A stretch of DNA of 64,000 nt from Candidatus Cloacimonadales bacterium (GTDB lineage Bacteria; Cloacimonadota; Cloacimonadia; Cloacimonadales; JAFGVF01), in contig CAXXOU010000003.1 in the NCBI GenBank assembly GCA_963677495.2, positions 160,001-224,000 on the forward strand, written 5' to 3'. A model generated the notes under the pieces. That model did no database searches. It was not told the origin of the DNA and saw only the letters and a list, made by a program, of their open reading frames with translations. Positions within the stretch are counted from its first letter, which is position 1. Each line of letters opens with the position of its first letter. A program made the position numbers and the translations under genes. Below, one piece after another: positions 1-64,000 of the stretch.

Positions 1-489
1 GAAACCTTTTACTTCATCGGGGTAACGGGCTTCGGATTGCTAACATCAGCTACTCTTAAAGGTAAAAGTTTTAAAAGACTTGGATCTTTCGCATATGTTC
101 TAGCAGGTATCATCACACTCTTTTCTCACAAAGCAGTAGACATAAGCTTAGAGTTAGGTGGGACAATTATCAAAACAACTTCATTACTTCTAGCTTGCTC
201 AAACACAACTTATATCTCAAATCTTATGATTGCACCAAAAGCTTCTTATATAGATGGACTTATAGATATCGTTAACATAAAGAATATGAGTAAGTTTAAA
301 CTACTTAGATTCATACCATCAGCTTATACCGGCAAACACATTAAGCATGAAGAAGTTGAATATTACAAAGCTTCAAAAGTCAGAATCATTTCAACTCCCC
401 CACTAATCCCTTCACCGGATGGTGAGTTTGTAGACGAAACACCCATTACCATTGAATGTTTAAAGCAACTTCTACCTGTACTTGTTTAA
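1..489 (+). CDS. Diacylglycerol kinase-family (YegS/BmrU-like) lipid kinase, C-terminal part; truncated by window start
   Basis: Frame open from base 1 (ETFYFIGVTGFG...); motifs SNT..I....IAPKA...DGLIDIV, G.H, DGE..TP..IE typical of the DAGK accessory domain. Confidence 0.8.
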   Translation, partial: ETFYFIGVTGFGLLTSATLKGKSFKRLGSFAYVLAGIITLFSHKAVDISLELGGTIIKTTSLLLACSNTTYISNLMIAPKASYIDGLIDIVNIKNMSKFKLLRFIPSAYTGKHIKHEEVEYYKASKVRIISTPPLIPSPDGEFVDETPITIECLKQLLPVLV

Positions 490-1271
490 TCCTCAACTGA
501 GTTGATAAGAATCGCGAAATACTCTTCTAGAGCATCTACCTCTCTCCAAGGTTCATGGCCACAATTATCAAGTAAGTAAAATTCATAATCTAATCCTAAA
601 TCTGATATAGGAAAATAAACTCCCTCCCAAGGATGAGGATCCCAATCACCATGAATAATTACAATGGGACAGGTCACTTTCTCAAGCGACTTCATTAAAC
701 TACCATCTCTTCTTATTTCAGCTGCTTCTTCCCAGACCTTCACATGTATCTCTGAGCTAAATCCTTCAGCAGGATAGGATTCAGTAATTGCATTATAATT
801 ATCACCTTTACAAGAAAGATAAGCGTACTCCAAGAGTAAGTCATCTTTGTTATGGCCAGACTCAGACTTAAGTTGTTGTTTTAACTCAGCTACAGTTACT
901 CTTTCCTCATCAGTTAATCGTGACAATCGAGTCGGAGTTATTGACTCTGCATATTTCGCTATAAAGGGGCCACTACAAACTAAGTAAAGCTTCTTTACTA
1001 ACTCAGGATAACGTTCCGCAAGCAATAAAACCAGCCAAGCACCCCAGGAATGCCCAACTGCATGGACCTTACCATCAGCCTGTTCACGAATCACTTGAGC
1101 CAACTCCTCAATCTGTGCATCAACACTATCTACAGTTTGAATTGCTTCAATTACACCTTTAGTCTTGGATAGCTCAACTGCTGTTGCTCGCATTCCACCA
1201 AAAGCTCCGGGTCCACCATGAACAACGACTATTTCATAAGGTGCATCTCCATGTAACATATAATTCTTCAT
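486..1271 (-). CDS. Alpha/beta hydrolase (proline iminopeptidase-like)
   Basis: HGGPG, GHSWG nucleophile elbow, HGDWD and CGHEPW acid/His motifs. Confidence 0.85.
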   Translation of the reverse strand: MKNYMLHGDAPYEIVVVHGGPGAFGGMRATAVELSKTKGVIEAIQTVDSVDAQIEELAQVIREQADGKVHAVGHSWGAWLVLLLAERYPELVKKLYLVCSGPFIAKYAESITPTRLSRLTDEERVTVAELKQQLKSESGHNKDDLLLEYAYLSCKGDNYNAITESYPAEGFSSEIHVKVWEEAAEIRRDGSLMKSLEKVTCPIVIIHGDWDPHPWEGVYFPISDLGLDYEFYLLDNCGHEPWREVDALEEYFAILINSVED

Positions 1272-1371
1272 ATATTATCCCCTATATTCTCTTTACAGAT
1301 ATCAATTAAAATTTTTATTGCCAGAGTTAGTTTCAAAACAATAATGATTTTGAAAAGGAAATTATTACGTC

Positions 1372-2451
1372 ATGGTTTTTAGTTATTATCTTACAAAAAT
1401 CCCATATTGCCTAACTTGGTACACTCTAAAACTTTTTCGAATAAAGAAAATGGGATACTTCTACTGTGGGGATGAGCTTGATTTGGAGATTTTTAAGTCA
1501 GTTCAAAGACACCTACAACCACTCCCGGTTATCGCAAAGAATAAGCAAATTCAATCGGACTTGGAAGGTTTGGGGATTAAATCTACTCTCCTACCTAAGT
1601 TCCCTGATTTTGTAATTATGACACGTCATGCTGCCCACAAATTCCCTTGCAATAAGATAACAAGAATCGGAATGCGACATGGACCTTATCATTTCAAAAA
1701 GTTCACAAATGCAAGTAATTATAATATGTTTGATGTGTTCTTCATGACTAGTTCAGAAGATGTGAGACATGGTGCTAAGATAGGAATTAAAAGTGCTATC
1801 GGTATGGGTTATCCTAAACTCGACTGTGCTTTTGATGGGACTTACAATACTGAAACCATATCCGATTTCAAGACAAAAAATAGGATTATTTCACACAAGA
1901 AGACACTCTTATTCTCCGCAACTTGGGAAGGTTCCGGTATGTCTGCTGTTGATAAATGGGCTAAGCAACTTGGCAAACTAACTGAAAAATACAATGTACT
2001 TGTAACTCTCCACCCATGGGTTAGCAAGGAATATAAAGATATTATCTCCTCAACAAAAGGAGTTACCCTAATCAAGGATAAAAACCTGGCTCCATGGATT
2101 ATGTCATCAGATATTTGCATTGGAGACACATCCTCTGTTTTAGCTGAGTTCTCAGCTCTTGGGAAACCTGTTATTACATTTAGAGTAGAGCAAGCTAACC
2201 GTCTTACAAATGAGATTATTGAACTCCTAGATTCCTTTACATACAGGGTAGACACATTCGAAGAACTAAGAGCCAAACTACGTGATTTAAGGAACGAAGA
2301 TCCTTTAAAGAGAGCTAGAACTCAAGCCAACGCAGTTATGTTTAACCATCTGGACGGCACTGCAGGCCTTCGAATTGCATCAGCCATTGTGAAACTCATT
2401 CCAGAGTTAAAGCTTCCTGAAATAGATTACTTCTTAGAGAATGTTGATTGA
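1372..2451 (+). CDS. CDP-glycerol glycerophosphotransferase (TagB/TagF-like) family protein
   Basis: HG, GYPKLD, LFSATW, LHP and SDICIGDTSSVLAEF..LGKPVI motifs. Confidence 0.75.
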   Translation: MVFSYYLTKIPYCLTWYTLKLFRIKKMGYFYCGDELDLEIFKSVQRHLQPLPVIAKNKQIQSDLEGLGIKSTLLPKFPDFVIMTRHAAHKFPCNKITRIGMRHGPYHFKKFTNASNYNMFDVFFMTSSEDVRHGAKIGIKSAIGMGYPKLDCAFDGTYNTETISDFKTKNRIISHKKTLLFSATWEGSGMSAVDKWAKQLGKLTEKYNVLVTLHPWVSKEYKDIISSTKGVTLIKDKNLAPWIMSSDICIGDTSSVLAEFSALGKPVITFRVEQANRLTNEIIELLDSFTYRVDTFEELRAKLRDLRNEDPLKRARTQANAVMFNHLDGTAGLRIASAIVKLIPELKLPEIDYFLENVD

Positions 2452-3130
2452 TACTCACTGCCATCTTTGCAGCTTTCCTAATCCTATGGAGATACTTAAA
2501 GAAGCATCTGACAACAATGTATCTGAGATTATCTCTATTTCATTGAACAGAACGGAACTTGATACTACGCTACGACTAAAATCAGATATGGTTAAACTCT
2601 ATGCAGGTGTACATCCTTTCTACAAAGAGAGTAACCATGATTTCATCAATCAGCTCCCATCTTTACTTAAAAATGGCATAATCCAAGGTATTGGTGAAAT
2701 TGGGCTTGATGCTAGAAATGCTGATATTGAGTGGCAGAAAAAGATACTTCTTACGCAATTGGACATTGCAAACCAATATGATGTTCCTGTTTCATTCCAC
2801 TGCATAAAACAGTATTATCAACTAGCTAAACTGCTTAAAGAGAACTTCCCGAATATCAGTGGTACTATTCATGGCTTTATCGGTAATAGTGAGATGTATC
2901 ATCTCTTCGATTCTTTCGATATAAAGTTTGGTATTAACACGGGAGTTTTAAACTCCCCCAAAACAATGAAAGTTTATAGTAAATCATGTAATCTTTCAAG
3001 ATTTGTACTTGAAACAGATGCTCCATACACGCATAATCATTCTTATCCAATGGATAAACATCCATACTATTACTTTTCCAAATTTATCGAGTCTCTATTT
3101 ATAAATTTTAACCTTAACATCGCTGATTAA
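2441..3130 (+). CDS. TatD family hydrolase
   Basis: MLIDTHCHL, GVHP, GIGEIGLD, HGF, LETDAPY. Confidence 0.9.
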   Translation: MLIDTHCHLCSFPNPMEILKEASDNNVSEIISISLNRTELDTTLRLKSDMVKLYAGVHPFYKESNHDFINQLPSLLKNGIIQGIGEIGLDARNADIEWQKKILLTQLDIANQYDVPVSFHCIKQYYQLAKLLKENFPNISGTIHGFIGNSEMYHLFDSFDIKFGINTGVLNSPKTMKVYSKSCNLSRFVLETDAPYTHNHSYPMDKHPYYYFSKFIESLFINFNLNIAD

Positions 3131-3233
3131 ATCATTGTAATAATGCAAACCAGGGCATTGAGAAAATTCCGGTTAGGCACATCTGAAGGTTTTTACAGCT
3201 TGAATCACAATTTATCATTGGTGTCATAGCGAG

Positions 3234-3306
3234 TTTCAGGTTTCTCAAAGGAAATTGTCAGAATGAAGTTTACGAGCGGGAACGGACTTCTTTGAGAAAT
3301 CTGAAA
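3234..3306. repeat. Long inverted repeat (about 19-bp arms)
   Basis: TTTCAGGTTTCTCAAAGGAA ... TTCTTTGAGAAATCTGAAA. Confidence 0.7.
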
Positions 3307-3322
3307 TATGTTGAATTCATAG

Positions 3323-3986
3323 GTAGTCTACGAGTTGGACTCATAGTGATGAGACCCTACCCTTTTTTTGGGGGTACATGACCCCGGGTTCACAAAACCC
3401 GGGCTACTCATATTCAGCCCATTTAGGGCTAGAAAGTAGTGCAAGTACTTCACTTGTAAGGAACTCTCTTATTTTGATTTAGCCTTGAAGAGGTGTCTGT
3501 TCAATAGCCACATGTTTTGCATGTGGTGATGTAATAAAAGAAGATTGTAGCCCTATAGGGGCAATGATTAACACATTTGAGCTCTTACGCCCCTTCAGGG
3601 CTAAAACAATGTCCGATATCTTTAACCCCAAGCGACAAGTTGTCGCATGGGGCTATTAAGCAATCGCTCTTTCAGAGCTGGAAGGTAGATCAACATTGCA
3701 AGTAAAATTGTAGGGCATGCAGCTTGCCTGCCCACAGTTCAAAAGAGCTGTATTCCCTGCAACAGAACCTGATTATAACCACTAAAGAGCTTTAGTAATT
3801 TATACCAATTAACGTCAGTGGAAGAGCTTAGCAGCGCTAAGCGGACAAGCTGGGAGCATGTCCTACAGGTTATTCCGTAGGGGCTTAACATCTTAAGCCC
3901 TCAGATGTATCCACATTATACTTATAAATTTGCATTCAACCGGATACTGAATCAGCTAACTTGGGCACAAGTTGTTGTGCCCCTAC
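3323..3986. repeat. Cluster of REP-like palindromes (GTAG-type inverted doublets and AGCCC..GGGC types)
   Basis: GTAGGGCATGCAGCTTGCCTGCCC 3710-3733 / ...GCATGTCCTAC 3843-3866; GTAGGGGCTTAACATCTTAAGCCC 3877-3900 / GGGCACAAGTTGTTGTGCCCCTAC 3963-3986; CCCGGGTT..AACCCGGG; AGCCCTATAGGGGC / GCCCCTTCAGGGCT; GTAGTGCAAGT..ACTTGTA at 3436. Confidence 0.75.
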
Positions 3987-4066
3987 GAAAAGTTCGACGT
4001 GTTACTTCGAAGTGCATTGTATGATATCAGACTTCTTGCTTGAAAACAAGCTTTCCTCATGATGCT

Positions 4067-4192
4067 CTCCCGCTATGCTCCCGAATATTCGGATAAACTT
4101 CGATAAACTTTCGATACTGTTACGGAAAACTTTGGCATTTGCCTAAGATTTCCCTAAGAGGTGCTAAGATACACCTAGGTTATCCCTAAGAA
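4067..4192. repeat. 11-bp-period degenerate tandem array
   Basis: CTCCCG at 4067/4078; TTCG at 4088/4099/4110, TACG at 4121; CTA(A/G)G at 4143/4154/4164/4175/4186. Confidence 0.7.
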
Positions 4193-4774
4193 TTATTCCA
4201 GTGCGTAGAGGGGGAGATATGGGTAAATACCCACATAGCAGAAATTAGTCGGGTGCATGTCTACCGAATGTGAAGTATCCACACGTGCTCCTCCCCCTGA
4301 CCACTCGGGGACCTCCCCCGCCTACCCCCGAGAGGCCTTCGGGAGGCTCGGGAGCAAAGTAGGTGTGGATATCAGACTTTCAATAGAGATCTAACAGAAT
4401 AAAACGAGTGACCCTTTAAGGGCATCTCAACATCATTTAACCATCATCGCTCTGTTACAATTATCATTCATCTCGAATGAGACACCTGTTGAATCCCTAT
4501 TGAAATGTTGTTATTCTTTAACAGGTTATAGACTCGAATTTGATAAGATTGAAATATCTGATGAATAATAATTATAGCAGTGCTGTAGCAGTTTACCAAT
4601 CTGGGGAGTCCTTTCTCCCCTTAGTTTGTTTTTTATCTTATTCAGTAAAACTGAGAATAGTTCTGAGAGGACTTTCAAGCGCTTTGCGAAGGGGATATAA
4701 CTCCTTTAAAATAGTGTTACACATTCAGTTCCCAGAAAATTTTTGGGAAGAAAATGAGAAAAAGCTTGACGGAT

Positions 4775-4790
4775 AGTTCGATATAGAACT
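4775..4790. promoter_or_regulatory. Putative MarR operator 1
   Basis: Palindrome AGTTC-GATATA-GAACT just after TTGACG (4766-4771) and directly upstream of marR; near-identical copy at 5248. Confidence 0.7.
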
Positions 4791-4799
4791 TATGGAGTC

Positions 4800-5231
4800 A
4801 TGAATAAGAATTACTCAAGCACGATTGCTCTGATATCAGAGATTAAAGAAAATGCAAATCGGTTTATTGTGAACCGATTGAAGGAAGTGGGAGTTGAAGG
4901 ACTCGTAGCTTCTCATGGATCCATACTTGTACTTCTGTATAAGAAAGGTCCTTGCAGAATGAATGATATCGCAAAGGCAATCAAGCGAAAGAAGAATACA
5001 GTCACAACCCTGATAACCAAGCTCGTTAACTACGGTTATGTGGAAGTTTTGGCTGACCCTTCCGATAGTAGAGTAAAAGTTGTGACCCTAACAGCAAAGG
5101 GAATGGATATTAAAGCTGACTTCTTTGGCATAGCCGAGGAGTTAATTGAGAAAACTTATGCAGGTATCGAAGAGGATAGAAGGGAAGAGTTCGCAGCAGT
5201 GCTATCAAAAATCAGAGATAACCTAGCATAA
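4800..5231 (+). CDS. MarR family transcriptional regulator
   Basis: 143 aa; KNTVTTLITKL...GYVE....SDSR...V.LTAKG winged-helix signature. Confidence 0.9.
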   Translation: MNKNYSSTIALISEIKENANRFIVNRLKEVGVEGLVASHGSILVLLYKKGPCRMNDIAKAIKRKKNTVTTLITKLVNYGYVEVLADPSDSRVKVVTLTAKGMDIKADFFGIAEELIEKTYAGIEEDRREEFAAVLSKIRDNLA

Positions 5232-5247
5232 AAAAATTTAAGAGAAA

Positions 5248-5263
5248 GGTTCGACATAGAACT
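5248..5263. promoter_or_regulatory. Putative MarR operator 2
   Basis: GGTTCGACATAGAACT, 14/16 identical to 4775-4790, just upstream of the next gene's RBS. Confidence 0.7.
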
Positions 5264-5276
5264 AAAGGGGTGTACA

Positions 5277-6101
5277 ATGAGAAGAATTATTCTAGTATTA
5301 ATCACAATACTAATTATAAGTAAATTAACAGGAGTTGAAATGAAAGGACAAATAGTTACAGCTGAGACAGAAGGAATTAAGATTCATAGCTATATCGGAT
5401 ATAGTGGAGATGTGTCAAACATAATTGAAACCGTAGATGCACTTATTCTGCTTGATGAACAACCAACTTTATCTGCCGGCAAAGAGCTTAGAGAGTATAT
5501 TAATGGATTAAACAAACCCCTAACTGATGTGATTATTCCAAGTCATGGAATCGGAATAAATGACTTCGGTGTTGAAGTTCTCGGAACAAAACCAATGCTT
5601 CAGTTCATCGAAAGTGGAGCGGCTAGCGGTTTCATCGAAGCATTTACTCAGAGATTTGGTGAGGATATGAACACAAATCTTCTTACTTTGAAACCTACTT
5701 TGGTAGAAGGAGAGAACAAGATTGGCAACTTGAAAGTAAGGGTAAAAACACATGTTAAGGATTATCCACCATGCTCTGATCTCTACTTCCTTGATGGGAA
5801 AGTTGTGTTTACTCATTTAGCTGCAAATCACACCCATCTGCTTATGTCCAACCCCGAAGAAGTGAATGAACTAACCAAGTTCTGGGAAAGCATTCAAGAC
5901 GCGGAATATGTTATGTCATCACACTTCGGTGTTATCGGCAAGGATGGTATTGTATATACATTAGAGTATGTAAAGAAAGCAGCAGAAGTATATAATAGTG
6001 CTGAATCCAAAGAGATGTTTATGCAGAAGATGGGTGAAGCATATCCCGATGCCGGACTTGATTTCTTTCTAGGAATGACAGCGGATAATTTCTATAAGTA
6101 G
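5277..6101 (+). CDS. Exported protein, probable degenerate metallo-beta-lactamase fold
   Basis: Signal-like N-terminus; SNIIE....LILLD, LNKPL..VII.SH and ..SSHFG pattern resemble the MBL fold, but no HxHxDH motif. Confidence 0.5.
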   Translation: MRRIILVLITILIISKLTGVEMKGQIVTAETEGIKIHSYIGYSGDVSNIIETVDALILLDEQPTLSAGKELREYINGLNKPLTDVIIPSHGIGINDFGVEVLGTKPMLQFIESGAASGFIEAFTQRFGEDMNTNLLTLKPTLVEGENKIGNLKVRVKTHVKDYPPCSDLYFLDGKVVFTHLAANHTHLLMSNPEEVNELTKFWESIQDAEYVMSSHFGVIGKDGIVYTLEYVKKAAEVYNSAESKEMFMQKMGEAYPDAGLDFFLGMTADNFYK

Positions 6102-6118
6102 CAGTATAGATTTAGAGG

Positions 6119-6148
6119 AAGCCTTCTGCAAATGCAGAGGGCTTTTTT
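6119..6148 (+). terminator. Rho-independent terminator
   Basis: AAGCCTTCTGCA-AA-TGCAGAGGGCTT followed by T tract. Confidence 0.85.
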
Positions 6149-6205
6149 GCATTCAGATAAAGGAATAGCTAGAATTATCTTGACTGTATAGGAAGACCCT
6201 ACAGA

Positions 6206-6219
6206 ACTGACCAGTCAGT
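6206..6219. promoter_or_regulatory. Putative TetR operator
   Basis: Palindrome ACTGAC-CA-GTCAGT downstream of TTGACT (6180-6185) and just before the tetR RBS. Confidence 0.65.
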
Positions 6220-6237
6220 ACTAAAGAGGAGCTAGAC

Positions 6238-6816
6238 ATGGCTAAAGATAAACGAGAAGCAATCTTGAAAGCAGCGGAGAAGATAATTAAAACTAAGCGT
6301 TTCCATGAAGTAAAAGTTGAAGATATTGCAACAGAAGCAGGTGTCGGAAAAGGCACAATTTATAGATATTTCAAGGATAAAGAAGAGCTTTATCTTGAAG
6401 TTGCTTTTGATGGTTTTATTTACATCACTGAGAAGTTGAATACTCTCTCACGTAAAGAGCTTAGTTTTACTGCAAAGCTACTTGAGATGTCTACCTGCTT
6501 CGAGAAGTTTGCAACCGGAAGAAGACCTGTTATGCGTGTTATGGATGAGATTCTTAACTTCGATAAAAGATTGGCAAAGTGTTATCGAACCCGACTTAGA
6601 GAACTCAAACGTGAGAACCGGGGAGCATTCAGGACACTCTTTCAGCAGGGACTGGATAACGATATTCTGCTCTTGGATATTACTGCTGCCCAGTATGCTG
6701 AATATTGGATTCATCAACTCATCGGCTTATCACATTTCCCTTCTGATGTTGAGAGAGTACCACTTGAAAAGCTGATTAAGTTACATTTGGGATATAACTA
6801 TGACAGCAATGAATGA
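6238..6816 (+). CDS. TetR/AcrR family transcriptional regulator
   Basis: KREAILKAA...VEDIATEAGVGKGTIYRYFKDKEEL HTH. Confidence 0.95.
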   Translation: MAKDKREAILKAAEKIIKTKRFHEVKVEDIATEAGVGKGTIYRYFKDKEELYLEVAFDGFIYITEKLNTLSRKELSFTAKLLEMSTCFEKFATGRRPVMRVMDEILNFDKRLAKCYRTRLRELKRENRGAFRTLFQQGLDNDILLLDITAAQYAEYWIHQLIGLSHFPSDVERVPLEKLIKLHLGYNYDSNE

Positions 6817-8158
6817 TTTCGAGAATGCTCCACCATGGAGACTCCTTTTAAAGTACTCAATCCCATCCATAGTAGCATCAAGTGTACAAGCTATTTATAA
6901 TATTGTTGATAGAATCTATATCGGGAAAGCACTCGGAACAGATGCACTTGCCGGTTTAACTCTGACTTTCCCTATCTTCATTCTATCGATTGCAATTGGC
7001 GTACTGCTTGGTAATGGTTCTTCATCAATTATCTCTATCAGATTAGGTGAGAAGAATAAGGAATCTGCAGAACAGACTTTGGGTAATACCTTCGGCCTCT
7101 TCGGGATTTTTGGCATAATAGTTTCGGTCTTGGGTGTTATCTTCATAAAACCGCTTTTAACGCTTGTTGGTGCAACAGAAGTGACAATGCCTTATGCCTA
7201 CAATTATCTGATCTGGTTCTTACCATTCATGATGTTTGACTTTATGGCAATGGGAACGAACGGTTGTATCAGAAGTGAGGGAAACCCTAACTTAGCTATG
7301 AAGATAGCAGTTACAGGTGCTTTAATCAATATTGTCCTTGATCCTATCTTCCTTTTTGGTTTCAACATGGGTGTAAAAGGTGTAGCCATAGCTACGGCAA
7401 TTGCCAGAATCTATACTGCCGGAAGCGTGATTTACCACTTTACTCTAAGCAAGAATCACTACTTAAAACTCAAAAGAGTTAATCTATTTCCAAAGTGGCA
7501 TATCGTAAAACCGATGCTAGCTATCGGAGTATCTCCCTTCAGTATGAATCTAGCTACTACATTGGTAGCAGTGTTTACTAATAGAGCATTACTTGCACAT
7601 GGAAATGACGTAGCACTTGGAGCATTAGGAGCAATCCAAAGTATCTTTATCATGATAGAGACACCACTTCGTGGCCTAATGATGGCAGGTCAGCCCATTA
7701 TCGGATTCAACTACGGTGCAAAAGTTTATGACAGAGTTAAGAAGACATTGCAGGTTTCATACCTATACTCTTTAGTAATCTCAAGCATCGGGTTTTTTGT
7801 TATTTTCATATTCGGAAGGTTCATGGTTTCACTCTTCAGTAAGGGTGATTCAAACCTAATTGATATTGGTTATAATGGCCTGCGAATCTACATGCTGATG
7901 ATACCACTTGTTGGGCTTCACATGATGTCAGTCATGTACTTTCAGGCTATAAATAAGCCGGCAAAAGCGATCATACTCAACCTGCTGAGAAAAGTAATCA
8001 TATATCTGCCACTTCTCGCGATATTGCCACGTTATTTTGGTTTAAACGGGGTATGGGGAACTGTACCTGTATCTGATTTTTTAGCAACGGTAGTAGCACT
8101 TGCATTTATCTATAATGAGTTTAAATCAGAGAAGATGGATTTGAGTCTTGCCGGATAG
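6800..8158 (+). CDS. MATE family efflux transporter (MepA-like)
   Basis: YNIVDRIYIG, IRSEGNP, NIVLDPIF..G..GVAIAT, QPIIGFNYGAK; 12-TM size. Confidence 0.92.
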   Translation: MTAMNDFENAPPWRLLLKYSIPSIVASSVQAIYNIVDRIYIGKALGTDALAGLTLTFPIFILSIAIGVLLGNGSSSIISIRLGEKNKESAEQTLGNTFGLFGIFGIIVSVLGVIFIKPLLTLVGATEVTMPYAYNYLIWFLPFMMFDFMAMGTNGCIRSEGNPNLAMKIAVTGALINIVLDPIFLFGFNMGVKGVAIATAIARIYTAGSVIYHFTLSKNHYLKLKRVNLFPKWHIVKPMLAIGVSPFSMNLATTLVAVFTNRALLAHGNDVALGALGAIQSIFIMIETPLRGLMMAGQPIIGFNYGAKVYDRVKKTLQVSYLYSLVISSIGFFVIFIFGRFMVSLFSKGDSNLIDIGYNGLRIYMLMIPLVGLHMMSVMYFQAINKPAKAIILNLLRKVIIYLPLLAILPRYFGLNGVWGTVPVSDFLATVVALAFIYNEFKSEKMDLSLAG

Positions 8159-8162
8159 ACAA

Positions 8163-8834
8163 TTAAAACATAAATGTTGCCTTTAGGAAAGGAATGAGGA
8201 TAAGATCTGAGTCACTCAAATCCTTAACAGGTCTTATTCCTCCTAAATCCCAACTTATGTTTTTACCTTTGAGTCGTACTCCCATGAATAGGGCCGTTTC
8301 TGACTCACTGGAATCCAGCTCAAAATAGCTATCTAATTCTGCAATAAGCGAAACTCGTTTGCTGACATCTGCTTTACCGCCAATCATGGTAATTAAGTTA
8401 TCAACATCATCCTTTCTGGAGTGGATGTAGCCGGTCCCTAAATGTAACGAGTAGTTGTTCTTACTTAAGGAAATAACGCTTCCAACCGACAGGACTTGAT
8501 GCACAATCGTATATGAGCCCCAGAAAGCCGATTCAATGGAGTTAAGCTTTACAAAGTTCTGCTTGAACCCTAGTGAGAATGATTCAAGTGCTTCTGTATT
8601 AATAGGGAAGATAGTTCCGGCACTCAAGTGAGTTCTATTTGTGATTGCATAGCTATATTGAATAATAGCTACTTCCACATCTGTTATCGCATGCATACCT
8701 TGTGGCATAGTAAATGCGGTTGGCATTACAAACAAAGATTGGTCAGCAGGATGAAAGGGAATTTTCTCATCTTGAGTTTGAGCACATAGTCCCATAGAGG
8801 TTATAATCATCAGTAACAAGAACAGTCTTTTCAT
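8163..8834 (-). CDS. Hypothetical exported protein, possible outer-membrane beta-barrel
   Basis: ATG at 8834 with GGAG RBS gives signal peptide MKRLFLLL..; amphipathic strands and C-terminal Phe. Confidence 0.55.
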   Translation of the reverse strand: MKRLFLLLMIITSMGLCAQTQDEKIPFHPADQSLFVMPTAFTMPQGMHAITDVEVAIIQYSYAITNRTHLSAGTIFPINTEALESFSLGFKQNFVKLNSIESAFWGSYTIVHQVLSVGSVISLSKNNYSLHLGTGYIHSRKDDVDNLITMIGGKADVSKRVSLIAELDSYFELDSSESETALFMGVRLKGKNISWDLGGIRPVKDLSDSDLILIPFLKATFMF

Positions 8835-8892
8835 AAGTAAACTCCAATACCAAAAATGAAACACAACAAACTTGATTGTCAATAGATATGTG

Positions 8893-8920
8893 AAAAGCCT
8901 GCCGAATATACGGCAGGCTT
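8893..8920 (-). terminator. Rho-independent terminator
   Basis: AAGCCTGCCG-AATATA-CGGCAGGCTT with A-run on the + strand, right after the stop at 8940. Confidence 0.75.
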
Positions 8921-8939
8921 CATAAGTTTATATCAGTTT

Positions 8940-10544
8940 TTACTTCATTAATATCATCTTCTTAGCATCACTGTGAGTGTCTGTATCTAAACGATAGAAA
9001 TAAACACCTGAAGCAACAGCATTGCCATTATAATCATTGCCTTTCCAAACAACGCTATGCTCTCCTTTTGTATAAACATCGTTTGTAATGGTGTTCACAC
9101 GTTCACCCTTGATGTTATAGATAGAAATTGTAGCGTTCTCACTGTCATTGGCAATAGTGAAACTGATAGTTGTTTCAGGATTGAATGGATTTGGATAGTT
9201 TCCATGCAATGCTGTTTTTACTAATGCAGGTTGATAGTCATCATCGTTGCCCTGAATATCCATACTAAGTACATTGCTATGTTCTGTTTCAAAAGTATCA
9301 TTGAATGCAGTTATCGTAATATCAATAGTTTCCCTAACCGGCATTGGAGCGAAATAGCTTCTTTCAGAGAAATCAATCTCTTCTATAGGTATGCCATTAA
9401 CATAGATTCTATAACCAGTGAACACCTCACCCATGTTCCCGGGAGCATTCCAGTTTAATAAGTAATCGTCGTTGATTCTAAGTTCCCAAGGTCTATCTTG
9501 AGCATACATCACCTCGTAATACCAGATGTTACCATCAACAAGTGGGAAGGATGTACCGTCTGGTGTTAGAGTTGCATCAATAACATCATAACCCATTACA
9601 AAGTAGTCGTTTTCATACATCATCATTCTTGCCATACCGAAATCAGGAACGAGGAAGTATTCTTGAGTCATTGGTCCAAACTGAGTAACGGTTACTTCTG
9701 CAGTTTGAGTTGCATCAATAACTTCTATAATATCATATCTTTCCATTGTAGCATCAACATACATTGCACCCATATCTGAGTCATAATATTCAATCATCTG
9801 CCAAGTATCATTCAATGATGCATTCATGGTTTTAAAGAAGTATCTATCTGGAGTATTGTATTCAAGATAGTTCCAACTATCATTCATCCATACTTGCTCA
9901 CCTGCTACTGACATAAAATCACCATTTTGATAGTAGTATTGATAATATGGATCTGCAACATAATCAAATCCCGAGATAAGTTTATTAGCAGGAACAGAGA
10001 ACTCGTTTGATTGCTCTCCAATAGCTAAGAATGGTGGCATAAACTCATCTTCAATATCAATGTTAAAGCTGAGCGTTGTCATACCATCTTCAACTGCTAC
10101 AATTGTTGGTTCCATTTGAGTACCATAAACGCCTAATCCAACAGTATTATAAAAACTATCAAAAGCACGTCCTACAATATAGTAAGAACCGTCAGCTAAA
10201 TCAGTAATTTCAAACTCTCCTGTTTGAGAAACCATCACTATTTCTTCTTCATTATTTTCATCAAGTGGGATAATTTGGAGAAATGCAGAATCCCATGTAC
10301 CTTCTGCAAGGAAAACATTAACCCAGATCTCCATCTGAGGAGCATCGTTAGAAGCAATAGGGTCAAATACAACAACAGATACACCGGCTGTATCATTACC
10401 ATCAGTGATAGTGTTAGCAATTTCAACTGGGTCTTCAGATGTCCAGAAGTTGTTCTGAGCCATAATCTGTCCGCCACTGTTCTGATTTACATAGATTGAG
10501 TTGTTATTTCCGTTCATATCTATGTTATCACCGAATGTGTTCAT
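8940..10544 (-). CDS. C-terminal part of a secreted protein with FN3-like and FlgD-Ig/T9SS-type-A-like sorting domain; probably continuous with 10559..11521 across a frameshift
   Basis: Ends GNYPNPFNPETTISF...IYNIKGE...SGVYFYRL...KKMILMK; no own signal peptide; frame stays open upstream as PNFGDITINTPQG. Confidence 0.8.
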   Translation of the reverse strand: MNTFGDNIDMNGNNNSIYVNQNSGGQIMAQNNFWTSEDPVEIANTITDGNDTAGVSVVVFDPIASNDAPQMEIWVNVFLAEGTWDSAFLQIIPLDENNEEEIVMVSQTGEFEITDLADGSYYIVGRAFDSFYNTVGLGVYGTQMEPTIVAVEDGMTTLSFNIDIEDEFMPPFLAIGEQSNEFSVPANKLISGFDYVADPYYQYYYQNGDFMSVAGEQVWMNDSWNYLEYNTPDRYFFKTMNASLNDTWQMIEYYDSDMGAMYVDATMERYDIIEVIDATQTAEVTVTQFGPMTQEYFLVPDFGMARMMMYENDYFVMGYDVIDATLTPDGTSFPLVDGNIWYYEVMYAQDRPWELRINDDYLLNWNAPGNMGEVFTGYRIYVNGIPIEEIDFSERSYFAPMPVRETIDITITAFNDTFETEHSNVLSMDIQGNDDDYQPALVKTALHGNYPNPFNPETTISFTIANDSENATISIYNIKGERVNTITNDVYTKGEHSVVWKGNDYNGNAVASGVYFYRLDTDTHSDAKKMILMK

Positions 10545-10558
10545 ACCTTGTGGTGTGT

Positions 10559-11521
10559 TTATGGTAATATCACCAAAGTTAGGAAAGCACCGGCCATGAT
10601 ATAGGCACCTGTGAAGTTGCCTTCAAAAGTATTACCAAAAATCGTTGGAGTTGCTCTACCACCATAACACATAACACCGGCACCTGAATTAGCATCACCT
10701 TCGATGAAGTTATCACAGATGTAGTTCTCGTTCAGAATCCCACCTGCATTATAGAAGTATACTCCGGTAAGGTTATTAGTAATTGTGTTACCGAGGATAG
10801 ATGGGTTGATAGTTACATTTCCGAACATATCAACACATGTGATGCCCTGTTTGTGATTATCATGTATATAGTTATCATTAATGTTTGGCTCGCATACAGC
10901 ACCACCGGTTTGAGCACTAATCTGGATTGCCCCACGATACTGAGCACCGGTTCCGTTGAATCTTATCTCATTATCATGAATTGTCACGTTGCTGTTTTCA
11001 GTAAGCTCAATACCACTCATAATAGAATGCTCAATAGTGTTTCCTGTAATGTTGATTTCGGCTGGAGTTATTGCTCCAATCGCAAAGATATCAATACCTG
11101 TTTCATTGTAGCTAAATATACAATTATTTACTTGTAATGGTGAGTTAATTGAGTGTAAAGCACTCTCAGCACCTTCGATTGAACAGAACTGGAAAGTGTT
11201 ATGAAAACCTGTTCCCTCTTTCTCAAGTCTTATTCCACCCCAAAGGTCGGTAAAATTTGGGGCTCTTGTAATAGTTACAGGTGCAGGTTCTGTTCCTATA
11301 ATGTTTAGCAGTCCTTCAGCAGTTATCTGGTAAGCGCCATTCACGATAATTTGTACACCGGATTCAATATCAAGAGTCTGATCCTGTGGTACTGTGATAT
11401 CTCCAGTCACTTCATAAGGGTTGTTATCAGAAGTCCAGACACCACTCTGTGTTCCCGATACTTGAATAGCTATCAATGGAATAGCCATCAAACATAAAAA
11501 TAAACCAATAAACCTTTTCAT
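10559..11521 (-). CDS. N-terminal part of the same secreted protein: right-handed parallel beta-helix repeats
   Basis: Signal peptide MKRFIGLFLCLMAIPLIA; W...NPY.VTGDITVP..QTL.IE.GV start; repeated I..N.I..N...GI motifs. Confidence 0.8.
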   Translation of the reverse strand: MKRFIGLFLCLMAIPLIAIQVSGTQSGVWTSDNNPYEVTGDITVPQDQTLDIESGVQIIVNGAYQITAEGLLNIIGTEPAPVTITRAPNFTDLWGGIRLEKEGTGFHNTFQFCSIEGAESALHSINSPLQVNNCIFSYNETGIDIFAIGAITPAEINITGNTIEHSIMSGIELTENSNVTIHDNEIRFNGTGAQYRGAIQISAQTGGAVCEPNINDNYIHDNHKQGITCVDMFGNVTINPSILGNTITNNLTGVYFYNAGGILNENYICDNFIEGDANSGAGVMCYGGRATPTIFGNTFEGNFTGAYIMAGAFLTLVILP

Positions 11522-11682
11522 CTCTTATCTCCACTAATTTTTAATGTTGCGGTTAAGCAGGTGAACAATCTAATCAAGTCAAGCAAAAATGAATTCACTT
11601 CGCTTTTGAAATCTCATTAATATATACTTGATTATCACTTAAGTATTAGTCAATAAATTTCCAATCCAAAGTAAGCTTCCTA

Positions 11683-11826
11683 TCATTGCTCTATCATAAT
11701 AATCGTTTCGAAGGGCTTCTTCTCTACTCAGTTTCATGTCACTTTCTTGTCTACCGCCCCAGGTTTTGCCCAAGAGACTCATGGAAATCGAATGAGCTTC
11801 TGTGCTTTATTATGATAGAGCAGTGA
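11683..11826. repeat. 144-bp element bounded by 20-bp inverted repeats (MITE-like)
   Basis: TCATTGCTCTATCATAATAA (11683-11702) / TTATTATGATAGAGCAGTGA (11807-11826), 1 mismatch. Confidence 0.65.
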
Positions 11827-11871
11827 AACCAACATAGCATCCTGCTCATTTTCACCTTTTACTACACAATC

Positions 11872-11968
11872 GCTCCACGTTAGAAACACGTTACAAGAGA
11901 TGGGAATTGGATTAGAATTAGATGATTAAAAGATGCAAAATCTATTTCCTTTAAAAGTGGGCACTTTC
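11872..11968 (+). repeat. Dispersed repeat family B, copy 1
   Basis: 97-bp ungapped match to 60733-60829 (about 76/97 identical by hand count). Confidence 0.8.
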
Positions 11969-12182
11969 ATGTTAGTAAAAAAGGCAAATAGAGCAACCCT
12001 AGCATGGATTTAACACGAATTTTGTGGTTCAACATATCATTGTAGCCAAGCAGGATACTAGTTGATTTGAAGAGTCAAATACGGCTCTTTGTGAGTTTAC
12101 AGGTAATTGAGTCAGCGCACTATGTTGTTAATTCTCTTGACACTATTACAACATATATCTCATAAATTTGTTGGAGGTAAAC

Positions 12183-13844
12183 ATGATTTTTAAGAGAGAA
12201 TTGTTAGTTGTAATTATTGTTCTATTAGCAGGACAGCTTCTAGGACTTGATAATATATATTTTAATGCTTCTAGAGCTAGTAACTATTTAAGCATTCCAT
12301 CCTATGTTAGTGGTAATGATGAAGTAGTTCATCCAGACGTGGTCTATGTCCCTGAAGGATGGAACGGATATAGTTATTGGATGGCTTACACACCATTCCC
12401 TGATTCTGCCCCTGAATATGAGAACCCCTCTATTGTGGTTTCAAATGATGGTATAAACTGGAGCGTACCTGCGGGACTTACCAATCCGGTAGTTGAGCCA
12501 TTTGATTCAGGATTTGACCCAAACAATTACTATCACTCAGATTCAGATTTGATATTATCTCCTGATGGGTTAACAATGTATCTATGCTGGCGTAATCATT
12601 ATGGATGGAACGCAGAATACTTCAGTGTCATGACCTCAACTGATGGTATCAATTGGACAGAACCCGTATACCCATTCTTTACATTAAGTACAGATGGAGA
12701 AAGGATTTTATCTCCTGCCCTTATCTATAATGGTTCAGAATATGAGCTGTATACTGTAAACTCAAAATCTTCACCTAGAACATATTATAGAAGAACTGCT
12801 ACATCTCCAACTGGCACTTGGAGTGCCCCTGTTGAGGTAGAGTTTCTATTGAATGACGGAATTGATTGGATAGACCCTGATACTTATGTAGGCAACATCG
12901 CTGATGCATATCAGATTTGGCATCTGGATATTTTGTTTGAGAACAATGAATACTGGTGTATTGCCTCAGTAGGTGGTGCATCCCAGACAAGAGGTGGACA
13001 GCTTTGGATAGCTAAGTCTGTAGATGGGATCAATTGGGTTTATGATAACAACCCACTCCTAGATTATCAAGAATCAGGTTGGGATAAGTATATTTACCGA
13101 TCTTGTGCTATACCAGACTATGATGGTGAAACAATGAATTTAAAGATTTGGTACTCTTCAGATGGTGGTACAGGAGCAGATAATCTTGAATGGCACATAG
13201 GATATACAGAAGCACAGGTTCCTGGGTCAGAGACTCTATCTGTTCAGTATAGTAGTATGTCAGCAGTTATTAACAGTTGGAGTGATACTGCTGAGATAAA
13301 GTGGCAAACCGCTTCTGAATACAATATGAATCATTATAACATTTACTCCTCAGAGAATGATAACTCATTAACTATGATAAAACGGAATGGTGCTCCTATT
13401 GCTGCTCTTAATCTGCCAACATGCTATAGTTTTACTGATGAATCAGTTCACGATGATTCGCTTTATTATTGGATAGAGTCTGTTAGTTTAGATGGCGAAT
13501 GTGAGTATTCCCCTCCATTACTTGCAAAGAGAAATGATTCTGAAAGCAGTGATGAACAAGTAGATAGTAATCCGGGCATATACAACAATATTAATGTATA
13601 CCCAAATCCTTTCAATCCATCAACTACAGTTAGCTTTATGCTAGAGAATGAAGAGATGGTGGCATTAGAGTTATTTGATGTTAAGGGTAGTTTAGTTTTC
13701 AATACTCCAGAGAGCAAGTTTCGAGCAGGTAGAAACTCTTTTGAAATATCTTTGTCAGGAAAGAATATTGCATCAGGAATCTATTTCTGTAAACTAAAAA
13801 AGCATAGTGGTAATTTACTAAAGAAAATTGCATTATTAAAATAA
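12183..13844 (+). CDS. Secreted five-bladed beta-propeller glycosidase-like protein with C-terminal sorting domain
   Basis: GGAGG RBS before ATG 12183; HPDVVY..GWNGY.YWMAYTPFP...ENPSI..SNDGINW, repeated S.DG.NW; YPNPFNPSTT...SGIYF...KKIALLK. Confidence 0.75.
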   Translation: MIFKRELLVVIIVLLAGQLLGLDNIYFNASRASNYLSIPSYVSGNDEVVHPDVVYVPEGWNGYSYWMAYTPFPDSAPEYENPSIVVSNDGINWSVPAGLTNPVVEPFDSGFDPNNYYHSDSDLILSPDGLTMYLCWRNHYGWNAEYFSVMTSTDGINWTEPVYPFFTLSTDGERILSPALIYNGSEYELYTVNSKSSPRTYYRRTATSPTGTWSAPVEVEFLLNDGIDWIDPDTYVGNIADAYQIWHLDILFENNEYWCIASVGGASQTRGGQLWIAKSVDGINWVYDNNPLLDYQESGWDKYIYRSCAIPDYDGETMNLKIWYSSDGGTGADNLEWHIGYTEAQVPGSETLSVQYSSMSAVINSWSDTAEIKWQTASEYNMNHYNIYSSENDNSLTMIKRNGAPIAALNLPTCYSFTDESVHDDSLYYWIESVSLDGECEYSPPLLAKRNDSESSDEQVDSNPGIYNNINVYPNPFNPSTTVSFMLENEEMVALELFDVKGSLVFNTPESKFRAGRNSFEISLSGKNIASGIYFCKLKKHSGNLLKKIALLK

Positions 13845-13851
13845 TACTAAC

Positions 13852-13881
13852 AGGAGTCAGCTCAGGAAGTTGGCTCCTTTT
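13852..13881 (+). terminator. Rho-independent terminator
   Basis: AGGAGTCAGCT-CAGGA-AGTTGGCTCCT-TTT. Confidence 0.65.
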
Positions 13882-13886
13882 CTATT

Positions 13887-14300
13887 CTAATTTAAATGTC
13901 CCCAATCCCCTGTAAGCCTGAGTATAATAAAAAGTACAAGTACAAATAGTATGGGTGTAAAAGCCACAATCAGAGTAAAACTATTTAAGATAAGCCCTTT
14001 TATAATAATATCAAGTACAGCAAACAGTAAAATAAGCCAAAATCCTAATTTCTTATTATTAATCATAAACAATAAAGAACTGCAATAACCAAGCTCAATT
14101 ACTAATCCCAAGAGATTAAAATCACCTCTAAAGTAAACTGAAGCTGCAAAAATATTTACTGGGAGCTTAGAGAAAATACCAGTCCACCTGAGAACTGTCA
14201 AAATGCAAAAGAAGAGAAAATAATAAAAAAGAAAGCAGGTAAAAGAGCTCTTATGGTATCCGGTAGTTATATTTGCAGATATGTTACGATTGTACTTCAC
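13887..14300 (-). CDS. Hypothetical membrane protein (about 4 TM)
   Basis: Hydrophobic 137-aa ORF overlapping the kinase stop codon. Confidence 0.55.
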   Translation of the reverse strand: MKYNRNISANITTGYHKSSFTCFLFYYFLFFCILTVLRWTGIFSKLPVNIFAASVYFRGDFNLLGLVIELGYCSSLLFMINNKKLGFWLILLFAVLDIIIKGLILNSFTLIVAFTPILFVLVLFIILRLTGDWGHLN

Positions 14301-16167
14301 ATTGCCTCTCTTTTAACACTTTGTCAATTGTCTTTGCTATCTGATTATGTTTACACGGCTTGAAAAGTATAGCATTAAAATATTCCAGTATATAATTCTC
14401 CTCAGGATTAATCGAAGCAGTAATGCAGATAATTGGAGTGTCCTCACATTTTTTATTCTTCCGCACTTTTTGGGATAGCTCAGAACCATTAATGTCCGGC
14501 ATTCTTAAATCAAAACAGAAAAGATCGTAATGATTTGTTTCAATCAAAGCAAGTGCATCTTTTGCTGATTCAGCATCATGTACTTCTAACTTCATCTTCT
14601 CAAGTTGCTTTCTGAGTACTTTTCTATTTATCAGTATATCATCAACTACAAGCACTACTTTACCTTGAAAATCCCATCCTTCTAAGTCTACTATTGGAGT
14701 CTGACGCCTCTGTTGTGAAAAATCACCGACTCTAATTTTCGGTAAGAGTATAGTAAACGTAGTACCTAAATTAAGTTTACTCGAAACCGAAATAGTACCA
14801 CCATTCCCCTCAACAATCCGTTTGGTAATTGCCAATCCCAGGCCTGTACCCTTTTCTGAACTTGATCTTCCATTTTTACTTTGAATAAATGGAATAAATA
14901 TATTTTCTAAATCTTCTTCGGGAATACCTACCCCTGAATCCTCTATAACTATTTTTAAATCACATAGGTCATCTGAATGCTTCTGACAGCTAAGTTTTAG
15001 ATTTATTGTACCATGGTCTGTAAACTTGATTGAATTGCCAATTAGATTAATAAGAACCTGCCTAATCTGTGCTTTATCTAAGTAAACAAGCTTGACAGCA
15101 TCAGGGAGAGATGTCTCGAAATGTATCTCTCTTGCATCAATCTTTTGCCAGAAAATTGTGTGCATCTCATCTAGCAACTCACTCATATCCACCAGAGTTT
15201 TATTACTCTTAAACCCACTCGATTCAAGTTGAGAGAAATCTAAAATCTCACTTACTAAATCTAATAATACATTTCCAGCTTGAGATATAGAGCTTACGAA
15301 TTGGCGATGCTCGGCTGAAATTATCTCATTTAACAAAATTTCACTCAGCCCTAATACTGCATTGATTGGAGTTCTTATCTCATGACTCATATTGGCAATG
15401 AAGGTTGATTTCATTCTATTTGCACTTTCAGCTTTATCCTTTGCTACAATCAGTTCCTTCTCAATCTCCTTACTATGCTCAATCTCGGCTAACAACTCTT
15501 TGTTACGCTTCTCAAGTTCTTCATTTTTCTGCTCAACCTTGTATGAGAGTACGTCATTTACACTATCAACAACATCTCCTCTTTCTCGTAGTTCTTTATT
15601 TAATGAGAAATTCCTTCTTAACGACAACTCATGATAATAGTTTGTCATCATTCCTATAATAACTGCACAAACATAGAAAGCATTAATTGTAAATATTGAT
15701 TCTGTTTCTACCTGAGACATTAAGTAGGAACCAATATTATAAAACATGATTAGAACAAGTCCGGCTATCGAAGAAAGCAAAAACCTTAATCGTATCAATA
15801 TAAATCCAGCTGAAAAGATTAACATCATTCCTAAAAGATAATGATGATTGAGAGGTAACTCAAATAGCATCAAACATATCCCTACTCCGGAAACCAGATA
15901 AGCTATAAGTAGTGTTAACTGCCATATTTTTATAAACCAGGAGGAGTAAGACATGATTATTACAGCTATAAATACAGGAATTACAATGCCGTACCTAATG
16001 AATGAGAAATATGTAAAATGCTCTTTAGCAACAAGGTAGTCAATAATACTGAACATGGAATAAAATATGATTAGGAAAGCAAATGTGTTTCTTACTTGCT
16101 TTATTGAGCTTTTATAATAGTGTTCTAAAAACTCTTTTTCCTTTTTTTTATCAAATTTCAGTGTCAT
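14284..16167 (-). CDS. Membrane hybrid sensor histidine kinase / response regulator
   Basis: About 6 TM; FIANMSHEIRTPIN H-box, NLIGNSIKFT, GTGLGLAI; receiver VDD...FDLRMP...FKP. Confidence 0.93.
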   Translation of the reverse strand: MTLKFDKKKEKEFLEHYYKSSIKQVRNTFAFLIIFYSMFSIIDYLVAKEHFTYFSFIRYGIVIPVFIAVIIMSYSSWFIKIWQLTLLIAYLVSGVGICLMLFELPLNHHYLLGMMLIFSAGFILIRLRFLLSSIAGLVLIMFYNIGSYLMSQVETESIFTINAFYVCAVIIGMMTNYYHELSLRRNFSLNKELRERGDVVDSVNDVLSYKVEQKNEELEKRNKELLAEIEHSKEIEKELIVAKDKAESANRMKSTFIANMSHEIRTPINAVLGLSEILLNEIISAEHRQFVSSISQAGNVLLDLVSEILDFSQLESSGFKSNKTLVDMSELLDEMHTIFWQKIDAREIHFETSLPDAVKLVYLDKAQIRQVLINLIGNSIKFTDHGTINLKLSCQKHSDDLCDLKIVIEDSGVGIPEEDLENIFIPFIQSKNGRSSSEKGTGLGLAITKRIVEGNGGTISVSSKLNLGTTFTILLPKIRVGDFSQQRRQTPIVDLEGWDFQGKVVLVVDDILINRKVLRKQLEKMKLEVHDAESAKDALALIETNHYDLFCFDLRMPDINGSELSQKVRKNKKCEDTPIICITASINPEENYILEYFNAILFKPCKHNQIAKTIDKVLKERQCEVQS

Positions 16168-16373
16168 ATTACTGCCTGCTCGCTTCTAATTAAAATTGTA
16201 GTCCTTAACTTTAGTTTGGATTCTAAAATAGAATAACTAAATGTCAAGAATAATCGAAGAACTAACATTATAATTCTTTACATTGTAATATCTCCTCCAT
16301 CACGTAGATCTCCTAGTAAAAAAATATGAGAAACTACTTGCCACCAGTTATGTTCTACATAATTTGTCTATAT

Positions 16374-16390
16374 CCTACTAATCGGGTAGG
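16374..16390. promoter_or_regulatory. Putative metal-sensor (CsoR/RcnR-like) operator
   Basis: CCTAC-TAATCGG-GTAGG palindrome immediately upstream of a heavy-metal permease. Confidence 0.45.
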
Positions 16391-16411
16391 TTTTTATTAA
16401 GGAGTTTTAGA

Positions 16412-17683
16412 ATGAGTAAATTTAATGCTTTCTTCCCTGAGTTATGGTCAGTTTATCTGGATTTAGCACCATACCTCTTTATTGGTCTTGCTTTTGTTGG
16501 TATACTTCACCTGATAATTAAGGATGATTGGATAGGTAAGCAATTAGGCAACAACAAACTAAGTGCTGTATTAAAAGCAGCATTAGTAGGTGTTCCTATG
16601 CCTTTATGCTCCTGTGGTGTGATCCCTACTGCTCTACATATCAATAAAAAAGGTGCGTCACAAGGCGCCACAGTTTCATTCTTGATTTCAACCCCACAAA
16701 CCGGTATTGACAGCATCACCCCAACCATTGGCATGCTTGGCCCGGTTTTTGGAATATTCAGGCCGATTTGGGCATTTATATCTGGTATTGTAGGTGGTAT
16801 TGCAACAAATATATTTGTTAAGCAGCAACAGGTAAAGGCTCATGAACCTGTAACGACTAGTTGCTGTTCTAGTGGTAGCTGCTCTACAGATGCTAAAAAT
16901 GATAAGAAGAGTTTTAAAGAACTTATCAGATATGCTTTCGTGGAGTTTCTTGATGATATATCTCCACAACTAGTTGTTGGTATTATTCTTGCTGCGCTTA
17001 TTGCCCTTTTTGTTCCTGCTGACTTCTTTGAAACCTATGGAAAAGGGTTCACAGGAATGTTTTTGATTATCCTCTTTGGACTTCCCCTTTATGTTTGTGC
17101 TACAGGATCTATCCCAATTGCTATTTCACTGATGATGAAAGGTTTCTCTCCGGGAGCAGCATTTGTATTCCTCACAGTAGGACCTGCTACCAATATTGCC
17201 ACAATTTCCATGGTTATGAAGGCGTTGGGTGTAAAGATAATGATTATCTATTTAACATCAATTACTGTAACCGCGTTGATTGGTGGCTTTGTTTTGAATA
17301 GAGTACTTGAGATTATCAATGTTGATATGAACCTTATGTTAATGGAACATCATATGGGCGAAGTCGCAATCTGGAAATATGTTCTAACAGGAATATTCAG
17401 TATTGCACTACTGTTCTCACTCTTCAGACGTATGAGATGGATAAAGAAGGGGAAATCAGTACAGAAAGCCGAAGGGAAAGCAGAAGAGACTACTACTACA
17501 ATCAATGTTGATGGCATGACTTGTTCCCACTGCGTAAAGCATGTGAAAGATTCAATAGAAGAGATTGAAGGTGTTTTAAATGCTGATGTACGTCTAGCTG
17601 AAAAAATTGCTGTTGTTAAAGGCAAGTTTGATAGATCTAAAGTAGAAGCTGCGATTGTAAATGCAGGATATAAAGTAAAATAA
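16412..17683 (+). CDS. SO_0444-type Cu/Zn efflux permease with C-terminal HMA domain
   Basis: PLCSCGVIP, STPQTGIDS, PLYVCATGS, GPATNIAT; GMTCSHC metal-binding motif. Confidence 0.9.
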   Translation: MSKFNAFFPELWSVYLDLAPYLFIGLAFVGILHLIIKDDWIGKQLGNNKLSAVLKAALVGVPMPLCSCGVIPTALHINKKGASQGATVSFLISTPQTGIDSITPTIGMLGPVFGIFRPIWAFISGIVGGIATNIFVKQQQVKAHEPVTTSCCSSGSCSTDAKNDKKSFKELIRYAFVEFLDDISPQLVVGIILAALIALFVPADFFETYGKGFTGMFLIILFGLPLYVCATGSIPIAISLMMKGFSPGAAFVFLTVGPATNIATISMVMKALGVKIMIIYLTSITVTALIGGFVLNRVLEIINVDMNLMLMEHHMGEVAIWKYVLTGIFSIALLFSLFRRMRWIKKGKSVQKAEGKAEETTTTINVDGMTCSHCVKHVKDSIEEIEGVLNADVRLAEKIAVVKGKFDRSKVEAAIVNAGYKVK

Positions 17684-17702
17684 TTACTACCCTCTCACAT
17701 AT

Positions 17703-17730
17703 AAAGGCAGGCTATACAGTCTGCCTTTTT
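17703..17730 (+). terminator. Rho-independent terminator
   Basis: AAAGGCAGGCT-ATAC-AGTCTGCCTTT-TT. Confidence 0.8.
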
Positions 17731-17881
17731 CACTCTAAAGCACTTAGTTCCCTTATTGTTAAACAAACTGATTCCCATTAGATTATAATGCTGTCATCTT
17801 AATAGAAGTTGGATTAGAATTGAACTTTATCTATACTTTATCTAAACACATCCTCCCTTACGTCCCTTTACTTAATCCCAT

Positions 17882-17996
17882 CAAAACGCTAGAATCTCGC
17901 TAGTCCCACCCTTTAGCCTCCCTAGACCCTCCCTATGAAACCCTAAAGTTATCCACATCATGTGCATAACTTATTTAACGGTGCAAAGAAGTTCTT
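17882..17996 (+). repeat. Dispersed repeat family A, copy 1 (phased CCCT motifs plus inverted DnaA-box-like pair)
   Basis: 115 bp, about 92-93% identical to 36465-36549+38917-38946 and to 54026-54140 (-); TTATCCACA 17949-17957, TGTGCATAA 17961-17969. Confidence 0.92.
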
Positions 17997-18054
17997 GATG
18001 CGATTAAGTAAAGAGAAGCAGTTGACGAGGTAAGAATAATACAAGAATAATTGC

Positions 18055-18089
18055 AAAAAAAGCACAGTACCTGATTAGAGATACTGTGC
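18055..18089 (-). terminator. Rho-independent terminator
   Basis: A7-GCACAGTA...TACTGTGC downstream of the GH130 stop. Confidence 0.7.
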
Positions 18090-18108
18090 AAAAGTGAGTT
18101 AATCTAGT

Positions 18109-19089
18109 TTATTTGTTCAATACATTATTAGCTTTAATATGTTCTACAATCTCCTCTGCATAGCAGAAAGCCATGCATGTACTAGTATCGGCAGCACCAT
18201 AATAGATTGCAATGCGACCTGTATCTTGGTCAGTTAAAGCAACGCATGGGAAAACAACATTGGGCACATCACCGGCACATTCATAAATCTCCTGTGGAGA
18301 CATGAGGTAATCTTTACCCGCAGCTATAACTTTCCAAGGTTCATCTTTATCAAGTAGCATAGCACCAAAATGATAAACATAACCATTACATGAAAGTAGA
18401 ACGCCATGATAGAATAGTAACCAACCTTCGTCAGTCTCAATTGGTACAGGACCTGCACCAATCTTTAAACTTTGCCATGGAGATGCACCTGCAGAGAAGA
18501 TATGTCTGTGTTTTCCCCAGAAGGTTAAATCAGGGCTTTCACTGTAAAACATATTGCCAAAAGCTGTATGTCCGGCATCACTTGGTCTACTGACCATCGC
18601 ATAGTTACCATTGAATTTCTTTGGGAAAAGCACTCCGTTACGATTGTATGGTAAAAAAGCATTTTCCAACTGGTGGAAAGTCTCAAAATCTTCAGTATAA
18701 GCAATACCAATAGTAGGCCCGTGATAACCGTTGCACCATGTTACATAGTACTTACCATCTAGGTAGATAACGCGAGGATCATACGCATATTCGAACTCAT
18801 TAGGTACGCCTGGTAACGGTTGTAGCTCTATTGGCTCAGGCTTAATGTCCCAATTGTAGCCATCATCACTAAAGCCAACATGGATTCTCATCTCTCGGGC
18901 TTTATTATCACATCTGAAAACACCTGCATACTTACCTTTATATGTAACAACAGCACTGTTGAAAATGCTATTAGATGTTGGCAGATGATTACGCTTAATA
19001 ACAGGATTAGCTTTGCTTCTCCAGATTAGCTCATTGCCTTGACGTTCTTCCCAAGGAAGATTCGGATTAGATTCTGTAAAAATTCTCAT
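18109..19089 (-). CDS. GH130 beta-mannoside/mannooligosaccharide phosphorylase
   Basis: SNSIFNSAVV, YAYDPRV, NAFLPYNRNGVLFP, SRPSD.GHT.FG, KIGAGP.PIET, GDVPNVVFP, YYGAADT. Confidence 0.93.
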   Translation of the reverse strand: MRIFTESNPNLPWEERQGNELIWRSKANPVIKRNHLPTSNSIFNSAVVTYKGKYAGVFRCDNKAREMRIHVGFSDDGYNWDIKPEPIELQPLPGVPNEFEYAYDPRVIYLDGKYYVTWCNGYHGPTIGIAYTEDFETFHQLENAFLPYNRNGVLFPKKFNGNYAMVSRPSDAGHTAFGNMFYSESPDLTFWGKHRHIFSAGASPWQSLKIGAGPVPIETDEGWLLFYHGVLLSCNGYVYHFGAMLLDKDEPWKVIAAGKDYLMSPQEIYECAGDVPNVVFPCVALTDQDTGRIAIYYGAADTSTCMAFCYAEEIVEHIKANNVLNK

Positions 19090-19092
19090 ATC

Positions 19093-20076
19093 TTAAATAA
19101 ACTGTTCCTTTAATATTTTCCAAAACTCAGGACGCATATCATTCCAGTTAAAGATTGATATACCTGAAGCATATTTAGCCTTAACTATCTTAATTACAAG
19201 TTTAAACTCCTCAGGTTTTAAATCATTGAGGTATAGTCCTGCAAAGATTGGCAGTTTCAACCTAGTTTCATCAATACCAAGAGAGATACCACTACCAATC
19301 CATTCTATGCTTTCATTGTAGAAACCATGATAAAGCATAGGGTATACAGCGTCAACATCCCAGTTCACCCAATCTTGTCTCACGCAACTACGGGCATTCT
19401 CTGGTGTTGGAAAGACAGCAGCAGTTACTAGCTTATTAAATGGTTTTATTACAGCACTTAACTCATTCACAATATCGGATATACTATCAAGTCTAAATTG
19501 CCTCCACTCCTTATCTTTTTCAGGAAAATGAATTGATAGAATATCTTTGCCATACTTCTTCTTAAAATTGCTTCGACAATGTTCACAGTAGCAGAAATCG
19601 AATTCGGGCATCTCTTCATCTTGAACTAGATTATATTTTGGTTGTAATCCAACCGGAAGGATAACATCAGGATATCTGATATAATCGAAATGAATACCAT
19701 CAACATCTTTTGTTTTAGCTAATTGCTCCATCTCATCTTTCAGGTATGGAAGCACATCAGGATGATTAGGACAGAGCCAGCGATAGTAATTCACATATGG
19801 TGCATCTTCGGCGCAAGATACACCGTTCCTGTTAACCATAAACCAATCAGTTCTTTCTAATTCTCTATGCAGATCCGGTCTTGCCATCATCATACGCCAT
19901 AGATGTGTTTCGAGTCCTGCCTCTTTAGCTGCCGTAATGATTGAATCAGGAACAGATTTACTAAGAAATATACCGGTTAAACCATGCTCTTTGGCATAAA
20001 CAAATTTCTTTTTCCATTCATCATAATCCATATCAGGATTACATGTAAGCCAGATGTACGATTGGAACTTACGCAT
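19093..20076 (-). CDS. GHL10/DUF187-like glycoside hydrolase
   Basis: WLCPNHP, DVDGIHFDYIRYP, FCYCEHCR, AAVFP..A...VRQDW, PMLY; likely ATG 20076. Confidence 0.75.
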   Translation of the reverse strand: MRKFQSYIWLTCNPDMDYDEWKKKFVYAKEHGLTGIFLSKSVPDSIITAAKEAGLETHLWRMMMARPDLHRELERTDWFMVNRNGVSCAEDAPYVNYYRWLCPNHPDVLPYLKDEMEQLAKTKDVDGIHFDYIRYPDVILPVGLQPKYNLVQDEEMPEFDFCYCEHCRSNFKKKYGKDILSIHFPEKDKEWRQFRLDSISDIVNELSAVIKPFNKLVTAAVFPTPENARSCVRQDWVNWDVDAVYPMLYHGFYNESIEWIGSGISLGIDETRLKLPIFAGLYLNDLKPEEFKLVIKIVKAKYASGISIFNWNDMRPEFWKILKEQFI

Positions 20077-20080
20077 CTGT

Positions 20081-20527
20081 TTACCTACCTTTTGCTGGAG
20101 GAGGTTCATTTATTATTAACCAGTACAGTCCAAGATAGTTAACTGCTTCCATAAAGTTATTAAAATCAACGGGTTTCCGAATGTAGCTATTGGCTCCGTT
20201 ATCATAACAACTAGCAACATCAACATCCTCTTTTGATGAAGTCAGGATGATAACAGGTAGTCTTGATGTTCGTTCAGCAGATCGTATTTCTTTCAACACT
20301 GTTAGTCCATCAACTTTAGGTAGTTGAAGATCTAAAAGCACAATTGACGGTAACTCATCGGGATCATTAGCAGAATACTTGCCCCTGCACTGGAGATAAT
20401 CTAATGCTTCAGCTCCATCTTCAACAATAACTAATTCATTGCTAATATTGCTCTTTGAGAATGCTCTTTTTGTTAATATTATATCACTCTCATTATCTTC
20501 AACTAATAGTATCTTTTTTATTTTCAT
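20081..20527 (-). CDS. Single-domain response regulator (Rcp1-like)
   Basis: LLVEDN..D, LLDLQLPKVDG, LTSS..DV..CY..GANSYIRKPVDF, LGLYWL. Confidence 0.93.
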   Translation of the reverse strand: MKIKKILLVEDNESDIILTKRAFSKSNISNELVIVEDGAEALDYLQCRGKYSANDPDELPSIVLLDLQLPKVDGLTVLKEIRSAERTSRLPVIILTSSKEDVDVASCYDNGANSYIRKPVDFNNFMEAVNYLGLYWLIINEPPPAKGR

Positions 20528-23500
20528 CGTACCTCCCTAATGTAAAATAGAAAGTCGCAAATTTGTTAACTACTGAGTCCGCCCAGATTCTCCCACTATG
20601 ACGCTCAATAATTTTCTTAACTGTTGTTAATCCGATACCTGTACCTTTAAACTCTTTATAGCTATGTAGCCTTTCAAAAGGTTTAAATAATTTATCCTTA
20701 TAGCTTAAATCAAATCCAACACCATTATCACTAACATAAAACTCTTTATCACCAGATTCCGGATTTGTTCTAACTCCGAACTCAATTACAGGATTTTCTT
20801 CATGAGATGTATACTTTACTGCATTAGATAACAAATTCGTAAGGACGACTTCCATCAGTTTTTTGTCAGCATATACAGATGCATTGTCAATTATTTTAAA
20901 TATAACCTTACTGTCAGGGTTCATACCTTTCAAAGTACTACATATAGAATTTGCAATCTTAGAAAGGTTTATGGATTCCATTTTCGTTGTTAATCTTGTT
21001 GTTCTAGAAAGAGTCAATATTGCCTCGATTAAGTCCTCTAATTTCTTGGTCTCAATCTTGATTCTACCTAGGTAGTCCTTCCCATTATCATCCAATATAT
21101 CAGAATAGTCTTCCAGTAAAATTTGGCTCATACCATCTATTCCTCTTAGAGGTGCTCTAAGATCATGGGACACGGAATAGGAAAAGGACTCTAGCTCTTT
21201 CAAAGCAATTTGTAACTCTTTTGTTCGAGCTTGCACCTTCTGTTCTAGTGACTCGTTTAGAAGTTTTATCTCCTGTTCCTGTTTACGTTTATCTGTGATA
21301 TCTCTAAAGAAAACTGTGATTTTACGGGGTTGAATCTGCATTGCATGAACATCAAAGACTCCCGTAATAAGACCATCATTATAGCTGATATGTTCAGAAG
21401 TATATGGTTCTCCAGATAATGCCACTTTTTTATAGACTTCAACTAAACCAGTCTCAGCATTTCCTGGGAAAGCTTCAAGAATAGTTTTACCGAGTAATGC
21501 TTTATTATCAATTTTAAGGATTTGGTCTGCTGATTTATTGCAACCTATGAGGATTAGGTCGTCCTTTTCATTGAGCTCCCAAGTATGTGCACCAAATGGA
21601 GCTGAATTGATGATGGATCTAAGTCTTTCATCACGACCTTTTAAAACCATTGTAGCAATTTTTTGATCAGTAATATCCCTCATTAAATGTATTATTCGAG
21701 AAATCTCACCATCCTCATCATATATTGGATCAAGTAAGACATTGAACCATTTGTCTCCAATTTTCAAGTCTTCACTAGCCCTACCATTTTTAGATTTCAG
21801 TTTATCAATTGGACATTCATCGATAGGTTTATCAGTTTTATGGACTATCTCCCAACAATGTCTTCCAATAACTTCTTCTGTTGTAACAGAGAAATATTGT
21901 TCCACTGTGGAGTTGCTTCTAAGGATTTTGCACTCCTGATCTAAAATCCAGATTATGTCATTAACGGAGTCAAATGTTGATTTCCACTCCTTTGAAAGAG
22001 CTAATGATGATTGTAATTCTCTTCTTCTTTGTGTATAACCAATACCGAATGCAACAAATAGTAACATAACAGAAACTAAAGAACCAAGACGGATTGCTTC
22101 CTCTTTAATTGGTTCATACACTTCACTAAGATCGATTTTTGAAACCATGAACCAGTCTGTCCCTTTAACAGCTCGTAAAGCAGCCAGGACTAAAACCTCT
22201 CTATAATCTGGTCCGATCACAACACCCTCACCTTGTCGCAGCCCAATCACTGCAGGTAACAGCTTCTTTTCATCAATTAAAAAAGATAGGTGCAGGTCAG
22301 AGTTATCAACATGCCTAAGGTCATTAAGGAATATGACTTTTGAATCTTTCTCTTTAACCAGCAAAGTTTCTGCAGTTTTTGAGTTTGTTGGCCATTCTTG
22401 AATATATGGATATAAGAAAAAGGTTGGGTTATAATGAAAAAGCCAGTAGGCAATTGGCTTAGTTTCATCATCCTTAGAGGGGATTGGAATCCAGAAATCT
22501 AGATGTATAGCGTTACTGTTATCTTCAACATGAAAATCATCAAGTGTTACCTTACTATATTTGACAACTTTTTTTAGAAACTCCTCATCATGCTTTGAGT
22601 TTACTTGACCTTCTTTGTAGGAGTAAAGAAGCTTTCCTTCAGAGTCAAAAAGCTTAAAATTATCATAATTATACTTATGTTCTAAATCTCGATAGATTGC
22701 CTCATACCTTTTATGCAGTACATCTAGTGAATTATTCGCATAATGATGATTAAACTGTTGCGTAAATTGTTCTGATCTGAAAAGAAGAGTGTGCAAGTTC
22801 ACATTATCAATATACCAAGTGGATAACTGTTTTGTTTTCATATCAGCAATCAGTTCTAACTGTTCTTTAGCTTTTTCTTTCTTATCACTTATCTGATAAC
22901 GTAGATAAAGTACACCACCGACTCCAATTGCAAGTGCTAAAATACCAAAGATAAACATTGATCTTACAAAGTAAATCTCTTTCTTTGTAGAGTTATCTAC
23001 TCGGTGAAGACCAAAAATTCTGTTGATAATAGTGTATTTGGAATGCTTTAAGATGAGGATTATCGAGATTAGTGATACAGTTAATGAAGTAAAGACAGAC
23101 ATGGGTATCTGCTTTCTATAATACAATTGAGGAACACCAATCAGGTAACTAACGAAGATCCATAATCCGAAAACACCTGTGATTGTTGCAAGAAAAAGCA
23201 CAAAGTTATGTATAAATCTTTTATTGAAAGCAAATCCAAGTCTAATCATAAGGATAAGAGAAAGGATACTTATGTTAAAACCGGATGTTAGAGCCATTCT
23301 ACCAACAGGGTATTGAATCACAATTTCCTTTTTATCGTAAAGCATTACTTCAATCGGAGTAAACAAGTGCTTCCAAGGAGAAATAGCAACAGATAATGAA
23401 AAAATAAAGAGGAGACCGCAGGTAATCAATGCAATAAGCTTATATGTTCTGTTTTTGATAATGATCTGATGAATTAAAATTAATATACAAATTAGAAGAA

Positions 23501-23684
23501 ATGCTATTGAATTTGAAGGAGGCATGGGTACGTAATCTTTGTTAAAATTGAATGTATCCCAACTATCAGTTACCCAGCTAACCAAAGTTATTAAACATAT
23601 TATAATTGGGATAATCAAAAGCACATTATAGGTCTTGAAAATACTTCTACTATTCTGCATTTTTACCTGCTTTGACTGTTTCAA
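20499..23684 (-). CDS. Multi-TM PAS-domain sensor histidine kinase
   Basis: ELESFSYSVSHDLRAPLR H-box, NLLSNAVKY, DNGVGF, F.RLH...F.GTGIGL; two PAS-like segments; start may be ATG 23660. Confidence 0.92.
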   Translation of the reverse strand: MKQSKQVKMQNSRSIFKTYNVLLIIPIIICLITLVSWVTDSWDTFNFNKDYVPMPPSNSIAFLLICILILIHQIIIKNRTYKLIALITCGLLFIFSLSVAISPWKHLFTPIEVMLYDKKEIVIQYPVGRMALTSGFNISILSLILMIRLGFAFNKRFIHNFVLFLATITGVFGLWIFVSYLIGVPQLYYRKQIPMSVFTSLTVSLISIILILKHSKYTIINRIFGLHRVDNSTKKEIYFVRSMFIFGILALAIGVGGVLYLRYQISDKKEKAKEQLELIADMKTKQLSTWYIDNVNLHTLLFRSEQFTQQFNHHYANNSLDVLHKRYEAIYRDLEHKYNYDNFKLFDSEGKLLYSYKEGQVNSKHDEEFLKKVVKYSKVTLDDFHVEDNSNAIHLDFWIPIPSKDDETKPIAYWLFHYNPTFFLYPYIQEWPTNSKTAETLLVKEKDSKVIFLNDLRHVDNSDLHLSFLIDEKKLLPAVIGLRQGEGVVIGPDYREVLVLAALRAVKGTDWFMVSKIDLSEVYEPIKEEAIRLGSLVSVMLLFVAFGIGYTQRRRELQSSLALSKEWKSTFDSVNDIIWILDQECKILRSNSTVEQYFSVTTEEVIGRHCWEIVHKTDKPIDECPIDKLKSKNGRASEDLKIGDKWFNVLLDPIYDEDGEISRIIHLMRDITDQKIATMVLKGRDERLRSIINSAPFGAHTWELNEKDDLILIGCNKSADQILKIDNKALLGKTILEAFPGNAETGLVEVYKKVALSGEPYTSEHISYNDGLITGVFDVHAMQIQPRKITVFFRDITDKRKQEQEIKLLNESLEQKVQARTKELQIALKELESFSYSVSHDLRAPLRGIDGMSQILLEDYSDILDDNGKDYLGRIKIETKKLEDLIEAILTLSRTTRLTTKMESINLSKIANSICSTLKGMNPDSKVIFKIIDNASVYADKKLMEVVLTNLLSNAVKYTSHEENPVIEFGVRTNPESGDKEFYVSDNGVGFDLSYKDKLFKPFERLHSYKEFKGTGIGLTTVKKIIERHSGRIWADSVVNKFATFYFTLGRYDENKKDTIS

Positions 23685-23757
23685 ATTTATCGTTTACTTA
23701 TATCTTCATGCTAATTATGAAAGAATAAAAATAGTTGTCAAACAAGATTTTTCATAT

Positions 23758-23785
23758 AAAAAAAAGGGTTACACGAGTAACCCTT
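23758..23785 (-). terminator. Rho-independent terminator of groES
   Basis: A-run then AAGGGTTAC-ACGA-GTAACCCTT. Confidence 0.8.
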
Positions 23786-23809
23786 AAATCATAATTATAT
23801 ACAGCTTGT

Positions 23810-24076
23810 TTATTCAACAACGCATAAGATATCAGCAAACTTAACGATAAGATAAGTTTCGTCCTCAAACTTAACTTCAGTACCGGCAAATTTTCTATAT
23901 ATTACCTTATCGCCAACTGACAAAACTTCCAGCATTTCTGGATCAGTTCCTAATGCTTCAATAATACCGATATTTGCATCTTCTTTTGCTGAGTCAGGGA
24001 TATACAACCCATTAACCATCTCTTCTGAAGCCACAATTCTAGTGAGACATACATTGTCTTGAACTGGTTTAAGCAT
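23810..24076 (-). CDS. groES: Co-chaperonin GroES
   Basis: MLKPV.D.V...GLYIPDSAKE...G...A.G....VGDKVIY.KFAGTEVK....YLI....DIL. Confidence 0.93.
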   Translation of the reverse strand: MLKPVQDNVCLTRIVASEEMVNGLYIPDSAKEDANIGIIEALGTDPEMLEVLSVGDKVIYRKFAGTEVKFEDETYLIVKFADILCVVE

Positions 24077-24101
24077 ATTTCCTCCATATATTATTTATTA
24101 C

Positions 24102-24128
24102 TTGGCAATCATTATAGAAGAGTGCTAA
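24102..24128 (-). promoter_or_regulatory. CIRCE element (HrcA operator) overlapping the groES promoter
   Basis: Minus strand TTAGCACTC-N9-GATTGCCAA versus consensus TTAGCACTC-N9-GAGTGCTAA; TTGACA at 24137-24132 and TATAAT inside the spacer. Confidence 0.88.
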
Positions 24129-24243
24129 TTCTGTCAAGATTATTTTATGTCATTCCAATATTTGCATTGTAAATGCCTGTTTCGGACATATAATCTTAAC
24201 AGCAATTCAAGGAAATAGCTTACGAATTTTCTAAAGTGATGAG

Positions 24244-26175
24244 CTAATTAATGAATTGACTTATTGAATTGAAGAGTTGTTCTCTACTGAATGGTTTTGA
24301 AAGGTAATCGTTGAATCCAAGTTTTCTCAACTTTTCCTCATCACCAACCATTGCGTAAGCTGTTTCTGCAATTATTGGCAAATCAGGGTTTAGCTTTTTA
24401 ATCAATTTAAAAGCTTCTTTCCCATCCATCTCAGGAAGATCGATATCCATCAAAACTAAGTCAAATGCTGTCTTTTGGCAAAGCTCTACTGCTTGTTCCC
24501 CATTTACAGCGAAAACAATCTCGATACAAGTTGGTTTTAATAGACTTTCCAGATAGAATCTAACATCATCATTGTCTTCTGTAATAAGAATCCTCTTACC
24601 TGGCCACTTACATTTACCAGCGTTCACAGTTGGAGCTGATACGTTCTTAGTGGAGCTCACGCGATTATCTGGGGAATATGGCAAAGAAAAGATAAAAGTT
24701 GCACCACGTCCAATCTCTGATTCAACCCAAATCTTTCCTCCTAACAGCTCAACCAGCTCTTTACTGATAGTTAAACCTAAACCTGCTCCTGATTGTGATG
24801 ATTTGACACCTTTAGATGTCCTAAAACGATTAAATATGCTATCTAAATCATCCTTCTTAATACCGGGACCAGAGTCAGTCACAAAGAACTTCATCTTCTC
24901 ATCTTCGATTGTATAGCCAAACTCAATATAACCATGATCAGTAAACTTAAGTGCATTATTTAGAAGATTTGTGAATATTTGCTCAAACCTAATCTGATCA
25001 GTGTCAAGAACTGCATTTTCATCTGGAAGTGGAATAGAGTAAAAAATCTTTAATCCAGCTTTGTCCAACTTATTTTTTTGTAACTCAAAAGTGCTGTGAA
25101 GAGTTCGAATAATGTTATTAATATTTATCATATCTTTGTTTATTTCCAATTGCCTACATTCGATTTTTGAAACATCAATTATATCATTTATTAATGACAA
25201 TAACCTTTTACCATTATTGCGAATAATTGTGAGATATGTTTTTTTGTCAAGTTCAGAGCTATCCGGATTGTCCATTAGATCAGAAAATCCTAAAATTGAG
25301 TTCAAGGGTGTCCTTATTTCGTGTGACATATTTGCAAGAAAAGCTGTTTTCAATTTATCACTTTCAAGAGCTTTTTCACGAGCTTGTCTTAGAAGTCTCT
25401 CCTGTGCTCTGTCTGTCGTAACATCCCTCATAAGCCCAATAATCATATCATTATTATCTTTAAGCTTAAAGGGTATCTTTGCTTTGATCAGGTTGAAGCT
25501 TTTACCTTCGGGAGTGAACAGAACTTCCTCATATTCATCGTTGGCTCCACTTTCTACAACTTCAACATCTTTGCTTTTAAACTTGTTAGCAACCTCAGTT
25601 CCAAAAAGTTCATCATCTGTCTTACCAATCACTTTATCCTTGGGTAATGAATAGATGTTTTCACACACCTTGTTCCAAACAATATATTCTCTAGTAACAG
25701 CATCTTTAACAAAAACACCGGTCGGGATATGCTCAATCAAGGTTTCCAGTAAATCACGCGAACTAAGGATTGCATTTTCACGATTCTTAAAACTAGTTAT
25801 ATCATGAGTAATACTGACAATCAGAGATGGTCTTTGTTTATTATCTCTCATCAATATGTTTCGAGCAGACATGTTAATAAGCTTGCCTTCAGAGGTAATA
25901 CATCTATACTCACTTTCAGATTCACCATCCGCAATCGCAGTATCTAACGCTTCTTTGTAAATACCAAAATCATCAGGATAAATCCATTCAGGATGAGAGA
26001 AATCAACCTCAGTTATTCTATTCAAGCCAAGCATTTCAAAGAATAGTCTATTTGCAAATATAAGTTTGCCATCAAGAGTATATAAAGCAATCCTACTGTT
26101 GATGTTATCCAGAATCTGCCTGAACAGATTTCTATGCCTGATTACTCGATTCGCTGATTGATTATTCTCTGCCAT
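24244..26175 (-). CDS. Cytoplasmic PAS-PAS hybrid histidine kinase / response regulator
   Basis: Two PAS domains; AFLANMSHEIRTPLN, NLLNNALKFT, GAGLGLTI; receiver MDIDLP..DG..SKP. Confidence 0.93.
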   Translation of the reverse strand: MAENNQSANRVIRHRNLFRQILDNINSRIALYTLDGKLIFANRLFFEMLGLNRITEVDFSHPEWIYPDDFGIYKEALDTAIADGESESEYRCITSEGKLINMSARNILMRDNKQRPSLIVSITHDITSFKNRENAILSSRDLLETLIEHIPTGVFVKDAVTREYIVWNKVCENIYSLPKDKVIGKTDDELFGTEVANKFKSKDVEVVESGANDEYEEVLFTPEGKSFNLIKAKIPFKLKDNNDMIIGLMRDVTTDRAQERLLRQAREKALESDKLKTAFLANMSHEIRTPLNSILGFSDLMDNPDSSELDKKTYLTIIRNNGKRLLSLINDIIDVSKIECRQLEINKDMININNIIRTLHSTFELQKNKLDKAGLKIFYSIPLPDENAVLDTDQIRFEQIFTNLLNNALKFTDHGYIEFGYTIEDEKMKFFVTDSGPGIKKDDLDSIFNRFRTSKGVKSSQSGAGLGLTISKELVELLGGKIWVESEIGRGATFIFSLPYSPDNRVSSTKNVSAPTVNAGKCKWPGKRILITEDNDDVRFYLESLLKPTCIEIVFAVNGEQAVELCQKTAFDLVLMDIDLPEMDGKEAFKLIKKLNPDLPIIAETAYAMVGDEEKLRKLGFNDYLSKPFSREQLFNSISQFIN

Positions 26176-26176
26176 G

Positions 26177-26335
26177 CTATTTCTGTTCAGCTTTTGCTTT
26201 TGAATGCTTTCCTAATAGTTTTATTATTCCGTAGAAGATACCCATGAAGATAAATATTCCTAGCATCCCTTTGCCCATAATTCCTAAAGAAGCAACGAAT
26301 GTACTTATTGCTTCAGGACTTAGTATTCCGTTCAT
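26177..26335 (-). CDS. Small OadG-related single-TM protein (52 aa), not in ORF track
   Basis: MNGILSPEAISTFVASLGIMGKGMLGIFIFMGIFYGIIKLLGKHSKAKAEQK; GAGG RBS; fills the gap between rlmH and the kinase. Confidence 0.7.
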   Translation of the reverse strand: MNGILSPEAISTFVASLGIMGKGMLGIFIFMGIFYGIIKLLGKHSKAKAEQK

Positions 26336-26342
26336 AATAACC

Positions 26343-26807
26343 TCAATAATGGTATTTTTTGTTCTTTATTACCGCGAAACAACGATAGAGCTGTTCCACA
26401 AGAATTAGTCTTATCATCTGATGTGTAAAAGTCATCTTTGAGAAACTAAGAACAAAGTTTGCTTGTTCTCTTATCGACTTGTCCAATCCATAAACACCAC
26501 CGATAATAAAGTCAATATTTTTATCACCCATCTGCATCTCTATCTTCTTAGATAAATCGACAGTAGAGATGTTTTTACCAACTTCATCCAGGGCAATTGT
26601 AAAGTTTCGTGGATTTAGATGCTTCTTAATAATCTCTGCCTCTTTTGATTTAACAAGAGCTACAGTATTTGAGTTACTCAATTTAACATCAGCTATTTGT
26701 ACAAATTCAACCTTAACCCAAGCACTGAGTCTTTTCAAATACTCTTTAATACCGTCGTTAAGGTAATTGTCTTTTGTTTTTCCGGGACAAATTATTCTTA
26801 TATGCAT
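26343..26807 (-). CDS. rlmH: 23S rRNA (pseudouridine1915-N3)-methyltransferase
   Basis: EYLKRL, ALDE.GK, FIIGG.YGL, SFSKMTFTHQMIRLILVEQLYR..KYH. Confidence 0.95.
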   Translation of the reverse strand: MHIRIICPGKTKDNYLNDGIKEYLKRLSAWVKVEFVQIADVKLSNSNTVALVKSKEAEIIKKHLNPRNFTIALDEVGKNISTVDLSKKIEMQMGDKNIDFIIGGVYGLDKSIREQANFVLSFSKMTFTHQMIRLILVEQLYRCFAVIKNKKYHY

Positions 26808-26811
26808 AAAC

Positions 26812-26833
26812 AAAAAAGGGGGATTATCTCCCC
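26812..26833 (-). terminator. Short intrinsic terminator after ptb
   Basis: A6-GGGGGA-TTATC-TCCCC. Confidence 0.5.
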
Positions 26834-26852
26834 GTAAAAAGTTATCTTTTAC

Positions 26853-27752
26853 TTACTGAGCAGCAAGTACACCCATTGCAACACAAAGCATCTTTGTCTC
26901 ACCTGTATCAGCTCTAGAAGCGATAAGGATAGGAACTTTTGTGCCCATCACAACATGAGCAACTCTATAGTTACAATAGTAAGTTAATGCTTTACCGAAA
27001 ATGTTGCCTGACTCAATATTAGGCACTATAAGAACATCTGCTTTTCCGGCTACTTCAGATTCAATACCTTTGATTCTTGCTGCTTCTTCACTTATAGCAT
27101 TATCAAAAGCTAAAGGTCCATCAACTACACAGCCTTTAATCTGACCACGTGCGTTCATCTTTGAGATGATTGAAGCATCTACTGTGCACTGCATCTTTGG
27201 ATTAACTTTCTCTACAGCAGCAAGGAGAGCCACTTTTGGGTTTGGGCAATCCATTGAATGTGCAACTTTTACAGCATTATTTATGATTGCGACCTTTTCT
27301 TTAAGTTCAGGATATAAGTTAATACCTCCATCACTCATAAGAATAATCCTTTCGGGATGTTCAAAAGCTAATACATCAGAGATAACAGCGCTTTCTCTTA
27401 CGCCATTCACTTTATCAAGTGCAGCTTTAAGAAGAAGTGCAGTATCAGCTTTACCCTTAAGAATGATGTCGCCTTTACCCTCTTTAGCAAGGCGTACTGT
27501 TTCAACACAAGCTTTCTGAAGGTCAGCACCCGTATCAACAATCTCAAATGCATCTTTGTATTCAACGAATTGGTCATTTAGAATAGCAAGAATAGCTTCT
27601 TTATCTCCGATAAGTATGCTATCTGCAAGCCCCTCTTTTTTTGCTAAAACTGAAGCTTCAATAGCTGATGGTGTCTGAGCACCTGCAACCAGAACTATTT
27701 TACCTGATAGTCCTCTAACTTTGGCGAGCATCTCGTCAAAATTGCGAATCAT
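26853..27752 (-). CDS. ptb: Phosphate butyryltransferase / phosphate acyltransferase
   Basis: SDGGIN.YP, PKVALLAAVEKVNPKM, GPLAFDNAIS.EAA.IKGI.S.VAGKAD.L.VPNIESGN, VPI...SRAD. Confidence 0.88.
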   Translation of the reverse strand: MIRNFDEMLAKVRGLSGKIVLVAGAQTPSAIEASVLAKKEGLADSILIGDKEAILAILNDQFVEYKDAFEIVDTGADLQKACVETVRLAKEGKGDIILKGKADTALLLKAALDKVNGVRESAVISDVLAFEHPERIILMSDGGINLYPELKEKVAIINNAVKVAHSMDCPNPKVALLAAVEKVNPKMQCTVDASIISKMNARGQIKGCVVDGPLAFDNAISEEAARIKGIESEVAGKADVLIVPNIESGNIFGKALTYYCNYRVAHVVMGTKVPILIASRADTGETKMLCVAMGVLAAQ

Positions 27753-27774
27753 ATTAATCCTCCATCTATTTCTT

Positions 27775-28629
27775 TTATATAAACATCATGGATGTATTAG
27801 AATGACCTTTAGGAGTTATATCCTTTAAGATCTTCTTAAGTGCTTCCTTTTGGATCTGTCTGACACGTTCACGAGATAGATTCATCTCATCAGCTATGCT
27901 GGCAAAATTCCTGCTCTCTGTGTCTTCTAAACCAAAGTAAGCTTTTAGTATATATGATTCACGTCTATCCAGTTTTTTTATAGCACTGTCAATGTTTTTT
28001 TGTAATTGCTCATTTCTGTAAACTGCTTCCGGTTCAAATGTATCATCTGCAGTAATATAGTCACCAATTGTTACATCTTTAGAGTTTCCTTTGTCTGAAG
28101 ACTCATCTAATGATAGTGTAGGGCGAACTTGACGACTGATAGATTCTATTGCGCTACTCTTGACATTAGTCAGCTTCTCAAGTTCCTTATTTGAAAGCAC
28201 TTCACCTGTTTGATTGAAGACTTTCTCACGAGTAGATTTTATTTTATTATAAGTGTTAACCTTGCCAAGTGGTACTCTTATCATAGAGCTTTTTTCTGCA
28301 ACGGCTTGCATAATTCTCTGCTTTATCCACCATATACCGTAAGAGATAAGCTTTATATCTTTCGAAGGATCAAACTTCTCTAAGGCTTTGATTAGTCCGA
28401 TGTTTCCTTCACTTATAAGTTCAGAAAGACTAAGTCCACGTCCCTGATAACGAGCGGCTATCTTTACAACGAACTTAAGATTAGATTGTATTAATTTATC
28501 AATTGCTGCCTGATCTCCATTCTTGGCTTTAATAGCATATTGATGTTCCTCTTCTTTAGAGAGTGATGTATATGTAGAAATCTGTTTCAGATATTGTTGT
28601 AAGGCTTTGTCTTCAAATACGTTTTCCAT
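27775..28629 (-). CDS. Sigma-70 factor, RpoD/RpoS-like short form lacking region 1.1
   Basis: LQQYLKQI, SNLKFVVKIA..YQGRGL...LISEGNIGL..A.EKFD, WWIKQ, LSRERVRQI. Confidence 0.92.
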   Translation of the reverse strand: MENVFEDKALQQYLKQISTYTSLSKEEEHQYAIKAKNGDQAAIDKLIQSNLKFVVKIAARYQGRGLSLSELISEGNIGLIKALEKFDPSKDIKLISYGIWWIKQRIMQAVAEKSSMIRVPLGKVNTYNKIKSTREKVFNQTGEVLSNKELEKLTNVKSSAIESISRQVRPTLSLDESSDKGNSKDVTIGDYITADDTFEPEAVYRNEQLQKNIDSAIKKLDRRESYILKAYFGLEDTESRNFASIADEMNLSRERVRQIQKEALKKILKDITPKGHSNTSMMFI

Positions 28630-28752
28630 AAATACCTCTTACACATTTTAAAATATATTTATAATTTTCTCTACTTACGTAGAATTAATTCCTACAAATA
28701 TTATAGCCATTCAATCCGGCATGCCAAATTCTTTTTTTTATATTTTTTTGTA

Positions 28753-29778
28753 CTATGCTTTCGGAGGTAAACCTTTTAGCACTTCTCGTGGATTTATCGC
28801 CTTCCCTTTGATTCTATATTCGAAATGCAAATGTGGTGCAGTTGAGTTACCGGTAGCACCAACAGTCGCTATTTGAGCACCCTTTCTAACTTTGTTACCC
28901 AAAGACACTAAGTTCTTCTCATTGTGTGCATAAACAGTCATTACATTATTAGCATGTTCTAGCACAATCACGTTTCCATAACCACGCTGCATACCTTCAA
29001 AAATAACTGTTCCGTCTGTTACTGCTACAATTGGTGTTCCGTAAGGTGCTCCAAAATCTATACCCTTATGTGGTACATTATTTCTAATTCCAAATTCAGA
29101 TGTCACAACTCCTTCTGTCGGAAGTAATAAATCTGTTCTTGTAAAAGTCGGATTTTTCTTACTTACCTTCGGGATACCCATATCTTTAGGTATAGAACCT
29201 TCTCCGATATAGAGCTTCTGACCCACATATATATTATTGCTTGTAAGCTTATTACGTTTTTTTACATCTTTGACAGAAACACTATACTTCTTAGCTATCT
29301 TAGAGATTGTATCCCCTCTTTTAACTTTATAAACCTTTGCCGGCTTCTTTTTAGGCTCCTCATGAGAAACTAGCCAAATCTTTTGTCCTTCAGTTATATA
29401 TGAGTTCTCAAGCTCATTGAAATCTAAGATATCAGTAATTAAAACATCATACATCTTGGAAATTCTGAACAGTGTATCACCTTCCTGCACCGAATGATAA
29501 CCTTCCTTAGGAACTTCTGTCTTTGGATAAGTCTGCACTCTTGGCTTTAGCTTTGCATAAGGCTCAGGGATTTCAAGAATTTGACCGGTTGAGATCTCGT
29601 TGCCCTTGAGTCCGTTTTTGTCTCTAAGCTCTTTGACAGTCAGATTGTATTGTTTACTAATCCTATAAAGGGTTTCTCCCTTTTTAACAGTATGAGTTCG
29701 TGCACAAGCAGTTGTAAAACTATATATTAAAACGAGTGTTATTACTAATCCTTTAATGTTCAATCCGGAATCCTCCAT
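28753..29778 (-). CDS. NlpD-like LysM x3 / M23 peptidase
   Basis: Three H/Y.V..G(E/D)T...I...Y LysM repeats; HKGID, YAHN, PHLHFE M23 motifs. Confidence 0.9.
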   Translation of the reverse strand: MEDSGLNIKGLVITLVLIYSFTTACARTHTVKKGETLYRISKQYNLTVKELRDKNGLKGNEISTGQILEIPEPYAKLKPRVQTYPKTEVPKEGYHSVQEGDTLFRISKMYDVLITDILDFNELENSYITEGQKIWLVSHEEPKKKPAKVYKVKRGDTISKIAKKYSVSVKDVKKRNKLTSNNIYVGQKLYIGEGSIPKDMGIPKVSKKNPTFTRTDLLLPTEGVVTSEFGIRNNVPHKGIDFGAPYGTPIVAVTDGTVIFEGMQRGYGNVIVLEHANNVMTVYAHNEKNLVSLGNKVRKGAQIATVGATGNSTAPHLHFEYRIKGKAINPREVLKGLPPKA

Positions 29779-30046
29779 AAACCTTTTCGGTATGCAATTC
29801 TGTCTTCGTAATCAATTCAATAATACTATAACCGTTTCCAATTCTTAAGCTAAGTATAAAGCTATCCAGCTGACTAAAATCACCTTGTACCTTTATTCTT
29901 ACAGTTCCATCGTACAAGTTCCTAACTGTACCTTTGAAGCCATATTCTTGAGCCTGTCCGCGCACAAACCAGCGAAAACCAACTCCCTGCACGCGACCGG
30001 AAACTATCAGTTCGTATGTTTTTATTCTTGATTTATTACTACACAT
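29753..30046 (-). CDS. acyP: Acylphosphatase
   Basis: VSGRVQGVGFR and G.VRNL.DG.V signatures. Confidence 0.92.
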   Translation of the reverse strand: MCSNKSRIKTYELIVSGRVQGVGFRWFVRGQAQEYGFKGTVRNLYDGTVRIKVQGDFSQLDSFILSLRIGNGYSIIELITKTELHTEKVYGGFRIEH

Positions 30047-30190
30047 CGTATTTAGTAAATAACACTGCTTAAGCCTGTCAAGTTTCTTATAATTTTTATC
30101 TTTGTTAGCATATGGAGCGCACCAACTGCGTAGGTGCGTCTTGTCACGATGTCACGAAACTCTTAAAGGAGTTCTTTAGAGTGAAGCTTG

Positions 30191-30763
30191 CGAATGTACT
30201 GCGATTCTCCTGATTTGCTGTGCCGACAAAGTCGGCAACTTCCACTGACCGGACATAGAAACCATAAGTATGAACGAAGAGCTAAGTTTTTGATTATACA
30301 TGCCATTACTATTACCAGAGCACGATTGGCTTCCCGAATATAGCTCTAGCGAGCTATGTGCAAGTGGGGACACTTGCACTACGAATGTACTGCGATTCTC
30401 CTGAATTGCTGTGCCGACAAAGTCGGCAACTTCCACTGACCGAACATAGAAACCATAAGTATGAACGAAGAACTAAGTTTATGATTATACATGCCTTTAC
30501 TATTACCAGAGCACGATTGGCTTGCCGAATATAGCTCTAGCGAGCTATGAGCAAGTGGGGACACTTGCACTACGATGTACTGCGATTCCCCTGAATTGCT
30601 GTGCCGACAAAGTCGGCAACTTCCACTGACCGGACATAGAAACCATAAGTATGAACGAAGAGCTAAGTTTATGATTGTACATGCCATCACTATTACCAGA
30701 GCACGATTGGCTTCCCGATTATAGCTCTAGCTAGCTATGTGCAAGTAGGGACACTTGCACTAC
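30191..30763. repeat. Three tandem 191-bp units, each an inverted REP-like doublet with internal hairpins (BIME/REPIN-like)
   Basis: Units start at 30191, 30382, 30573; hairpins GCGATT..AATTGC, GCCGAC-AAA-GTCGGC, ATAGCTC..GAGCTAT, GTGCAAGT..ACTTGCAC-TAC. Confidence 0.92.
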
Positions 30764-30859
30764 AGATTGCTCCTACCGAGAGTGGTCGGTATAAAAAAAG
30801 AGGAGCACCATTGCTGATAACTCCCCTTTAGGAACCTGAAGTGTTGTTATTAGTAAGAT

Positions 30860-31519
30860 TTATTCATTCTCTTCTTCTAAGTCAGCACCATGTTTTACTT
30901 GGGTACCTGAAGAAGCGTAGATTGTGTCTTCTGCAATGTTTGTTGCTAAATCCGCTATTCGCTCAAAGGCACGAGAGATTCTAACAACATGGAACAACTC
31001 GCTTAAACTATATTCTGAATAGTCCAGTTTAAGGAGATCATTGATAATTTTACGGTTGAGATAATCAACGATATCGTCATCCTCACGAACCTTATTCGCA
31101 AGATCCGGATCCATCTGTGAGATAGCCGAAATTACATTATCAACTATCTTTTTAGTCTCACGACCAATCTTCTCAACATCCTGAATTTCATTGAAGATGG
31201 GTTGATTCATGATTTTATTAGTACTACTTGAAATCTTCTCAGCTAAATCACCGAGTCTTTCAAGGTTTACATTTGTTTTCATGATAGCTACAATTGTTCT
31301 GAGATTACTTGCTTCCGGTTGATTCAAAGCGATTGTATAGATACATTCCTCTTCAAGCTTATTCTCAAGCTCATTAACTTTCTCTTCGTAGGCTTTTATC
31401 TCTTTTGAGTTATCTTGTTTGTCATTTATAGTAACCAAGCAAAGTTCAATCATCTTAGAAACATAACTTGCTTGCTCCATGAGCATCTTCATTAACTTTT
31501 CAAGTCTTCCTTTAATCAT
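30860..31519 (-). CDS. phoU: Phosphate signalling protein PhoU
   Basis: IAL.QP.A..LR.I......LERLGDLA, DD.VD, ERIADLATNIAE; follows pstB; GGAGG RBS before ATG 31519. Confidence 0.95.
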   Translation of the reverse strand: MIKGRLEKLMKMLMEQASYVSKMIELCLVTINDKQDNSKEIKAYEEKVNELENKLEEECIYTIALNQPEASNLRTIVAIMKTNVNLERLGDLAEKISSSTNKIMNQPIFNEIQDVEKIGRETKKIVDNVISAISQMDPDLANKVREDDDIVDYLNRKIINDLLKLDYSEYSLSELFHVVRISRAFERIADLATNIAEDTIYASSGTQVKHGADLEEENE

Positions 31520-31529
31520 TTTCCCTCCC

Positions 31530-32288
31530 TTAACCGAATACACCGGTTAAGTATGCTTCTGTTTTTGGGTTTTCAGGAGAAGTAAACACTTTCTTTGTCT
31601 CTCCGAACTCTATCAAATCACCGAGATACATAAATGCAGTATAGTCAGAAATACGACCGGCTTGTGCAATATTATGAGTAACGATAAGAATTGTCACTTT
31701 ATCTTTAAGTGCAAGACAAAGCTCTTCAATCTTAGCAGTAGATTGTGGATCGAGAGCTGATGTAGGTTCATCAAGAAGAAGCACTTCCGGGTCATTTGCA
31801 AGAGCTCTTGCAATACAAAGACGCTGTTGCTGTCCACCAGAAAGGTTCATAGCTGAGTCATGAAGTCTATCCTTAACCTCATCCCAAATCCAAGCACCTT
31901 TTAGACTCTCTTCAACTTTAGCATCTATCTGCTGTTTGCTCATGCCACCACGAATATGAAGACCGTAAGCAATATTTTTATAGATTGATTTAGGGAAAGG
32001 ATTAGGTCTCTGGAAAACCATCCCAACTCTTTCTCTGATCTTTGTGACATCATGTTTAGGGTCATAGATGTTCATATCTTCAAGATGAATATCACCTTTA
32101 ATCTTACATGTTGCAACCATATCATGCATTCTATTGAAACTTCTAAGTAAAGTTGATTTACCGCAACCGGAAGGTCCGATTAAGGCTGTAATTTTATTCT
32201 TGTAAACAGGCATATTGATGCCTTTCAAAACATGTTTATCTCCAAACCAAAGGTTGAGATCTTTTGTCTTTACCTGTGCTTTTACCAT
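31530..32288 (-). CDS. pstB: Phosphate ABC transporter ATPase
   Basis: [48 protein letters not shown]. Confidence 0.97.
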
Positions 32289-33136
32289 CTTCTATTTTTC
32301 CTTATTCTATATCTTATAATGATTGCAGCAAAGCTGATTAATAAAACTAAGAGAAGCAGTACTACTGATGTACCATAAGCGATAGGTACCTGTTTGTCTG
32401 CATGTGAGCCTTCTGTCATGAGTGCGTAGATGTGATATGGAAGTGCCATAACTTCATCGAATATTGAGGTAGGGAGTCTACGAGTGTAGAATGTTGCAGC
32501 TGTAAACAGAATAGGTGCTGTTTCACCGGCAACACGACCGATACTGATAATTGTACCCGTAAGAATATTAGGTAACGCAGCCGGTAAAATAACTCGTGTA
32601 ATTGTTTGTCTTTGTGTAGCTCCAAGTGCAAGTGATGCTTCCCAAAAATCGGTAGGAAGCTGTCGGATAGCTTCTTCACTTGTATTAATAATAACAGGAA
32701 GTGCTAAGATGCCAAGAGTAAGAGCACCTGAGAGAATACATACATCTAATTGAAGCAAATTAACAAACAGTGTCATACCGAAAAGACCATAAATAATAGA
32801 TGGTACCCCTGCAAGAGTATTAACAGCAACTCTCACTACTCTAACCATTCTACTCTTAGCCGCATAACTTGTCATAAAGATAGCTGTAAGAATTCCGAAA
32901 GGCAATGCAAATGCAATTGAGAGGATTGTTAACCAGAAAGTACCTACGATAGCAGGATAAATTCCACCTTCTGTCATGAATCTTCTTGGTGACTGTGTCA
33001 AAAACTCCCAAGAGAGCATATGACCACCCTTAGAGAAAATCAAATATAGAAAAAGGACTAGGAATAAACCTGTAATCGCTACACTTAGAAACAAGCTGAA
33101 GTTACCGAAGAAAGAACCGATTTTACGTCTATTCAT
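32282..33136 (-). CDS. pstA: Phosphate ABC transporter permease
   Basis: [30 protein letters not shown]. Confidence 0.95.
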
Positions 33137-34008
33137 TAGCGGTCTCCTCTCTTCTTAAGGAATACAACTTCAGTTATAAGGTTTGTCGCAAAAGTGATTG
33201 CAAAAAGAACTATACCGATAGCGTAAAGTGAATAGTAGTGATCAGAACCGAGTACACATTCACCCATCTCTCCTGCGATTGTTGCTGTCATAGTTCTTAC
33301 AGGACTAAAGATGCTCTTTGGTATAGTAGGAGCTCCACCGGCAACCATGAGAACAACCATTGTTTCACCTATTGCACGTCCAAATCCAAGAATAACTGAA
33401 CCAATAATACCTGATTTTGCAGCAGGTACAGTTACTTTAGTTATAGTTTCCCATTTATTAGCACCAAGCGCAAAAGAAGCTTCTCGCAATGTTATAGAAA
33501 CATTGGTAATAGCATCTTCAGACATACTAGAGATGATAGGTACACACATGATTCCCAGAATAATTGAAGCTGAAAACACATTGAGTCCGGTATTTATATT
33601 AAAAAGATTAGTTAGAAATGGGGCGAGAAATGCCATACCGAAGAGACCATAAATCACAGAAGGGATACCTGCTAACAACTCAATAATCGGTTTCAGAATC
33701 TCTTTCAGTTTAGGTGGGGCAATTTCTGCTATGAAGATTGCACTACCAAGTCCAAGTGGAACTGCTATTAAAAGAGCTCCAATGGTAGTAGCAAATGAAC
33801 CGACAATAAGCGTCCAGATCCCAAAGTCAGCCGGTTCTGATGTTGGATGCCAGGCTAATCCACCCAGGAACTTAAAGAAGTTGTAGCTCTTGAAGAGAGG
33901 AACACCTTCTATAAAGATACTCAGGATTATGGCAAATAAGAAAACAATAGTAAAAAGGGCAGCCACATAGGTTACACCTTTAAAAAACTTTTCTCGAAAA
34001 TCATTCAT
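33136..34008 (-). CDS. pstC: Phosphate ABC transporter permease
   Basis: ELLAGIPSVIYG, GRAIGETMVV.MVAG; likely ATG 34008. Confidence 0.95.
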   Translation of the reverse strand: MNDFREKFFKGVTYVAALFTIVFLFAIILSIFIEGVPLFKSYNFFKFLGGLAWHPTSEPADFGIWTLIVGSFATTIGALLIAVPLGLGSAIFIAEIAPPKLKEILKPIIELLAGIPSVIYGLFGMAFLAPFLTNLFNINTGLNVFSASIILGIMCVPIISSMSEDAITNVSITLREASFALGANKWETITKVTVPAAKSGIIGSVILGFGRAIGETMVVLMVAGGAPTIPKSIFSPVRTMTATIAGEMGECVLGSDHYYSLYAIGIVLFAITFATNLITEVVFLKKRGDR

Positions 34009-34036
34009 TTCAGGTTCCTGTTTTTTTAAGAAAAAT

Positions 34037-34064
34037 AAGGGCATATCCACGGGTGAATATACCC
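34037..34064 (-). terminator. Stem-loop between pstS and pstC (partial terminator or mRNA stabiliser)
   Basis: Imperfect hairpin GGGCATATCCAC-GG-GTGAATATACCC. Confidence 0.5.
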
Positions 34065-34089
34065 CATATTTTATTGTTTACTTGTTAGA

Positions 34090-34917
34090 TTAAAGAGCTA
34101 CGAAACCTTGCTCTTCAACGATCTTCTGACCTTCAGCTGAAAGGATGAAATCGATGAATTTCTTTGTCCAACCTTTAGGCTTTCCGTTTGTGTACATGTA
34201 AAGCTGTCTAGCGATTGGATATGTACCTGATTTGATAGTTGCCTCACTTGGCATAACACCATCGATTTTAATAGCACTGATTCTGTCTGTTAAGTAACCG
34301 ATACCTGCATAACCAATAGCACCTGGTGTGTCTGCAACTGTTGTTGCAACAGCATTATTAGAAGCGAGCATTAAAGCACCACTAATCTGTTTCTGACCGC
34401 GAAGTACAAGCTTGTTGAAAACTTCGAATGTACCTGAAGCAACGTCTCTGCTGATGCAAACGATAGGTTTGTTAGGACCGCCAACTTCTGACCAGTTAGA
34501 GATTTTACCGGTATAGATAGCTTGAACTTGATCTGTTGTAAGAGCTTTCACAGGATTACTTTTGTGAAGAACGATTGCGATACCGTCATTAGCTACAGCA
34601 TGTTCTACCGGGTTAACACCATTTTCTCTAGCTTGAACGATCTCTTTATTTTTGATGTTTCTTGAAGCATCACCGATGTCAGCTGTACCGGAAATGATTG
34701 ATGCGATACCAACACTTGAACCGCCACCACGAACTGTTAAGTTAACTTCAGGGAACTGATCCATGAAAGCTTCTGCACCAGCCTGTGCAATTGGAAGTAC
34801 TGTTGTTGATCCGGCGATTCTTACTGAGTTACCTTTGTTTCTGCGAGCAAAAGCAGGTGATACTACGAGTGTAAGGATTACACATACCAAGAGAACTTTT
34901 ACTAAGTTTTTATTCAT
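34090..34917 (-). CDS. pstS: Phosphate ABC transporter substrate-binding protein
   Basis: GSTTVLP, GGGSSVGI, DIGDASR, SRD.ASGT.E.F, YPIAR.LY. Confidence 0.95.
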   Translation of the reverse strand: MNKNLVKVLLVCVILTLVVSPAFARRNKGNSVRIAGSTTVLPIAQAGAEAFMDQFPEVNLTVRGGGSSVGIASIISGTADIGDASRNIKNKEIVQARENGVNPVEHAVANDGIAIVLHKSNPVKALTTDQVQAIYTGKISNWSEVGGPNKPIVCISRDVASGTFEVFNKLVLRGQKQISGALMLASNNAVATTVADTPGAIGYAGIGYLTDRISAIKIDGVMPSEATIKSGTYPIARQLYMYTNGKPKGWTKKFIDFILSAEGQKIVEEQGFVAL

Positions 34918-34934
34918 TTTTCCTCCGAGGGGAT

Positions 34935-35975
34935 TTACTTAAGTTTATGTGAGAAGATGTAGCGAAGCTGAACCATCATTGTATTGATGTCATCTGAATC
35001 ATCTTCAAATGATTTGATATTGTAGTTTGCCTGAACCATAACTTGTGGTTTGTTTTTTGCATCGCGAAGAAGCATCCAGTTTAAACCGGCCATGATTGTG
35101 CTGTCACTGTCATCATCATTATCAGTGTCTGGATCATGAATGTCATAACGACCTACTAAGTCGATATCAAGAGGAAGGTAAGCACCAAGTTTTACAACCG
35201 GCATGATTGAGATAACAGTTTTGTTTACATCTTCTGCACCGTCAGCTTCGTAAGAAGTTGTCTGCATTAAGTACTGACCGTCAACTGATACAGGTCCGTA
35301 AGCTACTTTACCAACAACAGCGATTTTTGAATAATCTTCTCTGTCATCTTCATCTTCTTCGTTCTTGCTGTTCATCATGTATGAACCACCAACCATAAGA
35401 CCTGGGAATGGTGTTAAGCGGAGGTTACCAACGAATGCCATTGAAGTGTTTGTATCATCTGAAGTACCCTTTTTGTAGCCTTCACCATTATAAAGACCTA
35501 AGTTATAAGTACCATAACCTGCAGGAAGGTAACCACCGTATGTGATACCATAGTCTGCTGATGATGCAAATTTGTACTTATCTGAAGGATCTTTGTCGAT
35601 CATAGTATATTCATATGTATAAATTGTACCGAAGTAAGTCTTCAAAAGACCGGCAGAAAGTTTACTATCTTTAAGCATCCAAGGGTATTTGAAATCAAGA
35701 TAAGCATACTTGATTTTAAGACCTGCACCGTCAGCAAATTCATCTGTGCTTCCAGAGAAGAAGTCAACATTAAAGCGACCACTGATATTGCTGTTGAATT
35801 TTGGTTCTAAGCGGAAATAACCTCTTGAGAGACCGAAATAGTTCTTTGTAGTTTCCCCATCAATAGACTCATTAGTCCAACGATTCCATAATTCCATTTT
35901 AAACTTTGTCTCGATTGCAGACAAAGATGTCGCCAATACAGCGATCATTAATAAAAAGAAGATAGCTTTTTTCAT
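34935..35975 (-). CDS. Putative phosphate-selective outer-membrane porin
   Basis: Signal peptide; F.L.RGY, KIKYAYL, G.YNGEGY, RYD..DP beta-strand pattern; first gene of the pst operon. Confidence 0.65.
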   Translation of the reverse strand: MKKAIFFLLMIAVLATSLSAIETKFKMELWNRWTNESIDGETTKNYFGLSRGYFRLEPKFNSNISGRFNVDFFSGSTDEFADGAGLKIKYAYLDFKYPWMLKDSKLSAGLLKTYFGTIYTYEYTMIDKDPSDKYKFASSADYGITYGGYLPAGYGTYNLGLYNGEGYKKGTSDDTNTSMAFVGNLRLTPFPGLMVGGSYMMNSKNEEDEDDREDYSKIAVVGKVAYGPVSVDGQYLMQTTSYEADGAEDVNKTVISIMPVVKLGAYLPLDIDLVGRYDIHDPDTDNDDDSDSTIMAGLNWMLLRDAKNKPQVMVQANYNIKSFEDDSDDINTMMVQLRYIFSHKLK

Positions 35976-36037
35976 TTTAGCTCCTTTAGATTTTTAGGTT
36001 GATACCTTCTAACATTTGCTCTTAAATACGGGATAAA

Positions 36038-36076
36038 TGTTAATCAATTATTAAGCAATTGTGAATTCCCTGTTAA
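36038..36076 (-). promoter_or_regulatory. Pho box (PhoP/PhoB-type), four direct repeats
   Basis: Minus strand TTAACA-N5-TTCACA-N5-TTAATA-N5-TTAACA, exact 11-bp period, about 60-100 bp upstream of the porin start. Confidence 0.8.
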
Positions 36077-36309
36077 TTGGAGTGTTTTTCGAAAAAATGT
36101 ACCTTAATTATTAATCATTTTGCCCAAGATTTAGCAATCCGAGAACATATCCTTTTAGATACAGTATTATGTTCTATTATTAATCGTTACTTCATTCGAG
36201 GATCCTAAATGCAATGCTACATCTCTATATAGTGTGAGAATTATACCATTTATATCCCCCTCAAGACTCATGAGACTCAAATCAGAAATAAAAAATATTC
36301 TAATCTTTA

Positions 36310-36385
36310 CATTTCAGCATTGAACATTCAACATTCAGCATCCAGCATTCAGCATTCAGCATTTAGCATTTAGCATTTAGCATTT
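36310..36385 (+). repeat. Heptamer tandem repeat CATT(C/T)AG, about 10 degenerate copies
   Basis: ..cattcaa cattcag catccag cattcag cattcag catttag catttag catttag cattt. Confidence 0.85.
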
Positions 36386-36464
36386 CTTCAATTTTCTTTG
36401 CATCTCTGCTACAAGTCTTACTTTGTTATCATCAACCTAGATCCTTCTCTTTATCTAATCTTTA

Positions 36465-36549
36465 CAAAACGCTTGAATCTCGCTTGTCCCACCCTATAGC
36501 CTCCCTAGACCCTCCCTATGAGCCCCTAAAGTTATCCACATCGTGTGCA
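36465..36549 (+). repeat. Dispersed repeat family A, copy 2, left part (interrupted by IS21)
   Basis: Matches the first 85 bp of 17882-17996; continues at 38917. Confidence 0.92.
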
Positions 36550-36602
36550 TGTCAATGGCATTTTAAATTGGTACAGTTTGGCATTTAAAAATGGTACAGT
36601 CT

Positions 36603-37334
36603 TCATTTTTGAAAATTCCTTAGTCTAAAGCTGTCTCCGAGCATTGTAATTGGTTGTGAGTGATGGAGTAATCTATCAAGAATAGCAGTTGCTATCACAT
36701 TGTCGTTAAAAATAGCTCCCCATTCATTAAACAACCTATTCGATGTTATGATTACTGATCTAAATTCGTATAAGAGATGGATGAGTCTAAAGAACAGATT
36801 AGCTGCCTTTGTCTGGAGAGGAAGATACCCCATCTCATCTATAACTATCAGATCATTCTTGGCTATATTGCTTAGATATTTATCTATGTTGTTATCTGCT
36901 TCAGCTAGTACAAGTTCTTCGATAAGGTTGTTCAGATTATAAAACACCACCTTATATCCTGCCTTTATTGCTTCATAACTGAGTGCTGTTGCAACATGAG
37001 TCTTACCTACTCCCGGAGGTCCCATTAAAATTATATTCCTCCTCTGCTCCAGCCAGACAAAGTTCTTCCACTCCTTTACTTGTCTTTTGGTTATTACTTG
37101 TTGATAAGCATAGTCGAACTCATCAAAGGTCTTTATTACCGGGATGTGAGCCTGTTTAAGTCTTCTGTTGATATTGGTTTGATTCCTTCCTGAGTTCTCT
37201 TTTTCAAATAGATAATGTACGAACTCCAGATAAGTCATATTCTGTTTCTCTGCTTCTAAAACTGCACTTTCAAGAGTATTCAAAATATGAGTACAACGAG
37301 CCCTTTTGATGTATGTTTTAGTTATCTCTATCAT
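36603..37334 (-). CDS. istB: IS21 helper ATPase IstB
   Basis: GPPGVGKTH, LIVIDEMGYLP, YE.RS.IITSN..F.EWG.IF....ATAILDRLLHH, GDSFR. Confidence 0.97.
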   Translation of the reverse strand: MIEITKTYIKRARCTHILNTLESAVLEAEKQNMTYLEFVHYLFEKENSGRNQTNINRRLKQAHIPVIKTFDEFDYAYQQVITKRQVKEWKNFVWLEQRRNIILMGPPGVGKTHVATALSYEAIKAGYKVVFYNLNNLIEELVLAEADNNIDKYLSNIAKNDLIVIDEMGYLPLQTKAANLFFRLIHLLYEFRSVIITSNRLFNEWGAIFNDNVIATAILDRLLHHSQPITMLGDSFRLRNFQK

Positions 37335-37335
37335 C

Positions 37336-38811
37336 TTATAACACCTTCATGTAGTCATCTAATGAGCGCTCTATTAATGAACTCTCTGAGTCTTGTTGTG
37401 GTTCTGATTCTGATAATTCATTTAGCTTCATTTGTCTTACTTTTGCATTCAGAAGCTTCTCTATGGCTGTTGCCTTTACATGCGAAAGAGTCATTACCTC
37501 AGGAAGCACTGACTCCCATACATCTGTTTCATAGTTACGCTTAAACTTGCTTAAGGCTCTCAACTGATCCCTTGCTATTTTAGGGTTATCATTAACAAGC
37601 CTCTGGATTAGTTCTTCTCCTTGGATATATTCACTCATCTCATCCTTTACTCGCTCAATAAGCTCTTGTAGCACTACCGTAAAATCCCGATAATGATTAG
37701 TGTTTTTGATGATTTTGCCTTTTTCTGTGCATAGCTCATGTTGGCAGATTTCCTTTCTTGTATAAATATCCATCACCACTAAAGTGCTCTTTTCTTTTTG
37801 CACATATACCTGTTTTCGCTGATACTCTAATGGAACAGAGTACTTATTACCCTCATACGAGATTAAGCCTGTTTTATCTGCATTACGAACTTCTAAAGTG
37901 AAGATAAACTCTGGAATATCTTTTAGCTTTAACCTCTCTTCTTGCCATACTTCTGATGGTACTTTACGGGTTGTGCCATGGGTTCTGCCGTTAAAGTGTA
38001 AAAGCCACTCAAGTCCGCGTGAACGCAGGTCTGCCAGGTCTTTGAACTCTTTGCCATACATAAAGCCATGCTTTACTTCTGAGACATTACGCTCTACTTT
38101 ACCCTTGCTTTGTGGATCATAGCCTTCGCATACATGAGGATGAAAGCCCGTTTTTGCTGCAAACTGATGGAACTGATTATTTAAGATTACTTCCCGATAG
38201 CGTTCCTGTATTACTACAAGCTTTGTCTGGTCGTAAACACACTCTGAAGGGATACCTTCAAAATAGATAAAAGCTTCACGATGAGCTTCAATAAACCTTG
38301 ATGTGTTATATGGTGTTGTGCTCCAATGGACATAGCTTTGACGCGAGTGGGAAAGCACAAAAACTATAAAATAAACTCTTTGACGTTTATTACCCAAAAC
38401 TACTTTCATCTCACCTGGATCAACTTGAACCTGAACACCGGGAGCCGTCTCGATTACTGCATAATTACGGTATTTATCGACAGGATAAGTCTGCTTTAGC
38501 TTACGAACAAAATCTCGGAAAGCTCTGTCTTTTGCTTTTATCTCAGGGAACTTTTTCTTAACTTCTAAATATAGTACACTAGCTCTTAATCGTGGATATT
38601 TGCTAAGCCTTTCGCGGACATATTGCTCACATATGGCAAAACTGCTTTCACGAATGCTATTGTTTATTAGTTCCATGAACTCATCAAGTGTCATATTTAT
38701 GTATTTACCTACTGTTGTCTTTGATAGAGACAACTCCTCTGCGATCTTACGCTGACTATGCCCTTGCTTATGCATAGTTTTTATTGAATGATACACTTCT
38801 ACTCCAATCAT
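37336..38811 (-). CDS. istA: IS21 transposase IstA
   Basis: HTH SQRKIAEELSLSKTTV.KY; ETAPG.Q.QVD, F..VLSHSR, GIP.E.VYD, PQSKGKVE, YSVP; ATG 38811 with GGAG RBS. Confidence 0.97.
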   Translation of the reverse strand: MIGVEVYHSIKTMHKQGHSQRKIAEELSLSKTTVGKYINMTLDEFMELINNSIRESSFAICEQYVRERLSKYPRLRASVLYLEVKKKFPEIKAKDRAFRDFVRKLKQTYPVDKYRNYAVIETAPGVQVQVDPGEMKVVLGNKRQRVYFIVFVLSHSRQSYVHWSTTPYNTSRFIEAHREAFIYFEGIPSECVYDQTKLVVIQERYREVILNNQFHQFAAKTGFHPHVCEGYDPQSKGKVERNVSEVKHGFMYGKEFKDLADLRSRGLEWLLHFNGRTHGTTRKVPSEVWQEERLKLKDIPEFIFTLEVRNADKTGLISYEGNKYSVPLEYQRKQVYVQKEKSTLVVMDIYTRKEICQHELCTEKGKIIKNTNHYRDFTVVLQELIERVKDEMSEYIQGEELIQRLVNDNPKIARDQLRALSKFKRNYETDVWESVLPEVMTLSHVKATAIEKLLNAKVRQMKLNELSESEPQQDSESSLIERSLDDYMKVL

Positions 38812-38909
38812 ACCTACTCCAAACTGTCTTGAAGTAGTCATTTTTAAAGGTTGGCAGTTTTGTACCACTTTTCACTGCCATCGTGTACCATTTCTCACTG
38901 CCATTGACA

Positions 38910-38946
38910 GTGTGCATAACTTATTTAACGGAGAAAAGAAGTTCTT
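38910..38946 (+). repeat. Dispersed repeat family A, copy 2, right part (includes target duplication)
   Basis: GTGTGCA-TAACTTATTTAACGG...AGAAGTTCTT matches 17960-17996. Confidence 0.9.
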
Positions 38947-39019
38947 GAAGTAGGACATAGAGGAAGTGAAGCACAAGTAGTGTTATGTTAGTTAATTAGT
39001 GCAGGTCTTGAGAGATGTA

Positions 39020-39104
39020 ACTTGCACCGCAACGAAGTGTGGGGCGAGGTGTCAGGCTTCAAGGTAACCATTCCCGCCCCATGCTACGCTACGGTGCAGG
39101 TCTG
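39020..39104 (+). repeat. Hairpin repeat C, copy 1 (upstream of FG-GAP gene)
   Basis: ACTTGCACCG..TGGGGCG..CGCCCCA..CGGTGCAGGT; direct repeat of 40849-40947. Confidence 0.85.
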
Positions 39105-39210
39105 ATGCGAATGTGGAGCAAGGAAATAAAGAACTTGCCAGTATTAGTCAATGTTTTAATATTCAATCGTAATTAATAGATATGTAGTTAGAACTCCAGC
39201 GGAGGATGAT

Positions 39211-40839
39211 ATGAAAATAGGTAGAAAACACTCTTTTTTAATGCACTTAATTCTTTTAATAGCGATAAGCACACTCTTTGCAGAGAATTCAATGGAACTA
39301 ATCTGGGAGAGCCAAGGAGAGCATCCGGACTCTGAGTATGGTTCCTCAATGACATCTTTGGATTTTAATGGTGATGGTATTGATGACTTGGTAGTTGGTT
39401 CAAGGTCTTATGAACCAGGTGAAACCCCATCTTTACTCGGTAAGATTTATTTCTATTATGGGGGGGGTAATTTTTCAACAACCCCTAATCTAACTATTAC
39501 CGGAGCTTATGCAAGTTATACTGGAGTCTCGTTACACAACTTTGGAGATGTAAATGGTGACGGTTTTGATGATCTTGGTCTTTATCACTATGTATCCAAT
39601 TATGATATAAAAGCTGTTATCGATATTTACTATGGAGGAGTAAATTGTGATACAATCCCGGATTTTAGCTATGATGTTATGCGTGGAACAGGAGATGATG
39701 AGATAGAAGATATTTTTTCACTCTATCCTTTAGGTGATATTAATGGAGATGGTTGTTCTGATGCAGGATATGTTCTTCTAGGTATGAGTCACGTAAATCC
39801 CTTTTCTCATTTCTATATTATATATGGTGATGAAGTGGACCCCTATGTAGATTTCTGGAAAGATACAGGTCCATATCGTAATGGAGATGTCATTAGCGGA
39901 AGTTCAATACGAGAGATAGGTGATATCAATAGTGATGGATTCGATGATTTTATTGTTGGCTATTTTGATGCTGAAGACCTGTTAATCAAAAACTCAATTA
40001 TCTATGGTGCAACTGTGGTTGATACAATTTTAACGAACATTGTTTTTCAAGGTACTAACTTTCTACCGGGTGGAGTTGCTTGCGGAGACATGAATGGAGA
40101 TAGTGTTGATGATTTCATTGGAGCTAAAAAATATGCTGGTACATGCCCGGGAATATGGCTGGGTGGGAATCAAAGCAATGTAGTACCTGATATTCACTTA
40201 TCAAATTATGGGCAATATAACAATGGAATAGCACATGGTGATTTGAATGGAGATGGTTATTCAGATTTAGTGATTGGTAGTCCTTGCTGGAGTTTAGATC
40301 AGGGAAAGGTCTATTTCTTCTTTGGGCATGAAGACCCCAATGGACTGCGGGATTATGAAATTGAAGCCCCTATCATAAACCATTCTGAATTTGGGACTTC
40401 CGTTGCAATTGGTGATTTTAATAGTGATGGATATGATGATACAGCAGTTGGGGCTCCCGGCACAGGTACAAATTATGCTGGACATGCCTATGTATATGCC
40501 GGCGATGCATCATTGTATGATACTACAGTATCAATCTCGGATGATACAATTCCTGCACCTTATGGAGTTGAGTTTACAGCATATCCAAATCCCTTCAATC
40601 CATCAGTGCAATTCAGTGTAAAGACAGATAAAGAGTATAATAAACTTGAAATACAGATTTATAATGTGAAAGGACAACTTGTAAATATACTTAATGCAAG
40701 TAAAACTCAAAAGGAGCAATCAGTTACTTGGGATGGAGTCGATAGTAAAGGTAATAAGGTAGCTTCCGGAGTATACCTATGTAAGCTAACCTTCGGGAAT
40801 ACTATTTTAAGTTCTGTTAAGGTATCTTTGATAAAATAG
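39211..40839 (+). CDS. Secreted FG-GAP (integrin-like beta-propeller) protein with C-terminal sorting domain
   Basis: Seven D.NGDG.DD-type repeats; FG..VAIGDFN.DGYDD.AVGAP; AYPNPFNP...SGVYL. Confidence 0.9.
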   Translation: MKIGRKHSFLMHLILLIAISTLFAENSMELIWESQGEHPDSEYGSSMTSLDFNGDGIDDLVVGSRSYEPGETPSLLGKIYFYYGGGNFSTTPNLTITGAYASYTGVSLHNFGDVNGDGFDDLGLYHYVSNYDIKAVIDIYYGGVNCDTIPDFSYDVMRGTGDDEIEDIFSLYPLGDINGDGCSDAGYVLLGMSHVNPFSHFYIIYGDEVDPYVDFWKDTGPYRNGDVISGSSIREIGDINSDGFDDFIVGYFDAEDLLIKNSIIYGATVVDTILTNIVFQGTNFLPGGVACGDMNGDSVDDFIGAKKYAGTCPGIWLGGNQSNVVPDIHLSNYGQYNNGIAHGDLNGDGYSDLVIGSPCWSLDQGKVYFFFGHEDPNGLRDYEIEAPIINHSEFGTSVAIGDFNSDGYDDTAVGAPGTGTNYAGHAYVYAGDASLYDTTVSISDDTIPAPYGVEFTAYPNPFNPSVQFSVKTDKEYNKLEIQIYNVKGQLVNILNASKTQKEQSVTWDGVDSKGNKVASGVYLCKLTFGNTILSSVKVSLIK

Positions 40840-40848
40840 ATGTAGTCT

Positions 40849-40947
40849 ACTTGCACCGCAGTGAGCAGTATTGCTGTGAATGTGGGGCGAGGTGTAAGGC
40901 TTCGAGTTTATCATTCCCGCCCCATGCTACGCCACGGTACAAGTCTG
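40849..40947 (+). repeat. Hairpin repeat C, copy 2 (downstream of FG-GAP gene)
   Basis: ACTTGCACCG..TGTGGGGCGAGGTGT.AGGCTTC..CATTCCCGCCCCATGCTACGC.ACGGTACAAGTCTG. Confidence 0.85.
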
Positions 40948-41111
40948 GTACGTTCATGGTTTTCCTAAAACATCAAACACTAACTCCCATATTTCCAACG
41001 ATTTTTATTGACCTCTTCTTTTTTCTTGATTATATGGCATATAGTCATAAAATATATAAATTTAAACCTTTAGAGATATCAAATAGAAAATAAATAATAA
41101 AGGAGAATTCA

Positions 41112-42521
41112 ATGGCTAACAAGAAACAGGAAAACAATTTAACCTATGAACGCCATTATTTCTGGAAAAAAGCTTCGGCTACTGAGCAGAAAGCTGCGAT
41201 GGACTTTGCTGAAGATTACAAAACATTCTTAGATGAGTGTAAAACAGAACGTGAATCAATTAATTACACAGTTGAGATGCTGAAAGAGAAAGGTTTCAAA
41301 GAGATCTTAACAAACAAGAAAAGTAAGAAAGTCTTCGCTACATTCCGTGGCAAATCACTTGCTTTTGCGGTACTTGGTAAAAAACCTGTAACTGATGGTG
41401 TAAACGTAATTGCATCTCACGTTGATGCTCCGCGTGTTGACCTTAAACAGAACCCACTTTATGAAGATGGTCCTACCGGACTTGGTATGATGAAAACACA
41501 TTATTATGGTGGAATCAAGAAGTACCAATGGGTTTCAACTCCTCTTGCATTGCACGGTGTTGTTATCAAAAAAGACGGTTCACTCGTTAACGTAAGCATC
41601 GGTGAAGATGATAGCGATCCTGTATTCTGTATCCCTGATCTTCTCCCTCATCTTGCTAGAAAAGAGCAATACACAAAAACTCTCGGTGAAGCAATTGCTG
41701 CAAGACATATGAACATGATTTTCAGTGCTATTCCTGTAACTGATGAAAAAGAGAAGAAAGCGATGAAGATGAATGCTCTTAAGCTTCTTAACGATAAATA
41801 CGGCATTACGGAAGCTGACTTCATCTCTGCTGAGTTAGAGATTGTTCCTGCCGGCAAAGCTCGTGACTGTGGAATCGACAGAAGCTTTGTTATGGGTTAC
41901 GGTCAAGATGACAGAATCTGTGCTTACACATCACTTATGGCTCTTTTAGACAGTAAAACTGCACCTGAAAGAACTTCAGTAATCTACTTTGCGGACAAAG
42001 AAGAGATCGGAAGTGTTGGTAATACCGGTGCACATTCAATCTTCTTAAAAGACTTCATCGGTGACCTTATTGTTCAATCAGGTGAAGAGTGTACAGATTA
42101 CAAACTTCGTAAAACTATTATCAAAACAAACGTACTTTCAGCTGACGTATCAGCCGGTATCAACCCTAACTACCCAGGTGTTCATGACAAACAGAATGCT
42201 CCAATGATGGGTTATGGTGTTAATATCTGTAAATTCACAGGTTCAGGTGGTAAAGGTGGAAGTAACGACGCTAATGCAGAATTCACAGCTAAAGTAATCA
42301 ACATCTTCGAAGATGGAAAAGCATTCTGGCAGATGGGTTCACTCGGAAACGTTGACGTAGGTGGCGGTGGAACAATCGCTTATATCCTTGCAAAAGATGG
42401 TGCAGAAGTTATCGATTGTGGTACACCTTTACTTGGGATGCATTCTCTTTATGAGATGTGCAGTAAAGCTGACCTTTATAGTACTTACAAAGCATATAAA
42501 GCTTTCCTTAACAAAGCTTAA
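41112..42521 (+). CDS. M18 family aminopeptidase (ApeA-like)
   Basis: CKTERE, HVDAPRVDLKQNPLYE, THYYGGIKKYQW, GQDDRIC, DKEEIGS, KFTGSGGK.GSNDA, GGGGTIA, MHS. Confidence 0.92.
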   Translation: MANKKQENNLTYERHYFWKKASATEQKAAMDFAEDYKTFLDECKTERESINYTVEMLKEKGFKEILTNKKSKKVFATFRGKSLAFAVLGKKPVTDGVNVIASHVDAPRVDLKQNPLYEDGPTGLGMMKTHYYGGIKKYQWVSTPLALHGVVIKKDGSLVNVSIGEDDSDPVFCIPDLLPHLARKEQYTKTLGEAIAARHMNMIFSAIPVTDEKEKKAMKMNALKLLNDKYGITEADFISAELEIVPAGKARDCGIDRSFVMGYGQDDRICAYTSLMALLDSKTAPERTSVIYFADKEEIGSVGNTGAHSIFLKDFIGDLIVQSGEECTDYKLRKTIIKTNVLSADVSAGINPNYPGVHDKQNAPMMGYGVNICKFTGSGGKGGSNDANAEFTAKVINIFEDGKAFWQMGSLGNVDVGGGGTIAYILAKDGAEVIDCGTPLLGMHSLYEMCSKADLYSTYKAYKAFLNKA

Positions 42522-42531
42522 AAGACATATT

Positions 42532-42559
42532 GGAAGGCACGAAAGTGCCTTCCCTTTTT
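42532..42559 (+). terminator. Rho-independent terminator
   Basis: GGAAGGCAC-GAAA-GTGCCTTCC-CTTTTT. Confidence 0.85.
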
Positions 42560-42574
42560 CAAACTGGAGCTATC

Positions 42575-43363
42575 ATGGGTAAAAGATATCTAAGCTTAAT
42601 CATTATTACAGCGATCCTTGTTATTTCATTCGGTTGTGCATCTAATAGTGAATATGTTCAAAAGAATTCTCAAGAGATTAGAGACTTAAAGAGTAAAATA
42701 TACCTTTTAGAGAATGACATAATATCGATAAACACTAGATTGGACGAAATGGATCAACAACTTACTAACATTCCACAAAATGGCGGAGATTCCGGAGCTG
42801 TTACAAAACTACGTTCAGATTTAACAAAGTTGAATAATCAAGTTGAGTTTCATAGTAACCGAATATCATTTCTTTTAGATTCAGCTGAATCTGATGCAGA
42901 TGCGATACTTACTTTGCAAGAGAAAGTGGGCAACAAAAGAGTTCCTCGGAACAAGACCTACAAAAATACAGGCACCCATGCTGTCCCTGCAAGCCCAGAG
43001 TTAGCATATAATACAGCGAAGAAGGATTATGATGAAAATAAACTTCAGGAAGCTCTAGCAGGATTTAAGAACTTCTTAAGAGATTTCCCTCGTCATCAGT
43101 TTGCTGCTAATTCACAATATTGGATTGGTGAGATTTTCTACGATGCAGATGACTACAATAAAGCTGTCCGTGAATTCGAGAAAGTAGAAGAAGACTATCC
43201 GGAATCATTAAAAGCACCAGATGCCAGATTTAAAATAGCTTTATGCCATATTAAACTTGAAAGACCGCAAGAAGCAAAGAAAACATTTAACGATTTAAAG
43301 CGTTTATATCCTGATTATGAGCGCATGTACAAAGTTGATCAGTTCCTCAAAAGCTTAGAGTAA
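42575..43363 (+). CDS. cpoB: Tol-Pal associated CpoB/YbgF-like lipoprotein (coiled coil + TPR)
   Basis: ATG 42575 with GGAG; lipobox SFGC; F..F...FP....AANSQYWIGE..Y...Y..A..EF..V...YP.S.KAPDA. Confidence 0.8.
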   Translation: MGKRYLSLIIITAILVISFGCASNSEYVQKNSQEIRDLKSKIYLLENDIISINTRLDEMDQQLTNIPQNGGDSGAVTKLRSDLTKLNNQVEFHSNRISFLLDSAESDADAILTLQEKVGNKRVPRNKTYKNTGTHAVPASPELAYNTAKKDYDENKLQEALAGFKNFLRDFPRHQFAANSQYWIGEIFYDADDYNKAVREFEKVEEDYPESLKAPDARFKIALCHIKLERPQEAKKTFNDLKRLYPDYERMYKVDQFLKSLE

Positions 43364-43842
43364 TGAAAAGATACTTCTTCCTCATAGCTATCATAGCTTT
43401 ACCATTTATCATCAGCGCATCTGTTGCTGCTGATAATATGGCAGAACTCTTCTCACAAGACAGTATTGAGCTACTATCATCTCAAAAGGTTTTTGTTGGA
43501 AAAGCTAACAGAAGCAGTGACCGTGCAATAGTAGATGAAGTAAAAGCTTATCTAATCAGCAAGGGTATCTCATTGTATGAAACCCCAACAGAAGCTGAAA
43601 TTGGTGTAACTGTTAGAACAGAAGTCGTTACTCAAGAAAGGGAACGCAGAAACGAGAACCTTTTAAGGATTTCAATCAAAGCGGTTGACAGAGAATCAAA
43701 GAAAATAGAGTTTATCTCAGCTACAGAATTAGTAACAGAGAAGCGTAAAACCAAATCCGGTTTAAGCTTCAAATGGTATGAGCCTGTTATTGTTACTTTA
43801 GCTGTTGCATCCCTAATCTTCGGATTATGGAGTTTGGATTAA
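43363..43842 (+). CDS. Hypothetical exported protein with C-terminal TM anchor
   Basis: Signal peptide; hydrophobic C-terminus; translationally coupled (TAATG). Confidence 0.6.
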   Translation: MKRYFFLIAIIALPFIISASVAADNMAELFSQDSIELLSSQKVFVGKANRSSDRAIVDEVKAYLISKGISLYETPTEAEIGVTVRTEVVTQERERRNENLLRISIKAVDRESKKIEFISATELVTEKRKTKSGLSFKWYEPVIVTLAVASLIFGLWSLD

Positions 43843-43854
43843 CAGGAGTCATAA

Positions 43855-44610
43855 ATGAAACGTATTATATATCTTTTAACTCTCTTAGTAATTTTAGCAG
43901 TTGGTTGTTCTAAGAATATAGATAACAGACCAGCAGAAGAAAAGATGGCTGATGCTGATGCATTCTTTGCTAAGAAGAAGTACGCCAAAGCTGCAATTCT
44001 ATATCAGGACATTATCTTTGAGAGAACAACTCTTCTTACCTCAGTAGCACAGATGAAGCTGGCAGATTGCTACTTTGCTGATGATAAGTTCTATGATGCA
44101 AGACTTGAATATGAGCAAATGATTAAGCTTTTTCCTGATAACGAGAATATCGCTGATGCATACTACAAGATTGGGGTATGCTACTTTGAAGAATCGCTAC
44201 CGGCACATTATACCCAGGAAGAAACAAATTCAGCAATCAACGCTTTCACTGTTTTCTTAGATAAATTCCCTAATGATCCTCGAAAAGATGATGCTATAAA
44301 GTATATCCAGGATTGTCAATTCAAACTTCTTGAGAAGAAGTATGAGAATGGGAGAATCTACTTTAAAATGGAAGACTATAGCGGAGCCTTGCTTTATCTA
44401 CAAGAGATTATGGACCTTGGGAACAGTAACGAGCTGGATATGAACTCTCACCTGTTTGCAGGGCAAATCTATAAGCATTGGGAGCAGTATGATGTTGCTA
44501 AAGCACATCTTGCTGTCGTAATGGATAGATATCCAGACACAAAAGCAGCTAAAAAAGCTCGAAAAGTCCTAATGAAAATTAAGAAGTTAGAGGAAAGTGC
44601 TGAAAAGTGA
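43855..44610 (+). CDS. bamD: Outer membrane protein assembly factor BamD
   Basis: Lipobox AVGC; TPR pattern KY.KA, AQM.LAD.YF, P....QEET..AI..F..F...FP, K.YE.G..Y.K...Y..A. Confidence 0.85.
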   Translation: MKRIIYLLTLLVILAVGCSKNIDNRPAEEKMADADAFFAKKKYAKAAILYQDIIFERTTLLTSVAQMKLADCYFADDKFYDARLEYEQMIKLFPDNENIADAYYKIGVCYFEESLPAHYTQEETNSAINAFTVFLDKFPNDPRKDDAIKYIQDCQFKLLEKKYENGRIYFKMEDYSGALLYLQEIMDLGNSNELDMNSHLFAGQIYKHWEQYDVAKAHLAVVMDRYPDTKAAKKARKVLMKIKKLEESAEK

Positions 44611-45179
44611 AGATTGCTATCTTAGGTGGTTCATTTAATCCGATCCACTTAGGTCATATCCATATAGCTGAACAAGCAATAAAGATTTTACAAGTCGATA
44701 AGGTACTCTTTGTACCTGTCGGCTTGCATCATTTTAAGACAACTGATTCTACCCCATACGAAGTAAGATTCAATTGGACAAAAAAAGCTATAGCTCAATA
44801 TCCTAACTACGAGATCTCTGATTTGGATTCACCGGATTATGGTATAAGCTTTACAAAGAACCTACTCATCAGACTACGTGAGCAACATCCAAACGATAAG
44901 TTTCTTTTCATTGCCGGAGCAGATATTTTGGAATCTCTTCACAAATGGCATGATTATGAGTGGCTATTAAATAATGCAAACTTTGCGTTTTTTACAAGAC
45001 CTGGCCTAAGAGCTGTTGATAACAAAGCTCTTCCTAAAGAAGTTACTTTTTTTGAGATGGAGCCAGTGGCAATATCTTCTACTGAGATAAGAAAACTAGC
45101 CTCCTCCGGAAAAGATTTTAGTAACTTAGTACCTGCAAAAATCGTTGAAGATATTCAATCTTATTACAACGGTATTTAA
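44607..45179 (+). CDS. nadD: Nicotinate-nucleotide adenylyltransferase
   Basis: LGGSFNPIHLGH, FIAGAD...L.KW, ISSTEIR. Confidence 0.95.
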   Translation: MKIAILGGSFNPIHLGHIHIAEQAIKILQVDKVLFVPVGLHHFKTTDSTPYEVRFNWTKKAIAQYPNYEISDLDSPDYGISFTKNLLIRLREQHPNDKFLFIAGADILESLHKWHDYEWLLNNANFAFFTRPGLRAVDNKALPKEVTFFEMEPVAISSTEIRKLASSGKDFSNLVPAKIVEDIQSYYNGI

Positions 45180-45312
45180 TTACCGATAGAGTATCCCCTA
45201 TTCAATCTATCAAGTTAATAGCACTCATTTAAGCTCTTTCTTCCATCAGCTTAAAACCTGCTTGACATTAACCGGTAGCATAAAAAACGCTAGATAAACA
45301 CTAACATTAAGG

Positions 45313-46236
45313 ATGAACATGAAGAGAAGTTTATATATTTACTGTCTAGCTCTTATTGCAATGATATGCTGGAGCTTGACCTTTGTAATTTACAAAGTAG
45401 CTTATAAATATTATCAACCGTTTACACTTGTCTTCCTCAGATTGTTAATTGCAACTCTATTCCTTGAAGTTGTTGCTCTAATTAGCACCCGAGAGAAAGT
45501 AGCTAAAAAGGATAGAAAAGCATTCTTCCTCTTAGCTCTGTTTGAACCATTTCTTTACTTCATGGGAGAAAGCTTAGGATTGCAATATGTCTCTGCTACT
45601 GTAGGAGCTATCATGATTGCGATTATCCCTCTTATAACCCCTTTCTTCAGCTGGTTAGTGCATAAAGAACGAGTTACTCTGTTCAGCTATTTAGGAGCAG
45701 TAGTTTCTTTTATTGGTGTTTATTTAACTATCGCTGGCGACAACAGCGGAGGGACATATTTTAAAGGCATTCTTTATATGCTTCTTGCCGTTGGAGCAGG
45801 CTTATGTTATGGACTTCTGGTAAAACCTTTATCTCATAAGTATTCACCGGCAACAATTGTTCGAGTTCAAAGTACGATTGGTATGATATTGTTTCTTCCA
45901 TTCTTTATTATCAAAGATTGGAATCATTTTATAACAGTTACACCAAACAGTGAACTAGTAATATCAGTCCTTTCTATGGGGATTATTGCATCTGTGTTTG
46001 CCTATATGCTATATACAGCTGTCATTAAGAATATAGGTTTAAACAATGCTACTTATTTTGCAAATCTTATCCCTGTATTCACTGCTATTGCGTCATATTT
46101 CATACTGAAAGAAAGTTTTAGTATTGGGAAAATCATGGGGATTGTGTTAGTGGTTGGAGGTCTTTTCGCAACACAACTCTTTGACATCCATGCTAGACAG
46201 AAAATAAAATCACAGAAAAAACTTTACAGCAAGTAA
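45313..46236 (+). CDS. DMT/EamA family transporter
   Basis: About 10 TM; W...F..K, FLRL, EP.LYF.GE..GL, NLIPVF....YF.L.E. Confidence 0.9.
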   Translation: MNMKRSLYIYCLALIAMICWSLTFVIYKVAYKYYQPFTLVFLRLLIATLFLEVVALISTREKVAKKDRKAFFLLALFEPFLYFMGESLGLQYVSATVGAIMIAIIPLITPFFSWLVHKERVTLFSYLGAVVSFIGVYLTIAGDNSGGTYFKGILYMLLAVGAGLCYGLLVKPLSHKYSPATIVRVQSTIGMILFLPFFIIKDWNHFITVTPNSELVISVLSMGIIASVFAYMLYTAVIKNIGLNNATYFANLIPVFTAIASYFILKESFSIGKIMGIVLVVGGLFATQLFDIHARQKIKSQKKLYSK

Positions 46237-46273
46237 TTAAGATTAATATTTTCAAAAACATCCGGAGGGGTGG

Positions 46274-47230
46274 ATGAGAATTAAGAATCTAGTTTATGCA
46301 ATAATAATTATTGTCTTAGTAACAATCTTGTTTGCTCAAGTAAGACAATTAGGATATATTGCAGGTGCAATGATCCAGGAGAAGGAGATTAAGATACACT
46401 CTACTTTCTCAGCACCTGATACATTTGAGAATTGGGAAACACTGAGTAATTTTGAAAGAATTATCGTTTATTTCAGTGGATATCTGCTTGTTGTATTAGT
46501 ATGGTTTATCGTAACAATTCTGCTTCCACCAAGTAGTAGTGGTCTTGTAATCTGTGCTCGCATATGGAGTTCTATTCTTATTCTCATCTATCAACTTTGG
46601 TCACTAATCAGTATCTCTTCAGTATTCTTTACTCCTACAGGTTTTGGGCGTGCAGGTTATGCAAATGCACAATATGGGAACCACCCAATTATGGCCTTCT
46701 TTATAATACTTATCATTCTTTTAATATCAGTATTTAGTGTTTGGAAGCGTAGACCACAAAAAGCCCATATAGAAAATGTAACAACTCACCAGATTATATT
46801 CTATAAAGAGTTTAATATACTTGGAAGCATACTTGTTGGAGTCTTAGTGTTTTCTTTGATTCTGACCTCTTTACGGACACGTCCTTTGGAGCTTTTTAAT
46901 CTTGATTTTGGCTTCGGCAAAATAGGCGAAGAGATATTTATTTTGCAAGCAGACAGCCTTGTAGAAGATCTCTTTAGTTTCGAGCTTGATAAAAAACAAC
47001 GGATTTATCTTACTATCAAGCTCAACAATATTGATTCTGAGTACTTGAATCTTGGAATTAAAAGTGATTCTTTCAGCCAAACTATTCTTGAGGAAGATAA
47101 TCTTAAGACCGAAGAGAGAATTATTGAAGTAGAGATGAACTTAGATGCTGGTACATATTTTATTAACTTTACTAATTTCAATAAGATAATCAACAAAACA
47201 AGTATTTCCCTTAGTCTAAATATTTATTGA
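46274..47230 (+). CDS. Hypothetical multi-TM protein with C-terminal soluble domain
   Basis: 318-aa ORF with GGAGG RBS and about 5 hydrophobic segments. Confidence 0.6.
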   Translation: MRIKNLVYAIIIIVLVTILFAQVRQLGYIAGAMIQEKEIKIHSTFSAPDTFENWETLSNFERIIVYFSGYLLVVLVWFIVTILLPPSSSGLVICARIWSSILILIYQLWSLISISSVFFTPTGFGRAGYANAQYGNHPIMAFFIILIILLISVFSVWKRRPQKAHIENVTTHQIIFYKEFNILGSILVGVLVFSLILTSLRTRPLELFNLDFGFGKIGEEIFILQADSLVEDLFSFELDKKQRIYLTIKLNNIDSEYLNLGIKSDSFSQTILEEDNLKTEERIIEVEMNLDAGTYFINFTNFNKIINKTSISLSLNIY

Positions 47231-47290
47231 CCTGTCGGCAGAGCAATAAAAATTGGAATCATAAAACCGCTTATAATCGGAGTTTAGTTA

Positions 47291-48277
47291 ATGAAAAGGA
47301 TATGGTTTCTACTTAGTATTAGTCTGATGCTTTTTTCTGTGAGTGCACAGGAAATAATGAATATCAGAACTGAGAATGATAATGGACGTCTAATAATAAC
47401 TTATGATTTAATTGGTGAAGATAAAGCTAACATAATAGTCAAAGCCACTAAACATGGTGAAACAATCATTCCAACAGCAATAGCCGGTGATATCATTGAA
47501 GTTGTACCCGGCCTGGAGAAGCAGATATGGTGGGAACCTTATCTAGAGCAATACTCAGTGGAAGATTGGCAAATAGAGCTATCAATCTGGAGTGGCGAAT
47601 ATATCTATGTTCAGGGTAGTACAATTAAGTTTGAAGATAACTCCTTAGTTGAGATAAAAGGTTTATATGTAGGGAAATATGAGCTAACACAAAAAGAGTG
47701 GGTTGAAGTAATGGGCAATCAGCCTTCAAGGTTTGAGGGAGAGAATAGGCCAGTTGAAAGTGTTAGGTGGGATCAAGCTGTAGAATTCTGTAATAAGAAA
47801 AGTATCTTAGAAGGATTAACTCCATGTTATATAATAACTCCAGACTCTGTTAAATGTGATTTTAGTGCTGATGGTTATAGATTACCATATGAAGCAGAGT
47901 GGGAGTATTGTGCTTCCGGTGGAGTATTAACTAATGCATATCCATATAGTGGTAGTAAGGATGTTGATGATGTTGCTTGGTACGATGAAACATCTAACCA
48001 TGAGACTGAACCACATGGACAGCTTATGCCTAATGAATTAGGTATATACGATATGAGTGGGAATGTTAAAGAATGGTGTTGGGATAACTATTGGGGAGAT
48101 AGACTGAAACCTAATTATGGATTGCGTGCAAATGCAATAAACAAAAAGAAAGTCATCAAAGGTGGCAGTTGGTTTGAGACATATAAGAAAAGTACAATCA
48201 GTGCCAGAAGTGCTGAGCATGGTGATATTAGAGATTTTAGAATTGGCTTCAGACTATTTAGGACAGCAGTGAAGTAG
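47291..48277 (+). CDS. FGE-sulfatase (SUMF1/EgtB/PvdO) domain protein
   Basis: YELTQ.EW..VMG..PS, PVE.V.W..A..FCN, YRLP.EAEWEY.A, PNELGIYDMSGNV.EWCWD, GGSW, GFRL. Confidence 0.9.
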   Translation: MKRIWFLLSISLMLFSVSAQEIMNIRTENDNGRLIITYDLIGEDKANIIVKATKHGETIIPTAIAGDIIEVVPGLEKQIWWEPYLEQYSVEDWQIELSIWSGEYIYVQGSTIKFEDNSLVEIKGLYVGKYELTQKEWVEVMGNQPSRFEGENRPVESVRWDQAVEFCNKKSILEGLTPCYIITPDSVKCDFSADGYRLPYEAEWEYCASGGVLTNAYPYSGSKDVDDVAWYDETSNHETEPHGQLMPNELGIYDMSGNVKEWCWDNYWGDRLKPNYGLRANAINKKKVIKGGSWFETYKKSTISARSAEHGDIRDFRIGFRLFRTAVK

Positions 48278-48282
48278 GTACT

Positions 48283-49779
48283 ATGAAGAAAATATTATTT
48301 ATTACAACCTTAAGCTTATTGTCTTCCCTCTTTGCCTTCACAATAACTGAAAGAATTGATATGCTGATTAAACTCAAAGAGCATAAATTCTCTTCAGAAA
48401 AACTTGAATCTGAGTGGCAGACAAGACTTGATAACCAAAGAGAAGATTCTCAGAATTCCGGTTATGGCAAAACACATTCACTTTTAGATATTAGGTTTAG
48501 TGATATTGATGACTTCGCAAAAGCACTTGAGAAAGAATATACAACTCAAATCAATTATAGTAAAGCCTGTTTTGATTATCGAATGGAAAGCATAGAACAT
48601 GAACTTGAAGTAGAGATGCTAAATAGTAGAGAGGAGATAAAGCTTAACTTCACGTTACTAAAATATTTTGAAAATGAAGGAATGCTGGCTATAAATGTAG
48701 ACACGTTTGATAAAACTTTTGCTACTAAAGGTGATTTATACATAAACTCATACATTAATGAGTATCCTGATACATGCTTTGTCAAAGTTACTAAAGAATA
48801 TCAAGGTTATGATCAGTGGTCTTATTTTAATTGGAAACTAGTTTTAGGTGAAATGGAATACCCGTTCTCAAATCAGAGAGTAGTCAGAACTGAAGTTGAT
48901 GATACTGAGATTCCTGAAAGCCCTTTCGAGAAGGATAGCTGGGAGTATGAGAAGGTTGAATATGATACAACAGGTATTGTAAAAGAGTTCTCTGTTTCTG
49001 ACAGCTTATTAGCTCTCGAGGGTCAAAGTAAACTGGCTGTTATTATTGGCTTATCTGATTATGAATACTTACCTTCTTATAAATATGCTGATAGCGATGC
49101 TAAGCTTGTTAAAGATCGATTACAGAAGTTGCTTTTTATACCTAATAGTAATATCTATTACGCTACAAATGCAGATTTTAAAGGTTTCGCTGATCTCTTC
49201 AAAGACTACGGTTGGTTAATGGATAAGACTGAGAAAGATACACTCGACTTATACCTCTACTTTGCCGGTAATGGTTGTAGTATAGATGGTCAAGCAGCTC
49301 TACTCGAGAGCAACTACAACTTCTATTTACCAGATATGGGAGCTACAAAGGTAGATACCCTTATCGCTGATTTGAATAAGTACAATTTGAGCAGTATCAC
49401 TCTATTCTTAGATACTAATTTCGCTACACTTAATAATCAAAACATCTTTATAACAAACAGTTTAGATGAGCTTCCACCTGCAGTCGGAATGAGTGTTATC
49501 CCCGATAATGTTAGTATATTCTATGGAGCTAACACAAGAGGAAAATCCTATCTGTTGGAAGACTATAAACAGAATCTCTTCACCCGGGCATTTGTGGAGA
49601 GTTTGCAGGCAAAATCTGATAGAAACAGAGACAAATATGTAACTCTAAACGAACTGGAAGCACGTATTTCTTCTCTCTGTAAAAAATATGGTAACGAGCT
49701 TGGAATAAGTCAACATCCGCGTTTACAATCATCGAATGGAAATAAGATGTTTTTCAGACTTGACAATCCGTACAAATAA
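48283..49779 (+). CDS. Secreted protein with C-terminal caspase-like (peptidase C14) domain, catalytic dyad substituted
   Basis: AVIIG..DY..LP...YA..DA, LYLYFAGNG, LFLDTNF, LFT, D.N.D..VTL.EL, QHP. Confidence 0.7.
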   Translation: MKKILFITTLSLLSSLFAFTITERIDMLIKLKEHKFSSEKLESEWQTRLDNQREDSQNSGYGKTHSLLDIRFSDIDDFAKALEKEYTTQINYSKACFDYRMESIEHELEVEMLNSREEIKLNFTLLKYFENEGMLAINVDTFDKTFATKGDLYINSYINEYPDTCFVKVTKEYQGYDQWSYFNWKLVLGEMEYPFSNQRVVRTEVDDTEIPESPFEKDSWEYEKVEYDTTGIVKEFSVSDSLLALEGQSKLAVIIGLSDYEYLPSYKYADSDAKLVKDRLQKLLFIPNSNIYYATNADFKGFADLFKDYGWLMDKTEKDTLDLYLYFAGNGCSIDGQAALLESNYNFYLPDMGATKVDTLIADLNKYNLSSITLFLDTNFATLNNQNIFITNSLDELPPAVGMSVIPDNVSIFYGANTRGKSYLLEDYKQNLFTRAFVESLQAKSDRNRDKYVTLNELEARISSLCKKYGNELGISQHPRLQSSNGNKMFFRLDNPYK

Positions 49780-49831
49780 AATCTGTAAACTCAATACAAA
49801 TAGTTAAATAATTATAAACATAGAGGTAATA

Positions 49832-51718
49832 ATGAAGAAGCTGTCCCGGGAAGAATTAGCGCAAATCGCCAAACAATCTAAAGTTGCACGTGGAGAAATT
49901 ATTAAGATGACTACACTCGCCAAGTCAGGTCATCCGGGTGGTTCAATGTCCACTATCGATGCTATGATGGTGTTGTATAAGATGGCAAACATCTCACCTG
50001 AGAACTATAAAGAAGATGACAGAGATAGAGTTGTGGTTAGTAATGGTCACATCTCCCCTGCTGTGTATTCAACACTTGCTCTTAACAATTTCTTTGATAT
50101 GAACACTGCTGTTTCTCAGTTCAGACTTTGTGGTTCTATCTATGAAGGCCATATCGAACGCGATGTGCCCGGTGTTGAATGGGGAACCGGCAACTTAGGA
50201 CAAGGTCTTTCAACTGCTGTTGGTTTCGCTCTTGCTAATAAGCTCAAAGATATTAACAGTAATGTTTATGTCTTCATGGGTGATGGTGAACAGCAGAAAG
50301 GTCAAATCGGTGAAGCTCGTAAAGCTGCAATCAAGTTTGGACTATCTAATATAACAGTAGTTATCGATTATAACAGACTTCAAATCAGTGGTGATATTGA
50401 TGAAGTTATGCCAAATAGAATCAGTGACAACTTCATCTCTGATGGTTGGGAAGTTATTGAGATAGATGGGCACAACTATGAAGACCTTCAGTATGCTTAT
50501 GAACAGGCTGAGAAGAGTAAACTTCCTGTAATGATTCTTGCTAAAACAGTTATGGGTAAGGATGTTTCTTTCATGGAAAACCTTGAGAAATACCATGGTT
50601 CTCCACTTAGTGAAGAACAATTAGCTGAAGCTTTAAACGAACTCGGTCTTGAAAACAATCTTGATGAGCTTAAAAAACTGAGAAGTGAGTTTGTTAAAGA
50701 AACTCATAATAAAGATAAATTCAAACTTACTTTCGACCTAAACCCGGGTGAAGCAAAAACATATACAGACAAAACTGATAACCGTTCTGCCTGGGGTAAT
50801 GCCTTAACAGACCTTGCAGCCAACAATATCGATAACCCGATCGCAGTATTCGATTGTGACCTTGCCGGTAGTGTTAAAACAAACGGTTTTGCTAAAGCTG
50901 CTCCTGAGAAATTCTTACAGATGGGTATTATGGAACATAACACTTCAGTAATAGCAGGTGCTGTTTCTGCTTGTGGAATCCAGACTTTCTGGGCTGATTT
51001 CGGTGTCTTTGGAGTTGATGAAGTTATCAATATGCATCGTCTTACAGACATAAACCACGGTAACCTGAAGGTTGTTACTACTCATGTAGGTCTTGATGTA
51101 GGTGAAGATGGAAAAACTCATCAATGCATTGATTATGTCGGTTTAACAAGGAACTTATACAACTTTGGTATAATAGTTCCGGCTGATCCTAATCAAACAG
51201 ACAGAGCCACTCGCTGGTTAGCTACTCAACCGGGTAACTATCTCCTAGCTATGGGACGTTCTAAGTTAGATATTTTGAAAGATACTGAAGGAAATATCAT
51301 TTTTGATGATAATTATAAATTTGAATATGGCAAAGCTGATAAACTTAGAGATGGTGACAAAGCTGCTTTACTCGTTATGGGTACAGTTTCAAACAGAGCA
51401 GTTGCTGTTGCTGACGAACTTGCTGCAAAAGGTATCAATATTCAGGTTTGGAATATCTCTACTCCAACTGATATTGATACTGAAGCACTTAAACAAGCTG
51501 CAGCTACAGGTACAATCTTCACTTATGAAGATCATAATGTTAATACCGGACTTGGGTCTTTAGTTGCATCTGAGTTATTTAAACAAGGTTTATCCTGTAA
51601 ACTTAAATGCTTCGGTGTAGAAGACTATGCCGTTTCTGGTGCAAGCACTGATGTATTCAAACATTGTAGTTTAGATGCTGAGTCAGTTCAAAAAAGGATT
51701 GAAGACTACCTTGGATAG
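49832..51718 (+). CDS. tkt: Transketolase (single chain)
   Basis: SGHPGGSMS, DR.VVSNGH, G.LGQGLS, GDGE...GQ..E TPP motif, DLAGS, GEDGKTHQ. Confidence 0.92.
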   Translation: MKKLSREELAQIAKQSKVARGEIIKMTTLAKSGHPGGSMSTIDAMMVLYKMANISPENYKEDDRDRVVVSNGHISPAVYSTLALNNFFDMNTAVSQFRLCGSIYEGHIERDVPGVEWGTGNLGQGLSTAVGFALANKLKDINSNVYVFMGDGEQQKGQIGEARKAAIKFGLSNITVVIDYNRLQISGDIDEVMPNRISDNFISDGWEVIEIDGHNYEDLQYAYEQAEKSKLPVMILAKTVMGKDVSFMENLEKYHGSPLSEEQLAEALNELGLENNLDELKKLRSEFVKETHNKDKFKLTFDLNPGEAKTYTDKTDNRSAWGNALTDLAANNIDNPIAVFDCDLAGSVKTNGFAKAAPEKFLQMGIMEHNTSVIAGAVSACGIQTFWADFGVFGVDEVINMHRLTDINHGNLKVVTTHVGLDVGEDGKTHQCIDYVGLTRNLYNFGIIVPADPNQTDRATRWLATQPGNYLLAMGRSKLDILKDTEGNIIFDDNYKFEYGKADKLRDGDKAALLVMGTVSNRAVAVADELAAKGINIQVWNISTPTDIDTEALKQAAATGTIFTYEDHNVNTGLGSLVASELFKQGLSCKLKCFGVEDYAVSGASTDVFKHCSLDAESVQKRIEDYLG

Positions 51719-53444
51719 ATTAAAACGATATTCCTTATTACTGCTTATCCTGCTTACACTTCTCAGCTGTAAAGATGGAGAGAGTAGCTTTAATAATGGG
51801 ATAGATGGCCCCGAACCTCCGGATAATGAGGAATTTATTGCTATTGGAAGTAGTGATACTTTCGAAGCTGTTACTTGGAATTTACATTACTTCCCTAGTG
51901 ATGATACTGAGACAATAGATTTGCTAAAGAATCTCATCCCTGAGATTGGAGCAGATGTCTATGCTATACAGGAAGTAGATAACCGTTCTGCCTTCTATGA
52001 TTTAGTAGATCTTATACCTGATTATGAAGGTGTAGTCATGAACTCAGACAGTTATCTAAACTTAGGATTTATATACAATACAAGAGAAGTAAACGTAGTT
52101 TCACATGAAGAGATAATGCCCTGGGAAGATTACTTCTTTGTCAGAATCCCTCTTATGCTTCACGTAGAGTGGCAAGGCTTTGATGTTTCTCTGATAAATG
52201 TTCATTTCAAAGCGAATGATGATGGTTTTAGTGATGATAACAGACGTAGAGAATCCTGCAATCTTCTTGATGAGTATATTAGCCAATATTACAGCGATAG
52301 AAATGTTATTGTACTTGGTGATATGAATGATGAGCTTACAGATCCTGTGAACGATAATGTGTTCACAACTCTTTTAAGCCAACCTGAGAAGTATCTTTTC
52401 GCAGATATGGCAATCGCTGAGTCAATGAGTACAGGTAATGCTTCCTACCCAAGTTATCCAAGTCATATCGACCATATTCTTGTTACTAATGAGCTTTACC
52501 CTGCTCTGGAACAGAGCTCATCATTAGTGAAGACTCTTCTAGTAGAGAACTTCATTGAAGGTGGTATGGGAACATATAGAAACTATATTTCTGACCATAG
52601 ACCGGTTGCAATTAAACTTGATCTCAATGTCCCAGATGAACTAAAAGTGATAACATGGAATATTGAGAGCTTCCCAAAAAGTGGAGAAACTACTACCGAT
52701 AATCTAAACATATTGATGTCCGAATACGATGCTGATTTCTATGGCATTCAGGAGATTGCTGATACTCCTACGTTCTTAGAATGGGCTGATACTATGGATG
52801 ATTATACAGGTTATGTTGCAAACTACTTTGTTGCAGCACCGGATGAGACATACAATCCACCTGTTGGCTGCCTTGTAAAATCATCTCTTGAGGTTACTGA
52901 TGTATATACTATTCTTCCCAACAACTATATCCCATTGCCACGATTGCCATTAGTTGTGGAAGCAAGATTTGGAGATGAGGAGCTTGTCTTTATCAATATC
53001 CATCTAAAAGCAGCTGGAGATAATGTCATTGATTATGATGATGAATGGGACCAGGAAAATAGAAGGCTCGTTGCCTGCTCTATGCTAGATGAATATATAA
53101 GCACAAACTTTGCTGATAAGCAGGTTATACTTATGGGTGATATGAATGATCAGTTGCAAGAACCATCTTCATCAAATGTGTTTGAAGTGTTCTTGAACTC
53201 TCAGTCAGAATATAGATTCACAGATCTTGAATTAGCTCAGAATCCAAGCTCAGATAACTACTCATATCCAATGTATTACCCTGCGTTAATAGATCATATT
53301 CTTATCACAAATGAGCTATTTGATAACTACCAATCAGGTGATACAGTGGTACTCAAACCGGATGTTGATGAGATGAATTGGAACTATTATGAAGCCAATA
53401 TCTCTGATCATCGTCCCGTACAAACTATACTAAAATTTGATTAA
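51675..53444 (+). CDS. Lipoprotein with two tandem endonuclease/exonuclease/phosphatase domains
   Basis: Lipobox LLSC; twice TWN...FP, IQE, HxKA, GDMND, IDHIL.TNEL, ISDHRPV; start may be TTG 51711. Confidence 0.88.
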
Positions 53445-53458
53445 ATAGAGGAGAAATC

Positions 53459-53911
53459 ATGAAAACTTTTAAATTACTACTCATTGTTGCTACGCTCTTT
53501 GCATTATTTGCTTGTAGCACCAACAAAGTTGTAGAAACAGAAATCCAGGAGGTTAAGGAACCTATGAATAGGACATGGACAACCGGAACAGGTTTAGAGA
53601 TTGAAGTACTTCAAGATGGAGAAGGTACTACCGCAAAATCAGGTGATAAAGTAACTGTACATTACACAGGCTGGCTTCTTGATGGTAAGAAATTCGACAG
53701 CTCAGTAGATAGAAATCAACCATTTGTATTCCAACTTGGTCGTGGAAGAGTTATCAAGGGTTGGGATGAAGGTGTAGCAGGAATGCTCGTTGGAGAGAAG
53801 AGAATGCTCACTATCCCAGCAGAACTTGGCTATGGCTCTCGTGGTGCAGGCGGAGTAATCCCACCTAATGCTACTCTTAAGTTTGAAGTGGAACTTCTTA
53901 AAGTTAACTAA
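53459..53911 (+). CDS. FKBP-type peptidyl-prolyl isomerase, lipoprotein
   Basis: LFAC lipobox; [42 protein letters not shown]. Confidence 0.96.
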
Positions 53912-53932
53912 GATAAGCCCAATTAACTATTG

Positions 53933-53960
53933 AAGGTTACCGATATCGGTAACCTTTTTT
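53933..53960 (+). terminator. Rho-independent terminator
   Basis: AAGGTTACCGATATCGGTAACCTT-TTTT perfect palindrome. Confidence 0.85.
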
Positions 53961-54025
53961 GCATAGTCTAAAAGAACCTATAAAATCAACTATGTCCTAA
54001 CTACGTCTCTGGTACGAACCGCATT

Positions 54026-54140
54026 AAGAACTTCCTTGCACCGTTAACTAAGTTATGCACACGATGTGGATAACTTTAGGGGTTCATAGGGAGGGTCTAG
54101 GGAGGCTAAAGGGAGGGACAAGTGAGATTCTAGGTTTTTG
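54026..54140 (-). repeat. Dispersed repeat family A, copy 3 (intact)
   Basis: Reverse complement matches 17882-17996 without gaps; TTATGCACA 54053-54061, TGTGGATAA 54065-54073. Confidence 0.92.
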
Positions 54141-54306
54141 AAGCAGCACGTAGCAGACTTGTACCAGAGATGCAAAGATGCAAAGATTGTCTAATTAAAT
54201 CAAAAATTGAGATAAGATATGTTAATCCGCTGATTTACTCTATTGATTAATATTGACATAAGAATTAATCCTTACTTAATGGATTATATTTTTTTAGGAG
54301 GATTAT

Positions 54307-55392
54307 ATGCACAGTTATAAACTGTTTTTAAAAACACTATTATTGCTTTTAGCTTTCACCATTCTTGTCTCTTGCAGTGCAAACAAGCTAAAAGACAGGC
54401 ATATTAAGATAGGGGTTATTAGCCCTCATGTAAAACTTAACGTTTATGAGTTGAAGTATGACTATCAGGGTGGAACTTCTCTTGTAAACCCATTTGTTGC
54501 AACAATGCCTGCATCTTTACTGACATCCAGAGAAAAAGCAGCGTTAGATGATATGCTTAATTTTACAATTGAAGAAGTAACAAAACCATATGACTGTGAA
54601 ATCATTAAGATTTCAGAAGAGATTCTTGATAGTCTCGGTCTTTCTAAAAGAATCTATCAAGGGCCGAATTTCTTAGAGCAACTCCCCATAACATCCGGCA
54701 AGACAGTTAATGTGGTTGATTATAGGGATTATGAGCAAGAAGACTTATCAAATTATTCACTGTACCATGTTTCCAAAAAGCCAGCATTAACTATCCAACA
54801 TCTGAAACTAGCTCATAAAAGAAATGCAGAAGTTGAAGTTTCAGAACTAAGCAACGATCTGGATATTGATAGATTTATCAAGGATATGGATTACCAAAAT
54901 AGTCAGTTAAGCGAATATGTTGATGTGGTCTCTTTTCAGTATGGCTTTGATGAGAACAAATTTTTACCGGAAGGATACACATATTTAACTGAAAAGAACG
55001 TTGAACGTTTAACAAGAACAATTTCCAAGAAACTAGATCTTGATGCAGTACTACTCATCTCTAATGATTTCGAAGTATATACAGAAAAGACCTTGTTATC
55101 TGCAAATCAAAAATATCAAGGTAAAATGAAATCAAGCGTTGTTTTAAAGAGCAATAGTGGCAGATGGTTGTTCAAAAAGATAAAAACCAATTCAACCATA
55201 GCTAAAAAGAACAGAAAAAACAGCAAAGTGCCAAACATAGATTGCCTGATGATAGATAAAGGAGATTCTGTAACAGTAATCAGATATCCAATGAATGCTT
55301 TTAACTATTTCAGTCTAACAAACAAGTATGAAGGGATGTATAAAGACTTGTTTAATCAATTCAAATCTTTCTTTTTCAAGAAGAAGAAGTAG
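54307..55392 (+). CDS. Hypothetical lipoprotein
   Basis: AGGAGG RBS; signal with LVSC lipobox; no recognised domain. Confidence 0.65.
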   Translation: MHSYKLFLKTLLLLLAFTILVSCSANKLKDRHIKIGVISPHVKLNVYELKYDYQGGTSLVNPFVATMPASLLTSREKAALDDMLNFTIEEVTKPYDCEIIKISEEILDSLGLSKRIYQGPNFLEQLPITSGKTVNVVDYRDYEQEDLSNYSLYHVSKKPALTIQHLKLAHKRNAEVEVSELSNDLDIDRFIKDMDYQNSQLSEYVDVVSFQYGFDENKFLPEGYTYLTEKNVERLTRTISKKLDLDAVLLISNDFEVYTEKTLLSANQKYQGKMKSSVVLKSNSGRWLFKKIKTNSTIAKKNRKNSKVPNIDCLMIDKGDSVTVIRYPMNAFNYFSLTNKYEGMYKDLFNQFKSFFFKKKK

Positions 55393-55463
55393 TAGGATAG
55401 AAAGCATGAGATAAACGAAAAGGTTTATTGTGAAATGCATCATCTTTAATAGTCATTGATAAC

Positions 55464-55488
55464 AAAAAGGCCCGACATATGTCGGGCC
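55464..55488 (-). terminator. Rho-independent terminator
   Basis: A5-GGCCCGACATATGTCGGGCC palindrome between convergent genes. Confidence 0.8.
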
Positions 55489-55509
55489 ATATTTTATCTA
55501 TGATGATAA

Positions 55510-58500
55510 TTATTTAAGTAGGGCAGCCTTTCTAACAGCTGTATATCCTTTAGTATTCATTCTAAAGAAATAGATACCACTGCTACAAGCGTTACCATTA
55601 TTATCTCTACCATCCCAAACAACTATGTTCTCACCCTTAGGTTTGAGACCGTCGTGGAGAACAGAAATGAGTTCACCCTTAATGTTGTATACGCTAACTC
55701 TTACATCTTCCTCTTCTTTCATAGTGAAAGAAACTTGAGTTGTAGGGTTAAATGGATTAGGATAAATAGACTTCATAGTAGTTACAAGCTGTACTTCCGG
55801 TGTATCTGGTCCATCAACTTCTTCGATTGTTATTTCAACAGGTCCGAAGAATTTGCTGATACCATCAATTGAAACACTCTCAAGCCAGTAGTAGAAAGTC
55901 TCTGCTAACTCAACTTCTGTGTCATTATAGCTATATGAATGCTGTGAAGCTTCGTTTTCAGCAATAATGATTTCACTATTAATTTGATAGATGTCTTCTA
56001 CTTGGTCTGTGTTATTACGGTATACGTTGTATCCTGAGATATTGCTTTCAGACTCAACGATCCATTCAAGTTGAACAAATGTGCCTTCATCATTAGAAGT
56101 TAATGTTGTAGCAGCAAAGCTAGTCAACTGAACAGGAAGTGCATTATCATTATCAATATCATTTTCGTTATCTTGGTTTGGAGTAGGAGTAGCAGCTGGA
56201 GTCCAGTCTGTTGCTACATCATCACCATTAGATTCTGCATCTTTACGCTCATATATTGTTCCAACAGTTGCTCCACTTGTTGCAGAACCGAATTGGTCTA
56301 CTATACTCTTTGAAATACCATCATCAAGGTATATCCAAGAACCATTAACAATCTGAGGGACATCTGTGCTTGCAACATAATCACCAATAAATGATGGATA
56401 TGCAAGCATGAAGTCTGCATAAGTAGTATTGAAGATTGTTACATAATCTCCTGGATATAGAAGATAGCTGGAACCCATGTTAGTGTCTAGACCAACAGCG
56501 AACTGTACAGATTCAAGCGGAGAAACCTGATGTAAAGTCCATCCGAGTAATGATTGAGTAATTGTACCGGCGTTATATAACTCAACGTATTGAGTAGTTC
56601 CGGTATTTACTTCAGAAATTATCACATTAGACTCAACAGGACCAACAAAGAAGTTATCAATTAAGATATACCAGTCACCTGTTCCTCGTGCACAATCAAA
56701 ACGGAATTTTACATCATTACCAACAAAAGCAGCAAGAGGAACTTCTACTTTTGCCCAACCAGTTGATGTTGTATGTGTAGTCTCATCAACTGTATAGATA
56801 GGTGTATAAGTATTCCCGTCATCTGTAGATGCAGCAAGAACGATTTGATCTCCAGATCCAAGTGTTGTTGCATTATTTGGTGCACCAGAATAGTCTACAA
56901 TTCTGTAATAATAGTAAACATAATCATTAGCATCAATATTAGTCACATTCTCTAATTCTGCATAGCAAGTTGGAGTGCTACTCCAAAGATTCTTATACAG
57001 TGTATTTGATCCTGCAATACCCCAAGATGTTCTAACGCTCATATTTGTATCCCATTTATCAGGAACTGATGTGCTCCAGTCAAATGTTTGAAGGTATGGT
57101 GGTTGAATACGAGGGTCAGCTTGAGTTGTGATAGACCAAACAGGACAATTAACAGCATTACCTGCAGCATTATGTGGTACAACCTGCCAGTAGTAAGTTG
57201 TTAAGTAAGATAGACCTGAATATGTATAGCTTAAATCAGTGCTATTGTCATGCATATTAAGTACGTTTGTTGGAGGGTTATCTGTACCGAAGTTTAGATA
57301 GTATCCATCTGCTAAAGTACTAGCATCCCATATCAAAGTACCATTTACAGGTGCTTCAACGTAGCCGTCAGCAGGTTCTGGATTAGTTGCGGGATCTGGA
57401 ACTGATGAAGTTGTTGTGAAACTCCATACAGCATTACCAGTTGCATTACCGTTAGCATTAAATGGAACGATCTGCCAGTAATACGTAGTTCCTGTATTTA
57501 ATCCTGAATAAGCATAAGTATTTGTGATACCTTGATCAGCATTACTCATTATATTTGTAGGTGGGTTATCTGTACCGAAGTTTAGATAATATCCATCTGC
57601 TAGACTAACAAATGTCCATTCTAAGTTACCTGTTAATGCAACATCGGTTGCTGCATCAGCTGGAGAAACTAAAGTTGTTGCAGCAGGTGGGTTTACATTA
57701 TCAAAGATTCTAATGTCATCAACACTGATATCACCTTCATAACTTGAACTTTCCATTGCTCTAAAATCTATGCTAATTGTTTGTCCTGCGTATGTATTTA
57801 AAGCAACATTTGCTTCCTGCCAGCCTAAACTACCACTAGCATCGGTAAGAACAGCAACTGAAGCGTCTGTACCTGTACCGGTAATAACATCAATGTGAAG
57901 TTCAGAAGTATTACTATTATCTCCAATCCAATACCAGAAATTCAATATTGGGTTTGTTAAGGTACTCATATCGAAATCAGGTGAGTAGAGATGTGCAGGT
58001 ACAGTTTCAGGTGTAGAGTCATCTATGACAGCCATATAGCCACCATTTCCTGTATGCTCTGCTGTTGCACCATGACCACCTAACTCAGTGTTACCAATTT
58101 CCCAGCTATCACCTGATACGATTGGATCAATTGTCCAAGCAGGATGAAGTGTAGCTGTATCGAATGAATATGTGTAAGGGAAGCTTGTAACTGTATTTGC
58201 ATAAGTTGTGAATGACCAAACAGGACAACCTGCCGCTGGTCCAACACCATTATAAGGAACTACTTGCCAGTAATATGTTGTTCCGTTAGCCAAACCTGTA
58301 GCGGAGTAAGTCAAATCAGTACCATTATCAGTACCATTTTCCACATTTGTTGGAGGATTATCAGTACCGAAGTATAAATAATAACCTGCTGCTCCAGTTG
58401 AACTATTCCACTCTAAGGTAAGGTCAACTTCTGTTTCAGTAGCTTCATCTGCTGGAGATACTAAAGTAACAGGTCTAGGAGCATTACCAACTATTGAGAA

Positions 58501-60297
58501 GCTCCATACTGAAGAAGCAGTTGCATCACCGTTATAATTGTAAGAAACAACTTGCCAATAATATGTAGCACCTGCAGTTAGTCCGGAATAGGAATATGTT
58601 AAAACATCACCTTGATCAACACCATTAAGAACGTTTGTTGGAGGGTTATCTGTACCTAAGTATAAGTCATAACCTGATGCTAAATTAGCAGCATTCCACT
58701 CAAGAGTACCTGAGTCAGGTTGATCGCCAGCAGCATCTGTTGGTGCAACTAAAGTTGTAGGATCAGGTAATGTAGCATCTCCGGTTCCTGTTACAGCAAC
58801 GGTTTGGGTTGCTCTTGTAGTATTGTCTACAATCACAACATTGTCACTAAGAGCACCACCAACTGTTGGAATAAAGTTTACATCAAATGTAGCACTAATT
58901 CCAATACCAAGAGTGAGAGGATAGCTATTAGCATCTACTATACCAAAATCAGTTCCTGTTTGCATTGCAATAGAGCTAATTACTAAATCAGCTCCACCAA
59001 CGTTTGTTATTGTGAAAGTTTTAGAAGTTGTTGTACCATTTAACTGTGTACCAAAGTCCCAACTTTCAGGGTTAATAGAGAAAACTGGGGTAGTTGGAAC
59101 TGCACCAAACTCCATTCTAATGTTTGGAATGTATGCTTTAGCATTTCCAGCAGGAGGACTAGCAGGATCTGGATTATTACTGTCATTATGATATTCATAT
59201 GATCTATTACCTGTTACAGTTGAGCAAAAGAACTCGTCACTACTAGTATCGTATCCTGAAGCATTATCTTCGATTGCTATAACCAAATTGTCTATGTTAT
59301 TGTAAACAAATGGTAAGGCTAACGGTAACTCTATCCACATGTCTGAATCAGGAACTGGGTCAAGAGTTATACTTGCAACTTGGGTTAAATTTGCTAGTGG
59401 GATCCAATCTGTTAGCTCTGTAGCTGATGTATGTCCCATATACACAACCCAATCTGTAGTTGCACTCAAATCTGATCCACCGTTATAATGATACCAGATT
59501 TTTTCAATTCTTTCACCACTTCTATCTATCTCAGACTGCAAATAGATAGATTGAGAATATGAGTAACCATAATACGGCTCAACAGGTAAAGATTGATTTG
59601 TAACAGTTTCTGCACCAATTTCAACAATATTGGCACCAAGTACAGTTGTAAAAGAATAAACTGAGCCATCAGTTGTAAGCCTAGCTACACTGTTTTTTGA
59701 TAAAACATACCAATAGTAGGTTGTGTTTGTGCTTAAATCTGAGCTTGGAGTATAGGAACCTGTAGCTCCGGCAGCTCCATCTGTTACAACTTGTGCTACT
59801 GGTGGATTGACAGTATCAAAATAGAGATCATAAGTCTCTGTATTTGCACCAAAATCCCAAGTAATTGTTGGTAATACTGCTACACTAATAGCACCATCAA
59901 TTGGACTAGGGTTAGATACTGCTGCAGGTGCACTAGCACTTGGAACAACTATTGGTGTAGTAATGCTACCTGGAGTAGCTCCACCTGTACCCTCTGATGC
60001 TACTAAATTTGAATTTTGATCATAAATGTAGTATTCATTTTCTGTGGACCATGAACCTGCACTGTACGATGTTGTGATCTCATCTCCACCTGCTACAGTT
60101 AGAGTATGGTTTTCTGGACCACCACCACTTGATATTGTTAGACCGGATAACACGGTAGTACCATTAACACTAACGTCAAGGGCGCCACCATTCCATCCAT
60201 CTCCGTAAGTATCAATCAGCGTAACTGTCCAATCAACAGAAAAAGCTGTAGATACAAACAAGATGAACATGAATAAAAACAAAATCGTTTTCTTCAT
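55510..60297 (-). CDS. Large secreted surface protein: five FN3-like repeats, ASH/choice-of-anchor-D-like, MAM-like and lamin-tail-like domains, C-terminal sorting domain
   Basis: Repeats P.D....L.W....GY.L.FGTDNPP....TYYWQVVP.N..G.....WSFTT; FTITNVGGADL.I; IISEVN....VELYN; YPNPFNPTT...SGIYF...RKAALLK. Confidence 0.85.
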   Translation of the reverse strand: MKKTILFLFMFILFVSTAFSVDWTVTLIDTYGDGWNGGALDVSVNGTTVLSGLTISSGGGPENHTLTVAGGDEITTSYSAGSWSTENEYYIYDQNSNLVASEGTGGATPGSITTPIVVPSASAPAAVSNPSPIDGAISVAVLPTITWDFGANTETYDLYFDTVNPPVAQVVTDGAAGATGSYTPSSDLSTNTTYYWYVLSKNSVARLTTDGSVYSFTTVLGANIVEIGAETVTNQSLPVEPYYGYSYSQSIYLQSEIDRSGERIEKIWYHYNGGSDLSATTDWVVYMGHTSATELTDWIPLANLTQVASITLDPVPDSDMWIELPLALPFVYNNIDNLVIAIEDNASGYDTSSDEFFCSTVTGNRSYEYHNDSNNPDPASPPAGNAKAYIPNIRMEFGAVPTTPVFSINPESWDFGTQLNGTTTSKTFTITNVGGADLVISSIAMQTGTDFGIVDANSYPLTLGIGISATFDVNFIPTVGGALSDNVVIVDNTTRATQTVAVTGTGDATLPDPTTLVAPTDAAGDQPDSGTLEWNAANLASGYDLYLGTDNPPTNVLNGVDQGDVLTYSYSGLTAGATYYWQVVSYNYNGDATASSVWSFSIVGNAPRPVTLVSPADEATETEVDLTLEWNSSTGAAGYYLYFGTDNPPTNVENGTDNGTDLTYSATGLANGTTYYWQVVPYNGVGPAAGCPVWSFTTYANTVTSFPYTYSFDTATLHPAWTIDPIVSGDSWEIGNTELGGHGATAEHTGNGGYMAVIDDSTPETVPAHLYSPDFDMSTLTNPILNFWYWIGDNSNTSELHIDVITGTGTDASVAVLTDASGSLGWQEANVALNTYAGQTISIDFRAMESSSYEGDISVDDIRIFDNVNPPAATTLVSPADAATDVALTGNLEWTFVSLADGYYLNFGTDNPPTNIMSNADQGITNTYAYSGLNTGTTYYWQIVPFNANGNATGNAVWSFTTTSSVPDPATNPEPADGYVEAPVNGTLIWDASTLADGYYLNFGTDNPPTNVLNMHDNSTDLSYTYSGLSYLTTYYWQVVPHNAAGNAVNCPVWSITTQADPRIQPPYLQTFDWSTSVPDKWDTNMSVRTSWGIAGSNTLYKNLWSSTPTCYAELENVTNIDANDYVYYYYRIVDYSGAPNNATTLGSGDQIVLAASTDDGNTYTPIYTVDETTHTTSTGWAKVEVPLAAFVGNDVKFRFDCARGTGDWYILIDNFFVGPVESNVIISEVNTGTTQYVELYNAGTITQSLLGWTLHQVSPLESVQFAVGLDTNMGSSYLLYPGDYVTIFNTTYADFMLAYPSFIGDYVASTDVPQIVNGSWIYLDDGISKSIVDQFGSATSGATVGTIYERKDAESNGDDVATDWTPAATPTPNQDNENDIDNDNALPVQLTSFAATTLTSNDEGTFVQLEWIVESESNISGYNVYRNNTDQVEDIYQINSEIIIAENEASQHSYSYNDTEVELAETFYYWLESVSIDGISKFFGPVEITIEEVDGPDTPEVQLVTTMKSIYPNPFNPTTQVSFTMKEEEDVRVSVYNIKGELISVLHDGLKPKGENIVVWDGRDNNGNACSSGIYFFRMNTKGYTAVRKAALLK

Positions 60298-60732
60298 ACA
60301 CTTTTCTCCTTTTTAATTTTCCTCCAAAAATAAGTACCCTATGGTACCCTTCAATAACAGATTAAAGATTAATTCATCTATATTTGTGAAGTTCCTCTTT
60401 AATACTTTATATATAACTAAACAAAAATAGACTTTGCTTAACAGTATGTCAACATAAATGTTGTACAACTAGAATAGTAACCAAGACAAACTTACGATCT
60501 TGGAAAAGTTTCCAAGAGCATACCGCTTGTATTTTTCGGTGTTTAGAGTAAACAGTGTTAACTTTTTGAAAATCCAGCAACGATACTTCTTTTTTAGCAT
60601 CTATCTTTAACAATCTTATACATCATAGTCAAATTATGGATGTCAAACCTCAGATTCTGTCACGTTGATACAATGAAATCAACCTAGTCTCATCCTTTTA
60701 ATCCACATCTGCTTCCCCTTAGCTTCCTGTTA

Positions 60733-60829
60733 GCTCCCCGTTAGAAACTCGTTACAGGAGATGGGAATGGGGTTAGACCTAGATGGGTTAAAGAACCCTG
60801 AGCTATTTCTCTTAGAAGAGTGCACTTTC
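60733..60829 (+). repeat. Dispersed repeat family B, copy 2
   Basis: Ungapped match to 11872-11968; preceded by two extra 11-bp units GCTTCCCCTTA GCTTCCTGTTA. Confidence 0.8.
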
Positions 60830-60860
60830 CGATACGAACCAAGCATACCAATGGTATTCC

Positions 60861-60948
60861 TTACCACGGGTCAACCACGGGTCTCCCATAGGTTAACCAC
60901 GCCTCCCGTGGTTTGGGCGTGGTTTAACCGTGGTTGATCCGTGGTTAA
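60861..60948. repeat. Symmetric 8-unit, 11-bp-period array (4 forward + 4 inverted)
   Basis: ACCACG at 60863, 60874, 60896 (degenerate CCCATA at 60885); CGTGGTT at 60907, 60918, 60929, 60940. Confidence 0.85.
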
Positions 60949-61313
60949 ATATGTCATTGAGCTAAATCATTAATATAGAATTGAAGATTATTTGCTAACA
61001 CTAAGTTTTGAGTTTAATTATTGATATATAACGTTGGAGATTAGTCAGTTATTCATGGGTTTAAGGTTAGATGAAGTTATTAATATTTATGAGATTATGT
61101 TCACGATGAGTGATCTCATGAATGAAAAAGTTGGCATGGCTGTCTAAGTTAAATCCATCTTGACACGAACTTACTCAAGACAAAACGCTAAAGTAGCATA
61201 TAGAAACTTTGCCTTTCTTAACACTACCGCTGAAGTGTTGATAAAAGCATCTTTTGCTTGACATCAGAAAATCAAGATTTAAGTAGTATTAAGTAATAAT
61301 TAATGGAGGATAA

Positions 61314-61952
61314 ATGCGGAGATTAATAATATTTGTAATTGCAATGGTAGCAATTATCCTTAGTGCATGCAGTAAGTCAGGTGCAGATTTGGTAGTTCAT
61401 AACAATACAAGCAATAGAATGTGGGTTAATTTTGATGATAATGAAATTCTTATCAATAGTAATGAGAGTGTTTCTAAACATTTTTCTACTTCAGAGCAAA
61501 ATATGTTCAGCGGAGAGGTTGAAAAAAAAGTTGAAGTTGGAATAACAGGTGAAACTTATAGAATTTATGATTACAATGAGCAAGAATATGTTGAAAATAC
61601 AAAAGTGACTCTCAAAGCAGGAGAAAAGGAACATATCTACTGTAGATCAAATTTAGCTTGTTTGAAAATAATCAATAATTCATCTCATGATTTGCTAACA
61701 GTTAGATACATAAAAACTTATCTTAGTGGACAAGCATTTCCTACAACTGTATCCTTCAATGAACCTTTAGGAGAAGGGGACGAATGGTTTATCCCTGTTG
61801 ACGGTCAGTATGACCGTGATTTCTATTATCTTGTTGAGCTTCATTTTGAAAATGATCTCATGCTTACTTATGGTGATGAAGAAAGTACTAAACTTGAAGT
61901 TGATGAAGTTAACACACATTTAATTACTAATGAACATTTTGGGAGACGATAG
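61314..61952 (+). CDS. Hypothetical lipoprotein
   Basis: GGAGG RBS; LSAC lipobox; beta-rich. Confidence 0.65.
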   Translation: MRRLIIFVIAMVAIILSACSKSGADLVVHNNTSNRMWVNFDDNEILINSNESVSKHFSTSEQNMFSGEVEKKVEVGITGETYRIYDYNEQEYVENTKVTLKAGEKEHIYCRSNLACLKIINNSSHDLLTVRYIKTYLSGQAFPTTVSFNEPLGEGDEWFIPVDGQYDRDFYYLVELHFENDLMLTYGDEESTKLEVDEVNTHLITNEHFGRR

Positions 61953-61954
61953 GA

Positions 61955-62977
61955 ATGCTAGAAAGAATTGCAGACCCCGTTGAGAAACTTAATGAAAAGG
62001 ATTTTGATAGAGCCCTTAGACCTAAATCACTGGACGATTTTGTAGGGCAGGATCAGCTAAAAGAGCTCTTGGAAATCTCCATTCAAGCGACAAAGCTTAG
62101 AAATGAGCCACTAGACCATATACTTTTTTATGGACCTCCAGGGTTAGGAAAAACTACTTTAGCCAATATTATAGCTAATGAACTCAATGTTAGTATAAAA
62201 GTAAGTTCCGGTCCAGTATTAGAGAAACCTTCTGATTTAGCTGGTGTACTAACTAACATGGGGATGCATGAAGTACTCTTTATTGATGAAATTCATAGAA
62301 TGAACCATGTTATTGAAGAATACATTTATCCGGCTATGGAAGATTTCAAAATGGAGATCATTCTTGATAACGGACCAAGTGCAAGAAGTGTGAATATTGA
62401 TCTAGAGCCTTTCACAATGATAGGAGCAACTACCCGAGCCGGTTTGCTAACTGCTCCATTAAGAGATAGATTTGGGATAGTTTTAAGGCTTAATTATTAT
62501 GACATAGATTCTATTAAAACTATAATCTTCCGCTCCGCTAGAATCATTGGTATTCCAATCGAGGAGGATGGTGCGCTAGAACTTGCTCGAAGAAGTAGAG
62601 GAACACCAAGAATAGCTAACAGGCTTTTGCGTCGTGTTAGAGATTATGCTCAAATCAGAGGAGATGGTATCATAACTAAAGACATAGCCCTTAAAGCCTT
62701 GTCAATGCTCAATGTAGATAGTGCCGGACTTGATGAAATGGATAAACGAATTTTAGCTACAATAATCGAAAACTACCATGGTGGGCCTGTAGGGGTAAAG
62801 ACTTTGGCAGTAGCAGTTGGTGAAGATGCTGGTACTATTGAGGAGATATTTGAGCCCTATTTGATTCAGCAAGGTTTTCTTGAACGTACAATGCAAGGTC
62901 GTAAAGCCACTCTAAAAGCGTATAAACATCTTGGTATCGAAGTTTCAAGTGAACAGATGACAATCTTTGAGGACTAA
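61955..62977 (+). CDS. ruvB: Holliday junction branch migration helicase RuvB
   Basis: LRP..L.DFVGQ, GPPGLGKTTLA, FIDEIHR, GATTRAGLL, SRGTPRIANRLLRRVRD, EPYLIQ.G. Confidence 0.98.
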   Translation: MLERIADPVEKLNEKDFDRALRPKSLDDFVGQDQLKELLEISIQATKLRNEPLDHILFYGPPGLGKTTLANIIANELNVSIKVSSGPVLEKPSDLAGVLTNMGMHEVLFIDEIHRMNHVIEEYIYPAMEDFKMEIILDNGPSARSVNIDLEPFTMIGATTRAGLLTAPLRDRFGIVLRLNYYDIDSIKTIIFRSARIIGIPIEEDGALELARRSRGTPRIANRLLRRVRDYAQIRGDGIITKDIALKALSMLNVDSAGLDEMDKRILATIIENYHGGPVGVKTLAVAVGEDAGTIEEIFEPYLIQQGFLERTMQGRKATLKAYKHLGIEVSSEQMTIFED

Positions 62978-64000
62978 TTGTCAAATAAATCTATCTTTAG
63001 CTCAGTGCGTTGGACAGTTATAAGCTCCATCATTAGGAAGATTTTCTCTTTTTCATTATTTTTTGTTCTAGTCAGGTACCTTTCTAAAGATGATATAGGT
63101 CTATTCAGGGAGTTTAGTCTTATTCTAAGCTTTGGTTCTGTCTTCTTTTTAGGAAGCCTAAATCATTTACTTGTTATTAGTAAAGATAGATTCAGTAGTA
63201 ATCTGAGAGTTGTATTAAAGCTTGTAACTTTTAGTAGTATAATCGGCTCTGCTTTATTGTTTCTACTTGCTCCACACTTGGGTAGATGGTATAATAGTGA
63301 TGTACTGACAACAATTATTCGTTATACAACCGGATTTCTGTTGTTGGAAAACTTCCGAAGATTACTCACAAGCGTGCTACAAAGGGAACTCAAACTAAAG
63401 CAGCTTGCAAACGCACAGACCTTAAACGTCATATTTTACTCAGTTTTAACCTTGATAGTTGTTATGTTCAGACAAAGTGTCTGGGTGCTCATTCTTGGTT
63501 TCTATAGTGGCAATCTTCTAGAGTTGCTATTACTTCTTTGGTATAGTAGAAACTCTCTTATAGCATGTAAGAAAGATGTTTCAATAACTACAAATTCTTT
63601 TCTTACTAAGAATAAGAAATTCTTGAGAATTGCTTGGATTAATGATGTTGTAAATAACTTTTCAGGAAACGTACCAATACTTGTTCTCGGAACAATATTT
63701 CCACTTGCTGGTATGGGAGTTTATTATCTTGCTAATCAAGTAATCATTATACCGATAACTGTAATAACTACTGCTTTATTACAAGTATTTTTTCCTGCTT
63801 TTTCAAGGAAAGAGACTCATACCGTTGCACAACACTTTATCGAATTCAGTGATTTTATAGTACTTGTTGCATTCCCACTGTTAGCGTTATATACGATTAC
63901 TGCTTGCAGTTATGCTCCTATTCTATTTGGTGCAAAATGGGCTGAAACAAGCAACTTCATGTTTCTGTTATCAGCAGCAGCAGCAATGAGTCTTTTAATG
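62978..64000 (+). CDS. Oligosaccharide flippase (Wzx/WzxC-like); truncated by window end, not in ORF track
   Basis: TTG start right after the ruvB stop: MSNKSIFSSVRWTVISSIIRKIFSFSLFFVLVRYLSKDDIGLF...; later G.YYLAN, VFFPAFS, LFG.KW; hydrophobic, runs to window end. Confidence 0.8.
   Translation, partial: MSNKSIFSSVRWTVISSIIRKIFSFSLFFVLVRYLSKDDIGLFREFSLILSFGSVFFLGSLNHLLVISKDRFSSNLRVVLKLVTFSSIIGSALLFLLAPHLGRWYNSDVLTTIIRYTTGFLLLENFRRLLTSVLQRELKLKQLANAQTLNVIFYSVLTLIVVMFRQSVWVLILGFYSGNLLELLLLLWYSRNSLIACKKDVSITTNSFLTKNKKFLRIAWINDVVNNFSGNVPILVLGTIFPLAGMGVYYLANQVIIIPITVITTALLQVFFPAFSRKETHTVAQHFIEFSDFIVLVAFPLLALYTITACSYAPILFGAKWAETSNFMFLLSAAAAMSLLM

Follow-up and report, generated by a model that had tools for sequence, protein, structure and literature searches.

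The window analysed here, a 64-kb stretch of a 3.41-Mb Cloacimonadales genome, holds a set of short intergenic arrays in which words recur every 11 bp. A preliminary description had picked out six such arrays, all of which are present at the positions it gave, with lag 11 the best among lags 5–18 in each; since the coordinates were picked by eye, p-values for the individual arrays are post hoc. The first, at 4067–4192 on the + strand, is a chain of short arrays with changing words (CTCCCG twice, TCGATAAACTT three times, CCTAAGA four to five times; lag-11 identity 56/115), matched by Tandem Repeats Finder (TRF) rows at 4092–4116 and 4137–4159. Unlike most arrays of the genome it is low in copy number, with fewer than three BLAST hits elsewhere in intergenic DNA, and its DNA fold has a z-score of −2.4. 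Two short claimed arrays of two to three units each follow within 4423–4514 (+ strand); lag 11 is still their best lag (11/14 at 4423–4447, 10/18 at 4486–4514), but both are weak, near chance, and absent from the TRF and strict-criterion lists.

Repeat A occurs three times in the window. Copy 1 (17848–18031, + strand), with up to 42 BLAST hits, is MITE-like: terminal inverted arms, a CCCTCCCTA-type array at 17887–17948 (identity 29/51; alone it does not fold, z −0.4) and a DnaA-box-like palindrome at 17949–17969. In copy 2, also on the + strand, the left part (36446–36549, array 36492–36518) and the right part (38910–38948, read from the junction) are parted by an IS21-family insertion sequence on the − strand (36550–38909), which interrupts the palindrome. 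This insertion carries istB (36603–37334) and istA (37336–38868), with Pfam matches to IstB_IS21 (2.2e-72) and to rve plus Mu-transpos_C_2; its terminal repeats measure 23 bp, and a 7-bp target duplication, GTGTGCA, stands at 36543–36549 and 38910–38916. Copy 3 was located in the sequence in reverse orientation (53999–54141, − strand), with its array at 54087–54116 and its palindrome at 54053–54073. Repeat B, a CGTTA-family element, is found twice on the + strand: copy 1 (11855–11965) has two 11-bp units and copy 2 (60694–60800) has four (60711–60754; identity 25/33; no fold, z −0.2). Finally, a palindromic array without strand assignment at 60863–60946 (identity 44/73), one of about 40 CCACG-family loci, consists of four ACCACG and then four CGTGGT units at 11-bp spacing; in single-stranded form, the palindrome at 60858–60950 is strongly predicted to fold as a hairpin (z −8.2 and −5.5).

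Within the 7.8 kb of intergenic DNA in the window, 94 five-mer matches fall at lag 11, whereas 200 dinucleotide shuffles yield 12.1 ± 4.7, with a maximum of 30, and the counts at lags 9, 10, 12 and 13 are 17, 34, 15 and 11. Strict arrays number four where 0.06 are expected. Genome-wide, over 1087 intergenic regions (441 kb), lag-11 matches reach 10.6e-3, seven times the 1.5e-3 of five dinucleotide shuffles, with 6.3e-3 at lag 22 and 3.7e-3 at lag 33, and with 2.4e-3 and 1.95e-3 at the neighbouring lags 10 and 12. Autocorrelation of coding DNA from the same genome gives no 11-bp signal, only the 3-base period. TRF returns 445 period-11 rows from intergenic DNA, compared with 66 at period 10 and 20 at period 12, and 19 and 21 period-11 rows from shuffled intergenic DNA, while strict arrays number 326 in intergenic versus 26 in coding DNA. 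The excess over shuffled sequence that the preliminary description had called for is therefore clear, and the 11-bp intergenic rhythm is confirmed as real and very strong. Arrays are placed in every class of intergenic region, and avoid about 140 bp upstream of gene starts and about 80 bp past gene ends (10th percentiles).

What had been described as a grammar across intergenic spacers is correct as to the period, but it does not belong to spacers in general: 198 of the 239 array loci (83%) lie in sequence repeated at least 10 times, and 20 in sequence with 0–2 copies. The arrays form the interiors of repeat elements, MITE-like or palindromic, that are dispersed through the genome. When the arrays are clustered by themselves, 36 clusters result, seven of them with at least three loci (61, 40, 31, 30, 22, 16 and 7). 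These seven large families, two of them palindromic, each have their own word (CACTG, with 61 loci, CCACG, CCAAG, CCCTCCCTA, CGTTA, CCCGAGA and TCATA), and all are built of 11-bp units. An element holds two to five units head to tail, and of the 11 positions in a unit 6–10 carry at least 1 bit, the remainder being variable. Terminal inverted repeats of about 28 bp frame Repeat A (seven pairs, about 154 bp apart), and those of family B, about 23 bp long, anchor 16 of 24 copies, 15 at 158 bp and one at 157 bp. Inverted arrays adjoin each other in 70 pairs; in the palindromic families the words are near perfectly complementary (0.97–0.99), and the spacers are 54–58% complementary, which is above chance.

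Copies of the elements differ by the gain or loss of whole units. Among 8862 homologous pairs, indels of length 11 number 191 (16 at length 10, 17 at length 12); the corresponding counts are 16 at length 22 (3 at 21, 2 at 23) and 19 at length 33 (7 at 32, 1 at 34), so that the peaks at 11, 22 and 33 bp fall as predicted. Of the three length differences first noted in the window, only one is a genuine unit change, and the claim is carried by the genome-wide indel spectrum. In Repeat B the distance from CCTTTT to GCTCC is 33 bp at 60694–60737 and 11 bp at 11855–11876; the 22 bp by which they differ consist of two additional GCTyCCnGTTA units, hence a true two-unit gain. In Repeat A the intervals of 26 and 4 bp between GTTCTT and TAGGACATAG are as reported, but the additional 22 bp do not consist of 11-bp units and are a different end module; likewise, the intervals of 46 and 14 bp hold by coordinates, but 32 is no multiple of 11 and the difference is an extra terminal module. 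In public runs holding the window stretch, all from one sample, the contigs are free of indels.

The rhythm extends beyond this genome with other words. Samples of 200 kb from four other genomes (G048, G012, G019 and G003) give a lag-11 peak with different words, and seven sampled genomes give none or next to none. Strict GC-rich intergenic lag-11 arrays number 11, 21, 2, 4 and 5 in the array-rich samples; G003 has three such arrays at lag 11 and also three at lag 9, and the other samples have 0–1 at lags 9, 10, 12 and 13. In one matched gap, that following the FKBP gene, Repeat A stands here and a CGGGA-type array in a same-genus genome. Two insertion sequences target the array elements: all six identical copies of an IS3-like sequence have a CCAAG-type array 54–77 bp upstream of orfA, five of them at the identical point of the shared element, and 7 of 17 IstB genes have an array no more than 300 bp away, compared with 14.8% of genes overall.

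We consider it probable that the rhythm reflects an internal design common to several families of small dispersed repeats, non-coding and multiplied between the genes of this Cloacimonadales bacterium, and the elements are most likely non-autonomous and mobile, with protein-binding sites on the same face. Some families, framed by terminal inverted repeats, are MITE-like; others, with two opposed arrays that make up a palindrome, resemble REPINs (paired REP elements). The words would be sites for a sequence-specific DNA-binding protein, or for paralogous proteins, arranged head to tail along a single helical face with one protomer or dimer to each turn, in the manner of plasmid iterons, of R1 parC or of the low-affinity DnaA arrays at oriC. 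Slippage or unequal recombination may add and remove units, whole-unit changes surviving because they keep the register, and the elements would spread via a trans-acting enzyme. A unit of exactly 11 bp is kept by at least seven families whose words are unrelated, both in this genome and in four others of the order; this is hard to explain without a helical-phase constraint. Because one-directional arrays are unfolded, helical phase is not a hairpin property, though hairpins may play a role in the palindromic families, given their spacer complementarity and the fold of the window copy. The preliminary description had offered two alternatives, that helical phase is kept or that units of about 11 nt are added and removed; each finds support, but the protein filament or DNA-wrapping scaffold attached to the first does not, since our search yielded no binder. 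In this genome no autonomous element for the array families was found, and no terminal-repeat pair of a family encloses a gene.

The uniformity of the unit could in part have a simpler source. Three words fit, by eye, ACCA[AC][GT]G, and one palindrome is common to four families, so the seven large families are not seven independent inventions of an 11-bp unit, and inheritance with slippage could explain part of the shared length. Taken to its limit, this reasoning dispenses with function and phase constraint altogether: one ancestral element that by chance had an 11-bp unit, whose descendants took on other words, spread selfishly and changed length by ordinary slippage. Such neutral descent agrees with the 83% of array loci held by amplified families, with modules in common between families (the palindrome in at least four; similar words such as ACCACGGGTT and ACCAAGGGTT), with the indels in unit multiples that any minisatellite shows, and with arrays in all intergenic classes that avoid only gene edges, as neutral insertions would. 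We nevertheless judge it rather unlikely. Words are conserved within units while spacers drift, which implies selection on the words, and the period is exactly 11 even though some families have entirely different words, as do genomes belonging to three taxonomic families; a unit length is not kept fixed through full sequence turnover by slippage alone.

If the arrays are protein-binding sites, as we favour, one candidate reader is an uncharacterised 150-aa family restricted to Cloacimonadota, with paralogs matched to word families; to this narrower proposal we attach only a low probability. The family has 24 matches in this genome and a confident fold model (pLDDT 85). In the search for co-occurring genes suggested at the outset, the number of its copies follows the lag-11 signal in a set of 11 genomes (rho 0.78, p 0.005; rho 0.82 with G010 included, n = 12), but barely better than does the general mobile-DNA marker Y1_Tnp (rho 0.64). 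Within this taxonomic family the array-rich genus has 13–24 copies versus 1–5 in array-poor genera, yet G036 has 24 (divergent) matches and a ratio of 1.3. Clear phased arrays of five different families lie 150–450 bp upstream of 7 of 23 paralogs, with two more weak cases, and in the G019 sample one of three paralogs has an array 248 bp upstream; this adjacency, however, vanishes once the upstream gap is controlled at 300 bp or more (6/22 versus 161/588 genes), and the paralogs in the G003 and G048 samples do not adjoin arrays.

It is quite unlikely that the arrays are REP/REPIN-type hairpins, single-stranded substrates of a RAYT (REP-associated tyrosine transposase; Y1 HUH), with the 11-bp period a by-product of hairpin arms made of repeated words. 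The 70 adjoining inverted pairs, the fold of the window palindrome and the above-chance spacer complementarity (0.54–0.58) are what such an origin would predict, the genome has five RAYT-like and seven IS200-like Y1 genes, and insertion sequences target the array elements as REPs are targeted in the cases that PMC1525189 treats. However, near-perfect complementarity is confined to the words, and most array loci are one-directional and unfolded. Beside the 12 Y1 genes stand ordinary hairpin repeats that differ in sequence, not phased arrays, and no arrays flank the RAYT genes of this genome; a single Y1 gene has a CACTG element upstream, which fits chance because there are 61 such loci. The number of Y1 genes follows the lag-11 signal to a moderate degree only (rho 0.64, n = 11).

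In this species a pair of perfect DnaA boxes is present in at least four of the families as well, and the elements might then be DnaA-binding modules in which the high-affinity pair nucleates a DnaA oligomer along the 11-bp array, as at oriC, with copies titrating or regulating the initiator like datA or DARS. The low-affinity DnaA site arrays of E. coli oriC were reportedly studied by Rozgaja et al. in 2011. Here, intergenic DNA has 111 occurrences of TTATCCACA (0.25 per kb) and coding DNA has 43 (0.015 per kb), an excess absent in five of its six one-letter variants, the sixth, TTATGCACA, being the other half of the palindrome. Intergenic copies of TTATCCACA-N3-TGTGGATAA number 85 (at most four mismatches; 20 perfect), 78 of which have a phased array within about 80 bp; TTATCCACA boxes also cluster beside dnaA, and the conserved 9-mers and 2-bp spacers of Repeat A are by eye in register with the box. 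The low-affinity sites at oriC, as described in PMC4451416, lie exactly 2 bp apart on one face in two opposed arrays. We regard this origin as highly improbable nonetheless, since the perfect palindrome is confined to the species (20 here, one in a same-genus genome, none in 119 other genomes of the phylum) and absent from the CACTG, CCACG, CCAAG and CGTTA families, sampled intergenic DNA of three other array-rich genomes is without a perfect box, and the array words match the box at only 2–4 of 9 positions (by eye) and vary between families.

As a general kind such repeats are known, both as dispersed non-coding repeats that have tandem units inside and as iteron-like sites on one face. The design, several families of small dispersed repeats with evenly spaced words, is not yet described for this uncultured group; the preliminary description knew of no named element, and our literature search turned up none. 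Prokaryotic genomes have a general 10–11-bp AA/TT periodicity, tied to the helical repeat, that is weak, diffuse and compositional. The near-11-bp period in bacterial DNA is common to both; compared by description only, the arrays differ in being sharp at exactly 11, in GC-rich words and amplified repeat families, and in the lack of signal in coding DNA. Bacterial MITEs with internal tandem units include the BOX elements of pneumococci. Like bacterial MITEs, the elements are small, non-coding, multi-copy and intergenic, with terminal inverted repeats in two families and a tandem stretch inside that differs in unit number from copy to copy; unlike them, several families with different ends and words keep one exact 11-bp unit (word plus spacer), and no autonomous parent with matching ends was found in this genome.

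The eukaryotic DNA transposons Ac and En/Spm have subterminal transposase-binding repeats, and in non-autonomous elements of this type the words are read by the transposase of the autonomous partner; we know of no strict one-turn spacing among them. Short words, direct and inverted, inside non-autonomous elements liken our arrays to these and to the tandem-repeat-containing eukaryotic MITEs (PMC3879986). Those systems are eukaryotic, and a partner transposase was not found here. To our knowledge, REPs have no 11-bp internal period. The likeness to REP/REPIN/BIME systems with RAYT (PMC3333891, PMC2817692, PMC3116915) lies in high-copy intergenic palindromes, a mosaic of modules, use as insertion-sequence targets (as in PMC1525189) and the ability of the CACTG and CCACG families to fold; unlike these, RAYT-like genes here stand beside other hairpin repeats, and most arrays are one-directional and unstructured. 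Among iteron and centromere arrays, R1 parC with ParR comes closest: runs of roughly five exact 11-bp direct repeats are found there too, and parC, as described in PMC2241845, has two sets of five, binds one ParR dimer per unit on one face, and is a single locus beside its own parR and parM; here, 239 loci without an adjacent cognate gene fall into several word families, in opposed and same-direction sets. At E. coli oriC, as described in PMC4451416, low-affinity 9-mers set 2 bp apart recur every 11 bp along one face of the helix, and the two opposed arrays that they form are nucleated from boxes of high affinity. The arrays beside perfect DnaA boxes in four families resemble this arrangement, but their words are not DnaA-box-like, the box module is species-specific and the loci are dispersed away from the origin. 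In these accounts, R1 parC (PMC2241845) and the oriC low-affinity arrays (PMC4451416) are precedents for a single face of the helix that takes one protein unit every 11 bp.

Intergenic DNA of the source genome carries a period of exactly 11 bp, not 10.5 bp. The preliminary description had placed six arrays with a shared 10–11-bp period in the window, and all six lie where it put them (4067–4192, 4423–4447, 4486–4514, 17887–17948, 60711–60754 and 60863–60946), each with 11 as its best lag; for the two short ones, 4423–4447 and 4486–4514, position and lag stand but the signal is weak. Lag 11 has 94 five-mer matches across the 7.8 kb of intergenic DNA in the window, where 200 dinucleotide shuffles give 12.1 ± 4.7 and at most 30, while lags 9, 10, 12 and 13 give 17, 34, 15 and 11. 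Strict arrays, defined as stretches of 27 bp or longer with a five-mer recurring at lag 11, number four in this DNA where 0.06 are expected. The predicted excess over shuffled sequence extends to the whole genome, where lag-11 five-mer matches reach 10.6 × 10−3 versus 1.5 × 10−3 after shuffling (1087 intergenic regions, 441 kb), and where TRF run on the intergenic file alone returns 445 period-11 rows versus 19 and 21 in two dinucleotide shuffles. With a crude ORF mask (ORFs of at least 100 aa, chosen greedily, 13% of the genome left unmasked) and a score of 30, TRF yields 554 period-11 rows among 2012, and rows in intergenic DNA number 446 at period 11, 65 at period 10, 21 at period 12 and 75 at period 22. 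The autocorrelation has harmonics at lag 22 (6.3 × 10−3) and lag 33 (3.7 × 10−3) and no peak at 10 or 12, so that the arrays are tandem direct repeats at one or two helical turns, as in iterons and parC-type sites. Coding DNA of the same genome displays the codon period alone and no 11-bp signal.

The genome comprises 3.41 Mb in four contigs at 37% G+C. The RuvB encoded in the window and that of a ‘Candidatus Cloacimonadales bacterium’ chromosome are 96% identical, and the 80 relatives retained all belong to Cloacimonadota or to uncultured-bacterium metagenome-assembled genomes (MAGs). The genes of the window are ordinary, encoding secreted proteins with Por_Secre_tail sorting domains, two-component kinases, a phosphate ABC transporter, one IS21 element and ruvB; across its whole length, Rfam at gathering thresholds gave no matches and ARAGORN no tRNA genes. 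Several other features were observed. A 1.7-kb stretch at 3131–4799 has no convincing gene, and its part at 3209–4002 is repeated up to 29 times elsewhere; at 4273–4372 a GC-rich segment lies between inverted GTATCCACAC / GTGTGGATAT words. A 191-bp unit stands in three tandem copies, 94–96% identical, at 30191–30763, with up to 63 BLAST hits elsewhere, and overlaps a 103-aa ORF that is probably spurious. Around 38900–39200, genes diverge on both sides and the local cumulative GC skew has its minimum, with a switch near 38.9–39.2 kb; a chromosomal origin at this point was rejected, as the contig-level skew extremes lie elsewhere and dnaA with a box cluster is on another contig.

About a third of the intergenic DNA in the genome (158 of 493 kb) is repeated at least three times. 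Strict arrays total 352, of which 326 are intergenic and merge into 239 loci; 198 of these loci have at least ten BLAST hits, 19 have three to nine, and 20 have none to two, these unique loci being mostly marginal. The chain at 4067–4192 is among the few low-copy cases. Clustering on the arrays alone gave 36 clusters, seven of them with at least three loci, which are named here after the conserved word of the unit: CACTG (61 loci), CCACG(GG) (40), CCAAG (31), CCCTCCCTA (30), CGTTAGCTCCC (22), CCCGAGAGA (16) and TCATATAGG (7). Six to ten positions of a unit carry at least 1 bit and the remaining positions are variable. Of the loci, 112 sit in tandem gaps, 91 in divergent and 35 in convergent ones, and they are not confined to gene ends.

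The arrays lie in elements of a MITE-like kind, that is, non-coding, about 154–190 bp in size and dispersed in many copies, with 7–61 array loci per family. Repeat A, with copies at 17848–18031, at 36446–36549 plus 38910–38948 (split by IS21) and at 53999–54141 on the minus strand, is about 154 bp long; its ends are inverted arms of about 28 bp, and it further contains a one-directional array of the CCCTCCCTA type, a palindrome at the centre and a stretch rich in A+T. Family B, the second, with GACCCTCTCGTG units, has the same layout in 158 bp, its arms measuring about 23 bp or more, and the ends of a third, small family are of the CCCCCATTCAAT type; terminal inverted repeats were thus found in each of these three families. 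In the flanks inspected no clear direct repeat of the target-site kind is seen, and repetition of the neighbouring modules leaves the exact termini uncertain. The layout in the CACTG and CCACG families is instead one of two opposed arrays, and 52 of the 70 adjacent inverted array pairs are of CACTG and about 16 of CCACG type. No similar DNA was found for Repeat A among 72,556 plasmids or for window positions 60690–60950 among 50,697 phages, and a search of genome_contigs, where the window’s own genome is perhaps absent, for an exact 22-nt Repeat A word gave no match.

Homologous copies differ by whole units, as had been predicted. Among 8862 pairs of homologous intergenic stretches in the source genome, a gap length of 11 bp was seen 191 times (at 123 distinct sites), compared with 16 times for 10 bp and 17 times for 12 bp; the peak at 22 bp comprises 16 gaps (3 of 21 bp, 2 of 23 bp) and that at 33 bp comprises 19 (7 of 32 bp, 1 of 34 bp). 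The individual examples first put forward from the window fared unevenly. The 22-bp difference between the copies of Repeat B, a CGTTA-family element (11855–11965 and 60694–60800), is a true gain of two units and the sole such case among the window indels, whereas the 22-bp difference in Repeat A reflects a different end module and the 32-bp difference an extra terminal module, 32 being no multiple of 11. No RNA run is listed among the public runs that contain the stretch; contigs from the four that do, all of one sample, break at the repeats and contain no indels, with joints that resemble cross-matches between repeats.

We interpret these loci, with somewhat better than even confidence, as dispersed non-autonomous elements in which the arrays are rows of putative protein-binding sites that share one face of the helix, with whole units gained and lost by slippage or unequal recombination. 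Under this interpretation the putative sites within each array would be aligned on one helical face, and slippage or unequal recombination would add or remove entire 11-bp units. The strongest argument is that the unit length stays exactly 11 through complete turnover of the word. Words are conserved while spacers drift. Arrays that run in one direction and cannot fold keep the fixed unit as well, and they do so in at least three taxonomic families.

Neutral inheritance of an ancestral 11-bp unit would be a rival account of this constancy, on which the comparison with other genomes of the phylum bears. From each of 12 such genomes 200 kb were sampled (the G036 sample combined ten 20-kb pieces of three contigs, and that of G010 took the first 20 kb from each of ten contigs), and lag-11 five-mer matches in intergenic DNA were divided by the median of the other lags. 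This ratio is 5.0–5.6 in the source genome and 3.0 in G048, of the same genus; in other genera of the same family it is 1.5 (G084), 1.2 (G044) and 1.0 (G085); in genomes of other families it is 3.8 (G012), 3.3 (G019, a third family), 2.0 (G003), 1.3 (G036), 1.0 (G020), 0.9 (G032) and 0.9 (G010), and in one of another order 1.1 (G002). Copies of Repeat A and of the CGTTA family in G048 are 81–88% identical to those here; genes of the two genomes share about 65–74% DNA identity with broken synteny, and in the sole matched gap compared, that after the FKBP gene, G048 has a different array family. From genome to genome the array words vary (GTCTCCCGTTG, TACGGTA, TCATCTAGG, CAGGGAGT, TGGGTGTCAT, AGCAATG), and it is under this turnover that an inherited unit would have had to keep its exact length. 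A 7-bp period was also observed: period-7 rows are enriched in the intergenic DNA of the source genome (95–96 versus 16 in shuffles), the window has a heptamer array, TTCAGCA repeated ten times, at 36313–36384, and G010, a relative without 11-bp arrays, has a strong 7-bp intergenic period (17.2 × 10−3 at lag 7).

If proteins occupy the rows, a second question is which protein reads them, and a family of 150-aa proteins is one proposed answer. Iterons occupy one locus per replicon beside the gene of their binder; here there are 239 loci, and clustering of the 242 proteins encoded within 250 bp of arrays yielded spurious repeat ORFs, IS genes and unrelated families, with no cognate gene among them. 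The 150-aa family is mainly confined to Cloacimonadota, has 24 matches in the source genome (23 loci, for example C4:58745–59197) and is present in 39 of 61 genomes of the order. Searches of Pfam and NCBIfam gave nothing significant, and its relatives in Atlas are hypothetical proteins of Cloacimonadota. The predicted fold is confident (pLDDT 85.4); Foldseek against the PDB found no match at E ≤ 0.001, and in VIA-align wide the best Z was 4.4, with about a dozen ribbon-helix-helix proteins at Z 2.8–4.2. Since the latter scores are below the noise level of the tool, we assign no fold. A search for genes co-occurring with the arrays had been proposed, and over the 11 genomes for which every count is available the copy number of the 150-aa family follows the lag-11 ratio (rho 0.78, p 0.005, G036 being the outlier), genome size does not (rho 0.03), and the number of Y1 transposase genes does so almost as well (rho 0.64, p 0.035), both p-values being inflated because the genomes are kin. 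Within the source genome, 6 of 22 paralogs lie downstream of arrays, compared with 161 of 588 genes with long upstream gaps, so there is no enrichment once gap length is controlled. We therefore leave the 150-aa family at the rank of candidate reader and no higher.

A mechanism of the REPIN/RAYT kind would place the arrays in hairpins mobilised by a RAYT transposase. The window’s ACCACG/CGTGGT copy does have the strong single-strand fold expected of a REP/REPIN hairpin (z −8.2 and −5.5); one-directional arrays do not fold (z −0.4 and −0.2). The 70 inverted array pairs are likewise imperfect palindromes that could form hairpins, and within palindromes complementarity is 0.97–0.99 at the phased conserved positions versus 0.54–0.58 at the spacers. 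Against this mechanism, the Y1 genes of the genome, five RAYT-like and seven IS200-like, are bordered by other, ordinary hairpin repeats, and no RAYT gene flanked by its own phased arrays was seen; the lone exception among the 12 is a CACTG element upstream of one gene. One hairpin repeat of the window, 72 nt long and GC-rich, brackets an FG-GAP gene (39211–40839) with copies at 39038–39109 and 40881–40952, and also flanks a truncated RAYT-like gene at C1:229000–229407. Nor did a search of the source genome for an autonomous relative with the ends of Repeat A, family B or the CACTG family find any inverted end pair 0.5–12 kb apart. Pairs of ends matching the loose 13-nt C3 motif are few and enclose ordinary genes or none. 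Just one pair of arrays is separated by over 500 bp, a CACTG element into which an IS21 has inserted, and apart from IS insertions of this kind no genes are enclosed by paired family ends or arrays.

Insertion sequences, for their part, enter the elements. In the window, the IS21 copy at 36550–38909 interrupts Repeat A copy 2 inside its palindrome and has duplicated 7 bp of the target; the genome holds 19 istA and 17 istB copies, and for 7 of the 17 IstB genes an array lies no farther than 300 bp away, more commonly than for genes at large (14.8%). An IS3-like element is present in six identical copies (orfA starting at C2:142625, C2:235206, C2:359505, C3:93495, C4:221018 and C4:1237849), each with a CCAAG-type array 54–77 bp upstream of orfA; in five of them the insertion is at one identical point of the shared element. 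The array lies outside the IS3-like element and differs from copy to copy, which marks the repeat as the target of the IS. Known ISs target REPs in a like manner (PMC1525189). Repeat-targeted insertion of this kind is described for IS1397 and REP elements.

DnaA deserves separate consideration, as the central palindrome, TTATCCACA-N3-TGTGGATAA, consists of two perfect DnaA boxes head to head. It occurs in the window, in perfect or near-perfect form, at 17949–17969, 36532–36552 (interrupted) and 54053–54073. The 9-mer TTATCCACA, which also clusters beside dnaA on contig C1, has 111 intergenic versus 43 coding copies, a 17-fold excess in intergenic density; five of six one-letter variants have no such excess, and the sixth, TTATGCACA, forms the palindrome’s second half. 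Allowing up to four mismatches, there are 85 intergenic palindromes (20 perfect, 39 with one mismatch), 78 of them with a phased array within about 80 bp, and at least four families, which differ in their arrays and ends, have the palindrome in common. The perfect form is found 20 times in the source genome, once in G048 and in none of 119 other genomes of the phylum, and 10 of the 12 sampled genomes, other array-rich ones included, have no intergenic excess of the box. This confinement to one species argues that the palindrome is, from its sequence distribution, a species-specific add-on to the element families, outside the general 11-bp design. That the arrays serve to guide DnaA, as their closeness to the palindrome might suggest, sits poorly with this distribution and with in-phase array 9-mers that agree with the box, by eye, at 2–4 of 9 positions.

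A bolder reading, which we hold to be rather unlikely, is that of an undescribed protein and repeat system of Cloacimonadales, in which a lineage-specific DNA-binding family would diversify alongside families of mobile elements that carry rows of its sites spaced one turn apart. The binder would be the 150-aa family (up to 24 paralogs) or one not yet seen, with one word per paralog; the arrays would form nucleoprotein sites genome-wide, and in the species of the source genome some families would have captured DnaA as well through the perfect box pair. On such a reading the dispersed arrays could serve, for example, to mobilise the elements, to structure the nucleoid or to control genes nearby.

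The genome-wide spectra, the indel histogram, the array share inside amplified families and the MITE-like ends of two families are new here, as are the DnaA-box palindrome with its narrow range, the IS targeting of the elements and a first co-occurrence test with a control. Limited literature searches found no description of these arrays among Cloacimonas intergenic repeats and, for 11-bp tandem repeats in MITEs or subterminal regions, eukaryotic cases alone. A large part of the repeated intergenic DNA in this genome obeys one rule, words exactly one helical turn apart, and if a protein reads the rows, hundreds of sites per genome would be held by a factor that nobody has described. Should the elements be inert selfish DNA, they would offer a clean case for asking why unit length stays fixed while sequence turns over. 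The perfect DnaA-box pairs in some families would alter the chromosome’s capacity to absorb initiator, a matter that bears on replication control. Cloacimonadota are abundant in anaerobic digesters and, to our knowledge, have no cultured model; many complete genomes are now available, and the intergenic lag-11 score is a simple computable marker with which partner genes can be hunted by co-occurrence.

Known systems work in the way proposed here for the 11-bp arrays, namely R1 parC with ParR and the DnaA arrays of oriC; OmpR/PhoB-type binding in tandem to direct repeats of 11 bp offers another parallel. In R1 parC each 11-bp iteron takes one ParR dimer, and the iterons stand in two sets of five (PMC2241845); the low-affinity DnaA sites of oriC are 9-mers spaced by 2 bp on one face of the DNA, in two opposed arrays (PMC4451416).
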